DNA from: Minutocellus sp. GHC0000111 | Lineage: Eukaryota | Direction: 5' to 3' | Length of the DNA: 64,000 nt | NCBI GenBank assembly: GCA_977018835.1 | Contig: OZ361257.1 | Span: 124,001-188,000, forward strand | Shown here: piece after piece, positions 1 through 64,000 of the stretch | Layout: each line of letters starts with the position of its first letter | Numbering within the stretch: the first letter of the stretch is position 1 | Notes under the pieces: model-generated | What the model saw: only the letters and a program-made list of their open reading frames with translations | The model's database searches: none | What the model was told of the DNA's origin: nothing | Position numbers and translations under genes: made by a program

Positions 1-2693
1 TTCATGTGATGGGGATGCGAACCTCCTCGAGCATAAATGTGTTTGTTCTGAGGAACATGGTGCATCTGCTGGGGCATACTAGTATCGCCAACGGGGTCGA
101 GATGGAAGTTGGGAAATCGCCTACAGATCTTCGCCAGAATCCTCCTACCTCCTGCAGTGTTTCTCAATCCAGCACAGCTCTGACCTCCGTGTTGGGATGG
201 TAGAAGATGCGGCCGAATAGCATCGACCAATCGAGTAGCCTGAGCGTGAGTTGCTACCGAAAGAGCCCTCTGGATAACGTAATTTCCAAACGGGTCCATC
301 ATTAGCTCCCTAATTCGATCTGAATCGCTCAGTTCATCGAGGTATTGCTCCCTGACTTCATCAGTACAACGCTCAAGACACTTCTCCACCACGTTCGAAC
401 TAAATTTCTGGATTGCAAGAGAGTTGACTCGACCGACAACACTTTCACAAACGACGTGTACGTCATTATCACCACATACATCAAGAACGTATTGAATTAC
501 GTAGTTGCCGTAAGCATCTTGCATCAGCTCAAGGGCTTTCTCGACAATGCGATCCACCAAATGAGACCTTGCATCGCTAGGAGGCGAATCGAGACATCTT
601 TGAATGACGCAGCAACCGTGGCGATGACGGGCGACATCACCCACACTGGCAGCAACAGCCTCAAAGACAAAGTGGGAATGTTGCTGGGGGAGCTTCAGAA
701 GGATGCGTTGGATGACATGGTTACCATGGCTGTCAATGCACAGCCGTGCGGCAGCAGGGGAGAGGGAACGTGTCAAAATTGACGCTGATGTCTCGGTGGC
801 CTCTACCGTTTCGCTGGACGGCTTTTCCTTGTTCTTGGCAACCATGATGGGTTCGTCAGATGCACATAGTTCTACAACTTTCTGGACGCTTCGTGTTCCG
901 TGGAGGTTTAGGCTGGCGTTGACGAGTCTTGCGCTCACGCTTCGAACAAGAATGACACGTTCAGACGGAGTGATCTTCTCAAGAATTTTTTGAAAAAGGT
1001 AGGTACCAAATGGATCCACCATGGCTTCTCCCCAAAAAGATAGCCCTTCTTCAAGTATCATAGTAGCAGCCATGGGACCCTCCTCATCGAGAGCTTGCTG
1101 GAGTAAGCGGCATCCAACTTGGTCCCTGGACAAACGTCGAACATTGCCTAAAAGTTCATCAAGGGGAGGGCGCTGAGGGGCGGCATATAGAGTCGCAATC
1201 ACATCATTTTGAGTTGGCGATGCGCGTGGGGGTGGGCCACGGCTGTTGGATGGGGTTGGTCGACGAGAGTATGACATCTGGTCGTTAGAGAAAGAATGAG
1301 CACCACTGGAAGAGCCATCTCTAGCGTACGAGCGATTGTTTTCATAAGAGCTTTCGTAGATAAAATCAGGATCATCAAGGCGTCCTCGCTGGCCGCATGG
1401 GAGATTTTGTTTGCCAGAAGAGCTAAAATTTGACCCAATCCGCTGTGCGCCCCCTTGGTGATGCGCCTTTGACCTCCTAGGGTCATATTTTTTCGAATTT
1501 GGTGGAGACGGAACTTCCACATGCCCTCCTGCTGAAGCCATCATTGCTTGCGGTGGCATAGCTTGCGACTGCTGTGACATTGTGCCCGTGTTCAATGTCA
1601 CGCCCGGCATGCTCGAGGCCAAAACCACAGCAGGTTGAGATTGACCGGGAATCTGCACGACTTGCACTGGTTGAAGGACCTGGCGGCCGTCCGCAGTTGC
1701 AACAGCCATATAGAAAATCTGTTGATGCTGCTGTTGAGGGGGAAGGGCACTACCTGGCATCGAGTTTTGAATGGTGCCCACTTGGTGCGGATTTTGTTGA
1801 ACTGGGAAGAGCATGGGCATTTGGGACTTGTGCTGAGACTGAGAATCTTTTGCCGAAAAGTGTTCGTCTACCATAGGAGAGTTGGTCGATGCGGAAGGGT
1901 AGGAATCTCCTGCCATGTTGATGCTTCCAGGTTGATTGCTTTGCATGCGATGTGGTCTACCGTCAAAGTTATCTTCATTCGACGCGAGACTTACATGGCT
2001 CATGTTTCGCTGTCCGGCTAGACCGATTTCGTGGTCAAACGCAGACGATGACATGCTTCCCCTTAGCGTTTGCGAAGGAAGATGAGACTGGATTTGTGAA
2101 GGGGACAGTGACCTACTGCCTGTAGAAGCTGACGTTCCAGTGACGGATCCGTTCGGGCTAATGTCTCTTCTGCCAATTTTTGAGGAGGAGCTCTGCTGAG
2201 ATATGAAACCATATGAAGAGTTCAGACAACCTTGATTTGCTACCTGCGTCTGACCGAAATTGAGCAGGTCGTTACCAAGAGTCTGAGAGGGACTTTGAGA
2301 TAAAAATCTGACAATACTCTCTCCTCTGGATCTCTGGTGCTCAGGAGTTGTCGACCTGCCATCGGCAAGATTTTCAGAAAATGAAGAGAATCTATAATGC
2401 CAAAAAGCAGAAAAAAAGAAATAACAAAGCAGAGGTCAGGTGGTCATGTATTATGGCTGAAGTAAGGGCATTCAAATAACAGGCGCTTAGATGATCCGGA
2501 GAAACAGAACTTACCCACTGGGTCTCCCCTTCCAGTCGTAACCTTTTGGTCCGTTCGAACCTCCTGGTGCCCTATCTTTGGTAGCACTCGAGTTGGCTCC
2601 ACCATTTTCCATGTTCACAGCCGCAAGAGACATTGCCAAAGAAGACACGCCATCCTGGCATCCTTCTTCCGATTGATCCAGCGCCGACGTCAT
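1..2693 (-). CDS. Pumilio-family (PUF) RNA-binding protein, 3' end runs off the window
   Basis: Exon 1 is 2693-2515, a GT-AG intron spans 2514-2392, and exon 2 runs from 2391 to the edge in one frame. Manual translation of 1160-240 gives PUF repeats: SRDQVGCRLLQQ, HGTRSVQK, SHGNHVIQR, RHGCCVIQR, AYGNYVIQ, KFSSNVVEK, PFGNYVIQR. Confidence 0.93.
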
Positions 2694-4005
2694 TGTTTAT
2701 TGCGCGAACCGAAAATACTCTATTTGCTAATTTTTTTGTACAAATCTACAAATGATTTGAATGGAATGATATGATACATGTGTAGCGCTTCTTCTGCCGA
2801 CTGCGCCCAAAATTCAAAGGCAAATTGTTTGACAAAAGCAAAACCCTTCGACCTGCTTTAAGTCACTCGACAAGACCAAATGCACCTAATACTTCTTGCT
2901 GGTAGTTTTAGTACACAGCTGATTTCCTCCAAGGCCCAGCAGGCGACCAGAGAGGAGTTTGGAGAAGTCCGTAAGGAGGAAGTTCGGATGAGTGGTCAGG
3001 TCCGTGCCGCAAAGACCCAGGCGGACGCCAGATAACGCCTTGCCACTCGCTTCCTCTCCCCTGAGAGTGGTCGCGTTGGCGGCGGGAAAGACTCCTACGT
3101 AACGTCACAGGGGCAGTGACGTGGCCACGCGCTAGGCTACGTACGTGGATAGCCTGCGTGCTAGAGCTACGTAGACTATCGGTAGTCTCTAGCCTACTAC
3201 GTAGCTAGCTACTACAAAATGTAGCTAGCTCTAGCTAGTAGGCTACGTAGTAGCCAACCGAGTGAGCTGGTTCCACTCTACAGCTGGGTCCCCAGCCGTA
3301 GAGCTACGTAGCTACTACTAGTACTAGTAGTAGGCCTACTACTACAGGTAGAAGTACGTACTAGTAAGCACGTAGTAGTACTACCAACTACGGGTATCGG
3401 TAGATCGATTGGCTACAAGTTGTAGCGTCTTTCCGTCACCCGTCTCAGTTTTGTGATGCACAACTTGTGCCAATGTTGGCCATGGCACTCATCCAAGCAG
3501 CGGTATCTACCGCCGCCTCATTCATTTGCCATGCATATCACTGACATTTGCGATATCATGTGATTCTCCTCTCGTATTCATTGCCGCGTGGAGGCGTTCC
3601 GCGCGCTTTTCCGGCTATTGGCGCTCGAGCGCCACTCGCGAGCTATCGGAGATCGCCGCCTCGCCTCGATAGCGTTCCGCCAACGCCTTGCCGCACGGCG
3701 CAAGCAAGCTGAGGCGATGATGAGCCTCGCAACGACCAACAGGGTCCAGCAGCCAGGCAACCATAACGGCGCCAATGACACGGTAAGTCCACTCTGCACG
3801 AAGCTATATTAACGATAATGATGACTGACATTGCCCACGGCATTGATTGGTAGTACTGGATGGTCCTCCGTTGGCCTCTGCTGATGTGCTGCCGGCGCCG
3901 CGGTGGATACGATTTCTCACGACGCGGGGAGATCATGATGATGATGTCCTTGGCTGGTCAAGCAAGTGGGGCGACCGTTCTCTCCTCAGTTTGCAAATTG
4001 GTGGT

Positions 4006-4248
<243 letters not shown>

Positions 4249-4454
4249 GATCTACATGTTGACATGAATCGCTAGACTCTACCTGAAGATCCGATGCTCT
4301 GACACATGTAGAGTCTGCATGTAATGACGGATTGTTCTCACGTCATTCGAGTCAAGAAATAGTCACTACGAGCAATTTAGAGGCTTTAGAAGTACATGTA
4401 GACATGAAAAGCAGCACTAGATTTACTAGCTACATGTAGATAGACTCTAGATTC

Positions 4455-4646
4455 TAGAATAAGCATACATACAACATGTATCCATCCTGGAGCTGAGTTC
4501 TCAATATGCTTATTTTGGAATGCAGAAATTAGGGTTTTTATGCTGATGAAATACCAATTGGTTCTTACAGTAAACAATATGCCGAAAATCTGAGGTCTGT
4601 CTCAAACAAGCATATCAAATATGCTTATTGGTGTACACGGACTGCA
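4455..4646 (+). mobile_element. Degenerate MITE of the CAGTCCGTCCCC family
   Basis: Matches the 46679-46866 copy (AATAAGCAT..TCC(A)TCCTGGAGCTGAG..AATCTGAGGTCT..CAAACAAGCATATCAAATATGCTTATT..ACGGACTG). The right flank reads CA instead of TA. Confidence 0.7.
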
Positions 4647-5034
4647 CCGTAGATCTACCGGTATGGCTTTGCTTGTAGAGCTAGCTAGATCTACATGTAT
4701 CTGAAACTGTGATCCGTATTGTTCTTTTTGCTTCACTTAGAGGAGGATCTACCATCGCCTGACTACATGTACATCTAGATTCTACATAGATCTAGACTGC
4801 TACTCTACCGACCGGTAGATCTAGATCTATGTCGATCTGATATAAAAACGATTGTGTAGGATTCTCATACATCAAAGAATGCCGCTAGACTAGATCTAGA
4901 TCTATCGATAGACAAACATGACACACGATCTCTTTTAAAATAGATCTAGATCTAAGTCAACGGGTTGAGGCAAAATGTCATAAACAACGAAAAACATAAA
5001 TTGAGACCAAGTAGAGCAGGCACGAACGAACCAA

Positions 5035-7087
5035 TCACTTGAACTCTGCCTGAGAAATGTTCAACAAGTCAGCATGAATGATCAGTTGCGGGTCAACTTC
5101 TCCACCAGAGTCCTCATCCATGAAGCTTGCCTCGCGCATTCGACGCCTTGCTTCCTGCTTGGCTCCAGCAAGTAGCATTTCACTAACCCGCCCATTCCGT
5201 TCACTTCTCCATAGTGCGGTCGTTTCATCCTCCAACAGTTTGCCGATCACATCAACTGTCAGGGATTCCTCGAGATCAAAACCCTTTGCATGAGCTAGAT
5301 CCACAAAAAAAATTTGCGAGCTCAATGCAGGAGTAGTCGGGAAACTCAAACGTCAGAGGAAAACACTTCCGAAGGTCGTTTTGAGCATGAAGGAATCGGT
5401 GCATTTCCACAGGGAAACCAGCAAGTATGATCAAGGGAAGGTTGTTGTCACCAGACCCATTAGTTGACGCGTCGATGCTCGCGATAATTTCATTGATTGC
5501 ATCCGCACCATAGTTTCGCTTTGATCCGGCCCCAAGCATGTTTGCTTCGTCAATGAAAAGAATGCCACCTCGTGCCTCTTCCAGCACCTCTTGAGTCTTG
5601 GCAATGGTTGCGTGCTTGTCACGGGCTACCAAATCCATTCTTTCTACCTCTAGAAACTTAGGTTTGCGGAGGATGCCAAGCTCATGGTACGCCTTTGCAA
5701 GGAGGCGAGCAACAGCTGATTTTCCACTGCCTGGGTTCCCAACAAAAACCATGTGAGATGCACGAGGCCGACTCGAGTCGTCAGATAAGGCAGACAGAAC
5801 AAGAGCTTGGTTGGATCCAAGACCACTCAGACCGCGCCTGCCTTGAAGCACGTGAGGGAGAAGACTTTCCCGAAGGTCACAGATTTCAGTGGTTCGGCGA
5901 AGTCCACGCACCTACGTATGAAGGGGGTATCAATAACCAGAGGAGAGACATGATTCTGAGATGAATGTTTTCCAGTCTCCGTCCGACGGAGGAACCACGA
6001 AGTTGAAAAAAACTATCTCACCTGGCTTTTAATGTGATCTAGGCCAACAATGGAAGAAAGAAGATCCTCAACTCGATCGCGAGGACCAGAGGACATCCCA
6101 GAGCTTGTCTCTGCCATGCGTTCTCCCTTGCTGTCTCGCACAACACAAGCTGTCCTTCGCTTTACGGTGTCAAGGATGATAGCCTCTGCCTCAGTCTGAC
6201 CCCTTTTCCCACCAACCCTCCCAGATAGTGCAGTCTCATCTGTGATACTGCTGCTCAGCGCTATCTCGAGCTCATTAGGGTCAACCCCAGCTGCGTAAAG
6301 AGCGTGAGGAAAACGGTCGGCAAGGCGACGGACGGCTGAAACGGCGTCAGACAGATCCTGTGCCTGTCTCGTCGACGCTTCTCGAAGAGAGGTGAGCTTA
6401 CACTCGAGAGCGATGGCACGCTCGCCAAGCTTTTCTGTCTTTTGGCGCTGCGACATTTCTGGTGGTGGAGGACGTCCCTCAAGCATTGCGACAACCGTCT
6501 CGCTCGCAGATTCGTCCGCAAGGGCTAAATCGAGGGGAGTCATGCCATCATCGTTTTGTAGGTGCAGAGCGTCTGGGTATGAATCAATGAGAAGACGAAC
6601 AACCTCAGGTGATGCCTGGTTACTTGCCGCCATGTGAAGGGGGAGAGAACCATATTGATTGCGAACCGTCGCACCTTCGGGATAGCGAGAAAGAAGGAGC
6701 TCTACCGTTTCGACGGGGACCTGCCACATGGCAGCTTGGTGAATAGGAAGATTCCCAGCTGAGTTAGGCTGGGATGCTCCACCGGGATACGTCCGCGACA
6801 AGGCCTCAATCACCTCCTGGTTTGCTTGAAATGAGCATGCTGCATGAAGAGGTAGGTTTCCACGCTCGTTGAGCCGAGAAGCTTCCTCTGAGAAGTTCGG
6901 TTGCTAAGAGTAATCAACAAAGTGCAAGTAGTAGAGACAGAAGGGAACAGTGGAAAAATTAGCGCTGCTTCAATAAAATAAAGCATTGACCCGATGAAAA
7001 ATGTTAAGATTTCATAAAACGAACCTTGCTACGGCTCAAAAGGGCACCGAAACCTTTGCATAACTCATGGAGAGTTGTATCAGACAT
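5035..7087 (-). CDS. Ankyrin-repeat + CbbX/SpoVK-type AAA+ ATPase, one frameshift near 5305
   Basis: Exons 7087-7025, 6903-6022 and 5911-5035. Ankyrin motifs GNLPLHAA, GNLPIHQA, GSLPLHMA, GMTPLDLA; Walker A GNPGSGKS; Walker B ILFIDEA; FEFPDYS. The frame switches inside an A8 run at ~5305-5312. Confidence 0.88.
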
Positions 7088-7229
7088 GATTATCGTTTTG
7101 CGAGAAGACTCAAAAACTGAACTGTTACAAATTGGAAAAAATGTAGCCTACCTACAGGTTGTAAATAGGAACTTCTGTACGTAAGGGCACAAGCACGGAC
7201 TACAAAGAAAGTTCACTTTTCTTCCAATG

Positions 7230-7665
7230 ATCAGAGCTTGCGATGAGTGAATTGTTTGGCGAGAAGGATGGTATGTACGGGTCCCATCTTTCGCAGGATG
7301 ATAGTTGTACCATTGGAGAACACAATCACATGCGGCGAATCGATGGGGACACCCGACGACGAGCATGATAATTTCTGCCAAGAAGGCGGTGTCATCGTCG
7401 TCCAAATCTTGCAGAGTACGACATTTATTTGGAGCCCTGGAATGAGTGCATTGTTTGGCGAGAAGGATGGTATGCACGGGTCCCATCTTTCGCAGGATGA
7501 TAGTTGTACCATTGGAGAACACAATCATATGCGGCGAATCGATGGGGACACCCGACGACGAGCATGATAATTTCTGCCAAGAAGGCGGTGTCATCGTCGT
7601 CCAAATCTTGCAGCAGAGTGCGACATTTATTTGGAGCCCTGGAATGAGTGAATTGTTTGGCAAGG
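7230..7665 (-). repeat. ~203-bp tandem repeat, ~2 units, inverted relative to the 62-64 kb array
   Basis: Reverse complement of the unit at 62020-64000. Confidence 0.95.
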
Positions 7666-8920
7666 CCGATTGGTTCATCCAAATTTTCATCTGGTCTGGA
7701 AAATTATCACCTGGAGAGTGCCCCCCTTTCTAGATCTACATGTACTGGTGGATTTTCCGGTAGCTAGCTGCCTCTTTGTAGATTCAGAGCATAGAGATTG
7801 AATGTCCTTGCATGTGCATGTAGATCTAGATCTACCGGGTACATGCAAATATAAATGTTTATAGGCACCTTACGTACCGGTAGATCTAATTTGGGTGCTA
7901 CGACGAAAAGCAATTCCGAGGCTTGGAATTCCTAGATTCAGATCTAGATCTACAACAGGAGTGGCCCTCAATATCACTGCAGCATGCAGCAATCACTACG
8001 AGTAGATCTAGATCTAGAAGAAGTCCCAACGCCTGGAGAGATCGTCACCTCGAGTAGATCTACATGTACTGACCTCCACCTCACCCTCACTCAATCTTAC
8101 CCTACAATGTTTACAATTGCGATTTTTTCGTTTATGTTATTGATATTCGTTCTTACTGATGCAAATGAGGCTACCTATTCAATTGAATTTGGTTCTAACT
8201 TTTCACTATGATAGATAGATTTAAGCTACATTCAGCGGGATGACCACCACCACCAGAAGAAGTTTGTGCGGTGAATTGCCTTCTTGACCCTATTGATCTT
8301 GCCCTTAAAGATGACAATTCGATAAACGTTTACATGTATACGTAGATCTAGATCTACATGTAGACATTCTTTGCTGATTTGTAATATGTAGATTCTACTT
8401 TCATAGAGTCGATTTGTTCCAGCCAAAAATCCTAATGCTTGGCGAGATCGAGACTTGAGTAGTAGTTGGTCCTCCTATTGATGATACATGTACCATGTGA
8501 TTTACATGTACATGTACAACAACATGCACATGTATGTGAAATTGTGATGTGAGCTCTTGCTCATGCAAGTGCGGCTACCTAGATCTCTTTCGAGTTGGGT
8601 TCTATTACTGTAGATAGATTAAAGCTATACTTAGCGGGACGACACCACCACCATCACACAGTCCGTACGGTACATGTAGATCTAGATCTAGACTCTACAC
8701 ATGTCATGTTGTTGTGCCTGCCACCAACAGCGGTACGATTATTGTGAACGTTCACAAGAAACGTACCTAAATCCTGTACCTAGGTATTGTAGGTACTTCC
8801 GTACTCCTACTAGCTCCGTAACGTAGTTACGTAGCTACGCCAACCATTGGGAGAAGAGAAGTAGTTACGCTTCTCCGAACGACCAACTCCCACAACCAAC
8901 CGACCGACCAACGTGCGATC

Positions 8921-11900
8921 ATGGAGAAGGGCGCTCATGTTTGGGCGATCGACAGTGAGGGTGACGATGCTTGGATTCTATATGAGGTTCTGAGCAAAAC
9001 GGACACAGAGTTGAAGCTGCAGCAGCTTGATAAGGATTCCAATGTTTTCAGCCGTGCTCGGGTCGATTCCAAGCCTTCCGCTGGGGCACACGAAGAGAAT
9101 GTGGAGATTCGCTACGATGGTGTAGAGCTGGCCAATGCCAAACTCTCAGAGGCTGATCGCGCGGAGGGAAGGGATGATGATCTCATCACACTGCCGCATC
9201 TTCATGAGCCGGCTGTTCTGCATGCTATTCACGAGAGGTTTACGACGCATGGCAAAATTTACACCTGGACTGGCCCCGTTTTGATCGCTGTCAACCCTTT
9301 CCAACGGCTACCTCTGTATACAAATGTGAGTTTGGTAACTTTTCAAAGAGAGCCTCATCGGATAGATTTATTGATGATTTTTTGGGGAAGCATAGTGCAT
9401 TTAGCTTGCTTTGGCTCGGCGCACTTCATTTTTCTTCGATTCATTCTTTTCTCTCCAATGACAACTGTAACTGCCAGGAAATTCTGGAGAGCTATCGTCA
9501 GGAGGGACTACTCAGATCCCAAAACATTGGCAGCTCGTCGGGGGGGCAGCTTGGTCCTCACGTATACTCCATTGCCGACCGTTCGTACCGTCAAATGATG
9601 TCGGACAAGCGGACTTCGCAGTCTATCCTCATCTCGGGAGAATCCGGAGCAGGGAAGACGGAGTCAACAAAAATTGTCATGCTGTACCTCACAACGTTGG
9701 GGTCATCTCATCATCAAGTAAAAGGCGACGATGCCGCTGACAACGGTGCATCATCAGGCCGTGCATCTCTCAACGACATGTCCATCATGGAAAGAGTCCT
9801 CCAATCGAACCCAATCCTCGAAGCTTTTGGCAATGCCCGTACACTCCGTAATGATAACTCTTCGAGATTTGGAAAGTTCATCGAATTGGGCTTCAGCCGA
9901 GGAGGTTCCCTTCTCGGTGCGAAAGTGCAGACCTACCTCCTCGAAAAGGTTCGGGTTGGATTCCATGCCTCTGGCGAAAGAAACTATCACATCTTCTATC
10001 AACTTCTTCGTGGAATGACCGAGGAACAAAAGAAGCAATATGGTTTTCACGATGGAGAAACCCACGGCTTGGAGCTTGCAAATCACTACCACATGACCGG
10101 CCAGGGCGGTGCTCCGCAGCTTCGAGAGTTCACCGACGAGGAGGGATTGAAGTACACCCTCAAGGCCATGAATGCCCTTGGATGGACAGAGAATAAGATC
10201 GAGGAAGTATTGAAGCTTGTTGCTGGTCTCATCCATTTGGGGCAGATTAACTTTGACTCGACAGAAAGTGAGGGTGGACAGGAAGTGTCGTTGATTCAGG
10301 ACGAGAACGTTCTTCGGAATGCCGCGGCAATGCTCGACGTCGACACCGATAAGCTCGAAGCCGCGCTAACGGAGCGTCTCATGATTACTCGCGGCGAGGG
10401 CATCACCATCCAATTGAGTCCCGAGCGAGCCGTTGAAGCACGAGATGCGTTAGCAAAGACCATGTACGGCTCCCTGTTCCTTTGGGTGGTCAATGAGGTA
10501 AATGGATGCATAGGGTGGGAAGATGATAGAGCCGTGCGATCATCTGTAGGTGTTTTGGATATTTTTGGTTTCGAATGTTTCGCCGTCAACTCGTTTGAAC
10601 AGCTCTGTATCAACTTCACCAACGAGGCCCTCCAGCAGCAATTCAATAAGTTTATCTTCAAGATGGAACAGGCAGAATATGAGGCGGAGAAAATTTCGTG
10701 GGAGTTCATCGAATTCCCCGACAACCAAGACTGCCTCGATACAATTCAGTCGAAGCCGAGCGGCATCCTTACAATGCTTGATGACGAATGTAGATTACCC
10801 AAGGGCAGCGATAGAAATTGGGCAAATCGGCTGTACAAACAGTACATTCCCAATACTGGTCAAACCGAATCGGAGAATGCGCGCTTCCTTGCTACGCCCG
10901 TCCAAAAGTCGAGGGCAATTTTTTGCGTCCGTCACTTTGCCGGTGTCGTCCAGTACATGGCTGAAACTGGCTTCCTCGAGAAAAATAAGGATAAAATGCC
11001 GCTGATGGCACAGAATCTGTTCGAGACCGCGCCGAGTCACCTCGTCAAGAGTATGTATAATATCCAGAAGATGGAATTTGAAGAGAAGAGCGGGAAGGCC
11101 AAGGAAGGAACCGCGAAGGGGAAACCCTCAAAGGCCAAAACAGTCGGGATGCAATTCAAGGAGCAGCTAAAAAATCTCATGGCGAAGGTCGAGACAACTG
11201 AGCCCCATTGTGTTCGCTGTCTCAAGCCAAATGACGCCGCCAAGCCAAAGATGCTCACTAGACAAAGGCTGACAGAACAGCTGCGATATGGTGGTGTCCT
11301 TGAAGCCGTTCGGGTAGCTAGAATGGGCTTTCCCGTACGTCTCCCACATGATGCGTTTTTCCAGAGGCACCGAATGCTACTTCCGTCCACTCCGGAAAAT
11401 TTGTTGCCCTGGAGCATGGAGAAGGTACCACCTCAAGACTTGTGCATTCGACTTGTTGATCTTTTGCTTGAAGAGGGGCAAAGGCAGAAGACCGAGGGAT
11501 CGGGTTCGTGGAAAGAAGACGAAATTGGTCGATCGGAACGGATCCGTAGAATGCAGAAAGCCCCCCTCCCTATCGCCTTTCCGAAGATGGACGTGCAGCT
11601 AGGTCTGACGAAAGTCTTCATGAGGAAGCCTCCCCACGACGCTCTTGAGGCACATAGTATTTTTCACCAGAACACTGCGGCGATTTTCTTACAGTCTTGG
11701 ATTCGCGGGATGCAGCAACGCAGGCGATTTCAAATAATGGGCGAGGCTGCACTGACAATTCAGCGCTTCTACCGTGGATGTGTTGGCCGTGCGAGGTAGG
11801 TCTCTCTTTGTTTTGGATTTCTTGCCCTCTATTTCAGTGTTGCATCTGTTTTTGTCCTCTCAACTTTTTGTGACTGTAACTTCGACATGCATAGGTGGTG

Positions 11901-14650
11901 GAAACTTCGTGAAGCGGATGCAAGCGATCTTCTTACAAAAGCGCTTCGAATGCTGTTGTGTCGAAGGCGACACAAGCGCATGAAAGAAGGAGCCATCCAA
12001 TACCAGTCGCTTTATCGTGGACATGCAACGAGGAGGGTCTTAGCAGCAACGAAAATCCAGACTCGGGTTCGAATGGCGAAGCAACATGGAGCATGCCGCA
12101 AGCTCCAATCTGCAACCATAGCCCTTCAGTGCGCCCTTCGAATGCGTGTTGCGCGGAAGGCTTTGTTAGATTTGAAGCATGAGCAGAAGGACATCGGCAA
12201 GCTTCAAGCTAACAACGAAAAGCTAAAGATGGAAATGGCGAGCCTCAAGGCAATGCTTCAAGCACAGACGCAGGGAGACAAGAACAAAGAGGAAAGCGAG
12301 AAGGCGATAAAGCAGAAACAAATGCAGATAGGCATTTTAGAGGCAAGAATCAAGCAGCTTGAAGAAGAGCTGGAAAAGGAGAGAAAGGTCGTGAAGAAGC
12401 TTGAGGAGTCAGTGCATGCCCAAACAGTTCAGGCTGAGCGGCAGCTCGAAGAGATTCACAATCTTCGTCGGCACCAACGTTCCCTGTCATCAAGTTCGGC
12501 CCATGAATTGGAGCGTCGCCAGCACAAAGAGCCAATCGCATCGAAGTTTGACTCATCGTCGAATCTTGATGCCGTGTCAATGGATCAAGTTGCCGAGCAG
12601 CAGGCCCTTGTTGCCAAGCTCGAGGATGAGCTCAAAGCTGAAAGGCGTTTTCGTCGAGAGGCCGATGGAGAGATCATCAAATTGCGCGCGCAGATGAGCG
12701 GGGTCCCTCTCAATGATTCTGATGTTGATGCTCTTGTATCGCAAAAGCTGGATCAAAAAGAGGCCGACTCCCAGCTTGTTGAAAAAAGGCAAGAGCATAG
12801 GTGAGAAATTAGCGTCTCACATAGGAATTTGTACCTTGCAGCCTGTGCTCAGCAACATCACTCACCCCCTACTTTTTTCTTTCTTTCAAACCGCCACCTC
12901 ATTGACCATTAATTGCACTGTTTTCCTTTTCCTTTTTCCTTTCCTTGTGCTGTTGTTTTCCCTTGGCTCCTTGCTGTACCGCCGCTCAATGACACGGCTC
13001 TTGATGATCTGGTTGGAACATCAGCAGTGCACGATTACTGAACAACAGGCATTTATCTAATTCTTGAAAGTGCTTTTGTAAAGGGCTCTATGTAGTAATA
13101 TTTTCTAATGTATGACCACCCTCCCCCCTCCCCACCACTCTGTCACTTTGCCACCCCCCCCCCCACACACACACACACCACACACTTTCGTGTCCCTACT
13201 TCATCTTTTCTTTCTTTCCTTTATCCTTTCTCCAAATGATCATCTGCAGAAACAAGACAGAAACACCACCCGAAGTCACGGGCACAGAAGTAACAAAGGA
13301 CGACAAAATTGTCCAGCGGTCTCCGAGCGAGTACTTCCCCTTGATCAGAAGAGGCTTTGCTAGCGAAAAAGAGGCAGGCAAGGAAGAAGAGCAGGTTGTC
13401 ATGTCTGGTTGGCAAAGGGAAGTGTCAAACAGGAAGGAGCGGGAAGAGGCACTGCGGGAGGAGGTAAACCAATTCGAATCGAAAGCTCAAAGGTTCACAA
13501 GAATCATGGAAGATGGTGTAGATGTCACAATGTGGCAATTGAATCGTAATGCCGGTCTTGGTCCAGAGGAAACGAGCGATGAATTTGTCCTCAAATCTAC
13601 GGCTGTCCACGTAAAGCTTCACAGAAGAGGTGATCTTCTTGTCCAGGCCGTCCTTAGTTTCAGTGCTAGGGGTGGATACTTGAGCAAGGCCTTGGGAAGA
13701 AAAAAAGGTGCGAGCAATCAATGTGGTGATGCTCTGTGTGAATATTTTCCTTTGATTATTTGCTCACGATTAGTTTGTCTGCGCATTTTTTTTAAATGTT
13801 TCAGGAGATGCATCATCCCTTGAACCTCTACCCATCCACGAAATTCTTTCGGTTAGGGCTGGCTGTGTTGGTTATGATCAATCTCTGTTGCCCAGTGCCA
13901 GTAAAAGCAAGTCAAAGGGGAAGGGATCGGATAACAAGCACTCAAGTCTCTTCCTCACTGTTGGGGCCACACAAACACCCATGGCAACTTCCAGGGTGTT
14001 CTTTCTTCGCTTCAAATCAAGGGCTGCACGTAACAATCTAATGATGGGTCTGCGAGGCCTTCTTGCGGACATGAAGGTCCACGAAGGAGTCAGCATATCC
14101 AGCATTCACATGCCACGCACCGACAGTGTTCAATCCCGTCGGAGACTGCTCGGTGGAAAGGCTGCCGAACACAGTCATGAGGAGGAAATTGCGACGACAA
14201 TCGAAATGGATCCCGCTGAACACGCTGATGTCATGATACCGCTAATTGATGTCCATTATCTCATCAACAAGGAGCGGGAGGCATGCGATCGCCTCCTTTT
14301 GATGATGCTCCAAGGATCAGCCGATCTTAAGGACAAAGAAGACGAGGAAATGGCTCTCCGTGAAAAGCTTGAGGAGGCTCTAGTGGAGAGTTTTGAGAAA
14401 GACCGAGTTGCAGCAAACGACAGTAAATTGATCATGCAGCTTTCGAAAAAGTTGGAAACTCTCCTCATGGACAACGAGGACTTACGGTAAGTTGTTCCAA
14501 CCATGAGACAATTTTCTTTCTCATCTTTACGAACATTGGCTGACGCTCTTTTTCATGTTTACTTCCTCTAATGTCAGTGACCAAAATGATCGCTTGAATA
14601 CGCGACTCGTGGTGTTGGAGTGTAGCCAGCTTGAGAACATGAATTCTTAG
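8921..14650 (+). CDS. Myosin heavy chain (motor, IQ motifs, coiled coil, PH-like tail)
   Basis: P-loop GESGAGKT, NPILEAFGNARTLRNDNSSRFGK, DIFGFE, IQ motifs (IQRFYRG, YQSLYRG). Exons approximately 8921-9325, 9478-11795, 11895-12800, 13250-13707, 13805-14486, 14578-14650, with compatible intron phases. Confidence 0.95.
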
Positions 14651-14879
14651 AAAATGGAACAAAAAATTACAATCTTTTAAATATTGCAGAAAACACATAC
14701 ATGCATGAAAATCCCAATGAACACACTATGTGACTGACTTGAACTGAAAAATTCGGTAAATCATCTAGAAAAGCAGCATCTAAACTCTACACACACACAA
14801 ACACACTACTGAATCTATTTCCATTAAGTCAGAAATATGAAAGTCGTTGCTACAGAACGGTGTGCACCACAGTGCTGCC

Positions 14880-15108
14880 CAAACGATTCCCTCATTTCAG
14901 GGCTCTGCAAGAATTGGACGACGATGACACCGCCTTCTTGTCAGAAATTATCATCCTTGTCATCGCAGCATCCCTTCATCGATTCGCCGCATGTGATTGT
15001 GTTCTCCAATGGTACAACAATCGTCCTGCAGAAGATTGGACCCTTACATGCCATCGGTCTCGCCAAACAATTTCGTCTTTGCAAGGCTCTAATCGCATTC
15101 GAGCAAAT
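14880..15108 (+). repeat. Diverged single copy of the 203-bp repeat unit
   Basis: Shares TTGGACGACGATGACACCGCCTTCTTG..CATCGATTCGCCGCATGTGATTGTGTTCTCCAATGGTACAAC..TCTCGCCAAACAATT with the arrays. Confidence 0.9.
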
Positions 15109-15151
15109 TGTTTGACGACGTAACGAACTTGTATGTAGTAGATAAGTTAAT

Positions 15152-15245
15152 GTTGGTAGTTAGCTGGGATTTGACCGTTGGATTCGTTCCAACGATCACC
15201 TAACTCGCCTACTACTACATGTAGTAGCTTTGCTGATTTGTAATG
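15152..15245 (+). mobile_element. SINE-like dispersed repeat copy
   Basis: GTTGGTAGTT..GGGATTTGACCGTTGGATTCGTTCCAACGATCACCTAACTCGCCTACTA..TTTGCTGATTTGTAAT, matching copies at 40665, 41404, 45608 and 58005. Confidence 0.75.
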
Positions 15246-15393
15246 GATAAGTTAAGAGTTAACCCACGGGGAACTCCGTGGTTAACCTACACTTAGACTT
15301 ACCTCGTACTTCTATTTCTACGTAGGTACGTTTTTTAGGAACATTCACATTTTTCACTGTTAGGGCTGTGAGCTCACTCAAGCTATTCTCAGC

Positions 15394-18108
15394 ATGCCAA
15401 GACCTCTCCTCGGACTACTTGTCATCCCATGCATCCTCGTACAATCGACGCATCATTCCTACCACGACGACTTTGCGGGGCAAATTGCGTCAGAAATTTT
15501 CAGGCATGTGCCTCGGGGTGGCGCGAGCACACAGAAAACTGATGAACTTGCGATGGCCAAGGGTCGTGATCAGCCTTGGTATCCCTTTTCTCCCATGTCG
15601 GCATTCCGTGTCCTCCACAAGAAAAGTATGCTGGTGAAAGAAAACGAAGAAGAAGAGAAATTAGAATTTTTGCTGGGAGAGGAAGAGGAGAAGGACGGAC
15701 CGAACAGTGCCGCAGTCGAAGTGTCTAGCAGCTTTACCGCCAATTTTATTGTCGATGATGCGAATAGGAGTAGCAGTGCACATATTGAATATTTCGCAGA
15801 CAATGGAAGGACCGTGGAGATACAAGATTCTCAAATGGCAGATATCAAGGGTAAAATCAGTGCACTCCACTCTCAAGACTGTGATTCTCCGTCGAAGTCC
15901 CGTAGGACGCGCCGAAACGTCGCAGAAAAAAGACTCCCAGGAGACGACAGTCTAGATCGCACCGAGATGGTTCATCCAACATCGACTCTTCCATTGAGTT
16001 AGACGATGGAAACAATGGGGAAGAGGGATGCACACAGGCCTTGATGGAAAAGTGTTGTATGTTTTGGAGGAGACCAATGAGCCATCAACAGGAAAAAATG
16101 ATTTTGCTATGCCACTCTACAATCATTCTGCGGAATGTAGAGAAAGTCTGTACATTTCATCAGGATATGTGAGCATTATTGTATTTGCCTCAGGCAATTC
16201 TAATTCTATGTATTTTTATGCGTGTTTGCTAATTTGAAAAACAATCTGAACCTCCAAACCCTCTCGAACTCTATTGTGATGCAGTGGGCTACAATTGACG
16301 CGCTGTGTTCCTTTGGAAAGTCTGCGACATATCCAGGCCTTCGATTGTCTCGCTATTTGCGACCCCTACGAAAAATAGCAGCAAAAACAACTGGTTTGCA
16401 TGGAGTAGTAAGTCAAAAGAATTGCACAGGAACCACACATCCTCTTTTGAGAAGGAATAAACCATCTGTGCAAGACAACAATGAACATGTCTTCCGGTCC
16501 AAAACAGACTCACCAAGCATGGTTGCAATTGAAAATCACACCACTTCTGATGCGGATGTATCGTGCTCTCGACAAATCCGAAGGGGAAACTGAATGCGTC
16601 GCTTCAGTCGATTATTGTCGTTTGGCCGTCAAAATCGGAACACACTGTCGCACAATTCGACAGATTCAGTGGGACTCTCTGCAAGACAGACTGGATCAAT
16701 GCTCAATCATAGTGCTCTCCATGGTAATCTGAGTTTTGGTTCAAGTATCAAGGACATCACTGTTATCAAAGAGATGCGGAAAAGAGCAGAGCGGGTTAAA
16801 GAAATTGACAGGATGATTTGCAGGATCCAGAAAGACGTCGTGGAGTTGCAATGTGAGAAGGACGACCTCCAAAGGCGTCCAAATCCCTTGTATAACTACA
16901 CTAACGTTTATCCCTCAGAGGACCCTCCTGGTGGAGGCAGGAATTCAACCGAAACTTGCTTAGCGAATCGAACGGTTCGGGAATTCAACTTCCCTCCCCC
17001 GCAATTCGCTGATGCGTACATCGAAGATCTTGTTGACAGTGGGAGACTCATCATGTTGAACCACACACAATTGTGGCAGAGGCAAAAGGACGATTTTGAC
17101 GGTGCTAAAGACGACATGGACGAAGACGAGCTGGCGGGGGGACTTCCCAATGGTCTGTCGAGTTCTTCCAATGCCAGGATAAGTGACGGTGTGACGGTAG
17201 AGAAAAAATACAAAAATTCGCGTGGCTCATCTGGTAGCTGGTTCCTTCGCCAGTCTCTGGGCAGAGGTCTAAGCTTAGGGGAGAAGATAGGAGAGACGGT
17301 AGAATTGGCTGCCTACAGAGCTGTCTGCACTTCAGTCATGTCGATTTTAGCACGGGGTGTGTCGGCACTTCATGGAGTCAATGTCATGACACACTCTGAC
17401 ATTCGAATATTTGTTGAGACAGCCCCAGATCTCCCCCCAGTGGCAAAGGGAGCCCTCCCCGACGGAGAAAAATATGCAGAAGAAGCAATCCGAAAAGCCA
17501 TCAGACGGAGTGCAAAGAAACGGAAGAAAAAGTCAAGGAATTATCAGGGTCGCAGCAGTGGTCCAACGGCGGAAGGAGATGAAGTCTTTCTGCAGAGGGA
17601 TGCTGTAATTGAAACGCTTATGTCGCACTGTCAAATCTCGGCGCCGTTGCTAAAGCTGTTTCCACTCTCGTGGCAGAGGGCTCTACTCGGGAACATAATA
17701 ACTCTTGTCGGAGCTATAGTGTCCGACTTTGTAGATGGCATTCAAATTCAAATCCTAGGTCACCAGCTTTCTCTGTCGTTCAAACCGATAACAGAGAAGG
17801 ACGTGATGAATAGCATTGTTGGATTTGGTGGTGCAAGACATCGTGCAAGCGTCGAAGAGTTCGAGGCTGCCGTTGAGGCAACAGCACGGGATGTCAGCAA
17901 GAGCCTTGAGTTCTTGGACCGATGGCATGAGCGAGCACTAGGCGGGGGTGTACTCCGGGCTCAGATAGGGAATTTGGTTGCACGTGTCGTCCTTACTCTT
18001 ACCGATGAGGTTCTGGGTGGGGAAAAGTTTGACCTTTGGTCGGCTCAAATAGGAGGTCCTCGCATTGTAGCTGGTTTGGAACAACGGATCGAAGACACAC
18101 AAACATGA
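15394..18108 (+). pseudogene. Signal-peptide-bearing hypothetical protein, disrupted
   Basis: N-terminal hydrophobic stretch and PRGG motif. Frameshifts near 16000-16030, a probable intron at ~16169-16284, and an in-frame TGA at 16591-16593 directly followed by the 504-aa ORF. Confidence 0.6.
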
Positions 18109-18543
18109 TCATGTGGGACAGGTAAAAAAATTGAGATCCACTGGAGTTGTGCAATCGTTCGGTACCTAGCTAGGCCTAGATACACGCATGCTACGTAGTA
18201 GTTGGTGGTATTGAAACATCTCCAGTTTCAGGGATGAGCACATTTTCCGTCAAAATACAGCCAGCGCAAGCTTTCATGCCCGTAGATCAAATAAAAAGCT
18301 TCTTTTACAATGGTAATAGGAGGGTATCGTGGAAGAGTGTCTGAAGTTACATGGTACATGTGCGAGGTCAGATTCGCGAGAAATCGAGCGCCCGGTTTTT
18401 GACTGCTTTCGAGGGGATTGAAAAGCGCCTCGATGAATAGTCATGCTGAAATATTTAAGAAAATGGCTATTTTTACTCTAATTTTGATTTATCTTCATGT
18501 GAAACAATAATTCGGATAAGACTTTAGATTTCAGCGGCTCTAA

Positions 18544-19160
18544 TCAAATGGACGCGTTCGTGCGACGCGACGGTTCGGCCTCCATCTCGTCTTCATCTTG
18601 AACGATGGCATGATACTCGCCTCGGATCGGCAGTACGATGCATTCGTCCCGGATCTCGCACCACAGCCAATCCGGGATGAGCTTGAGCTTCTTTAGCTCC
18701 CGCTTCACGCCGTTGAACTTGTAGATGAAGGCAACTGAGGAGTGGAACATCTCCGCGGCCTTGTCGTACACCGATTCAGTTATTGCCACGACATCATCCA
18801 TGTCGAGGGGCATGTTCTCGGCCCTTATCGCCCGGCAGACGAGTCGACTGACGACATTGAGGAGCATGTGCTTCTCAAAATCCTCGGGCCCGTCAATCTT
18901 GAGAGTTTTCTCCTGGTCAATGATGATGGCCAAGACAGCGGTGAGCATGTGTTCAATCCATTTGTGTCTCGGGCGGAAGTCGAAGCTGAGCATTTCGATG
19001 ACGCGATCGGCATGCTTGGACCGGTATACTGCTTCCCAACGAGTGCCGATGATTCATCTGATTCGGCCGCCTTCCGTTCTGTCATCGACGATCTTGCAAC
19101 GGCGACCCGGCGGTACACTGCACCATGTCTCTTTGCAATTGCCAAGTGCAGGGAGCAGGC
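18544..19160 (-). pseudogene. Antisense accessory ORF inside the transposon
   Basis: The 149-aa protein-like ORF 18993-18544 extends upstream in frame through one TGA: CKETWCSVPPGRRCKIVDDRTEGGRIR*IIGTRWEAVYRSKHADRVIEMLSF. Confidence 0.45.
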
Positions 19161-19218
19161 AAAGGTGGACTATTCGGTGCTGTCCAGCGCAGAGCATGGT
19201 GCACGATTTTCGGGATGG

Positions 19219-20465
19219 ATGAAGGCGCATGGTGCTCTACCTGCATCTGAGAAGGCGATGTGGGAGATGAAGAGGAGATCTCATCTGGCTATGCAGCCAT
19301 ACATTCGAGATGTTATTGTTGATGCTCTGATACGAAATCCTCGGGAATCTTGGCGGGAGCTGGAGGTGGATGTCAACTTTTGGTGTTCCTACTCGGCAAT
19401 GCGGCGGTGGATAATGTCGCGGGAAGGGTTCCGGTACTATGCCGAAAGGATCATCCCTCTCCTTACTACACATCAGATGGAGAAACATTTGGCATTTGCG
19501 CGGAAATTCCGAAACAATTGGGGGCTCGGCGGTGGCAAGTTTCTCCTTTTTGTGTTCGATGAGAAGTGGTTTTGGGGCTTGGTTCTTCGATCGTATGCCA
19601 AGCAAGTTGCAGAATTGGGCATTGATCCTCGGTCCTTCTCGGCACATCACCGAAATCACATCAACAAGTGCATGGTGGTGGCTGTCACTGCCTTGGCTTT
19701 TATTGACAGCATTGAGAATGGCGGCATTGCGTTCAAGCTTGGACTTTTTCGGGCTCAGGCGCATAAAATTGCGAGGCAGATGGTAAGGGAGGCGGTGCGG
19801 CAGGCAGATGGTAGAATCAAATATTGCGGCCCGGTGGTTTGGAAGAAAGACATCTACACCTTGTGGATTGCGCGGTGACTGGATGCAGCCATGGCACCCT
19901 TGATAATCCCAAGTTCCCACTGAAAGCTTTGTTTGAGAACAAGATATTTCCGGATGTTGAGGCTTTGGTCGGACCTGGCGGAAAGTTTGAAGGCTATTTC
20001 CCTATTTTCCAGGGCGACAATGCTGGGCCCCATGCCGAGACTGAATTTGTGGAATATGTGGAAGGATGCTGTCGGGACAAGGGATGGCGTTGGGAACCTC
20101 AGGCCCCGCAAATGCCCCATATGAATGTTCTTGATCTGTCTGTTTTCCCTTGCATGTCAAAGCAGCATGCAATGTTGTGCCGCGATTGGGAGGGGCTGAA
20201 GGTTTTGACAGAGGATCAGACTTGGGATGCAGCGGAGGAAGTTTGGATGGGGCTGGAAAACTGGAAGATCGCATCGGCATACATCCAGGCTCATAGAATT
20301 GCAAAGAAGGTAATCGTTGCAAAAGGCAACAATGATTTTCTTGGAAACGGTGAAGGCATTCATGTTGGGGTGCGAAAGGATTTCAGGCCGACTGAAAATG
20401 GCATGGTTCGGATAGATGGGAAAATTATCGCTCCTCCTCCTGCTGATCCAACCATGGATAATTAG
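19219..20465 (+). pseudogene. Mariner-like transposase, frameshifted at ~19840
   Basis: Catalytic motifs FDEKWF, FQGDNAGPH and PQMPHMNVLDLSVF, split over ORFs 18742-19878 and 19824-20465. The start position is approximate. Confidence 0.88.
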
Positions 20466-20853
20466 TCCTGCGGTGCTTTTAAGTTATATTGTGTTTAATA
20501 ATACTAGATTGGATTGTAGATCTGGATACTAGCTGCTGCAATACCTAGGTACATGTACTTTGCATTGTACATGTATTCAATGCCGGTAGATCTAAGATTC
20601 AGGCGGTTGCGGGCCGAAAAAGTCGCTGTTTTGGTCCCGACCCTGCGCTCGATTTCTCGCGAAACGGACTTCGTACCGGTATTACTAGCTAGCTCGATCA
20701 ATCACCTGTAGCTAGTAGATCAACAGCTTAATTTTTCATGCTTTCATCAGCGATGCCGCATGGCTAATAGACCATTACATCACTGTTCTGTGACGAATTT
20801 CGTGATGTGCAAACGTGCAACAACTAAGAGAGGAAACATGTTACTTTATAACA

Positions 20854-21678
20854 TCAAGACCTGTGTTGACCCATCAACTCATGATGATTCGACGATCCAA
20901 TTTGTTCTGTAAACCCTTCAAGCCCCACTTTCCGACGACTCTTCACTGTCATTGTCAGCATCTCTGCTGTCACGTATGTCCCCCAACTTTTGCTTCCTTT
21001 CACGCTTGCCACTTTCTTTCTCGTTGCTACTGACGCTGCTTTCCTCCTCACTACAATTCGGATGGCTATTGTCTTCTTCGCTGGAGGAATCTGAACCGGA
21101 GTTGTCCTCTACTTCTACTTCTTCTTCGTCCTCATCCTCATCCTCGTCTTCGTCCTCATTGTTGATTCCGCCTGCGCAAGCTCTCTCTCTTTCCGGCAAG
21201 ACCTCGTCATCGTTCGACGATTCGTTGTCCTCGCCATCATCACTATTGCTGTCGCTATCGCTAGGGTCACCACCCGATGGCTCAAAATCAGATGCTGATT
21301 CTTCTTCGTCGATAATGTCAGCCCCAACCAGTGCTGCAAGGCCAATGGCTTCTCCGTCTCTCAACTCCGATCCACTGTCTGAATCATTATCTGATTGGTA
21401 TTCTTTCTCAGATGCTTCAGAATTTGAAGTGTCTTCATTGTCAGGTTTTTCAGCCTCATCTGCGCTCTCAATACCATCTAAGAAAAGGGAAGGAGTAAGA
21501 AAATTAGAAAGTTTCCAGCCACGATTGACACGAAAGAATGAGAGTAGAGGCTGTTAATAGCCAATATTGCTGTTTCGAACTCACCTCCGCACGATTCACC
21601 AGAATCAGTGCTGACGCCGCCTGCATGTTTTTTGTTTTGTTGTGATGATGGGTGAGAATTGTCTTCATTGAAATCCAT
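20854..21678 (-). CDS. Acidic Asp/Glu/Ser-rich low-complexity protein, probably truncated
   Basis: ATG at 21678, a probable intron ending at TTCTTAG ~21479, and an acidic ORF to ~20918. It ends next to the mariner element. Confidence 0.4.
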
Positions 21679-21904
21679 GATTCAAGTGTACTATCTAGTG
21701 CCTACGTACGAGTTCGTACGTCTATCGGGCTGAGAGTAAGTAAAACATACGGCTTCCTAGGTACGGTGCTCTACTTTACCTACCTAGGCCTACCTACCTA
21801 CGTAGGTACTGAATGAACGGTGCTCTTTTTTACCGCCTTACGTACACAACACATTGATCGTAATTTGAAGACAATTGCAAAACATTTTGATCTCTGCTAG
21901 TACC

Positions 21905-24456
<2,552 letters not shown>

Positions 24457-24660
24457 GGACCAAGTGATTAGGCTAGAAATCGAGATCTTCACAGTAGATC
24501 TAGAGTCTAGATACCGGTAGATCTACATCTACATCTATAGATAGATCTACACAATGGAAAGACTGACTGAAACGTTGACGTGAATCTAGTGAAATTCAGT
24601 CAATGAATAAAAAAAGATCTAAATCTTGACTACCAAGAGTACCAGTAAAGTCTAGATCTA

Positions 24661-25107
24661 CAGTCCGTCCCCATCTAAAAGGATATTCATTTGGGACCTG
24701 AGGTCTGAAAATCCTTATCACGAAGCAAAATCTGAGGTCTCATCTGAGGATATTCTTATTTAGTGATGATGGCAGACCATGTAGCAAAAATAAGGTCTTA
24801 GGAGAGCAAGCACGAAGCTTTCGCCTACATTACATGCAAACCTCTCCAGATCAAGAGAAGCCTCGTCATCGCCATTAAGAAGCTTCTTAAAATCCTCCTG
24901 TGAAAGATAGGAGGCGTCCTCCCCGCCAAAGTCTGCAAAGTCTTCGACAATGATGAAAATGGCCCTGGTGATGCTGACGCCCCGTGACCTGCCATGAGAG
25001 AAAAATAAGGATATTAGCAAAGCTGAGGTCTGACTATCCCTATCAGTGGCAAATATTTGAGGTCTCAAACCAAGATATGAAATATCCTTATAGATGGGGA
25101 CAGACTG
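24661..25107. mobile_element. MITE / non-autonomous Tc1-mariner-type element
   Basis: TIR CAGTC(C/T)GTCCCCATCTA(A/T)AAGGATATT, TA on both flanks, repeated subterminal TGAGGTCT motifs. Confidence 0.88.
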
Positions 25108-25139
25108 TAGGTCTTGATTTACATGGTGCTGGTGGTTCG

Positions 25140-25380
25140 TCCTACATGTTTAAGTAAAAAATCTACGTAAACGGGTATCTTGAGGGCAAGATAAATAGGG
25201 TCAAGGCAATTCACCGTACAGATGTCCTCTTTCTTATTCGTAGTGATATTCAGGGACACTCCTGTAACCTTGGAATTGCTCGTAGTACCAATATTCCCTA
25301 CTCAAATGACGGGATGAGAATCCATTTCCCTCAGAATAACGGCCAGTCTCAAAGTGAGACTTGGCTTCCTCGGCTAGGGT
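25140..25380 (-). mobile_element. 3' end of RLE (CRE-like) non-LTR retrotransposon, subfamily A
   Basis: Encodes AEEAKSHFETGRYSEGNGFSSRHLSREYWYYEQFQGYRSVPEYHYE*, followed by the same 3'UTR as 50620-50700. Confidence 0.7.
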
Positions 25381-27214
25381 GTTGATCTGGTCATTGTAAA
25401 TGAAATTGTCATACGTGTACAATCCGACCCGAAAATAAGGATTCAAATTGGAGCTAAGGTCTCAATATCCCTATTCTGGAACAAAGTCAGAGGTCTCAGG
25501 TAAGGACATCCACATTCATTTAGAGACGACGGAGCAACACAACGTACGGTAACTAGACTAGTGGATCTCTACTCATGATGCAGACTGCATCTGGAGTCCA
25601 AACAAACATGACTTGGGAAAGAATCAACAACTCCGCATCAGAAGGTAGTAACAAATGGAAACTTGTGGTCGCCTTTCAGCAATGTTGGGTGTGAAAAACC
25701 TTCAAATTTTCTTGAATAGATCCAATGAGGTTTCGGATGTTATTGAGAATGATGATTTGCCACACGTCCTGCGAGAATAATACGGATGCTGCCAAAGCCG
25801 AGGTCAATTTATCCTTAGACATCACAAGTAAGAATCTGAGGTCTCAAACAAGAATATCAAATATCCTCATTCTCTAGATCTATGTGCATCGCCGACATCT
25901 GCATCGCCAAGATCTGCATGTAACTTTAGACACTCTCTTTGTAAAGTAATGCGATGCCCACACCTACATGTAATGATCAAAGATACTGTAGTTAGTCTAT
26001 CATCTAGGCAGCGCTCCAATTACTACATTCAACGGCCCTGAGTATCACTACCACCAGTACATGTAAGAAGGTCAAAATTATCGGTGAATCCCTTCGAACC
26101 TATTTATCTCATCCTTTCAAGATGACAATCATACATGTCAACGTTTACGTAGATCTAGAATTTATTCACACATGTAAGGATGGATACATGTACCATAATC
26201 ATTGAGGCCCGTGGTGGTCTCAACATCCTTGTTAAGAGGCTAAATCTAGAGTCTAAGGTATCGGCCCAAGATATCCTTATTTCATAATGACGCGGCACAA
26301 GCGTGTAACAAATAAGGTTCTGTTTTGTTGACACCGACAGCATCTGAAATCTACTTAGGTTAATTTACAGGAACCACCAACCGGGTATGTCCATAGGACA
26401 CCGCCTCTAGGAGGCCAAGAAGCCCCCTCGGACTCGGAACACAACCCGGCTAGGATGGACCTGTGGGAGCAAGCACTTGGTGGGAGATACGGATTACAGT
26501 TTGGACGCCCAAACACGAAGGGGGACACATGTATGGTGAGGTGGACATAAATGTGGCTAGGTTTATGAGTTGTATCCCTTTCGTTGAGACTAGGATCATA
26601 TCCAACTGGCTAACTACAAAGCACCAGACAACGCAGGGATTGGATTGGCTCAAACTCAACGCTGCCTGGACGAGCTACGTAGGTTTTCATAACAGTCATA
26701 GGAATTCCTACATACATGTATTAACTAGTAGGTTATAGACTCTAGATCTACTTTCTTCGCTTCTCATCTTCTGATTATGTCGATCCTATAAACGTCTACG
26801 TAGAAAATTGTTATACATGTAGATCTAATACGTTGACGTAGAGTCTAGATAGATTCAATTTTTAAGACTCTTACATGTAAAAATAAATTGAATCTACGTT
26901 TATCAAATACATTAGACTCTACCGGTACATGTACATATAGATCTAGACCAAAACTCTAGATTTAGAGATCTCTAGACTCTACTTGTACCGGTACCGCGAT
27001 AGACTCAAGATCTACATTCTATTCTACCGATAGGTACCGGTAGTCAAGTCTAATAGAGACTATCTTTTGACGGGACATGGAAAAAAAGGCGCGCCTGACT
27101 GACCTTCGTGGGATCTGCAAAAGCAGTGATGTTGGTACCGTAGATCTACCTCCAAGTAACCCCTATGTTGAACCCGGTTGGACCTCCCGGAGACCGGACG
27201 GGCGCCTCGGCATG

Positions 27215-27592
27215 TACCATGGCACGTACATGTATAACAATTTTCTACGTAGACGTTTATAGGATCGACATAATCAGAAGATGAGAAGCGAAGAAAGTAG
27301 GATAAGCAAAGCCAGCCGCAAATAATTACTCATACATGTAGCGCCGTTCAGGTCCACTTCTAAATCCTCTAAACTGCTCGTAGTAACCACATTCTCGACT
27401 CGAATGACGAGCCGAGAATCCGTCACTATCAGAGCATCTACCAGTCTCAAAATGATTCTTTGCCTCCTCAGCGACCCTAGCTGCCTCTCCTCTCGGGAGT
27501 CGAACAAAATGCAGTCGTGATCTCTTGTGTAAAGAGAGACCGCGGGCAATGGCGCCAGCAATCGCTCGTCGATAAAGGTGCAAGGTGACCAC
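27215..27592 (-). mobile_element. 3' end of RLE (CRE-like) non-LTR retrotransposon, subfamily B
   Basis: Encodes LYRRAIAGAIARG..RLHFVR..EEAKNHFETGR..YEQFRGFRSGPERRY; near-identical to 42822-43115. Confidence 0.72.
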
Positions 27593-27840
27593 GTAGATCT
27601 ACCTCTCTCTATATTGAGTCGCCGCAGCACCTCGCTCCAGCCAAAGTACAAATGAAATAGCTCTTGAGTTCAGATAAGCAAAGTACACCATGACCCAACA
27701 GTAAACGCACACATGAACATTTCATTTGATTTAATTTAGCTAAGCCAACACCAATTACGAGTACCTAGGTACAATGTTTTAACAAGCATCTTTCAAAATG
27801 CTCAACTTACTTACACATGCACAATTTTATGTCGATGGAA

Positions 27841-29082
27841 TCATTTTCGCGTCTCGAAAGGAAGAGTTCCATTGAGGCGGATGCATGTGCGCCGCTTCCA
27901 TTCTTTTGTTTCTTTCTCCCAAGTTGACCTCCATTTGTTTATGCCAAGAATCGGTTTCCCAAGCGCATTGCAAACATTGCGCCACGTTTCCTTGTCCAAA
28001 TGGGCAGGCTTTGCAGAAATGCAAGCTGCGAGATATTTGCTCTGAAAAACGCTGATTTTGTCGATTGTGGCCGTTCCCGTGTGCTTTGATAGTGCCATCG
28101 ACATTGCAACGAGCTTTCCATAGACATTTCTGTCCAGCCATGACTTCTTATTCAGCTCGAATGCACCAGCAATAATGCCCAGCGGCGGATACAGGGTGTC
28201 TTCAGCAAAGTCACGAATGTCTTGAAACATACACACGAGCAGTATCCACAAGTACCCCAGCACATCGAACACGTTGATTATGATGCATTGATTCCTTCAT
28301 GTTGCCGATGTTGGTGTAACTGTCTCCCTTGCTACTATTATTCTTTTGACATCAGAACGATTGCATGGGTAGATATCAGAGTCGGGACATGCATCAAAGT
28401 CAAAATAATCCCAACCATACTTGTCTTCTCTTTTGCGATCTTTTCCAAGCTTCTCTTCATTCATCCACATTCCGCGGTGCGGCTCCAAACATCTTGGCAA
28501 ACGCTTGCTTGACTGGGATGGTTTCCTGACAGTAAGGCCCTGCCCTCCGATTGGTTGCATAAGTGTGTGTGCCACAAGATATTGTCTGGTGACAGCCCAG
28601 CCTTTCTCATTTAATCTGTCCTCCATTAGTAGTTTTGATGCAACAACATCAGGACGATCATCGTCATCAACGCCACTTCCATATCAGCTTCTTTTGGCCT
28701 TGTAGCATCTTATCGAGTATTCTTCACACGGAGCAACTCTAATCTTGCGCCCATTGAGGTAGAGCTGCATCTGATTGCTACTTGCAGGAATGGACTCACC
28801 ATGCACATTGATGTAATCGAAAATGTACATGCCAAATGGAGGATCGATTGCAACCATCCGATTTGCATCATGCATCATGAATGCAAAGAGATTATTATCT
28901 TGCAAGGCGTTTTGTTTGCGATGTTCATATGTTCTAGTTTCATTTTGAGGAAACCAGAAGGAAGCTGTTACAGAAGCGCGCTTGTTGCTGCTACTGTTGA
29001 GAAGATGCTTACTACTGTTGAAACAGTATGACGCTACCAAAACCACCCCAAGTAGTAAAGGCTGCCATAATGATGATGTCAT
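27841..29082 (-). pseudogene. Membrane-anchored hypothetical protein with two in-frame TGA stops
   Basis: ORFs 29082-28684, 28626-28297 and 28272-27841 are all in one frame, separated only by TGA codons. N-terminal hydrophobic segment present. Confidence 0.6.
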
Positions 29083-29591
29083 TTATTTTTATGCAAGTTA
29101 CTTACATTTGCATCTCTCTTTGCATTTCATGCATCTTCCAAATTTTCATTTAGGTACATGTAGATCTACTGCTACGTAGTACACATGCGTAAACAACACA
29201 TCATGTGTTTCTTACGTACAAGATGCGCCTGCTGCTATGTACTACTACGTAGTACCTAGGTACGTACTAGTAGTAAAGCCAATATTGGAACAATTTATTC
29301 TGGGAAAGAGAAATTACAAAGGCCTACAAAAAAGCACATTTCAACTGTGGTGCCGGTTTACGTACTAGTAGGGTGCACTTTCTGGCACAGCTCTCGGTAG
29401 GACCGAGGACATGTATGTATGAGTAGAATCTACGTAAACGTTTATCAAATTGTCATCTTGAGGGCAAGATCAATAGAACTAGACCTAGAGTCAAGGCAAT
29501 TCACCGTAAAAAAACTTAGACTCTAGATCTACATGTAGATCTAGAGTTGATCTACGAGGACCAGCCACCAAAATTAAAGGGGAACCTTTTC

Positions 29592-32500
29592 TTAACCGAA
29601 GGAAAATTTCGAACTCAAACTAGATATTGCACTTGAACATGAAGAAAGAGACATGGGACTTGTCAGTTTTTGTCAACAATGTTGATCACACTATGCGCGT
29701 CAAATCATATTTTGCTGTACTTACATGGCAAATGCTTGTGTTGCCGAGAGCGGGTGCTGGAAATCCATGGTAAAGGAGTGACGTCCTTCAATTCTACCAA
29801 ATTGGAGCATGACATGTTCCTGGTTACTTCGCTCGCACAATTGAAAATTTTTTACAGATGCCACACTAACACGACCTCCGAAATTCAGAACAAACGCTCC
29901 GAGTTCTGCATTCCACCAGGGTGGACGATTTTGCAAGGCCAAGAGTCCAAATTCGTCGGGGGATATGTCTCGATTGACACCTTCAGAATTATTCTGTCCC
30001 ACCGCACGCTGAGAGTTTCCATGTTGCGAACTAAACTGCTGCTGAAGCTGCTTGAATCTATGCATCATGCTTTCGTCCGCGCCCATTTCAAAAGCGGCGT
30101 CAATGTGAGATTTCCACAAAGGTGATACAGACCCTCCATTGGAAATTTTCGGAATACAAACGTCCACGATTCGAGGGCGATTGCCAAGTAGGTTAGCCGT
30201 GTACGTTATCACTCCTACTTCTTCTTCTTTAAATCGTTTTTTGGAAGAAGCATCTGGAGCGCTAGAAAAGAAAGGACCATTGTCACAATTGTCATTCGCT
30301 ATTGCCCGACGTGAGCGGAGAGTTGGCCAAGACCTCCTTCTTGTCTGCTGCATTGTAGATGAAACATCTGGATCTGTGGTTTTGTCTGCACCCTCCTCAG
30401 TGCCACTCACGATGCTACTTGCATTACTGCTTCGGCGACTACGTAACCGTTTAGACAATATCAAGCCATTCTGCATTTCAGTAGAGCCGAGAGAAATCGA
30501 GTGCTGTGGTGCAGACTGAACACTGCTCCAGGTTCCCTGACTGACAATGCTTGATACTTCCATGTCGCTGCCGCTTCCACTATCAAAGGAACTTGACCGA
30601 GAGTATCCTCTAACCGACTGAGAAGCTCCCTTATCTGACCCTACAGACTGATTCTGTCTCTTGGTAGAGAAAGGCGGGGCAAAAATTTGGAATTCAGTCC
30701 CAATGAAATTGCTCTGGAGTCTTCCTACTTCCCTAGAAATCACCTTGTCTGCAGACGGAAAGAGCCGCTGGTCTGGCCCACGAGAATCATTGCACACCGA
30801 CGCATCGTTCACTGCCAGAAAATGAGATTCGATGTCGCGGTCGGTTGGCATGTAGAGGTGGTAGTTGTTCACACCGCGTTTACCTGTGTTACTTGTCATC
30901 GTCACCTCTTAGTCCTTGTACTTTGCAATCATCAGGATTGTATCACATCTAGGGGTTGAAGCACCGTGCCCACTCGTTGTCTGTTCATCTTCTCTCTTGT
31001 CGCGAATGAAAAGTCTGTATTGATACGAGGGGGAAAATCTACCCTTCATGTTTACACCTTTTTTGGAGCTGGTTGTCTTGATTCTCTCTGTTTCACATTG
31101 GATGGTGCCAAAAGTCTTTGGGCAAGGATTTGTGAGGAAACTGTGAAGGTCAAACATTCTCGGGACTGGCGTGTGGCCGTCATGAAAGTGAACCCCTTTC
31201 GTTGAAGGAAAATATTCGTCCCAAAAATCAAGAAGACAGTCATCGAAGGCTGCGCTTTGGTAGTGGGTCAGATGCGAGTCAAGCTTTCGTTGGTAGAAAA
31301 GAACACGTGATCGCAGGCTGAGAAGAGAGGGTTCGTCCTTCGTAAGCCGATGCTGCATGCATGTGCTTTGCATCTTTGAGATCCCCATGGAGGATGAACT
31401 GTAAACCTCAACTTCAACATCAGGTGCATTAATGCCAATGAGAGGCACAGTAGTCGCATCTTCTCTAGCAGCTTGTGGGGCCAACATCCTTGTGTTATCT
31501 TCGCGAACACTGCTTCTTACAGAAACGCCACAATCCATTGAAGTGACATTTCTAGCCCGCGAGCTAGCGTGCATCAGAGAAGCAGATCGGAACAATCTGC
31601 TGGAAAAAAGAGGATGAAAAAAATCAGCTCCTAGACTAAGGGGGGCTGTCTTGCGCCTTCCGCCTTGATCATCCACAGCGGGACGTCCAAGCAAATGCCT
31701 ATCGGCCAAGTGACGATGGATTCTTACGGAACAAAGTGGCCGGTGCCGAAGAATTGCGGTGCTTCGATTGCCTAAGCAGGCAGATGATGTAAGATTGGTA
31801 GAGGATGCACTTCTACGAGGTGGTAGAGAAGCCTCTTCAAGCGAGGAAGATTGGCTACGGGCTGATGATGGGCGAAGAGCTACCGAATTCGTAAGAGAAT
31901 GCCGCCGGCGCTCCAGCAACGTCTGCAAGTTGGAGTTCTCTATTTCAGCACTTTTCTGTTGCCAAAAGAGACACTTTTCCTCTAGATATGTGACGTCGGA
32001 ATGGTAACACCCCCCCCCTCTCCCTCCATTCGTCTCTATTGGAATAGAAAGGGTCAAGAAAAGGCGATGCCCCGTGGCGATTGTCACTGTCATTTTCCGG
32101 ACCAATCGAGTTGGTGGTCACAGCTGAGCTATGAACCCCCCTCACTGCATTGGCTTCGGATGTTCGGGTGGTGACATCCCCATAAGTCACACCTCCTGCT
32201 ATCTCTCGACTAGGCCACGTTGACCCACTCTCATCTGAAGTGCGCATGTCTTGCGCTTCAACTGACATCCGCCAAGTGAGGGTCTGATACGAAAATCCGC
32301 GACATTTGGGATAGATCGGAACACCGCTACTAACACAGAGAGCAGCAAGTTCCTGGGCGTCTGAGTGTTCCCCCCGAAACTTTCGGCATGAACCAACATT
32401 ACGACACCACAAAGTAGCATTCAGGGCGCGTTTTCGACGGGTCAACACGTGCGTGTGCGAGTATAAGGAAAAATTGATCATTAGGACATGTTATTCTCAT

Positions 32501-32870
32501 TGAGAGGACAAACAGAACCAGTCAAGAGGAAATAAAACATTCCACCCTCATGCAAGGCATCAAGAAGAACGATTGAAACAATCGGCCCTACCCATGCCGT
32601 CACAATTTCCGTGGCACAGCGAAAGCCATGCATCCGAACTCTACGAAAGATCTCCCGGCTCGTGTTGCTCGCACTTCGTCCCGTCTGTCCGAGGTTGCTC
32701 CAATCTATTGGTGTCAGGAATGATGCGACACAGTGAAGGGAATCCAGCGGCAGGGACAAAAGAGGCGGTCCCCTTGTGCAACGCGAATGTCCTCCAAAGA
32801 TGGACTTGCTTCCTCCTTCGACATGTTCCCGTGGAGTGCATGGAACCGAGTTGTCAGAAATCATGGTCAA
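29592..32870 (-). pseudogene. F-box-like + Tubby C-terminal domain protein, disrupted
   Basis: N-terminal LLSLPLDSLHCVASFL (F-box-like); Tubby motifs LQSNFIGTEF and LQNRPPWWN..VLNFGGRVSVASVKNFQL, LQFGR. Frameshift in the C-run at ~32010 and an in-frame TAA at 30911-30909. Confidence 0.85.
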
Positions 32871-33211
32871 TTCACTTCTATGTGAACGTTTACTCGCCTA
32901 GCTAGATAGCTACAGCTACGTAGCTCTACTACTACGTAGCTAGTCTAGGCCTACTACGTAGCTACTAGCTAGCTACGTAGCTACGTACCGGTACTAGTAG
33001 CTCCTGTACGAAGCATTAAAAAAAAGAGAGAATTGTAGGTACGTCTATTTGCTGAAAAAGTACATACTAATCTAGTAGTACGGCTACGATACTCTAATTT
33101 ACCTACATAATACTCGCCAAAAAAAGGAGAACTCGCCAATGCTGCAATTGGGAACAGACTCACAAGCTAGATCACTTCACCCAGGTACGACGAGTATTTG
33201 AAACGCAAACC

Positions 33212-34910
33212 ATGGTCTCCTTCCGGAAGAGCAAGTCCAAGAAAACGGCAGCAGCGGAGGTTGCAAAGGAAGAAGTCCCGGAGAAGGCTTCTGCTACGGA
33301 GCCAAAGTCTGAGGAAAAGGGCGACGATGGGCCAGCAAAGGAGGAAAAGCCAAAGCCAGCTCCCGCACCAGCCCCGTCAAAGCCCCCCACCCTTGATGAT
33401 ATTCCTGATCTGCTCAAAACAATGACTGAGGAAAAGGGCGAAAAATCTGCCGCTGCTACAAAGAGAATTTATGAACTTTGTGACGTTGGCCACAAGCAGA
33501 ATCGTGTTCCGATGGTTTGCTCCGGCAAGTGGGATGTCCTTACCCCGCTCGCCAAATGCCTCACACAAGAATCGGGCGATGGGCGCCACTTGGCCTGCTT
33601 GGCGTTGAACAATCTGTCCATTCCCACCGAGAACAAACGAGTAATGGCCCTCGGGCCTGCCTCGAAAGAGGTTATCGGTGGGCTTTGCAAAGTTATTGCG
33701 GAGGATAAGCAGGAATCTTACTTGTGCTGCATCTGTCTAATGAATCTTTCCTTCCTTGAGGCATCCATTACAACAATCCTTCAGCATAGCCCCGTTGACG
33801 AAGGTGCTTCGCCTGTTCCTCCCCTGGATAACCCGAATTCCCTCATCCGTGTCCTTGAGAAGCTCCTCACCAACTCTCCCTCTGCGCCAAAGTCAGGATC
33901 TGGCAAGTCGGAGGGAGTTCGTTGGGCATGCGGTCTCATCAAGAACTTGGCCAAATCAGAGGAGAACGCTGCTCTATTCGGCAAGACCGAAATCCCTCGC
34001 TGCATCGTAGAAAACATTCGCAACACCACAGCCCCTCCCTCTCGATGGACTTCCAACTCGCTTGAGGATTTTTCTCTTTTTGTTATCCTCAACCTTGCCC
34101 AGTGGCCTGTATCGAAGGAGGCCCTCATCAATGCTGGTGCCGTTGACGTGATCAAACCAATCATGTCTGAGGGCGACCTGCAGGGACTCAAGGCCACTAT
34201 GGCATGTGCATTCCTCGATGCAAAGTGGGGAGACTTCCCTGAGGGTGGCGCTCCTGCCTCCAAGTCTGTTTCGGAGTTGATGACAAACATAGTTGAGAAA
34301 AAGGGAAAGGATGGTCAGTATGCCTATGGTGTCTTCAAACTATACACAGCTACGAAGGCCTACCGCGATTTGGCAGTTTCTGCCATGGAGTCTGGTAGCT
34401 CTAGCACCAAGGCACTTGCCACGCCTTCTTCCGTCGCCCTCTGCCTCCAGGTTGTTTCTGACCTCGTCCTTGCGGCTGTTGATGACGCCGAGGGTGGATC
34501 GAAATATGTTCCAGACGCCATGTCTGCTGAATATGCAGTTGGTGCCATCGAAGCTATGCTCCCTGCCATTCTTGACGAGGCCGATCCTCCTCGTGTTTCT
34601 GTCCAGTCCGAAAAGGCCGCAGGTGAGGTTGCGCAAATGCTTTTGACATATTCTGACATCGCTGGCACTTCCGCCGCAGCAAAGGCAAGTGCAAAAAAAA
34701 TCCGCCGACGAGATCAAGTCTTCCGGAGGCTCCGCCCGACCCATCCTGGAGATCAGCCATGATTTGTGGACCCAATACCGCAAGCGTGAAGGCCAGCCAC
34801 TAGACCAATTCATTAGCCAAGAGAAGGGAATTGAGGTGGATGAGTCAGGTCCGCTAGACTTTCTCCCATGCGTCAACTCAAGCGGAGAGACGAGTTGCAC
34901 CATCTTGTAG
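33212..34910 (+). CDS. Armadillo/HEAT-like repeat protein with C-terminal CaaX (CTIL); frameshift in an A-run at ~34695
   Basis: ARM-like helices (ACLALNNLS, CICLMNLS, WACGLIKNLA, VILNLAQ, INAGAVDVIKP). The frame continues in ORF 34689-34910. Confidence 0.75.
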
Positions 34911-35322
34911 ATGCTTTTATTATACGTGAGGTCAATCGACTCTGATCCATTATATTTTTCAACCTTTACATAAAAATATAATCTTGTTGTTTTGGAAATG
35001 AAAGCATTTTGAACATTAGAAATCATCGTCGCTTGAGCAGGGCACTCATAATATTATAAACCAATAAAAAGATCGCAAAAGTCATATAACGAAAGACCCT
35101 TCTGTATGGATCCCTAAAATGTTTTTCCATTCAAAAAGCTTTAAAAAACTATTCGACAAAGAAAATGCTCTGTATCGATGCATGTTCTTCTCGGGAGGTA
35201 GGGATCCCTACACCTCCGAAGAAGATTGATCCAGTCTAGATAGAAAGAAGGATTTTAAATCTGGAATCAGGAAAAATTTGATGATAAGCTTGTTTGCAAA
35301 ATGTGTATACATGTATATAGGG

Positions 35323-35885
35323 AAATTATCATGCTCGTCGTCGGGTGTCCCCATCGATTCGCCGCATGTGATTGTGTTCTCCAATGGTACAACTATCATC
35401 CTGCGAAAGATGGGACCCGTACATACCATCGTTCTCGCCAAACAATTCACTCATTCCAGGGCTCCAAGTAAATTGTTGTACTCTGCTGCAAGATTTGGAC
35501 GACGATGACACCGCCTTCTTGCCAAAATTATCATGCTCGTCGTCGGGTGTCCCCATCGATTCGCCGCATGTGATTGTGTTCTCCAATGGTACAACTATCA
35601 TCCTGCGAAAGATGGGACCCGTACATACCATCGTTCTCGCCAAACAATTCACTCATTCCAGGGCTCCAAGTAAATTGTTGTACTCTGCTGCAAGATTTGG
35701 ACGACGATGACACCGCCTTCTTGCAGAAATTATCATGCTCGTCGTCGGGTGTCCCCATCGATTCGCCGCATGTGATTGTGTTCTCCAATGGTACAACTAT
35801 CATCCTGCGAAAGATGGGACCCGTACATACCATAGTTCTCGCCAAACAATTCCGTCATGGAAAGGCTCTGATCGCATTCGAGAGA
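35323..35885 (+). repeat. ~203-bp tandem repeat, ~2.7 units
   Basis: Same unit as 62020-64000. Confidence 0.95.
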
Positions 35886-36289
35886 ATAAAATGGACCTTC
35901 GAGTTGTCCGCGCTTTTAGGCCTATGTTACGTTAGATGTTCCTTTTTTAATGTCGACCATACATGAACGTAGATTCGGGCGATGGAAAGTGAAGTAAATG
36001 CTGGTAGAATAAGAAAGGGAAGCCGCAAAGTACTCATATCGCCGTTCAGGTCCACTTTTAAAACCTCTAAATAGTTCTACATGGACACGTATTTATGACT
36101 TGCTGCCGGTGTTCTGAGGAAAATGGAGTCTCAGCCCGTCATTCGAGAAATCCAAAATGGCTTCAAACCAATGATAAATCCCCTCTCCACTTTATCGGTT
36201 ATACCAGAAAACACAGATTAGTCAATATTAGATCTAATGTCCGTAGGCATGTCGCACTACCGGTACTCACTACTACCGGTAGCTTGACT

Positions 36290-37116
36290 AGTACAACATA
36301 ATGACATTTGGTGTGTCCTCCCCCTTGGGACTGTCAGGTTCACATCCTTCCATGGCATTAGTGCCTCGACAGTTGCGTTGACATTGCAACATTCGCCAAA
36401 TATTTCCTTTACATCATCAATCAATATCCCGACTGATTCATACACCTCGCGTGCCTAGGTATCTTGAGGCGACTTCGGTACGTGTACCGGTAGGGCATCA
36501 GGTAATGGCAGTCCACTGCTGGCCGTTTGACTCTTGAAAAGAAGTAGAGCACGATGTTGACCTCTCTGCGCACAGTGTTAACCTCAGGGGTTTGTCGGGG
36601 CTCTCGAGAGGCAAAGCATCTCCAAGATCGTCGAGTGAGTCCGCAAAGTTTCTATATAGATGCCTTGGCTCCTCTGTTTGAACTCGGGAAGGGAGCTCGA
36701 AACAGACTACCTCCGCGACTCTTGTGGCAACACTTTCGTTCAACCTAAAGGTGGGCCGGCTTCCTCATCATTGTATCAATGAAATGAGTCGCAGCCTCCC
36801 GATGAAGGGAAGCCAGCTCGCAGATGAGTGGTTGTTCGTGTTTATCCTCCAGACGGAATAGGTCGTTCTTGTACGATGGGGCTGTGCTCTTCAAATTGGC
36901 AGTGGAAAAGTCACACCGAGCGCGAGCATTGGCAATTCTTTCAGCCTCCTGGTCTACTAGCTGAAGTTGAAGTAAAGTCATCGTGGTCGGCAACATCATC
37001 GGCGTGGCAACGGGGAAAGTGTCATCGTTTTCATTGTCGGCAAGGGCAGCATCTGACTTGTCATCAACACCGCCAGCAGATTTTGCTACGGAGCAGTGTC
37101 GGCCGTGAGACTGCAA
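36290..37116 (-). pseudogene. Fragmented hypothetical coding sequence
   Basis: Three consecutive protein-like ORF pieces on the minus strand in shifting frames; no recognisable family. Confidence 0.3.
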
Positions 37117-37488
37117 GACAGCTACCTACGTACATGTAGCTACATGAAGGCACATGTAGTGTGTCACATTTGTTCGTACTGCGATACGTACGTAATTCTC
37201 TAGCTGCGTAGCTACGTAGGCCTCTAGCTACGTACGTAGCTAGACTAGTCTAGTCTACCTAGCTAGCTACGTACTAGCTAGCTACGTACTAGTACCAATT
37301 GGTAATTTTGAGAGAGTACATGTACTAGTAGAGTACCTCTCTAGGTACGTATGCACCAGTCTTTTCTCTAGACTAGGATCTCCTGTAACCTACGTACCAG
37401 GTACCTACAGGTAAACAAGAGCGTTGAATCGGATCAAGATAAAAACCACAAGGTTACCTTCTCAATTGGAGTATTACAGTTTTCCATC

Positions 37489-39592
37489 ATGGCAAACAAC
37501 CCGTTCGATGATTTCGCGCAAGATTTTGGCGCTTCGCTCCCGGGACTGCAAAACCAGGCGCCTCCTGCCGATGGCTCAGGCAGTGTTGTTGGCACAGCAG
37601 CAGCTGGCGGCGCAGCTCCTTTTTCTACAACTTCGTTCAGTGTTCAGCAGCAAGTGCCTCCGAGCACCGTTGTGAATCAGCCTCAGCAGTTTGGTCAAGT
37701 CCCAGTTTCTCAGCAGTATCCTCGCCAACAGCTTCCCTCCTCTGCTCCAGCCGCAGTTGCAACGAATGGAACAGTTGTTCCTCCTGTTCAGCAGCAGCCA
37801 CCGGCATCGCAGCAGCCCGTCATTGGTACCAACACTTCTGCCGCGGGCATGTACTATCAGCAACCACCGGCACAGCAGGCTCACCGGCCGCTGCCACCAC
37901 AGACATCCTCTTCTGCTCTTGTCCCTACCGCCGTTGATGCCGCCACTCCCAGTCCATACGCTTCAATGCTCGGACCTCCCCCGGTTGGTCAGCAGCTTAA
38001 CGTGCCACCTTCCGTGGGAGTGCCGAACGGTGTTGGTGCACCTTCCTCCGCTTCTTCTATTGGTGTCAATCCGTTCCAGACTGTTCCTCCAACTGTCGCT
38101 TCAACCATCCCGGTCATCGATCAAAGCAACCCCTTTGCCGCTGCTCCTGTCCGAGCACCCCTCGTGCAGGCTCCTGTCGTGGGAGAAGCTAGTACTTCAC
38201 CTCCTTTTCAAGACTCTTTGCCTGGGGTTTCCGGAATGGTCCCTACCACTGCTCCTGGTCCCTGTGGTACGCCAGCCGTTCCTAATGCAGGCCAAGGGCA
38301 ATTCGACCCCATTTCAATGGCCCACCCTCCAGCACCTTCTAACGACCCATTCGGAGCATCGGTTTCCCCGCCGTCCCTCGGCGCTAGCGCTAGTGCTCTT
38401 GTCCCGGCCTCCCAACCTTCAGATGATCCCTTCGGTGTGTTTGCGACACCTTCTGCTGCAGTTGCGCCTGTCGATCCCACCGGAAGCGTTGATCCCGTGT
38501 CAGCCTCCGCGCCTCCTCCTTCGAGCGATCCCTGGGCCGATATGGGCTTTGGACCCCCCATACCTGACTCAGGCAACGTCACAGCTGTGGGGTCTACTGC
38601 GTCGGTTGGCGGTGCAACTCAGGGTGAAACCAGACAAGGAAGGGATGGTTCAAAGACCTCCAACCGAACTCCTGGAGAGTTACCTCCTGGTGGCGAGTGG
38701 TACGATGCACGTATTTTCACCCCTACCCTTGGAGTCATGTTCTTCAAGCCACAGGAACTTACCGACAGCTTGTTCCTTCAGACTGACAAAGCTCTTGTCG
38801 ATGCCTTAGACGACCGCCCTGTCGTTGCATTCATAGTGGAGGGGTCTTCTGCTCGTTCAGCAGGCGTCGAGTTAGGCCACGTTCTCCTTAAGGTGAATGG
38901 AATAGACGTCAAGAATCCCAAGGAAGCATCGAGACTCATTAAGGAGGGACCACGCCCTCTCCCTCTCCTCTTCTGTGTCCCCGACACCACGGTGGTTGTT
39001 GCCGAGGGAGAGCACATGGTGAAGTACGACACTCGAGAAACCGGAGCTCCAAACTCAGCGAAGGACTGGAAGCCAAAGTATGTTGTCATTGGAGGAATAA
39101 TTGCTCAGCCTAGGATGATGAACATGTACCGGTCCAAGGTAAGTTGACATGAACGATTCTATTTTGTAATGTCGAAGGATTTAGTTCGAAGTGCATTTTC
39201 TCTTCACACCGTCCACTGACCACGAAATTCTTGTCCTTTCTCAACCTGTACAGTCTGAGTATGACATCGCAGTCATCGAAACGCGAGCCCGTCGGCCGGT
39301 TTCAGTTAAAGTCAAGCAGTTTTCGTTGCAAGGAGCACACATCCAGAATGATTGGCAGGGGCCACAAATGGTGAAATATAAAAACAAACTTCATCCTTGG
39401 AAGTATATTGTCGTCCTCCCTGTTTCTCGGAACCCAATCAAGATCTCCAGTCCAAACCTCAGCCAACTGAAGCCAGTCCACGAGGGCATCAGGCGTGTTT
39501 TAATGGCTCAGCAGCGTGACCATGGTCATCCAAGTCCTCACACAGCTGCACCCGTAAGAACTGCGGATCCATATTCTCGAAATGGTCACTGA
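37489..39592 (+). CDS. Pro/Ala-rich protein with NPF/DPF/DPW motifs, PDZ domain and PH-like C-terminus
   Basis: PDZ signature VVAFIVEGSSARSAGVELGHVLLKVNGIDV; intron 39139-39253. Confidence 0.85.
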
Positions 39593-39849
39593 ACTTATTA
39601 GAGTGGTAATGGTAGAAGAACCAGCAAAGTAATTTTCGTTTTAAAAGAACCTAACGATCAGACGTTTCTGACAACGCTCACGACATGATGATCCTCTCGT
39701 GCTCTTGACGCATAGATCTACATGTAGATCTAGAATATTAGATCTAATATCCACATTTCCTCCTCGGTTGATGAAGGGTCGAAAACAGAAGCGTAGGTCT
39801 AGACTCTACCGGTAGTCTAGATCTAGATCTACATGCCTTGACTCTAGAT

Positions 39850-40110
39850 CTAGATCTATTGATCTTGCCCTCAAGATGACAATTTGATAAACTAGATCTA
39901 GATCTACGCCCTGAGTATCACTACATGTAGATCTAGAGATCTAGATCTAGCTAGATCTAGACTCTAGTTAATCTAGAGTCTAGACTAGACTAACTAGTCT
40001 ACGAATAAGAAAGACGAAGGTGTTGCGGTGAATTGCCTTGACCCTATTGACTTTGCCCTCAAGATGACAAAATTTGACAAACGTTTACGTAGATCTAGAT
40101 TCTACATGTA
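39850..40110 (+). mobile_element. Fragments of RLE retrotransposon subfamily A 3'UTR riddled with TA footprints
   Basis: GAATAAGAAAGACGAAG..TGAATTGCCTTGACCCTATTGA..GCCCTCAAGATGACAA..AAACGTTTACGTAGA. Confidence 0.7.
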
Positions 40111-40556
40111 GATCTATAACTCGCCTACTAGAGGAGCTCCTCTAGTGACATTCTTACCTGATTTGTAATATGTATACATATAATATATAAGATCTACCTA
40201 TATATTACAAATCAGCAAAGAATGTCATTAGTAATATACCTAGGTACATGCATATAACAAATCAGCAAAGAATGCCGCTACATGTACATGTACATGTAGC
40301 TACATGTAGTACCTAGGTACATGTATGATGACTCGACTCAAGCGAGAAAAAAACGACGACAAGTGCATGCATAGATCTAGATCTAGATCTAGATCTATTC
40401 TAGCTACTAGATCTAGATCTAGATGTACACACTGCGGAATTTGCGGCACATGTAGATCTAGTAGGTGATCGTTGCTATATAAGGACCAACGTTCAAATCT
40501 CACTACCAACGACAACAGACCATTCCTGAACATAATATATATATATGTTACCGGTA

Positions 40557-40618
40557 GTCCCACTTTGCGCACTGTCCCAGTTTGCGAACTGGGACAGTAC
40601 ATGTACGCATTTTGGGAC
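40557..40618. mobile_element. Tiny palindromic MITE (GTCCCA..TGGGAC); related end at 41531
   Basis: TA-GTCCCACTTTGCGCACTGTCCCAGTTTGCGAACTGGGACAGT[ACATGTA]CGCATTTTGGGAC-TA. Confidence 0.65.
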
Positions 40619-40861
40619 TAGATCTAACACTGCTTGGTCGAGCTTAGATCTAGCTCCCAGCAGGGTCTGTTCGTCGTAGTTGTTGGTAGTTCGCTGGGAT
40701 TTGACCGTTGACGCGTCCGTTGGGATTCGTCGCAACGATCACCTAACTCGCCTACTAGATCTAGATCTAGCGACATTCTTTTCTTACATGTATTTGTAAC
40801 ATGTATACATATATAATATAACTCGCCTACTAGATCTAGTGACATTCTTTGCTGATTTGTA

Positions 40862-41375
40862 CCGTAGTTCAAAGAGTAAGCCATTAAAGAATTAGTCCCA
40901 TCAGGCGAGCTTGGGCAATTTTGTTAAAATATTGTTCCCATCCTGTAGATCTATATGTTAATTCAAACACCCGACTTGGTGACGTGACAATTTTTGAAGA
41001 ACTGTTACCACCCTCGTCTCGAGCAATCTGTGCCGCCTCCTCAGAAATGAACTTGAAAATGGTGCTGCCATGGTGTGAAGAAGATGAAGAAGGCAATCAA
41101 ACTGCGTACAAGGAAAATAAAGAACTTCACGGCAATTCTCACTAGAGAAGATACATGTAAGACGAAGTGCAGAAGGTCTCTCTATGCACTCTAGATCTAC
41201 ATGTAGCTACGTGCACCTAGGCTGCACGTAGCATGTGCCGTAAAGAGATAACGCCACATGTAGCAAGCATGTAGCATGGAGTTCAAACATTATTCCCATC
41301 ATCGGAAGTCGACTTAAATATTTTTAATGCTCCCATCCATGAAAAAATTTCGATGGCTTATTCTTTGAACTACGG
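40862..41375. mobile_element. Non-autonomous TIR element (CCGTA ends) inserted in the tail of a SINE-like copy
   Basis: TIR CCGTAGTTCAAAGA(G/A)TAAGCCAT with TA duplication. Removing it restores the consensus GATTTGTAATATATA seen at 41500. Confidence 0.92.
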
Positions 41376-41403
41376 TAATATATACATATAGGAATTCCTA
41401 CTG

Positions 41404-41526
41404 GGATGGTCTGTTCGTCGTTGGTAGTTCGCTGGGATTTGACCGTTAGGATTCGTTCCAACGATCACCTAACTCGCCTACTAATGACATTCTTTGCTGA
41501 TTTGTAATATATATATATATATATAT
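41404..41526 (+). mobile_element. SINE-like repeat, cleanest copy, ending in (TA)n
   Basis: Homologous copies at 15152, 40117, 40200-40540 (minus), 40665, 45608 (minus), 50172 (minus) and 58005 share the 3' end TTTGCTGATTTGTAAT. Confidence 0.75.
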
Positions 41527-42200
41527 GTTAGTCCCAAAATGCGCACTGTCCCAGTTCGCGAACTGGGATCCCAGTTTGCGAACTTGGGTTAGGGTTGGAT
41601 TTATTTATCCCAGTTTGGAAACTGGGATCATAGGCACAATCTCAGTTTGCAAACTGGGATCAATCGAGAAATAATGAATATTTAGCATGGATGATATCGC
41701 CTTTGCTTCTCCTCGCTTCATTTTTTCATAGTGAAGCAACACAGCCCAAACCTGGTCCAGACGTCCAGACGACACTATCAGCAAAGAAATATATATATGT
41801 AGCAATTCCGAGGTTACATGTGACGTACGTACGTAGCCCAGACCATCAATTATTGAGAGCCATCAGCATATTGAGACCAATGGTCTGAAACGAATACTCC
41901 CAGGTACCGGTACATGTAGGTACTAGATTTACGAGCTATTCCGAGGTTACAGGAGCGGCCTTGAGCATCACTACGAGTACATATATATACCGGTAGTTCT
42001 AGATCTAGTAGATATAGATCTTAATAAAATCATGAACTAACTCCACTTTCTCTTCGATTCCTGGGAAATCATTAACTCCGCTTTCTTTTCGATTCCTGGG
42101 AAATGGCGTTCGACCAAAGTGTGGAATATCGGTCCATAGGCAATTCCGAGGTTATAAATGGCCCTAAACTCACTACTAGTACTAGATCTAGTAGAGTCTA

Positions 42201-42680
42201 CAGTCAGGTCAGTTCTCACCTATAAGCACATTCCTTGTGCTTAGCTGAGGGCTGAGATTTAGGGCATCGACAAGCAAACTCCAGGGCTGAGCTCAAATTT
42301 GTGCTTATTTTAATCGCTGTTTCAGGATGGAAGCATCACTAAGAAAGGCACTTTGTCGACACGAACACCTCATGATGTAACACTTTGGAGAGGTTGGGTG
42401 GGTGTTATCAGTCGAAAGGAGACCTTCACATGCTTCTGTCGATTTGATAGAGAAGCCAGTGATCACATTAGCCTTCTCTAGATGCAGCTTGAAGTGGGGG
42501 ACTGGACTCTAGCTCGCCTTTTAGCTCATCAAGCATGTGTTAATTTAGCATCTGCCATGTCATTGTGCAACAAGCAAATTGCTTAGTCCAGGGCTCGAAT
42601 GTTGGGTGATCACAAGCACATCCAGGGCTGGAGCAAAAATCCTTCGTGCTTATAGGTGAGAACTGACCTGACACTGACTG
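42201..42680. mobile_element. MITE with CAGTCAGG TIRs
   Basis: TIR CAGTCAGGTCAGTTCTCACCTATAAGCAC at both ends (5-nt insertion in the right TIR), TA on both flanks. Confidence 0.9.
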
Positions 42681-42821
42681 TAGATCTACATCTTGAAAAG
42701 AATAAGACTCGGACCTACATGTATTGTTTGTATCTCTTCAAGATGACAATTCCAAACGTTTTACATACATTTTTCATAGATCTAGCTGTTGTTGTTCAAC
42801 ATACATGTACATGTATATAGA

Positions 42822-43115
42822 GATCACGACTGCATTTTGTTCGAGGCTCGAGAGGAGAGGCAGCTAGGGTCGCTGAGGAGGCGAAGAATCATTTTGAGAC
42901 TGGTAGGTGCTCTGATAGTGACGGATTCTCGGCTCGTCATTTGAGTCGAGAATATGGTTACTACGAGCAGTTTAGAGGATTTAGAAGTGGACCTGAACGG
43001 CGCTATGAGTAATTATTTGCGGCTGGCTTTGCTTGTCCTACTTTCTTCGCTTCTCATCTTCTGATTATGTCGATCCTATAAACGTCTACGTAGAAAATCG
43101 TTATACATGTAAAAA
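42822..43115 (+). mobile_element. 3' end of RLE retrotransposon subfamily B
   Basis: Near-identical to the reverse complement of 27230-27525; ends ATAAACGTCTACGTAGAAAATCGTTATACATGTAAAAAA. Confidence 0.75.
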
Positions 43116-43257
43116 ATCTTGCTGGGCTTCTTTCTGGGATAAAAATGTCGCGAGTAGGACCTTGCAAGTACGGTACATTTCAAGCACGGTTCAAGAGTTC
43201 TTTCCCAAATAAATGTGTTCGATGTAAAAACAACGGATCAGTCACAAGGATCTTGTT

Positions 43258-45280
43258 TTAAACTACTTGCCATTCGTCGGAATCATAGGATTCAGCCTTT
43301 GCGGGTCTTTTATTGCCCTGGCTCTCGCCTCCAGTTATCTCTTCATCACCCAGAAGTTCGAGCCAGCCCATCATGTGAGGTCTCCCGACAGCGCGTGTCT
43401 CCGGGACTTGATAGGGTCCATCATCAACTGACTTTCGCTGCGCGGATAGATCTTCTTCCTCTCTAGTTGCCATCAGTGAAGAACTAATTTTCAGTAAGTC
43501 ACGTCCCAGCTGCTCTCCAAGATCGTCGGCTCCGACCTTGCCTTCCTGGAGATCTTTGGTTGGACGGTCCAAGAAGCTAACCAAACTAAGAGTATCATGG
43601 TCGAAGGTGTATGTCTGGAAAAAGCCGGGACTGGAATCAAAGTCGTTACCACAGAGACCAAGTACTTGAGATAGGGGTCACGCTCATCATTTGTACCGAC
43701 AGCCATAGCCTCGACCAGTCTCCCGATAGCATTTGTCAGGTCGCCGTACGGGTCGACTAAATGAAGGAAAGATATTAGGAGATAGTGAGAATCAAAGTTA
43801 GTGTTGATCACGTTGATCTGCTCCGTACACAGCCCCTTTCTTCCTTCCTTCCTTTTCTTCCTCTTTTGTTGCGATTTTTTTTCAACCTTGCAAACCACAC
43901 AACCACATGCTTAAACTCACCCTGCAAGTTGTGCATTTGCTGATACAGCCGCCTGACGCCTTCTCTCAGTCTCTCGGGCGTAATTTGTTCGCGGGGACAA
44001 AATTCTTCCACGATGAAGCGGCGGAGCTCTGTTCCCGACTTAATCTTGAGTGCTTCGTCAACAAAACGAACCTCACAGGGAAGATCATCGTACAGGTCCT
44101 GGTCAGAAACAAAGGCTTGTGTCATATTGCGCGCCATGAGACAAACAGAGAGGCATTCATTGAGACGGTAAATTATCGGAGGATCGGGAAGATATCGCCT
44201 CGGATCACCCACCATGAGGATCTCCAAAAAGTTAGAGGTAGTTTCGGGTGTCGACTCGACATATTCGGCATCTTTAACTTTCTTTTCCCAATGCGCCACC
44301 ATACCCTTCAAGACAAGGTATGAGGCTGTTCTCTCATGAACATCTCCCGAACAGTATGCCTTCAGATCCAGATTGCCAAAGTTTGGACCGATTTTCTTCT
44401 CCGCATCTAGAATCATCTGAAGAAATGGGGCAGATATGTGATTTTCAATTGTCAGAAATTTCTTCCAAATGCGTCGAAGTTTGAGCGCCTCATCCTTCTG
44501 GAATTGCGACTGCGCACGCAGCTTGAGTCTTCCGAGGCAACGAGACATGCGATGTCCAAGGTAATCGCGATTAGCAAGTACAAAGTCCACGCTTTCGTCC
44601 GAAACTTGTGGGTGAGGGAGGATCTTGCCGTCGATCTCAAGAACACTTGATAGTTCTTCGACCATATGCGGTACAGTGGTTGATTGCCAGTCAAAGCGGT
44701 ACTTCTTGCGCGTCTCGGGAGACACGTCCGGGAACATTTGTGCCAACCTGAACTCCCCGCCGCGTTTGGAGAGCTGGACAGCCTTGCCTGTCACAATATC
44801 CTTAACATTCTCGCCTTGGACTACACGGAGGATTCCTGTGTCTTCGTCCACGATGATCTCGGACACGTCGGGCCTACGATCAGCATCAGGAACGGCGTCG
44901 GCAACAGATGCTCCCGCAACAACTGACTCGCCCTCGCCACCAAGCTCAGACGAAACTCGCCCTCCGGACATCTCCTCTTCAAAAGCTGATCGATCAGGCT
45001 TTTCGTCAGTAACGGTTCCGACGGGAGCAGACCCCTCTCGGCCCTTGGCCTTGTCTACATCCTTCACTGCATCGTAGAATTCTTCTTGGCGGCTTTACGT
45101 TTGCCTGCGTTGCTGCTGCCTTCGAGCCTTTCGGTTCATCCCCATGTGGAGGGATGTGAGACCGGAGGCGGACGATTGAAATTGCGGGGTAACAATGTGG
45201 AATGCCTCGATGTCATCGAATTCCAGAGCCAGTAAAAGAATACACAGCAAACAGTAACGTTCACTCTTTGCAATACGATG
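43258..45280 (-). pseudogene. Probably plastid-targeted hypothetical protein, disrupted
   Basis: Signal peptide followed by IEA-F (ASAFAP-like). In-frame TAA at 45097-45095, intron 43920-43757, frameshift at ~43655, no clear ATG. Confidence 0.6.
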
Positions 45281-45446
45281 AATTGATTGTTGAAGTATAT
45301 TGTTTCAAGTCAATGGATGGAGACGATGTTGTGACGATGTGACGTGGCTGTAACCTACCTAAATGTACAGGAAACCAGTGACGACACAGCCTCCTACTCT
45401 CTACACGTACTCTACTACATGTAGTAGGCCTAGCTACGTAGATCTA

Positions 45447-45858
45447 GGAGAGGGTTTCGGTTTGAAAAAGAGAATTTCGGGCCATAAGGGCCTGATACGG
45501 AAATCCAGATTCTGAGCGAACCGCTGGAAAAAAATCTAGTTGACGGATCAAGGTGAGCAGATAGAAATCTGCATTAATTTTTAATCCGTTCGTAGATTTA
45601 GTTTAGATCAAATCAGCGAAGAATGCCGCTACATGTACATGTAGTAGGAGTTAGGTGATCGTTACAATAAAGACCAACGGTCAAATCTCACTACCAACCT
45701 ACCAACGATCATTAACTAGCTAGATCTAAATCAGGGCGTTGGCGTGGTGTTTTTTTTTCAGAGATTCCGGTCAGAATTTGGGTCCAAGTACAAATTTGAG
45801 GCCAAAAATACGAGCCAAAAATCCAAAAATTCTCTCTTTTCACAACCGAACCCACTCC
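45447..45858. mobile_element. MITE with GG..CC ends carrying a nested SINE-like copy
   Basis: Imperfect TIR GGAG(A/T)GGGTT(T)CGGTT(G)TGAAAA(..)GAGAATT, TA on both flanks. Confidence 0.8.
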
Positions 45859-45907
45859 TAGATTAGATCTAGCTCTAGCTAGCTCTACCGGTACGTAGCT
45901 ACATGTA

Positions 45908-46363
45908 CTGGAGCGCTCCTGAAATCATTTAGCTCGTTCTAAATTCTACATGGTAGGAACGCCTCGCTAAAAATACCCTAATGTAAATTGAATAAAATGA
46001 CGTCGGCGCAATAGAATTTAGCGGACCCTTGACAAGGGTCCGCTAAATTTTAGAGCGGTATAGATTCTAATTCCAGACACATTTGCATGTGCAAGCAGTG
46101 TGTATGTGCATATGGCACCCTCAGCGTCTGCCAACTCTTTGGCTTGAGCGCAGGAACATTTGGCGGCACAAATGGCTTTAGGAGTGAAGGAGAAATCTTT
46201 GCTCTTGTTGCAACTGAATCGATTGTCTTGACCATGACAATACATGTGCTGCATGTAGGACTCACAATGGTCACAGGCGTTTCTGCATGACATAAATATG
46301 CGAAGGGCAATAGAATTTAATTTATCATCTAGACAGCGCTAAATGATTTCAGGAGCGCTCCAC
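45908..46363. mobile_element. Non-autonomous TIR element with internal palindrome and Cys-rich ORF fragment
   Basis: TIR (C/G)TGGAGCGCTCCTGAAATCATTTAGC, TA on both flanks. Confidence 0.85.
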
Positions 46364-46654
46364 TAGCTAGCTAGATCTACGTAGCTAGATCTAGTAGATC
46401 TAGGCCTACTACGTAGCTAGACTGACTACGTAGCTAGATCTAGTACCGGTACTCTACTCTTGCTAGACCTATCAATAACATAAACAAAAAACATAGGAAT
46501 CCTAATTGCGAACATTGTAGGATAAGATTGAGGGGGTGGGGGTAGGGGTCAGCACTGGTAGATCTAGATCTAGTCAAGGTCCCGGTCTCTCCAGGCGTTG
46601 GGGTTGTTGGCCGGATCTAGACTCTATGTAGAATCTACGTAGCTACATGGACTA

Positions 46655-47042
46655 CAGTCCGTCCCCGAAATAAGCATACAGTCCGTCCCCGAAAATAAGC
46701 ATATCCATTCTGGAGCTGAGGTCTCAATACTAATATGCTTATTTTGGAATAAGGCATTTTAACACGAATGAGATAGTCTACCAATGGCTTCTTAGAATAA
46801 GCAATAGGCCCAAAATCTGAGGTCTCAAACAAGCATATCAAATATGCTTATTTCGGGGACGGACTGTACATGTATTCTATATGCTTGTTTGAGTCCTCAG
46901 ATTTTGGGCCTATTGCTTATTCTAAGAAGCAATTAGATCTAGTATCTCATTTGTGTTAAAATGCCTTGTTCCAAAATAAGCATATTGAGACCTCAGCTCC
47001 AGAATGGATACCGGTATGCTTATAATTTTCGGGGACGGACTG
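46655..47042. mobile_element. Two nested MITEs of the CAGTCCGTCCCCGAAA family (inner copy 46679-46866, opposite orientation)
   Basis: Four TIR copies CAGTCCGTCCCCGAAA(A)TAAGCAT; each element is TA-flanked; the internal sequences are reverse complements of each other. Confidence 0.92.
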
Positions 47043-47125
47043 TACCGTACCGGTACGTAGAGCAGTTGACTCATTGAGTCGACGACGAGTCATTGAGCAC
47101 AGGGACCTCATTAGATCTACCGGCA

Positions 47126-49823
47126 CAGTCCGTCCCCTCCTATAAGCAATGTCATTGACCCCCCCCCCCCAACAAAGATGATCTTCATCAAGATCTTTAT
47201 AGTTAAAGTAAGTCTACATCTGTTGGCTGACGATGCGAAGCATCAGAAAACAAAAGGAATTCGACTTTGCTGCGGAACCAGGCACCGTACAAGACTGCAA
47301 TGTGGCGAGGGCACCGTAGGTCTAGATCTATCTAAAACAGCTTTTGAAGGCGCGTGCTAGCTAGCTCTTTATGGTCTTGCATAGAGATAGTTTTAAAACA
47401 TAGAGAGTCTGTACATGGTAGCCCATGTTTCCAATGATCGATGCTTCTCAGAGTTACTCTACATGTAGCTGAATCTAGATCTACATTTTGAGACTGGCCA
47501 ATGTTCTGAGGAAATGGATTCTTTTCTCGTCATTCGAGTAGAGAGTATGTGAACTTGGTAACCTTATCGCCCCGTTGATACCGCACCCCGAGCTCAAGGT
47601 CGTCGATCTCAACCTTCACCTTCTCTCCATTGCTATCAGGAGTGTGTCGCTTGAGACTCGAGATCTTTTGATTGCAGCCAACAGCGGCATGCTTGCGACT
47701 TTTTGCCTGACCGTCGGATTCATAGTCCTCGTATTGAAGTTCCAATCGCTCTGTAACAAACTCAGAAAGGCCGTAGATTTCGGCAATGTGGTCGCAAAGA
47801 TGGCCGGCGGTCATGTCAGCATTCTCGTCGTAAATGTCTCGCCAATCTTTGTCATTTTTTAGCGCATCGTTGACCTTAGCATCTGGAGAGAAATTCTGAT
47901 TACGCGTAAGCTTTTCCACCTTCTGCTCCCTGGCGACTCTCTTGATCATGATGCGCCCATTGAAATCAACGTCTTTGGTTTCATCCTTCATTGGTCGGCC
48001 AACAACTCCAAGACACATAACTTTGACAGGGTGTCTTCTGGATCAAATTTTCGGGCTTGCCTCGGAAGCATGGATAGACGCGAGGTTCGGACTACTTAGT
48101 TCTTCGTCAGAAAGTGGCAACATCTTGATCTTTCGTCGCCGAGTAGTAGTGTAAAACCACTTTTCATCAAGATACGCTACAGGAATGTTGGGATCGGTCG
48201 TAATGTCCTCCCACTTTTCGATCCAATCAAGTCGCTTCCTACAATGTTCGGGGGTGAGCCTCGGCTTCTCGATCGACGACTTCTCCTTACCGCCTTTCTT
48301 TTTCCACCAGCGAAAAAGCTGAAGACGATGGAGACTAATTGTCAGCCTATCTTCATCTGGAGTAGCTGATTTTGCGCTCACACAGTCAGCTAGCTCCTTA
48401 AAGGTTGCCATCGCACCCTTCATCCGAGTAGCACACCGACACAGCTCGCGGAGATATCCTGGCTCCTTCTCCTCGATCATGTCCGTGTATGCCTTCCTTC
48501 CACGAACCTCCTTTCTGCCGATGGGATTGCTGATGCCATCAGTAAGGCTTTTGTAGAGCTGGTCTCTCCACTTGTAAAGCTGAGAACCACCGACCGGTTG
48601 ACTTGGCATAACCGTGATCGTACGCAACTTGCCGACACGCGGCAGTTGCAATTTGTTGCCGGTCTTCATACGTGCGAGTTGGTCGCCGCATCCCCACCAA
48701 TCCGCGAGAGCCACGGCGCTGAACCGCATTCTTTCATTCGCCTGCTTTTCTTTTCTGATTGGTGTTGGTTCGGTGACGGTTGCATTGGGACGAGGAGGAC
48801 GGAGCATGTCATCGTTGGCCATCCGAACAACAAAGTCGAGGCCGAGAGCGACCTTTACCTGTTCATCAATGTCACTGGAGGTGGCACAGACAACGGAAGT
48901 ATCGGCTCCTCCTAAACCTTCATCATTGGGGGAGGCTGCAGCTGCTTCAGTGGCGGAAGTATCACCAGTTCCCTTCAGTATGCTGAGGAGACTTGCTGGC
49001 ATCCAACCCAGTTTCTTGGCCTCGTCGACTAGTGATTTTACTCTTGCTTCGCAATGCGCTGACTGTACCTCCTTTCTGTGAGCTGACAACCTCTCACCTA
49101 GCTTAGTAGCTAAGACAGTCGAGCGCCCAGAGAACAGAACTTCATCGGGATTTCTTTTCTCGTGCACCTTCTGTCCCTCCGGTCCAGAGAATTTCGGGTG
49201 GTTGTCCTCCTTCTTTTTACGCAACCTGTGAGCACAAACACAAGCGCCCTGCGTCTTGTCTTCCCTCTCGGCCGACACGTCGACAAGTGCAACTTCAAAC
49301 TACAATGCTCCTTGAGATGTTGCTGCATATCCTTCCATTTTTCCTCGTTGTACTGTAGCTCATACTTTCCTCCACCGACGGACTTGGAACGCAACAAGTC
49401 GGCCTCGATGAAAGCAGGGAGGACGTCTTCCCATTTCTGCCGAGAACCAACACAAATGTCATCTTTGCCGCAGGAATCGGGGGTTACTCTCCACCACAGA
49501 TCCTTACCAGCCCTTCGAATGACATCTGCTGCAAGGAGAAAGGCCATGGGGATAGGAGGAGGGGCCGTCCTCTTCTTCGCCGACGACGGTGACGGTTTGG
49601 CGGGCGAGTTTGACCGTGGCCGCTTCTTCGACGTGTTTGCGCTCGGCGATGGTGTTTTCGGCTCAGCTGCCGCCTTTGCCGCCTTCCTGGATGCCTTGGT
49701 GTTGCCTCTCTTGCTCCCTGAGAACGAAGTTCTGCTGCGTTTGTATTTTTTGGGCGTGGTCTGGTTGGTCGTCGTCATCGTCACAAAATTTGCGGGTTGC
49801 GGTGAGGGTGTGCGGGGGACCAA
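47126..49823 (-). mobile_element. Second mariner-like (DD39D-type) transposase relic, frameshifted and C-terminally truncated
   Basis: YLDEKWFY and SRRHPVKVMCLGVVGRP..DFNGRIMIKR across ORFs 49823-49110, 49278-48043 and 48018-47530. A CAGTCCGTCCCC TIR-like end lies at 47126; the partner TIR was not found. Confidence 0.8.
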
Positions 49824-50225
49824 AAAATATATGTGTTCCTGCCAGAATCTACTGGACCTGCGAATTCAGTGGATACTACTGGTCGATGGCAACCTACTGA
49901 ATGAGCAGGTCCAGTAGATATCCACGAGTTGAGGAGTATTTGCGTTCCTCCCGAAGAGAATATCGACTAACAAAACACGTGGTGGGAAATGAGAAATGGG
50001 TGCAAGAATGACCTTTTTTAGGGGTTATTGGTATACCCTCTACAAATCCTCCTCTGAAACCGAAAGGTACATGTACTGTACGTCATGAATTGCCTTGACT
50101 CTATTGATCTTGCCCTCAAGATGACAATTTGATAAACGTTTACGTAGATTTTACATAGATCTAGCTAGATATACATTACAAATCAGCAAAGAATGTCACT
50201 AGTAGGCGAGTGTAAAATCTACATG

Positions 50226-50700
50226 TGCGTTATCGGTGCGTATGGTGAGACCAATGAAGACTTTCAGGATTTGCTTAAGATCTTGTGCCCCCGCATGGCA
50301 GTATCCAGAGGCGATGCTGTGTACAATTCGCCCGTCTTCGAGACCGAAGTTAAAGGTGGAGCATAATCTATCACTCTCCATTTATTTATATCGCCGTGCA
50401 CTTGCTGGTGCCATAGCTCGAGGCAATTTTTACGTGGTTCGAAAGAAGAAGCGGCTAGGGCACATGTATCGGAGGTAGCCAAGTCTCACTTTGAGACTGG
50501 CCGATGTTGCTCTCCTGAGGGAAATGAATTCTCAGCCCTTCATTCGAGTAGGGAATACTGTATAGGTACTACGAGCGATTCCGAGGTTACAGGAGTGGCC
50601 CTGAATATCACTACGAATAAGAAAGACGAAGCTTGTACGTTGAATTGCCTTGACCCTATTGATCTTGCCCTCAAGACGACAATTTAATAAATGTTTTTAC
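50226..50700 (+). mobile_element. Longest RLE (CRE-like) non-LTR retrotransposon 3' fragment, subfamily A
   Basis: Manual translation: CVIGAYGETNEDFQDLLKIL..ETEVKGGA*SITLHL-YRRALAGAIARGN..YERFRGYRSGPEYHYE*, followed by the 3'UTR. Confidence 0.72.
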
Positions 50701-51678
50701 ACGCACAGATAGATCTACATTTTAGATTTTAATTTTATACATGTAGGAATTCCTACACATGTATAAGATTGATGGTTCGCGTGGTCTAGATCTACATCTA
50801 CATGTAGATCAACACATGTACAGTCCGTACTTCATATTTCGACTCATGGTTGTTCCTTGGCTAGCTAGATCTACGTACCGGTAGCAAAAGCAAAGAGCGA
50901 CTGATCTAGATCTAGATCTAGATCTATCTCCACGATCATTATTCTTTTCATGCCGATATGAAACGCCCAAAGCATCACCACCGGGTCCCCTTCATGTCAC
51001 GCTTCGTTCTGTCCTCTTTCCGTGCATTCCTCGGCATGTGGTCACAACGAAATGCCATAGATCTAGATCTACTTGATGATGAAGTTTCCAGTACAAAACA
51101 CTCAGAGACTGTATCTGCCAGTCGCCGGATCTAAAAGTACCACCATAACCATTTTTCATCTGAAGACTTTTCCCCCCTTGATTTCATTAAACTTGACCGA
51201 GTCAACGTGCTATCCCTACTCTAGATCTAACCCGTCATACAAGTAAAGACAAAATCAAGCTCCTTGTGTCTAGATCTATATCACACCATCGACAAGTATT
51301 TTCTTCCCCCATGACCTCCCTCTCGTCCTCGTGAAGGAGTCGGCTAGTCTAGTTTTCATTTACCGGACTCGTGGCTGATCATGCAAACTATTGTTATCAG
51401 CCTCACCCTTCTGTCACTTTACAACCTAAAATTGTGTCCACACTCATGTGCACACTCACAACTGTCCCAGTCGCTACCACCTCACCAATGTGTAATCTCA
51501 TCGCCTGATTATGTACGTTTATGTAGAAAATTGCCATACATGTATCGATCATCTCTACGCGCCCATAATGTTACTCCCTTCAGTGAATCCCCAGCGCTAT
51601 TTCTTTGCCCCTGCTGGCTTGCTGGTGGTTTTATTTTTGAGCGCGTGGTCTACTTTCGTTTCTTCTCTGCAAAAGCAC

Positions 51679-53541
51679 CTAGCGTAATTTAAATTCAATC
51701 TTCATGCTCGTGGCGGTCGCGATTCCATGTCTGGACGTGCATTTTCTCACGAAACATAGTCTCCTCTGGGCTTTGCCCGAGAGGCATGCTCTGACCACCA
51801 TACTCAGGTGGAATGTTTTCGATTGGTATTTTCTCCACCAAGGCTTTGGTGATTGCAGCTTCGCCATACCCAAGAATCTAGTGACTGGGTCGATCCAAGG
51901 AGACACTGTCTTCCAGATTATAGAAAACCAGCTTGGAACGTTAATGACAAAGATGTTCCCAGATCGTTCGGGGTAGTGGGCTGCCGGTTCGGGGTAGTGG
52001 GCTGCCGTGAAGGCTGATGTCTCCTTCACAAAGTCGACAACCTCTCCCGCAAAGTCCCTCATCCCCATGCCATTAAGATCGATTATGTAGATCGACTTTC
52101 CATCTTCAGATGGTTCAATCAGCGTCCACATGAATTCACAGGTCAGGGCAAAGTGACGAAGAAGATCATCCATTCCAACTCCTGCTGCTCTCAGGGCTTT
52201 CAGGTTTATTTCAGGTGGTTTCTCGTAATAACAAGGCTCATTGTTTCTACCTCGCAAATGATAAAAATGTGGGTAATTCATTTTGATCACAGTAAAGTTG
52301 GGATGAGGATCTGTAATGATATGATCCATTCCCATTTCGGCTCTCCACTGAAGTGTTTTGGCGTAGCGCTTCCGCGCAGATTCGACATCCCCCTTCTCCG
52401 CCGCAATGAAGCGATGAGGGGGGAGCGCTTGGGCTGGTGGCGCAGATTTGGAGGTCCCCTGCGGCGACAGGTCGGAGCCGGTGAGAGTTTCTGCCTTCGT
52501 CCTCGAGTGTTCCTGCTGCCGCCCTTCCTGCTCTTGATGTCGGTCGCGTTGCCGTTCGTCGCGGCGAGAATATTCCTCGGAGAACCTAAGTATGACAGGG
52601 TATGGCCCGTTACGGATTCGTCACACCACACTCATTTTATTGGGATAGTCCAGCAGTAGCATGCCAGCATTGACACCAAGCTTCGCGGCGTCCTCCGTAA
52701 CTGATTTCACTGTAACTAATGTTTTGGAAGAAGATTCACCACGTAACGACTGTTTTGGTCCCTCTTTCAATTCAATGCCTAAACGAGCGTCGGCCGATTC
52801 GATGTGGACCGTAACCGCAACCTTCGGACCACTACCTGGGCGAACTACCCTCTTTATCGCAGCTTCCTGGTTCTCATCTCTGACTGTGTTGGTCGTACCA
52901 TCGATCGTGCACTTTGTCCTTTGAGAAGACCTCGCCATCACACCACCGAATCAGCGAGACATTGACGTGAACTTCGCTGGAGCCATAGAGCCACTGCTTT
53001 GCCCCCCTTGTCCAGAACCAAAAATGTTCGTATGCCACAGTGACTAACAAACAACCCCACGTTGTAATTTTTAGGACCAGCGGGGTTACATGTTCCGAAG
53101 GAAATGTTGCGTCGTGACCACGATAGGGAGTTACGGTGTAGGCATAAAAAGACGCTGCAACCAGTATAGATGGCAATATGGCACCTAGCAACGCATGGAG
53201 GGGCAACTTAATTGAGTTTGGAGAGAGTGGCAAAACGCCTAGGACGCCGGTTGTTCCACTGTCGTCGGGGGAGAACTGTCTACAGCTGTTGAAGAGTGAG
53301 CCTCTATAACTAACGCCCTTGCATCAAAATAAACACCTGAATTGCCACTATCCGACCGAACAAAAAAACAACTGTCTCGTCCAGACCTATTATTGATTGC
53401 ATCTACCAAACATCTCTTGGTGACCGATGCGTGCTCATCGTCTGTTTCCCTTCTTCGATAGGTCAGCACAACGTCCCCTGGGGAAATCGAGGGGATAATG
53501 ACGACTCGTACAGCAGTCGTGATCATTTGAGGGATTGACAT
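51679..53541 (-). pseudogene. CRAL-TRIO (Sec14-like) protein with N-terminal TM and PDZ-like segments, multiply disrupted
   Basis: RFIAAEKGD..TLQWR, IIDLNGM, HYPERSGNIFVINVPSWFSIIW, IPPEYGG. A 21-nt duplication at ~51966-52007, a deletion frameshift at ~51880 and further shifts upstream. Confidence 0.8.
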
Positions 53542-53901
53542 CGATGAAACGAAAGTACTACGTAGCTAGAGCTAGCTACAGCACTAGCGAGCTCCGCTGG
53601 GCGTAGCTAGGCCTACGTAGCTAGACTGCTAGGCCTACCAATTGGCACGTACCTAGCCTAGGTGCTAGTAGTAGCGTAGCACAATGAAAATGAATCAAAA
53701 CGAGACGGAAGACGGAAAGACTTTCAAATCCTCTCCTTCTCCGTGTTTCAGTGTGTCCGTCCCGCAGAAAAATGTCTTGCCGTCACCCCGTTTGCTCTTC
53801 CCACCATCAATTTACGCCGCGCCATCAATCTCACTTCCTTCAGAGATGCATCACATCACTTGTACCACTGCTGGGTAAGCTTCTTTGAGAATTCTGCGAC
53901 C

Positions 53902-56900
53902 ATGAAACAACATAAGAGAAGCGATCGGAGTCCTTCAGATCTTGGAGGCATCCCATCATTTCGGCAGGGACATCTTTCCGCCACCAGCGATGTGAGACGC
54001 TACCAATCTCTCTCAGCCCCGCGTGTCGACGGGTTTGATTTCTTCCTCGACAGAGGTTTGTCGCGGGCAATTTCGGACATTGAGCCAGCAGAGTTTGACC
54101 TGGTCGATCCAGGACACAGTGAAATGAATGATGGAACTAAGATCAAGTTTTGGGTTGAGGGAGTAAAGTAATCCCTCCAATGAAGGCGGGCTCGACTAGT
54201 GGTGACTCTCTCAGAAGATATCAGTCCTCTTCGCAAGTTTCTGGATTTTCGCCCCTAACTCCACGGGAGTGTCGTGAGCTTGGCTTGATGTATTCAGGTG
54301 CTATGACTGGAGAATTCTGCTATCAACTTATCCAGAGAGATTCGGATGGAGTCGAAAGCACCGGAAGAGTTGTAAGGATCAAGAAAAAATTTGGGGACAT
54401 GCCAATCATGGTTATGAGCAAAGCCTGTCACCTTCGAGGAAAGACGCCAAAGGAACTTGTTCAAATGAGGGAAGAGGTGAGGAATCAATAATAGAAACAT
54501 GTAACTTTTCTGTGCGAATTCATCTCTCGTGTAACCCCAGACTTCTTCCTCTAATTTTCCCACTTGCTTGAAATCTCAACTTCATACTTTCAGCAAAATG
54601 AGTTTGGCGGATATTTCATCATCAATGGAATCGAAAGATGTGTTCGACTTCTTCAGATTCCACGCCGAAACCATCCGTCCGCTATACAACGCTCCAATTT
54701 CAAGAACAGAGGGCCAGCCTTCTCAGATCTTGGTGTCGCCATCCGATGCTCCCGCCAAGTCGGAGATCAAACTTCTATTACCAATACTGTACACTACCTC
54801 ACCTCAGGAGGGGCGAGTTTTCGTTTCTCTGCACGAAAGCAGGAGTTTCTTATTCCTGTCATTATTCTTCTTCGCGCCCTATCTGGAGTAGCGTCGAAAG
54901 CAACCGCAAGTGAAGGTGGATTGGGCTGCACCGACGAGGAAATCTTCCGCCGGACAATGCAAGGGGCCGAATCCAACACTTTCCTACGTGCCAGGGCCGA
55001 GCTGCTTTTGCAGGACGCAAACCGTTTTGAAGGTTTACACACGTCGGAGGAGTGCTTGGCATATTTAGGTGGAAGATTCCGTGCTATGAGTATGCGCGAA
55101 GACAGCACGTCTGATGTGGATGTCGGTCACTACATGATTCGAAGGTATGTGATCTTGACCATCTCTTTTGTCATCACGTTTGCATACTATGATTGTATTA
55201 CATTATGTATGCACTGTGTTCCTGTTTGCACCCTTCTTGCTAACCTTCCCTCCGTTCACTTACATCTTATTTTATTAGATACATTCTTGTGCACCTTTCC
55301 GATTATAATGACAAGTTGGAGTGTCTTTTCCTACTTCTTCGAAAACTGTGCTCATTTGCAGCGAATGAATGTTCGGTAGATGATGCCGATTCTCTTCAGA
55401 ATCAAGAAACACTGCTTCCAGGCCATCTCATCACATCTTTCGTCAAGGAGAAATTTGAAGAAATGCTAATCGCGATCCGTTTAGGCTTCCTCAAGGAAAT
55501 GCAAGGAGACTATGGTAGATTTGTTGCCAAATTGGACGATAGCACCTTCTGGAACAAAGCTATAGATCGATTTGGTAATCTTGGTTCTGGATGGATAGGC
55601 AGAAAAGTGCAGGTGTTTGTAAGCACTGGAAATATTGTCTCATCTACTGGTCTTGATCTGATGCAAGTCAGTGGATACACAATCGTAGCAGAGCGTTTGA
55701 ATTTCCTTCGCTATTGCGCCCACTTTCGTTCTGTTCACAGAGGTCAATTCTTCATGGAGATGAAGACCACATCTGTCCGAAAATTGCTTCCAGATCAGTG
55801 GGGCTTCTTGTGTCCGGTGCACACACCTGACGGTGGACCGTGCGGTCTTCTCAGTCATCTAGCGCTCAAATGCAAAGTACTCGCAGATGCTGATCCTCTT
55901 ACTAGCACGCCGAAAGAGACATCCCTAGATAGTGTTCTTATTTCATTAGGAGTAAGTCCTGTCTGTGCCAAAGGAGAAAGTGGTCAGGGCGGATCTACCT
56001 CTGTGCATATGTTCCTTCCTGTATGTGTCGATGGCCGTGTAGCTGGTGGGATTCCTGCTAGACTGATGAAGGTAGTTGCTGCGCGTCTGAGAAGAATGAA
56101 GGTGGGAGGCAGAAATTCTGTCCCGAGTACACTTGAGATTGTGTGCATACCCCCAGGTGAGTTGGGTGTGTAGTCGTAGTAATCTTATTGAAAGTCGTGA
56201 TGTTGTTTTTATGAGTCCCATCACTCCTTAAACACAATTTGAAATCTACCTCCATCACGCTTTACGAAGGTATCAATGGTGGACCCTATCCTGGCCTTTT
56301 CCTCTTCACGGATGCTGCTCGCGTAATCCGGCCTGTGTTGCATCGAGCATCTGGTAAAGTGGAAATGATCGGGCCGATGGAGCAGCCATTTATGGACATT
56401 GCATGCCTGCCGGAGGATGTTCGTGAGGGATCCACTACTCATCAAGAATTAGATCCGACTAACATGCTGAGCCTCATCGCAAGCTTGACGCCCTTCTCTG
56501 ATTATAATCAGAGCCCACGGAACATGTACCAGTGTCAGATGGGGAAGCAAACAATGGGAACACCAGTCCATTCCCTTCCCCAAAGGTCTGATAATAAGCT
56601 GTATCGGCTCCAGAATCCGCAAGCTCCGATCGTTCAGACGGCTCGGCACGGAGAATACAAAATGGACGAGTGCCCCAACGGCACAAACGCGGTAGTAGCA
56701 GTTCTGAGTTACACCGGTTTTGACATGGAAGATGCAACGATATTGAATAAGTCTTCATACGAGCGAGGTTTTGGTCACGCTTCAGTTTACAAGACAATAA
56801 TGATCGACTTGCAAGATGAGATTGAGAGGTCTGGGGGGTCGAAGGGTGGTAAGGTTCGAGTTGCTTTTCGAAACAAGGAGAGGCAGGATCGTGGATCTAG

Positions 56901-57889
56901 GAGAGCTGAATCTTCTGAGGACAGCGACGGAATTGATAAATCCGATAACACCGATTGGGAGTATCCAAACCTTAGCGAGGACGGCCTTCCGCATGTTGGA
57001 ACAAAGGTCAATGAGGGTGATGCAATGTACAGTATTGTTGACAATCTGACCGGGAAATCAAGAGTGGGAAAGCATAAAGAAAAGGAACCAGCATATATTC
57101 AGGCTGTGAGAAGACTTGGATCAAACAATGAAACCTCTATGTCCCCCTCAGGCTCAGACAAGGCCTCTATCACTTTGAGATTCAATAGAAATCCTGTCAT
57201 CGGCGACAAATTTTCAAGTCGCCACGGCCAAAAAGGTGTTATGAGTATCCTGTGGCCTCAGCACAACATGCCTTTCAGTGAGAGCGGAATATCGCCAGAC
57301 ATTATAATCAATCCTCACGCATTTCCCAGCCGAATGACCATAGGCATGCTCATTGAGAGCATGGCTGGCAAGAGCGGGGCCTTACACGGCCACTTTCAGG
57401 ATTCGACACCATTTTCTTTCCACGACTCTGGCGATAAGAATGCGATCGATCATTTCGGCGAACAGTTACAGGCTGCTGGGTTTAGTTATTTTGGAAGTGA
57501 GCCGCTGTACAGTGGCGTTTCAGGATGTCTCATGCACGCAGACCTTTATATTGGAGTGGTGTTTTACCAGCGATTGCGTCACATGGTGTCTGATAAGGCA
57601 GGTCAACACTCTAACGAGACAGCCAATCAAAGGGAGGAAGAAAGGAGGTGGTATTAGGCTCGGCGAGATGGAGCGCGATTCCCTTCTGAGTCATGGAGCT
57701 TCTTTTCTCTTACATGATCGACTGGTCAATTGTAGTGACAAGCACATTGGTGGTCTTTCTGGGAAGGACTTGCTAGGACACGACAAGAACTTGCCGTCCG
57801 AGCCACTTGTTATGCCGTACGTCTTCCGCTACCTGACTAACGAGCTGGCTGCGATGGGTGTGAAGATGTCCCTGGAGAAACGGATGTAG
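53902..57889 (+). pseudogene. RPA2: RNA polymerase I second-largest subunit, disrupted
   Basis: GGYFIINGIER, AERLNFLRY..HFRSVHRG, WGFLCPVHTPDGGPCGL, NQSPRNMYQCQMGKQ, IGDKFSSRHGQKG, GEMERD. Introns 54477-54593, 55145-55278 and 56157-56269. Frameshifts at ~54168 and ~57598; the C-terminal Cys zinc site is absent. Confidence 0.93.
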
Positions 57890-58495
57890 ACAGACACTGC
57901 ACGGCGGATCTGGCCAAAATGCATCGGATCTGGCCAAAATGCATCGAAATGCCAGTCTCTAGAGTGGGTTTTGTACTACCCAGCATGAGTCTCCTATCTC
58001 CCACTGGAATGGTCTGTTCGTCGTTGATGGTGAGATTTGACCGCTGGTCTTAGCAACGACCACCGAATCTCTACTATGTAGCTAGCGGCACCCTTAGCTG
58101 ATTCATTTGTAAGGTCTTTGTAAGTATGTAGTAAACGTAATTGCTGTGCAGATTGTTGATTTTGGAGCCTGTGCAGTGCGGCGGAGGCTGGGCGGTTACA
58201 GGAGGACGTGGAGGTCCGGCACCCTTCCTAACAGAGATAATGGTACGTACATTTCGCTAGCTTTTGCCCAGATGGAGCCCCCAGAACGCGGCACTGACCA
58301 CCAAGTACATCCTTATCCTTAATGGGAACTTGTAATTGCACGGTTGATAGCGGCCGCCGGCTAATGCTCACACGACTCGACTCCGTCCGGAACCGGTCCT
58401 AGTGCCTGCTTTTAGGGGTCTATTGAACCGAACTCACTCCGCGCGCGTGACCACCAAGTACATCAAACGCTCATGTTTGCGATTCACGTACTAGA

Positions 58496-59974
58496 CTAGC
58501 TAGATAGTAGAGAGTCTAACATTTTTAAATGCTCTCGGCAGCGTAAAATTGTATCTCCCCCCCCTCCCCCCCACGCTTTCGTTCCATCGAGGGAAGACAG
58601 TGAGGACACCCCGCGACCTAGCTTTGCAATGTCAGATATTGTTTCTTTAGGAACCGTGCTGCTCCAAATAGCTTGCTTCACGCTCATAGGTGCAGACACT
58701 TGACGGATTGACGGAACCAAATTCAAAGACGAGGGGGGCCTTTTCGCTGGGTCATCATCTAAACTCACGTGCCTGCGTTCAAAATCCTCACCTATGGAAG
58801 GAGGCGACAATTCTCTATATGGTGTGGTCGATGTTGTTTCAGAAGTGCTATCAAGCAAATAATCTCGATAACTGAAGGTGAAATTGTGAGCAATTGCAAA
58901 AGCTAGCAGCATTTCAACGCAAACTGCAAGATCTTGCAGTCCTTTTGCCACATTCTGTGCATCCCAGTTTCCTATTGGCCCTATGATTCCAACATTTCTC
59001 AAAATCAGGAAAAGGACGCCCTGCCACCAGGTGAAGAAAACAACACCTTTGATACAAAGAAACTTGCCCACTGGCCTCCAATCTTTAGGGCTGCGCAATT
59101 CTTCCTTGGTAGCAACAAAAAGCTTCACAAGACAATACATCGCCCACCCCATGCTTACAGACAGGATGAGGGAAACGTAGGTAAACACACTTCGGAGATT
59201 GAAAGATCCTTCTGAGTAAAGTCCCAATGGTGTGAGAACAACAAAAATGACAGTGGTGATCGACTTGACAACGATGAACTGCAGAGCTCCTGTCTTGCAC
59301 TGCACCATAAATTCTTCTCCCATGTTCCATCGCGACAGCACCATTCGTAGCGGCCAAGGATGCTCCCCCAAAGATGGCGCCTTTCTTTCTAAACTTATGG
59401 ACAGTGCATCCTCACCGCCTAAAAGTGCAATCATGTAATAAACGAATGACGAGATGACATATGCCTCGTACAAGTCTCGTAACGGTTCGGTGTAGACCGT
59501 GATCGGCTGTAAGAGTAGTGATGACCAACTAGTGAGAGAATAGAGTGGGACCATCCAGAGAATACGAACCACGTACTTCTGGACATCAGGGGCAAACCAA
59601 TGTGTCAGGTGGAATACGATGCTCGCCACGGATGTTGGCACGGTCATAACAACAAAGAACCCAGCAACGAAGAATGAAGTCCATGATACTGAGCCAGCCC
59701 GGGCAGACACTACGGCAAGGCATGGTATCGCCGCAAGAAAAATTACAGATGCTGTGGCCAGCACGGTACCTGCAGCGCTCCGGAAAGAAATGTGGTAATT
59801 AGCCCATTTTATCCCACTGACGTGCGATGTGTCAAGATTCCCACTGGCGGACTGTTGGTGATTGCTGTTTGTTAAGAGTGGAGTGCGGGAGTCATCTGAC
59901 AACACATGTGTTGCCGGTAAAGATGCCTGAGACTTCGCACTATGTGCGCTGCCGAAATGTTCAGCTTGGACCAT
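58496..59974 (-). CDS. TMEM184 / organic solute transporter OST-alpha family membrane protein
   Basis: QKYVVRILWMVPLY, RDLYEAYVI, LQF, KFLCIKGVVFFTWWQG, CVEM; multiple TM segments. The C-terminus is uncertain at the C-run ~58557-58572. Confidence 0.9.
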   Translation of the reverse strand: MVQAEHFGSAHSAKSQASLPATHVLSDDSRTPLLTNSNHQQSASGNLDTSHVSGIKWANYHISFRSAAGTVLATASVIFLAAIPCLAVVSARAGSVSWTSFFVAGFFVVMTVPTSVASIVFHLTHWFAPDVQKYVVRILWMVPLYSLTSWSSLLLQPITVYTEPLRDLYEAYVISSFVYYMIALLGGEDALSISLERKAPSLGEHPWPLRMVLSRWNMGEEFMVQCKTGALQFIVVKSITTVIFVVLTPLGLYSEGSFNLRSVFTYVSLILSVSMGWAMYCLVKLFVATKEELRSPKDWRPVGKFLCIKGVVFFTWWQGVLFLILRNVGIIGPIGNWDAQNVAKGLQDLAVCVEMLLAFAIAHNFTFSYRDYLLDSTSETTSTTPYRELSPPSIGEDFERRHVSLDDDPAKRPPSSLNLVPSIRQVSAPMSVKQAIWSSTVPKETISDIAKLGRGVSSLSSLDGTKAWGGGGGDTILRCREHLKMLDSLLSS

Positions 59975-60159
59975 TTCTCCAATGATTTGAATCCATTTTT
60001 CCGCTCTTTAATTGAGTTCTAAACTACACAGAAGTCGCCAAAGGGACACCATGGAAAGGCGACAATCCTTAGTACGAGCTAGCTCAGTCCGCTGGCAAGC
60101 AACATGAACCTGTACGACTACGTATTTTTATTCCTGTAGGCTACGTGTACAAACTAACC

Positions 60160-61038
60160 ATGCATTTCACTTCACGGAGTCTCCGTGTTCCACTTCTTTT
60201 GGAACTTTAAGGTGATCGCTCTTCTTTACCTGCTATTTCGGAAGAAGCATGGAGCCATCGAGCTACCTTAGTTCAAATCTCACCATCAATGCTAGCATGC
60301 CTGAGAAGGCTGTGTTACTTGGAGAAATGGGCCTTGATGAAAAGGTCACCAAGAAAAGATGCTTTCCTGTTGGAGACTGTGAAAGATGTAGTGCTGAGCA
60401 GAAAGAAAAGTCGAAACCAATAGCTCAGGCGTGTGATGCGACAGGAAGAAGAAAGAAGATTGAGTGCGTCGTATTGCGAGAAGGTATGGAAATTTTTACA
60501 TGTCATTGATTTTGAACTGCGACATGCACAGACCAACACAAGTTGCTGCCGAACTTGAAAAATTGTGTTGGATCGCGTGCATTTTGATCTGTTTTTTGGT
60601 CAGTAACACCATGATTGAATTATCGTTGTTGCTTCCTGTACCTCCAGATAAAGAATTTCAAAGAATCGAGTTGTATCGCCCATGTGATAGAACTGTTGCC
60701 GACGAGGAGGCGATAATGGTGAGGGTTAACGTTCGACAGTTTCGAGGTTTCTTGACACTTGTCGTTGTGCACCCATTTTTTCTTACTGTGGACTCTTATT
60801 CCACTCTTTGTCTTTTCTGAAAATGAAGGTGCAAATGCAACTCGTTTGTGCCCTTATTGGATTTTGTTCTATTTTGGCTATGCAAAAGCAAAAGAGAGCA
60901 TCGGCAAGTTTGTTCGACCGAAGAAAAAGAATCAATGATGACACCTGCAGGCAAGGAACTAATATTTCTAATGCCGCCACTACGAGTAAGGTGGGAGGAA
61001 ATCAAGTAGTTTCATTAGGAAATGTCGAATTGGTGTGA
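60160..61038 (+). CDS. JTB (jumping translocation breakpoint)-like small Cys-rich membrane protein
   Basis: Pattern C-x5-C-x2-C..C-x2-TG-x6-C..YRPC followed by one TM and a basic tail, over about three exons. The 5' end appears out of frame. Confidence 0.55.
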
Positions 61039-62019
61039 CCTATTCATCACCAACAATGCATGTTGGTGATTGCCATGGAAAATTGTTAGGAAACCACCAG
61101 AAATTTTTCGATGATCTAACCGAATGTTTTTTTGGTCGCGGCACAACTAGATCTGGAGAAAACAATTTGCTCCGCTTGCACAGGGGAATTTGGAGTTGTC
61201 AAAATTGGTCATGAGCTTATGAACTCTCTTAGCGTGAATCCTTATCCCTATTTTATCTGTTCCATATTTTCGTGGTGATGCGAGTCTCTTAGGGTGAATG
61301 TAGCCATGGAGGAATTTGGAGAACATTGGAGGCATCAAGATTGACCAGTTCAGTAGCTCTATGAACTCTCTTGGCGATTGATGCAGGGTGATGATGATTG
61401 ATCTGTTTTTTCATAGGAGTACAATCATTGCGATGATGTCACTTTTCTCGTGGAAAACTCAGCGTGGGAAAACTCAGCGCAGCAGACATGACAATGTGTT
61501 ACATGCACTTGCTCGAGGCTCCTACCAAGTTTCACTAGGCCTACATGTGTAGGTATTGGCAGGAAGGCTCACAAAAGTATCGCACACTTTACACTTTAGA
61601 TCGGTCGGTCCTTCCCATGCCCTTTACAAAGTTCAAGAGCTGCCAAGACAAGAAATCTCGCCTATTTCCCAACAAAGATCCATTTGAAATTCTACATGAC
61701 AAGCCTGTGCGGTAATTGCCTTTGTGCGGGACATAAGTCAGATTTACAATCAATTCATCCTATTGAAAAGAGTGAACGTGATTTACAATGCCTGATACAA
61801 TTACATGGAACAAAAAGGTCTAATGAATTCTTCCGGAACAACAGGCTCGAGGGGGAAAAAAGAAATCCATTTCTCTTGCACATCGCTCAGGCTCGATCCT
61901 ACATACTACAATATTTCTCTTCATCGAACCACATGAGTGTGCGGTGAATAAAAGGCTTTTGTTTTTCTTAGCTGAACAACTGCATGTAGTTTGTATTCTT
62001 CAATGCTACTACTTTCATC

Positions 62020-64000
62020 TTGCAAAAATTATCATGCTCGTCGTCAGGTGTCCCCATCAATTCGCCGCATGTGATTGTGTTCTCCAATGGTACAACTGTC
62101 ATCCTGCGAAAGATGGGACCCGTACATACCATCGTTCTCGCCAAACAATTCACTCATTCCAGGGCTCCAAGTAAATTGTTGCACTCTGCTGCAAGATTTG
62201 GACGACGATGACAACGCCTTCTTGGTAGAAATTATCATGCTCGTCGTTGGGTGTCCCCATCGATTCGCCGCATGTGATTGTATTCTCCAATGGTACAACT
62301 ATCATCCTGCGTCCTGCGAAAAATGGGACCCGTACATACCATCGTTCTCGCCAAACAATTCACTCATTCCAGGGCTCCAAGTAAATTGTTGTACTCTGCT
62401 GCAAGATTTGGACGACGATGACACCGCCTTCTTGGCAGAAATTATCATGCTCGTCGTCGGGTGTCCCAATCGATTCGCCGCATGTGATTGTATTCTCGAA
62501 TGGTACAACTATCATCCTGCGGAAGATGGGACCCGTACATACCATCGTTCTCGCCAAACAATTCACTCATTCAAGGGCTCCAAATAAATTGTTGTACTCT
62601 GCTGCAAGATTTGGACGACGATGACACCGCCTTCTTGGCAGAAATTATCATGCTCGTCGTCGGGTGTCCCAATCGATTCGCCGCATGTGATTGTGTTCTC
62701 CAATGGTACAACTATCATCCTGCAAAAGATGGGACCCGTACATACCATCGTTCTCGCCAAACAATTCACTCATTCATGGGCTCCAAATACATGCCGTACT
62801 CTGCTGCAAGATTTGGACGACGATGACACCGCCTTCTTGGCAGAAATTATCATGCTCGTCGTCGGGTGTCCCCATCGATTCGCCGCATGTGATTGTGTTC
62901 TCCAATGGTACAACTATCATCCTGCGGAAGATGGGACCCGTACATACCATCGTTCTCGCCAAACAATTCACTCATTCCAGGGCTCCAAGTAAATTGTTGT
63001 ACTCTGCTGCAAGATTTGGACGACGATGACACCGCCTTCTTGCAGAAATTATCATGCTCGTCGTCGGGTGTCCCCATCGATTCGCCGCATGTGATTGTGT
63101 TCTCCAATGGTACAACTATCATCCTGCGAAAGATGGGACCCGTACATACCATCGTTCTCGCCAAACAATTCACTCATTCCAGGGCTCCAAATAAATTGTT
63201 GTACTCTGCTGCAAGATTTGGACGACGATGACACCGCCTTCTTGGCAGAAATTATCATGCTCGTCGTCGGGTGTCCCCATCGATTCGCCGCATGTGATTG
63301 TGTTCTCCAATGGTACAACTATCATCCTGCGAAAGATGGGACCCGTACATACCATCGTTCTCGCCAAACAATTCACTCATTCAAGGGCTCCAAATATATG
63401 CCGTACTCTGCTGCAAGATTCGGACGACGATGACACCGCCTTCTTGGCAGAAATTATCATGCTCGTCGTCGGGTGTCCCAATCGATTCGCCGCATGTGAT
63501 TGTATTCTCGAATGGTACAACTATCATCCTGCGAAAGATGGGACCCGTACATACCATCGTTCTCGCCAAACAATTCACTCATTCCAGGGCTCCAAATAAA
63601 TTGTTGTACTCTGCTGCAAGATTTGGACGACGATGACACCGCCTTCTTGGCAGAAATTATCATGCTCGTCGTCGGGTGTCCCCATCGATTCGCCGCATGT
63701 GATTGTGTTCTCCAATGGTACAACTATCATCCTGCGGAAGATGGGACCCGTACATACCATCGTTCTCGCCAAACAATGCACTCATTCCAGGGCTCCAAAT
63801 AAATTGTTGTACTCTGCTGCAAGATTTGGACGACGATGACACCGCCTTCTTGCAGAAATTATCATGCTCGTCGTCGGGTGTCCCAATCGATTCGCCGCAT
63901 GTGATTGTGTTCTCCAATGGTACAACTATCATCCTGCGAAAGATGGGACCCGTACATACCATCGTTCTCGCCAAACAATTCACTCATTGCAAGCTCTGAT
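62020..64000 (+). repeat. ~203-bp tandem repeat array, ~10 units
   Basis: GACGACGATGAC recurs at ~202-203 bp spacing (one 210-bp unit with a 7-nt duplication); units differ only by point changes. Confidence 0.98.

Follow-up and report, generated by a model that had tools for sequence, protein, structure and literature searches.

RIP in fungi changes CpA to TpA. To our knowledge, no natural enzyme is firmly known to edit adenine in genomic DNA in a sequence-specific way. Hypermutation of TpA to TpG or CpA has nevertheless been described in Bigelowiella natans, where it falls on integrated viral DNA at 1000x rate in a subset of lines, and where Mettrop et al. propose, rather than demonstrate, an ADAT2-type deaminase (bioRxiv 10.64898/2026.01.13.699255). 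Bacterial TadA prefers UACG (PMC13170351) and diatoms have a RID-related DNMT4 of unknown function (PMC9998398). The literature searched, which included few subscription papers, contained neither a diatom description of TpA>TpG/CpA hypermutation nor an account of a decaying sponge-associated diatom.

Here we analysed one stretch of 64,000 nucleotides (the window), for which the original prediction had proposed an uncharacterised, context-specific A:T>G:C process at TpA, acting as a defence that erases Tc1/mariner target sites and target-site duplications (TSDs) with collateral damage to genes. A-to-G changes at TAY are about tenfold over-represented in the window, and they probably reflect low-dose, TAY-preferring DNA adenine editing of the Bigelowiella kind. 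The word "uncharacterised" was too strong, since the same dinucleotide change is reported in B. natans (bioRxiv 10.64898/2026.01.13.699255).

Decaying genes in a diatom segment

The homologues of the window myosin, RPA2 and AMPK are diatom proteins, and the nearest named myosin cluster includes Extubocellulus spinifer (87% to the window); we take the organism to be a Cymatosiraceae-like diatom. The window DNA was recovered from sponge metagenomes, marine metatranscriptomes and four runs of a single organism. A 3.03-Mb ENA contig encodes proteins letter-identical to six of the ten window ORFs that were looked up, and a 5.17-Mb contig, like several short contigs, encodes relatives at 95-99% protein identity. 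The segment with the broken RPA2, AMPK and myosin genes is common to several samples.

Table 1. Features of the window and the evidence for each
Feature	Positions	Strand	Evidence
Transposon footprint chains, TA-rich (example)	7680..8800		junction counts
Decaying diatom myosin gene	8921..14640	+	homologues, reads, relatives' proteins
Unknown gene(s), premature stop 16591 (C>T)	15394..18108	+	reads, relatives
Tc1/mariner-type transposon (Tn1), frameshifted	18361..20675	+	empty-site joint 18359-20673
AMPK/SNF1 catalytic subunit	22159..24270	+	homologues, relatives
Tubby-family gene, premature stop 30911-30909 (K>stop, A>T)	29721..32117	-	domain match, relatives
PDZ-domain gene	37489..39147	+	domain match, relatives' proteins
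Left end of second transposon, TIR CAGTCCGTCCCC, CA replacing TA	47124..47137	+	end comparison
RNA polymerase I second subunit (RPA2), broken	53893..57889	+	homologues
TMEM184/OST-alpha gene, frameshift near 58560, TA event 59634	58496..59974	-	domain match, relatives
203-bp tandem array	62018..64000	+	further copies 35322-35870, 7163-7670, 14905-15103

In seven window genes there are stops or frameshifts, or invariant residues have been lost (Table 1). In AMPK the activation segment has a G>E change (22595), the reading frame shifts near 23020, and no TA event was found; RPA2 is broken by a deletion near 57597 that shifts the frame, and is missing its C-terminal zinc-binding stretch. The residues lost from the window myosin are kept in 117-120 of 120 homologues, and its N:S counts are 10:2 on the window lineage versus 5:13 for differences seen only in run X15 (p=0.008; the neutral expectation is 74% replacement). 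None of the stops and frameshifts of the window genes is a TA>TG/CA change. The genes are decaying under relaxed selection, which is why changes of conserved tyrosines are seen at all, and ordinary mutation produced the stops and frameshifts. The predicted collateral damage is therefore only one part of the picture.

All letters quoted in the original prediction were found in place. The myosin gene has TA>TG/CA changes at 10879, 11210, 11212, 11368, 11673 and 13518. Two of them were the tyrosine losses first noticed in PHCVRC (11210, Y>C; Y in 120/120 homologues) and QRHRML (11368, Y>H; Y in 119/120), and both were confirmed, with TA in runs X9 and X15 and the window letters in X3 and X5. The I>V change at 11212 is a second TA>TG, because the canonical motif here is PHYIRC, and completes a TATA>TGTG doublet at 11209-11212. 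In RPA2, the predicted loss at 56672 affects a residue that is Y in 113/120 homologues, and that at 55350 one that is Y in 101/112; with 55382, these TA>TG changes were polarised from proteins only and kept outside all statistics, because the homologues are only 76-78% identical.

In the myosin motor, the ancestral state, with TA, is kept in X15 and in X9, an RNA run. X5 shares 11210, 11212, 11368 and 11732 with the window; TAY transitions make up three of these four common changes, and the original prediction had picked two of the three. X3 is identical to the window except at 10958 and yielded a single contig of this gene at 80% or above. RNA editing was ruled out, since DNA contigs have the derived letters in X5 and X3 and the ancestral ones in X15. 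Assembly error was ruled out for the myosin, PDZ and TMEM184 sites, where X3, X5 and the 3.03-Mb ENA contig have the derived letters; the exclusion spans these three genes, and several read sites in 5000-24500 are private to the window. Over 16370-24500, contigs of X1 and X5 are 0.5-1% from the window, with ancestral letters at the sites listed and no stop at 16591, and as far as 21845 the depth is near 1.5x. These ancestral contigs and this depth suggest that intact alleles lie elsewhere and that the window represents a haplotype or additional copy in decay, homogenised over myosin. Frequent mitotic recombination and loss of heterozygosity are described for diatoms (10.1101/2020.11.08.373134). 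A putative intact RPA2 must lie elsewhere if the cell lives.

Polarised substitutions at TpA

Substitutions were polarised with public reads, 95-99% identical proteins and the Tn1 empty site. Among the 40 of 550 read differences listed for 5000-24500, 35 were kept, at which the outgroup X15 and a second run share a letter that differs from the window, and 5 were dropped. The 40 of 49 listed for 10270-11800 added 11 sites at which the window departs from a letter common to X9 and X15; paralogue differences, 18 X15-only differences and 11503 were set aside. An amino-acid change was used if the 5.17-Mb protein matched half or more of the remaining relatives, after removal of positions misaligned beside frameshifts and at ORF starts, and the Tn1 TSD was added through its empty site. 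A profile search with TMEM184 gave relatives at 61% or less only and was left unused.

Among the differences listed, the 46 read-polarised sites comprise 23 A:T>G:C changes, 10 G:C>A:T changes and 13 transversions, and 11 of the 46 are TpA>TpG/CpA. This differs from a hand count of the Phaeodactylum tricornutum mutation list in the PMC6604790 supplement, where flanks are not given, with 16 A:T>G:C versus 67 G:C>A:T (n=146). With all sources, 17 of the 33 lineage-specific A:T>G:C changes listed lie at TpA, which holds 14% of A/T sites (rate ratio 6.5). Removing the three picks of the original prediction left 14/30 at TpA (rate ratio 5.4, CI 2.4-11.8, p=1.7e-5), and removing Tn1 as well left 11/27 (p=6e-4); among the listed reads alone the count was 9/21 (p=0.001). 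Numbers are small throughout. The new cases include, besides 59634 and the myosin sites 10879, 11212, 11673 and 13518, three TA>TG changes in the PDZ gene, at 38975 and at 38264 and 38266, which form a TATA>TGTG doublet (38263-66). The gene or genes at 15394..18108 have TA events at 15729, 16089 and 17622, and one TA event is found among the seven A>G changes listed for 16370-18361. Thirteen of the 17 TpA events lie in or between host genes. The 17 fall on both strands and are not skewed (plus:minus 11:6), nor was a strand or transcription bias detected (coding:template 9:6). The bias is real but mild, accounting for roughly a fifth of recent substitutions.

The same pattern might come from a diatom-wide context effect, in which TpA is more mutable everywhere and is exposed here by neutral decay and striking tyrosine losses. 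Tyr codons begin with TA, so that any transition in letter 1 or 2 is necessarily TA>CA/TG, and control myosin triplets gave ratios of 1.1-2.1 at TpA (1.4-2.1 for six triplets of diverged pairs of working genes from other diatoms, 1.1-1.7 for the window myosin against L001). The relatives' amino-acid changes are at TpA in 6 of 26 cases, versus 12% expected. Near-identical control diatom loci (L025-L029) had 6/10 A>G changes at TpA (odds 8, some columns being multi-allelic), so the diatom background may exceed 2x. However, the excess persists once the picks are removed and also exceeds a 2x null (p=0.007 for the pooled set; reads alone borderline, p=0.05), and 12 of the 17 events replace no tyrosine. 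The control myosins have no TAY preference (TAR 22/94 or 0.23, TAY 27/142 or 0.19), whereas the window has 1:16, and the doublets are left unexplained. We consider a general context effect unlikely, although it is the strongest of the alternatives.

Flanking bases, doublets and repeats

The mutated A, read 5' to 3', is followed by a pyrimidine (TAY, a motif defined after the data were seen) in 16 of the 17 TpA events, versus 52% expected (p=3e-4) and 27/49 in control diatom genes (p=0.003). Before two later additions, A>G changes per 1000 sites were 16.8 at TAY, 1.2 at TAR, 1.5 at VAY and 1.4 at VAR; a 3' pyrimidine rule was looked for among the non-TA A>G events and was absent. Two TATA>TGTG doublets, each on the same strand, were seen among 15 TATA versus 0.012 expected, or 0.1 if hits were three times commoner. 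TACG makes up 4/16 events versus 6% (p=0.013). The proposed context-specific process at TpA is thus supported, and narrowed to TAY.

The transposon footprints are consistent with this rule. TACATGTA footprints have 27 TA>TG/CA variants versus 8.9 expected, while 94 TAGATCTA footprints are intact, with variants at background (6 versus 7.3 expected). At footprint junctions in the intergenic DNA of the window, G-TA-C is changed in 4/11, a count that includes the 7809 example of the original prediction, and C-TA-G in 1/26 (p=0.02), as the TAY rule from the gene data predicts.

Error-prone repair synthesis of the polymerase eta type (WA>WG), for example after UV, could produce both the changes and the clusters, and it resembles the window in its A>G changes at TA and their clustering: according to PMC7884765, WA are hotspots and TA is hot on both strands, and the window has clusters that include a non-TA one in the myosin reads (10993/10995/10998). 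The non-TA events of the window, however, are AA 5, CA 7 and GA 4 (p=0.68, with a small n of 16), and the WA motif as described in that paper carries no 3' pyrimidine rule, unlike the changes in the window. We consider such repair an improbable source.

Tn1, whose Pfam HTH_Tnp_Tc3_2 match is below cut-off, has TG as its left TSD (18361-2), and the empty site of X1, X5 and X15 is TA, as had been foreseen; internal TA events are at 19116, 19228 and 19401. In the CAGTCCGTCCCC family, the CA noticed at 47124 and 4645-6 is present and recurs at the unpicked 8657-8, but seven of the ten ends are still TA, three chance matches inside genes being left out. Other repeat differences cited in the original prediction had mixed outcomes. 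Those at 62098, 62182 and 7474 are TA>TG/CA by majority, but the 203-bp array alone gives 3/14 TA sites versus 6/91 others (p=0.10), with 3/9 A>G columns at TAY. The 46967 difference fits TA>TG/CA in two of three copies, the polarity at 15050 is ambiguous (the comparison copy is at 86%), and 27390/42953 runs the other way, CA>TA, with C in four outgroup copies.

The polarised spectrum showed the TA excess in genes and Tn1, but none was found in dispersed repeats (5/304 TA sites versus 11/898; odds 1.35, CI 0.36-4.3, p=0.57), nor by flank (TAY 3/164 versus VAY 8/431), nor in unpolarised repeat pairs (TA/TG class 26/491 versus 39/974; p=0.28); genes are affected at least as much as repeats. The dominant change in dispersed repeats is C>T (30/80 events). 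Fungal RIP was rejected, as the gene and Tn1 events polarise TA>TG/CA and the dispersed repeats have 10 reverse CA>TA events among the 30 C>T, with no clear CpA focus. Observed/expected TpA is 0.93-1.12 in intergenic DNA, 0.49-0.58 in transposons, 0.23-0.61 in genes and 0.53-0.64 in control myosins. A search across the window for TA-poor, TA-erased blocks found none, and TpA is not depleted. With intergenic TpA at these values, the TAGATCTA footprints at background and the repeats not enriched, defence by target-site erasure is not supported in this window. A repeat-targeted defence that removes target sites and TSDs and hits genes only incidentally is very doubtful: all three transitions listed for Tn1 and its TSD are of the TA type and the second family has CA at 3/10 ends, but the window has no TA-poor block, dispersed repeats are not enriched, most footprints and the majority of TSD ends are intact, and Tn1-like DNA is very deep in X1 and X5.

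Proposed adenine editing and known systems

If low-dose adenine editing is the source, one putative enzyme would make all the TAY changes, acting in a TadA/ADAT-like manner, in short runs, on exposed single-stranded DNA, where A would become inosine. Silencing or redundancy of the segment would admit the editing, or merely let its products survive; the stops and frameshifts do not stem from it. More tentatively, and as a conjecture that we would not yet favour, diatoms may have a DNA adenine editor, specific for TAY and processive over short runs, to which ordinary single-copy host genes are exposed once silent or redundant; the window would then capture the onset, in a sponge-metagenome lineage that has undergone a burst of transposons and the wholesale decay of its genes, and field samples would date the hits branch by branch.

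A low-dose, polarised case yields the direction of change, a flank rule taken from hits rather than survivors, and same-strand doublets. It also gives evidence that host genes are reachable, unlike fully erased blocks. The mechanism is narrowed, and a signature is available that can be tested in diatom population data. Caution is due in such genomes, as Tyr>Cys/His losses reflect mutation context.

Among the known systems, RIP is likewise a dinucleotide-specific transition mutation, but it has the opposite polarity and is repeat-dependent, whereas single-copy genes are affected in the window. TadA and ADAT2 convert A to I, read as G, and the TACG context of 4/16 window events recalls the TadA preference (PMC13170351), as a resemblance only; their natural substrates are RNA. 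Polymerase eta differs in that AA accounts for 5/16 of the non-TA events, a small number, and in the TAY rule. B. natans shares TpA>TpG/CpA changes on both strands, in the nuclear DNA of a marine alga, with a patchy distribution. In the portion of that report covered, 210 of 211 regional mutations are of the TpA type, versus 11 of 46 among those listed for the window; the target is viral DNA rather than diatom host genes and a transposon; and no flank rule, doublets or diatoms are mentioned, whereas the window has the TAY rule and doublets (bioRxiv 10.64898/2026.01.13.699255). The window thus shares the concentration on TpA with the B. natans type, but not its exclusivity, its confinement to viral, foreign or mobile DNA or its long-term TpA depletion. 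TpA>TpG/CpA hypermutation is already known; the window adds an early, low-dose and polarised view of it on ordinary host genes.

Gene decay and its possible causes

Stops, frameshifts or the loss of invariant residues were found between 8921 and 59974 in seven genes that have close relatives or deep alignments, the essential RPA2 among them. Part of these lesions is common to the 3.03-Mb ENA contig, which carries the derived letters of the window, and to the sequencing run X5. The damage may reflect a decaying haplotype, a duplicate or a lineage-wide relaxation of selection. In the 5.17-Mb ENA contig, which encodes 95-99% relatives of the window proteins, the tubby gene is present in two copies, as is the 16222 gene (P0437, P0439, P0447 and P0449); one of the four is a 1114-aa fusion and one has a late start, which suggests rearrangement or decay on that contig too.

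Transposon Tn1 and read depth

The summed contig depth of the Tc1/mariner-type transposon Tn1 (18363-20673), which is not equal to copy number, reached about 100x the single-copy level in X1, several hundred times in X5 and about 4x in the outgroup run X15. This high depth is likely due to a transposon burst in the decaying lineage. Over 16370-21845 the depth was about 1.5x in both X1 and X5 and flat in X15. Compared with the X1 contig, the window has 14 differing sites in 2 kb of this interval, as against 5 in 3.4 kb over myosin.

Repeats and TA-flanked footprints

Palindromic TA-flanked footprints form dense chains at 39780-42300 and in other intergenic DNA, with TAGATCTA present in 94 copies, TACATGTA in 56 and TACCGGTA in 20; because of these chains, the intergenic TpA observed/expected ratio is about 1. 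Larger and simple repeats are listed below.

Repeat features of the window
Feature	Coordinates	Description
203-bp tandem repeat family	62018-64000, 35322-35870, 7163-7670, 14905-15103	four places; identity 95-99% among places, except 14905-15103 (86%)
Imperfect hairpin, 370-bp	46677-47044	formed by a pair of small head-to-head elements; TIR CAGTCCGTCCCC
(AC)117 tract	4010-4244	perfect
Duplication in CRAL-TRIO gene	51966-52007	internal, in-frame, exact, 21-bp

Myosin loci

The window lineage carries a non-TA cluster of three substitutions within six bases of the myosin gene (G>A, G>A and C>G, 10993-10998). The one-base myosin deletion at 11561, private to the X5 contig, lies inside a C run at a depth of 12 and may be an error. 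Among the near-identical myosin loci of another diatom that served as a control set (L025-L029), 6 of the 10 A>G differences are at TpA.

Follow-up and report, generated by a model that had tools for sequence, protein, structure and literature searches.

TA-bounded palindromic units in the non-coding DNA of Minutocellus sp. GHC0000111 are probably excision footprints of several Tc1/mariner-type families

In a 64-kb stretch of Minutocellus sp. GHC0000111 (contig OZ361257.1, positions 124,001 to 188,000; hereafter the window, numbered from its first letter), we counted 374 short units in which a mostly palindromic core is placed between two TA dinucleotides, or roughly 10 for every kb of non-coding sequence. 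The cores are probably excision footprints of several Tc1/mariner-type families and of their MITEs, with sites that were likely used repeatedly, giving rise to chains. The gain of units at TA is directly visible in repeat copies, while the excision event itself is something we infer. A Tc1/mariner footprint origin had been proposed by the initial annotation and is supported by resident TA-flanked elements with matching ends and by a resident transposase.

All repeat pairs quoted in that annotation are present in the sequence as it described them, and insertion at an existing TA, with one extra TA, was demonstrated by empty/filled pairs in families A, D and E. The family E copy at 42819..43111 (minus strand) contains the empty site GC-TA-TGAG (42998-43015), whereas the minus strand of 27326-27348 reads GC-TA-CATG-TA-TGAG (unit at 27331..27340; empty twins at about 43003 and 36038); the two copies align over 299 columns with 95% identity, the sole gap being the 6-nt CATG-TA one, and a third copy (36030-36050) is also empty. 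At another family E end (39836..39866, plus strand), two GATC units occupy a TA whose counterparts at 40046 and 50102 are empty, and a decayed two-unit version of this end is found at 29466-29500 (minus strand). Likewise, GCA-TA-TCC at 46694-46712 corresponds to GCA-TA-CCGG-TA-TCC on the minus strand of 47000-47026. A hot TA of family D is empty in five copies (41478; 50200 and 40225, both on the minus strand; the related loci L031 and L037) and was found filled with GATC (40828..40838), two GATC units (another D copy, 40755..40770), GAGGAGCTCCTC (40129..40144), CATG, two CATG units (D copy at 45622..45665, minus strand), TG plus GC, or C plus CATG. Since one D TA with fixed flanks holds many different cores, the cores are not copied from the flanks. 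Among the 22 clean gaps of at least 3 nt between repeat copies, six consist of a core plus TA at a TA, compared to 1.7 +/- 1.2 by chance, six being also the maximum reached in 2000 chance trials. At three filled sites (40597, 46940 and 40790) the sister copies carry no TA, so that a prior point mutation must be assumed there. One inserted core, CTAA at 46728, is not palindromic, and for the CG core no clean empty/filled pair was found among the repeat copies of the window. Of the labels used in the initial annotation, neither "retroelement" nor "SINE-like" was established; Pfam gave no family and nothing significant for the retro-like frame in L031, and no family was returned for the open reading frames at 47533-49299 either.

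The predicted enrichment of TA-palindrome-TA words was borne out within the window, where 209 palindromes of four nucleotides are bounded by TA on both sides and 8.9 were expected. Bounded by the other 15 dinucleotides, such palindromes number 8-59 with 8.6-19.5 expected, the highest count (59, for AT) being probably raised by overlap with the chains. Under an order-2 Markov model, the enrichment amounts to 34-70 times for TAGATCTA (94 observed, 1.3 expected), TACATGTA (56, 1.6) and TACCGGTA (20, 0.5), followed by TAGGCCTA (10, 0.7), TACGTA (62, 10.6) and TAGCTA (53, 11.6). Among the cores listed in the initial annotation, GTAC is weak (3, 0.6 expected), and the full unit of CCAATTGG was seen once in the window. 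The 28 kb of coding DNA contain no TAGATCTA, TACATGTA or TACCGGTA at all. Units make up 1,975 of 32,361 non-coding nucleotides (6.1%, or 5.4% once chance is subtracted), with a ceiling of 14.7% if all TA-spacers of up to 5 nt are counted, and only tracts of 30-100 nt are wholly built from them. The statement that intergenic DNA is built from such micro-insertions is thus too strong. The same applies to the view that they generate much of the non-coding DNA, given this coverage, the small share of clean repeat gaps that follow the strict TA rule and the few strain indels at TA (2 among the best-supported 12 of 37 rows; another comparison covered the best 12 of 349). Net 6-nt shortfalls, one in a contig of run X1 (50730-51135) and one in a contig of run X3 (51095-51269) where a 2-nt gap row falls on the TA of the unit at 51222, suggest that units are polymorphic between strains; in addition, all four runs show polymorphism for a bare TA duplication at 53305.

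The window harbors nine TA-flanked inverted-repeat elements, hand-picked from end-match scans, among them ends in CA (four elements), CC, GG (weak), CG and GT. The outer MITE (46655..47042; CAG...CTG ends) carries CCGG, GATC and CATG units, and an inner MITE of the same family (46679..46866), which is abutted by TA-CATG-TA and carries GTC and CTAA insertions, has inserted at a TA of the outer one with TA duplication. A longer member of this CAG-ended MITE family is located at 24661..25107. At 42201..42680, GAGTC and GATC units adjoin a second inverted-repeat element with CAG ends, which has a related end in L036. The CCG...CGG-ended element at 40862..41375 lies with a TA duplication in a D-copy tail, of which an empty version is found at 41494-41512. 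Further elements are a candidate GGAG-ended one (45447..45858; 9 of 12 end bases match), one with the ends CTGGAG/GTGGAG abutted by CATG and GC units (45908..46363) and a hairpin element of 62 nt with GTC...GAC ends that adjoins CCGG and GATC units (40557..40618). Empty-site twins show TA duplication for two elements (40862 and 46679). The TA of the D tail is empty at 41502, holds the CC-ended element at 40862 and a CATG in L030, which belong to different families; an empty site, an element and a footprint of the same family at one homologous site were not found in the window or the related loci. The CATG unit that adjoins the inner MITE (46679) lies at that element's own site.

The element at 18363..20673 (plus strand) is of the Tc1/mariner type, with CGA ends and imperfect terminal inverted repeats, and is abutted by a CCGG unit and by a CATG unit whose outer TA is intact and whose inner one reads TG. 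Its frameshifted transposase (about 19237-20462) shows a Tc3-type HTH, a D-D-38-D triad and the conserved motifs DEKWFW, QGDNAGPH and NVLD, with a PF01498 match (E=6.8e-6) below the curated cut-off. It is 97% identical to P0121, an uninterrupted relative (cluster of 146 sequences); the named relatives of the transposase come from diatoms. Two of its motifs, DEKWF and NVLD, presumably resemble those of the plant DD39D group. Searches with the transposase gave 46 pattern matches in the genome contig collection and four in the viral contig collection, of which none was confirmed.

According to established Tc1/mariner chemistry, the transposase would cut a few bases inside each end, and end-joining would preserve n left-end and m right-end bases, so that CA ends would leave CATG, CC ends CCGG and GG ends GGCC; CG and GC might be 1+1 remnants or derive from self-pairing 2-nt overhangs. 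Resident ends match the cores CATG (CAG), CCGG (CCG), GGCC (GGA, weak), CG (CGA) and GTC/GAC (GTC). GATC, the commonest core (94 units), would come, together with GAC/GTC, GAGC/GCTC and GACTC/GAGTC, from a predicted GA(G/C)-ended family. No clear GA- or GC-ended element was found in the 64 kb or in five related loci, and the sole GA-ended candidate (26852-26894) may be two inverted repeat ends. The GA-series counts in non-coding DNA (observed/expected: GC 50/13.9, GAC 16/6.8, GATC 94/1.8, GAGC 9/2.3, GAGTC 15/0.4) fit GAG or GAC ends. The 5-nt form is confined to GA, as CA-N-TG cores are absent (0). Cores of length 4 with complementary C/G ends are enriched (211, 23.3 expected), whereas A/T-ended ones are not (8, 8.1 expected), and CGCG (0) and GCGC (1) are rare compared to CG (60) and GC (50). 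One-sided footprints are unenriched (GA/TC 20, 22.4 expected; CA/TG 28, 20.4; CAG/CTG 6, 5.1). A 4-bp GTAC duplication as the source of TA-CG-TA was rejected, since G..C flanks occur in only 4 of 62 cases.

Elements and scars are found side by side. Units abut 11 of the 18 element ends (3.7-4.0 expected locally; P about 0.0001-0.0003), supporting the earlier proposal that the same sites are used repeatedly; only one of these 11 units matches the end of its own element, and self-generated scars beside elements were therefore rejected. Surviving elements are thus associated with the scars of other families at about three times local chance, and since they often adjoin scars, scars likely pile into chains; scarred TAs, or open DNA around them, might be preferred targets. 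The idea that TA doubling alone drives the chains was not supported, as some 1.8 chains with at least four units would be predicted by a uniform birth model and 18 were seen, a tenfold shortfall, so that reuse of hotspots and some slippage are also needed. Uniform Poisson and uniform TA-doubling growth were both rejected.

Replication slippage, by which chains would grow from rare seeds like microsatellites of TAGATC, TACATG, TAGC or TAC, is an unlikely source of the units as a whole. Insertions compatible with exact tandem duplication are frequent for G (47/61), C (39/62), GC (26/53) and GATC (37/94), uniform runs occur (for example four GATC units at 40372), several strain indels among the rows listed are plain tandem duplications, and identical 4-nt neighbors (24 of 44) are in modest excess over window frequencies (17.0 expected, P=0.023; 21.8 expected from pair frequencies). 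However, where a site is empty, as in CTAC-TA-GTGAC, slippage has no route to a first unit, and tandem-compatible insertions are few for CG (11/62), CATG (10/56), CCGG (1/20) and GGCC (0/10); moreover, 141 of the 222 chains consist of one unit, and the cores differ in 116 of 152 neighbor pairs. The initial annotation had named slippage as a refuting explanation; it fails for first units and for these four cores but is compatible with C, G, GC and uniform GATC runs, some of which might have been lengthened in this way. We give a somewhat smaller chance to an undescribed process of direct writing of short palindromes into TAs without a full element, for instance by abortive transposase reactions that transfer end fragments. 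The missing GATC culprit, the dominance of symmetric cores over the unenriched one-sided ones and the ratio of units to surviving elements (about 40:1; 374 to 9) would all be in line with it. On the other hand, five resident end types match cores, the GA series shows the n+m pattern of end trimming, and 64 kb are too short to expect every family.

The position of units relative to genes bears on a further alternative, namely that they are selected transcription-factor sites that arose by substitution, which we regard as very unlikely. CG/GC units lie mostly upstream of inferred gene starts (60 upstream, 16 downstream). Tracts of this type include one between divergently oriented genes (32899..32999), which comprises 25 TAs and short cores bounded by C/G (CG, GC, C, G, GGCC), one upstream of a PDZ-domain gene (37120..37410), one (3130..3402) that precedes the inferred start of a minus-strand gene near 2695 and one at 53560..53680. 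GATC/CATG units, by contrast, are mostly downstream or in decayed repeats (19 upstream, 62 downstream), as in the chains at 39700..40460 downstream of the PDZ-domain gene. The split is strong per unit (Fisher P=2e-12), with units that are clustered and gene ends set by eye, but not significant per tract (5/8 and 2/10, P=0.14), when shared divergent promoters were counted once and the shared 29021-29775 tract (6 and 5 units) and four zones with fewer than two units were dropped; we treat the split as a lead. In Phytophthora, TACATGTA occurs in large numbers upstream of genes and was not regarded as a footprint (PMC3520976), and PsMyb37 binds it (PMC11134190). Against this origin stand the whole-insertion gain seen in paired copies, the downstream bias of GATC/CATG, the lack of tract-level significance and the tract 53560-53680, which is not alignable in one strain (a run X3 contig skips 113 nt, with unknown letters between). 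Such selection would bear on whether units are retained, and it might operate in addition to a footprint origin. Hairpin-opening footprints of the hAT type and P-nucleotides are also short palindromic additions at a repaired break, and they copy the flank. A fold-back or template-switch repair of this kind, copying the flank inverted, is highly improbable here and was largely refuted: GA flanks are in partial excess beside GATC (22 of 109 sides, 7.5% at unit-free TAs) and two hand-checked sites fit (39845 and the L030 tail), but the needed flank is present at only 29 (CATG 5/71, CCGG 2/26, GGCC 0/12) of the 218 free sides of 4-nt units and lacking at the other 189, none of the four pairs of the initial annotation fits, the fixed-flank D site takes many cores, and window cores are mostly unrelated to their flanks. 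An assembly or sequencing artefact, in favor of which the assembled contigs gave no evidence, has a next to negligible probability, since independent assembled contigs carry the chains: contigs of run X16 span 50730-51317 with one other letter and one gap and 31041-33025 with no other letter and two gaps (run X15, which matches several pieces exactly and may be the source, was not counted as independent), and units avoid coding DNA. In addition, a metagenome scan with the family D motif gave 40 loci, of which five are from a related organism (L004, L030, L031, L036 and L037; 7,132 nt) and contain 10 TAGATCTA, 15 TACATGTA and 6 TACCGGTA; the other 35 (198,242 nt), which look like chance matches and served as control, contain 1, 4 and 3, respectively. 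The chain motif gave two loci in the viral contig collection, neither similar to the window.

For the footprint origin, the single scar is textbook, and the chained, heritable scars of multiple families may be new. The Tc1 footprint is given as taCATGta (PMC3520976), and a +4 scar as typical of somatic Tc1 excision, with NHEJ making the empty sites (PMC13148408). The Tc1/Tc3 scheme of C. elegans, TA plus two bases per element end plus TA with a net gain at the TA target, matches the CAG-ended MITEs of the window. However, the same sources describe the footprint of one family, called rare in the genome and found mostly at somatic empty sites (PMC3520976, PMC13148408), whereas the window holds at least five fixed core families, which reach about 10 units per kb of non-coding sequence and form chains. 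In a unicellular alga, in contrast to the worm soma, scars from end-joining in dividing cells would be passed on and would accumulate for this reason. Plant mariner elements (Stowaway/Osmar5) also leave 1-4 bp of the element end inside TA pairs (PMC1925063; PMC3660474), with several footprints per orthologous site and new insertions beside old footprints, including re-insertion at a footprint-bearing site with 1-4 bp TIR fragments kept (PMC1925063). These cases are described at single loci, while the scars studied here are a window-wide component; the transposase spacing of 38 and the diatom origin of its named relatives differ as well. Heritable multi-family scars that form chains, number about 10 per kb of non-coding sequence and have live elements beside the scars of other families were not found in print in a title-level search (most subscription journals lie outside its coverage).

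If true, the footprint origin would make the core spectrum a fossil record of active families and of end-cut depth, and it predicts a GA-ended family, yet to be discovered, as the most active one. A wider proposal, which we consider doubtful, is that footprints are preferred landing sites of unrelated TA-targeting families, each scar making a C/G-flanked TA, so that chains would seed their own growth and would have built whole promoter-proximal CG/GC tracts of 100-300 nt de novo, which would provide diatoms with regulatory DNA of fast turnover; the Myb site TACATGTA of Phytophthora would then be an older exapted case. The Phytophthora motif-1/AM-20 is an 8-mer identical to TACATGTA and abundant in the non-coding DNA of another stramenopile (PMC3520976, PMC11134190); these papers treat it as a Myb site and argue against a footprint, whereas TACATGTA of the window was shown to arise as an insertion. 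The assumption that this word is too common for a footprint (PMC3520976) would become testable if the footprint origin is true, and motif finders will list such words as promoter motifs in genomes of this kind.

Short cores bounded by two TA dinucleotides (units), pointed out in the initial annotation, are far more frequent in the window than expected by chance, as k-mer counts show: TAGATCTA was observed 94 times (1.3 expected), TACATGTA 56 times (1.6), TACCGGTA 20 times (0.5), TAGGCCTA 10 times (0.7), TACGTA 62 times (10.6) and TAGCTA 53 times (11.6). When palindromic 4-mers were compared by bounding dinucleotide (16 compared), TA was the outlier, with 209 against 8.9 expected. Using a coding mask hand-drawn from ORFs and Pfam matches, and excluding 3,479 nt of satellite, the four 4-nt units were found 179 times in 32,361 non-coding nt and never in 28,160 coding nt. 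These words also number 31 in five metagenome loci (7,132 nt) from a related organism, compared with 8 in the 35 other loci (198,242 nt). Contigs of sequencing run X16 cross the chains of successive units at 50730-51317 and 31041-33025 with almost no change, and an assembly or sequencing artefact is a very unlikely source of the units, as judged from assembled contigs and not raw reads. The proposal that the process generates much of the non-coding DNA went too far, since units account for 6.1% of it (5.4% after chance is removed); whole local tracts built of units are supported, and tracts with all TA spacers of at most 5 nt sum to 1,655 nt. The commonest one-letter variants of TACATGTA in the window are CACATGTA/TACATGTG (17), then TACATGCA/TGCATGTA (10), and the corresponding variants of TAGATCTA are scarce (3 and 3); CATG units may be older, or may originate next to CA/TG sites.

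Cores were inserted at existing TA sites with duplication of the TA, as originally proposed, which is evident from repeat copies without (empty) or with (filled) a unit at the same position; all four repeat pairs quoted earlier (4/4) read as described. In the alignment of repeat family D (18 rows, two of which do not reach the TA of CTAC-TA-RYG), this TA is empty in the copies at 41478, 50200 and 40225 and in the related-organism loci L031 and L037. It is filled by GATC at 40831, two GATC at 40757, GAGGAGCTCCTC at 40129, two CATG at 45640, CATG in L036, TG and GC at 58076, and C and CATG at 15213, while the copies at 40280, 8350, 4885 and in L004 have lost their left flank and are terminated by chains at this TA. 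Further filled sites carry CATG (27333, and L030 at the family D tail), CCGG (47010; the same TA of this MITE has a different insert at 4470), GTC (46773), the non-palindromic CTAA (46728), two GATC (39845) and GATC (40644, compared with L036); at 40597, 46940 and 40790 sister copies have no TA, so that an earlier substitution is required. An automatic count gave 22 clean gaps of at least 3 nt between repeat copies, six of which are core plus TA at a TA (1.7 +/- 1.2 expected under random placement) and 16 of which fail this strict rule, two of the latter (40133, 40644) being TA units when read manually. TA units are thus an enriched class of indel and not the majority. Among the best 12 of 37 indel rows in strain contigs over 50730-53900, two fall at TA, three (51966, 52900, 53450) represent simple tandem duplications and the remainder are other small indels. 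The duplication at 51966-51986 (21 nt, within the CRAL-TRIO frame) is present in X16 and missing from runs X1, X2 and X3.

The terminal bases of the TA-flanked inverted-repeat elements of the window spell the cores. These elements end in CAG (24661-25107, 46655-47042, 46679-46866, 42201-42680), CCG (40862-41375), GTC (40557-40618), CGA (18363-20673) and, weakly, GGA (45447-45858); empty twins of those at 40862 and 46679 reveal TA duplication. Within the CGA-ended element lies the gene of a frameshifted transposase that carries a Tc3-type HTH and a D-D-38-D triad; an uninterrupted protein, from a cluster of 146 sequences that may stem from several genomes, is 97% identical to it. The triad spacing is kept across aligned relatives, including diatom proteins (70 matches at E<=1e-10), and the transposase, which presumably resembles the DD39D group, may represent a little-described diatom lineage, on which a literature search found nothing. 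Its named matches are from Cylindrotheca closterium and Nitzschia inconspicua. The myosin, SNF1 kinase, Tub, CRAL-TRIO, RNA polymerase I second subunit and solute-transporter genes of the window are eukaryotic, the kinase having its top named match in Triparma (94%), followed by oomycetes and brown algae; we infer a diatom host.

The cores vary in the manner that retention of element ends of variable length would produce. The GA-end series (observed/expected) comprises GC (50/13.9), GAC (16/6.8), GATC (94/1.8), GAGC (9/2.3), GAGTC (15/0.4) and GATTC (7/1.0), with GAGCTC at 0, and CA ends are represented by the 2+2 form alone. CG and GC are common and CGCG and GCGC almost missing, counts that self-pairing overhangs or 1+1 trimming would yield. 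Longer symmetric cores recur (GGAATTCC three times in the window and in L037, CCTAGG six times and in L037); one-sided scars showed no enrichment in window counts. We consider the units quite probably footprints of transposon excision, excision itself being what we infer. The Tc1-type origin suggested earlier agrees with the matching element ends and the transposase; end scans of the window gave no clear GA-ended element, which, together with the lack of enrichment of one-sided scars, is the main gap in the end-retention reading. Fold-back copying, by which the flank would equal half of the core, was rejected because only 29 of 218 free sides fit (CATG 5/71, CCGG 2/26, GGCC 0/12, GATC 22/109); the GATC value exceeds the 7.5% of unit-free TAs and is not fully explained, part of the excess probably reflecting decayed neighbouring units. 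Slippage cannot make the first unit at an empty site and is compatible with few CG, CATG, CCGG and GGCC units. Identical 4-nt neighbours (24 of 44) lie near the pair-frequency expectation of 21.8 and slightly above the window-frequency expectation of 17.0 (P=0.023), so that slippage likely contributes something to the chains.

The 374 units, arranged in 222 chains, are distributed over about 1,700 ancestral TAs of non-coding DNA. Four or more units are present in 18 of the chains, against about 1.8 under a uniform TA-doubling (Yule) model and 0.1 under a Poisson model, and the idea that TA doubling alone drives the chains is accordingly overstated. Among hit sites a geometric distribution of chain lengths (log-likelihood -252.6) fits better than a truncated Poisson (-270.5), as expected of doubling within a susceptible subset of TAs; differences in rate between sites give an equal shape, and the fit therefore does not isolate feedback. 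More direct evidence comes from the association of units with resident elements, and site reuse is shown to that extent: 11 of 18 element ends adjoin a unit, where TAs within 150-600 nt would predict 3.7-4.0 (P about 0.0001-0.0003), and 10 of these 11 units have a core of a different family. A (CA)n run of 235 nt (4010-4244) has a CATG/GATC chain at its end.

Two types of tract can be distinguished. Tracts that precede inferred gene starts (3130-3402, 32899-32999, 37120-37410, 53560-53680) are dense in the cores CG, GC, C, G and GGCC, and decayed repeats and gene ends in GATC and CATG; upstream to downstream counts are 60:16 and 19:62, respectively, with gene ends estimated by eye, and the split is not significant per tract (P=0.14). 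Since no clean empty/filled pair for a CG core was found among the repeat copies compared, the case for footprints is weaker for the CG/GC type, and that for slippage or selection is stronger. The contig of one strain was unalignable across 53560-53680.

Excision of hAT elements proceeds by a hairpin mechanism. According to published accounts, in C. elegans taCATGta occurs as a rare footprint of Tc1, and the Phytophthora motif was judged no footprint (PMC3520976); somatic excision typically leaves a +4 scar, with NHEJ making empty sites (PMC13148408); end fragments measure 1-4 bp and one TA gains and loses insertions repeatedly (PMC1925063); footprints arise by NHEJ, with local hopping (PMC2874221); and relic residues of element ends have been described (PMC3660474). 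TACATGTA is bound by PsMyb37 (PMC11134190). Our literature search found no publication on genome-scale chained footprints in diatoms.

Other repeats were noted in the window. Long ORFs without a Pfam family occupy 47554-49865, which has the appearance of an element with very high copy number and variation between strains; summed contig depth over 47756-48400 is 33,000-76,000 in X15/X16 and 54 in X3 (single-copy bins, about 90-390). A tandem satellite of 202-203 nt is dispersed in both orientations (7230-7680, 14900-15100, 35290-35870, 61990-64000). Repeat family E occurs at 27227-27600, 42819-43111 (truncated at a TA chain), 50229-50720 and L031:345-1033, where it runs on into a 192-residue open frame that we take to resemble the endonuclease end of CRE-type non-LTR retrotransposons; a Pfam search of this frame gave no significant match. 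The family E end also lies in a perfect inverted duplication of 74 nt, 400 nt apart (26748-26821 and 27227-27300), and contigs of X1, X15 and X16 share a 26-nt gap within 35828-36366.
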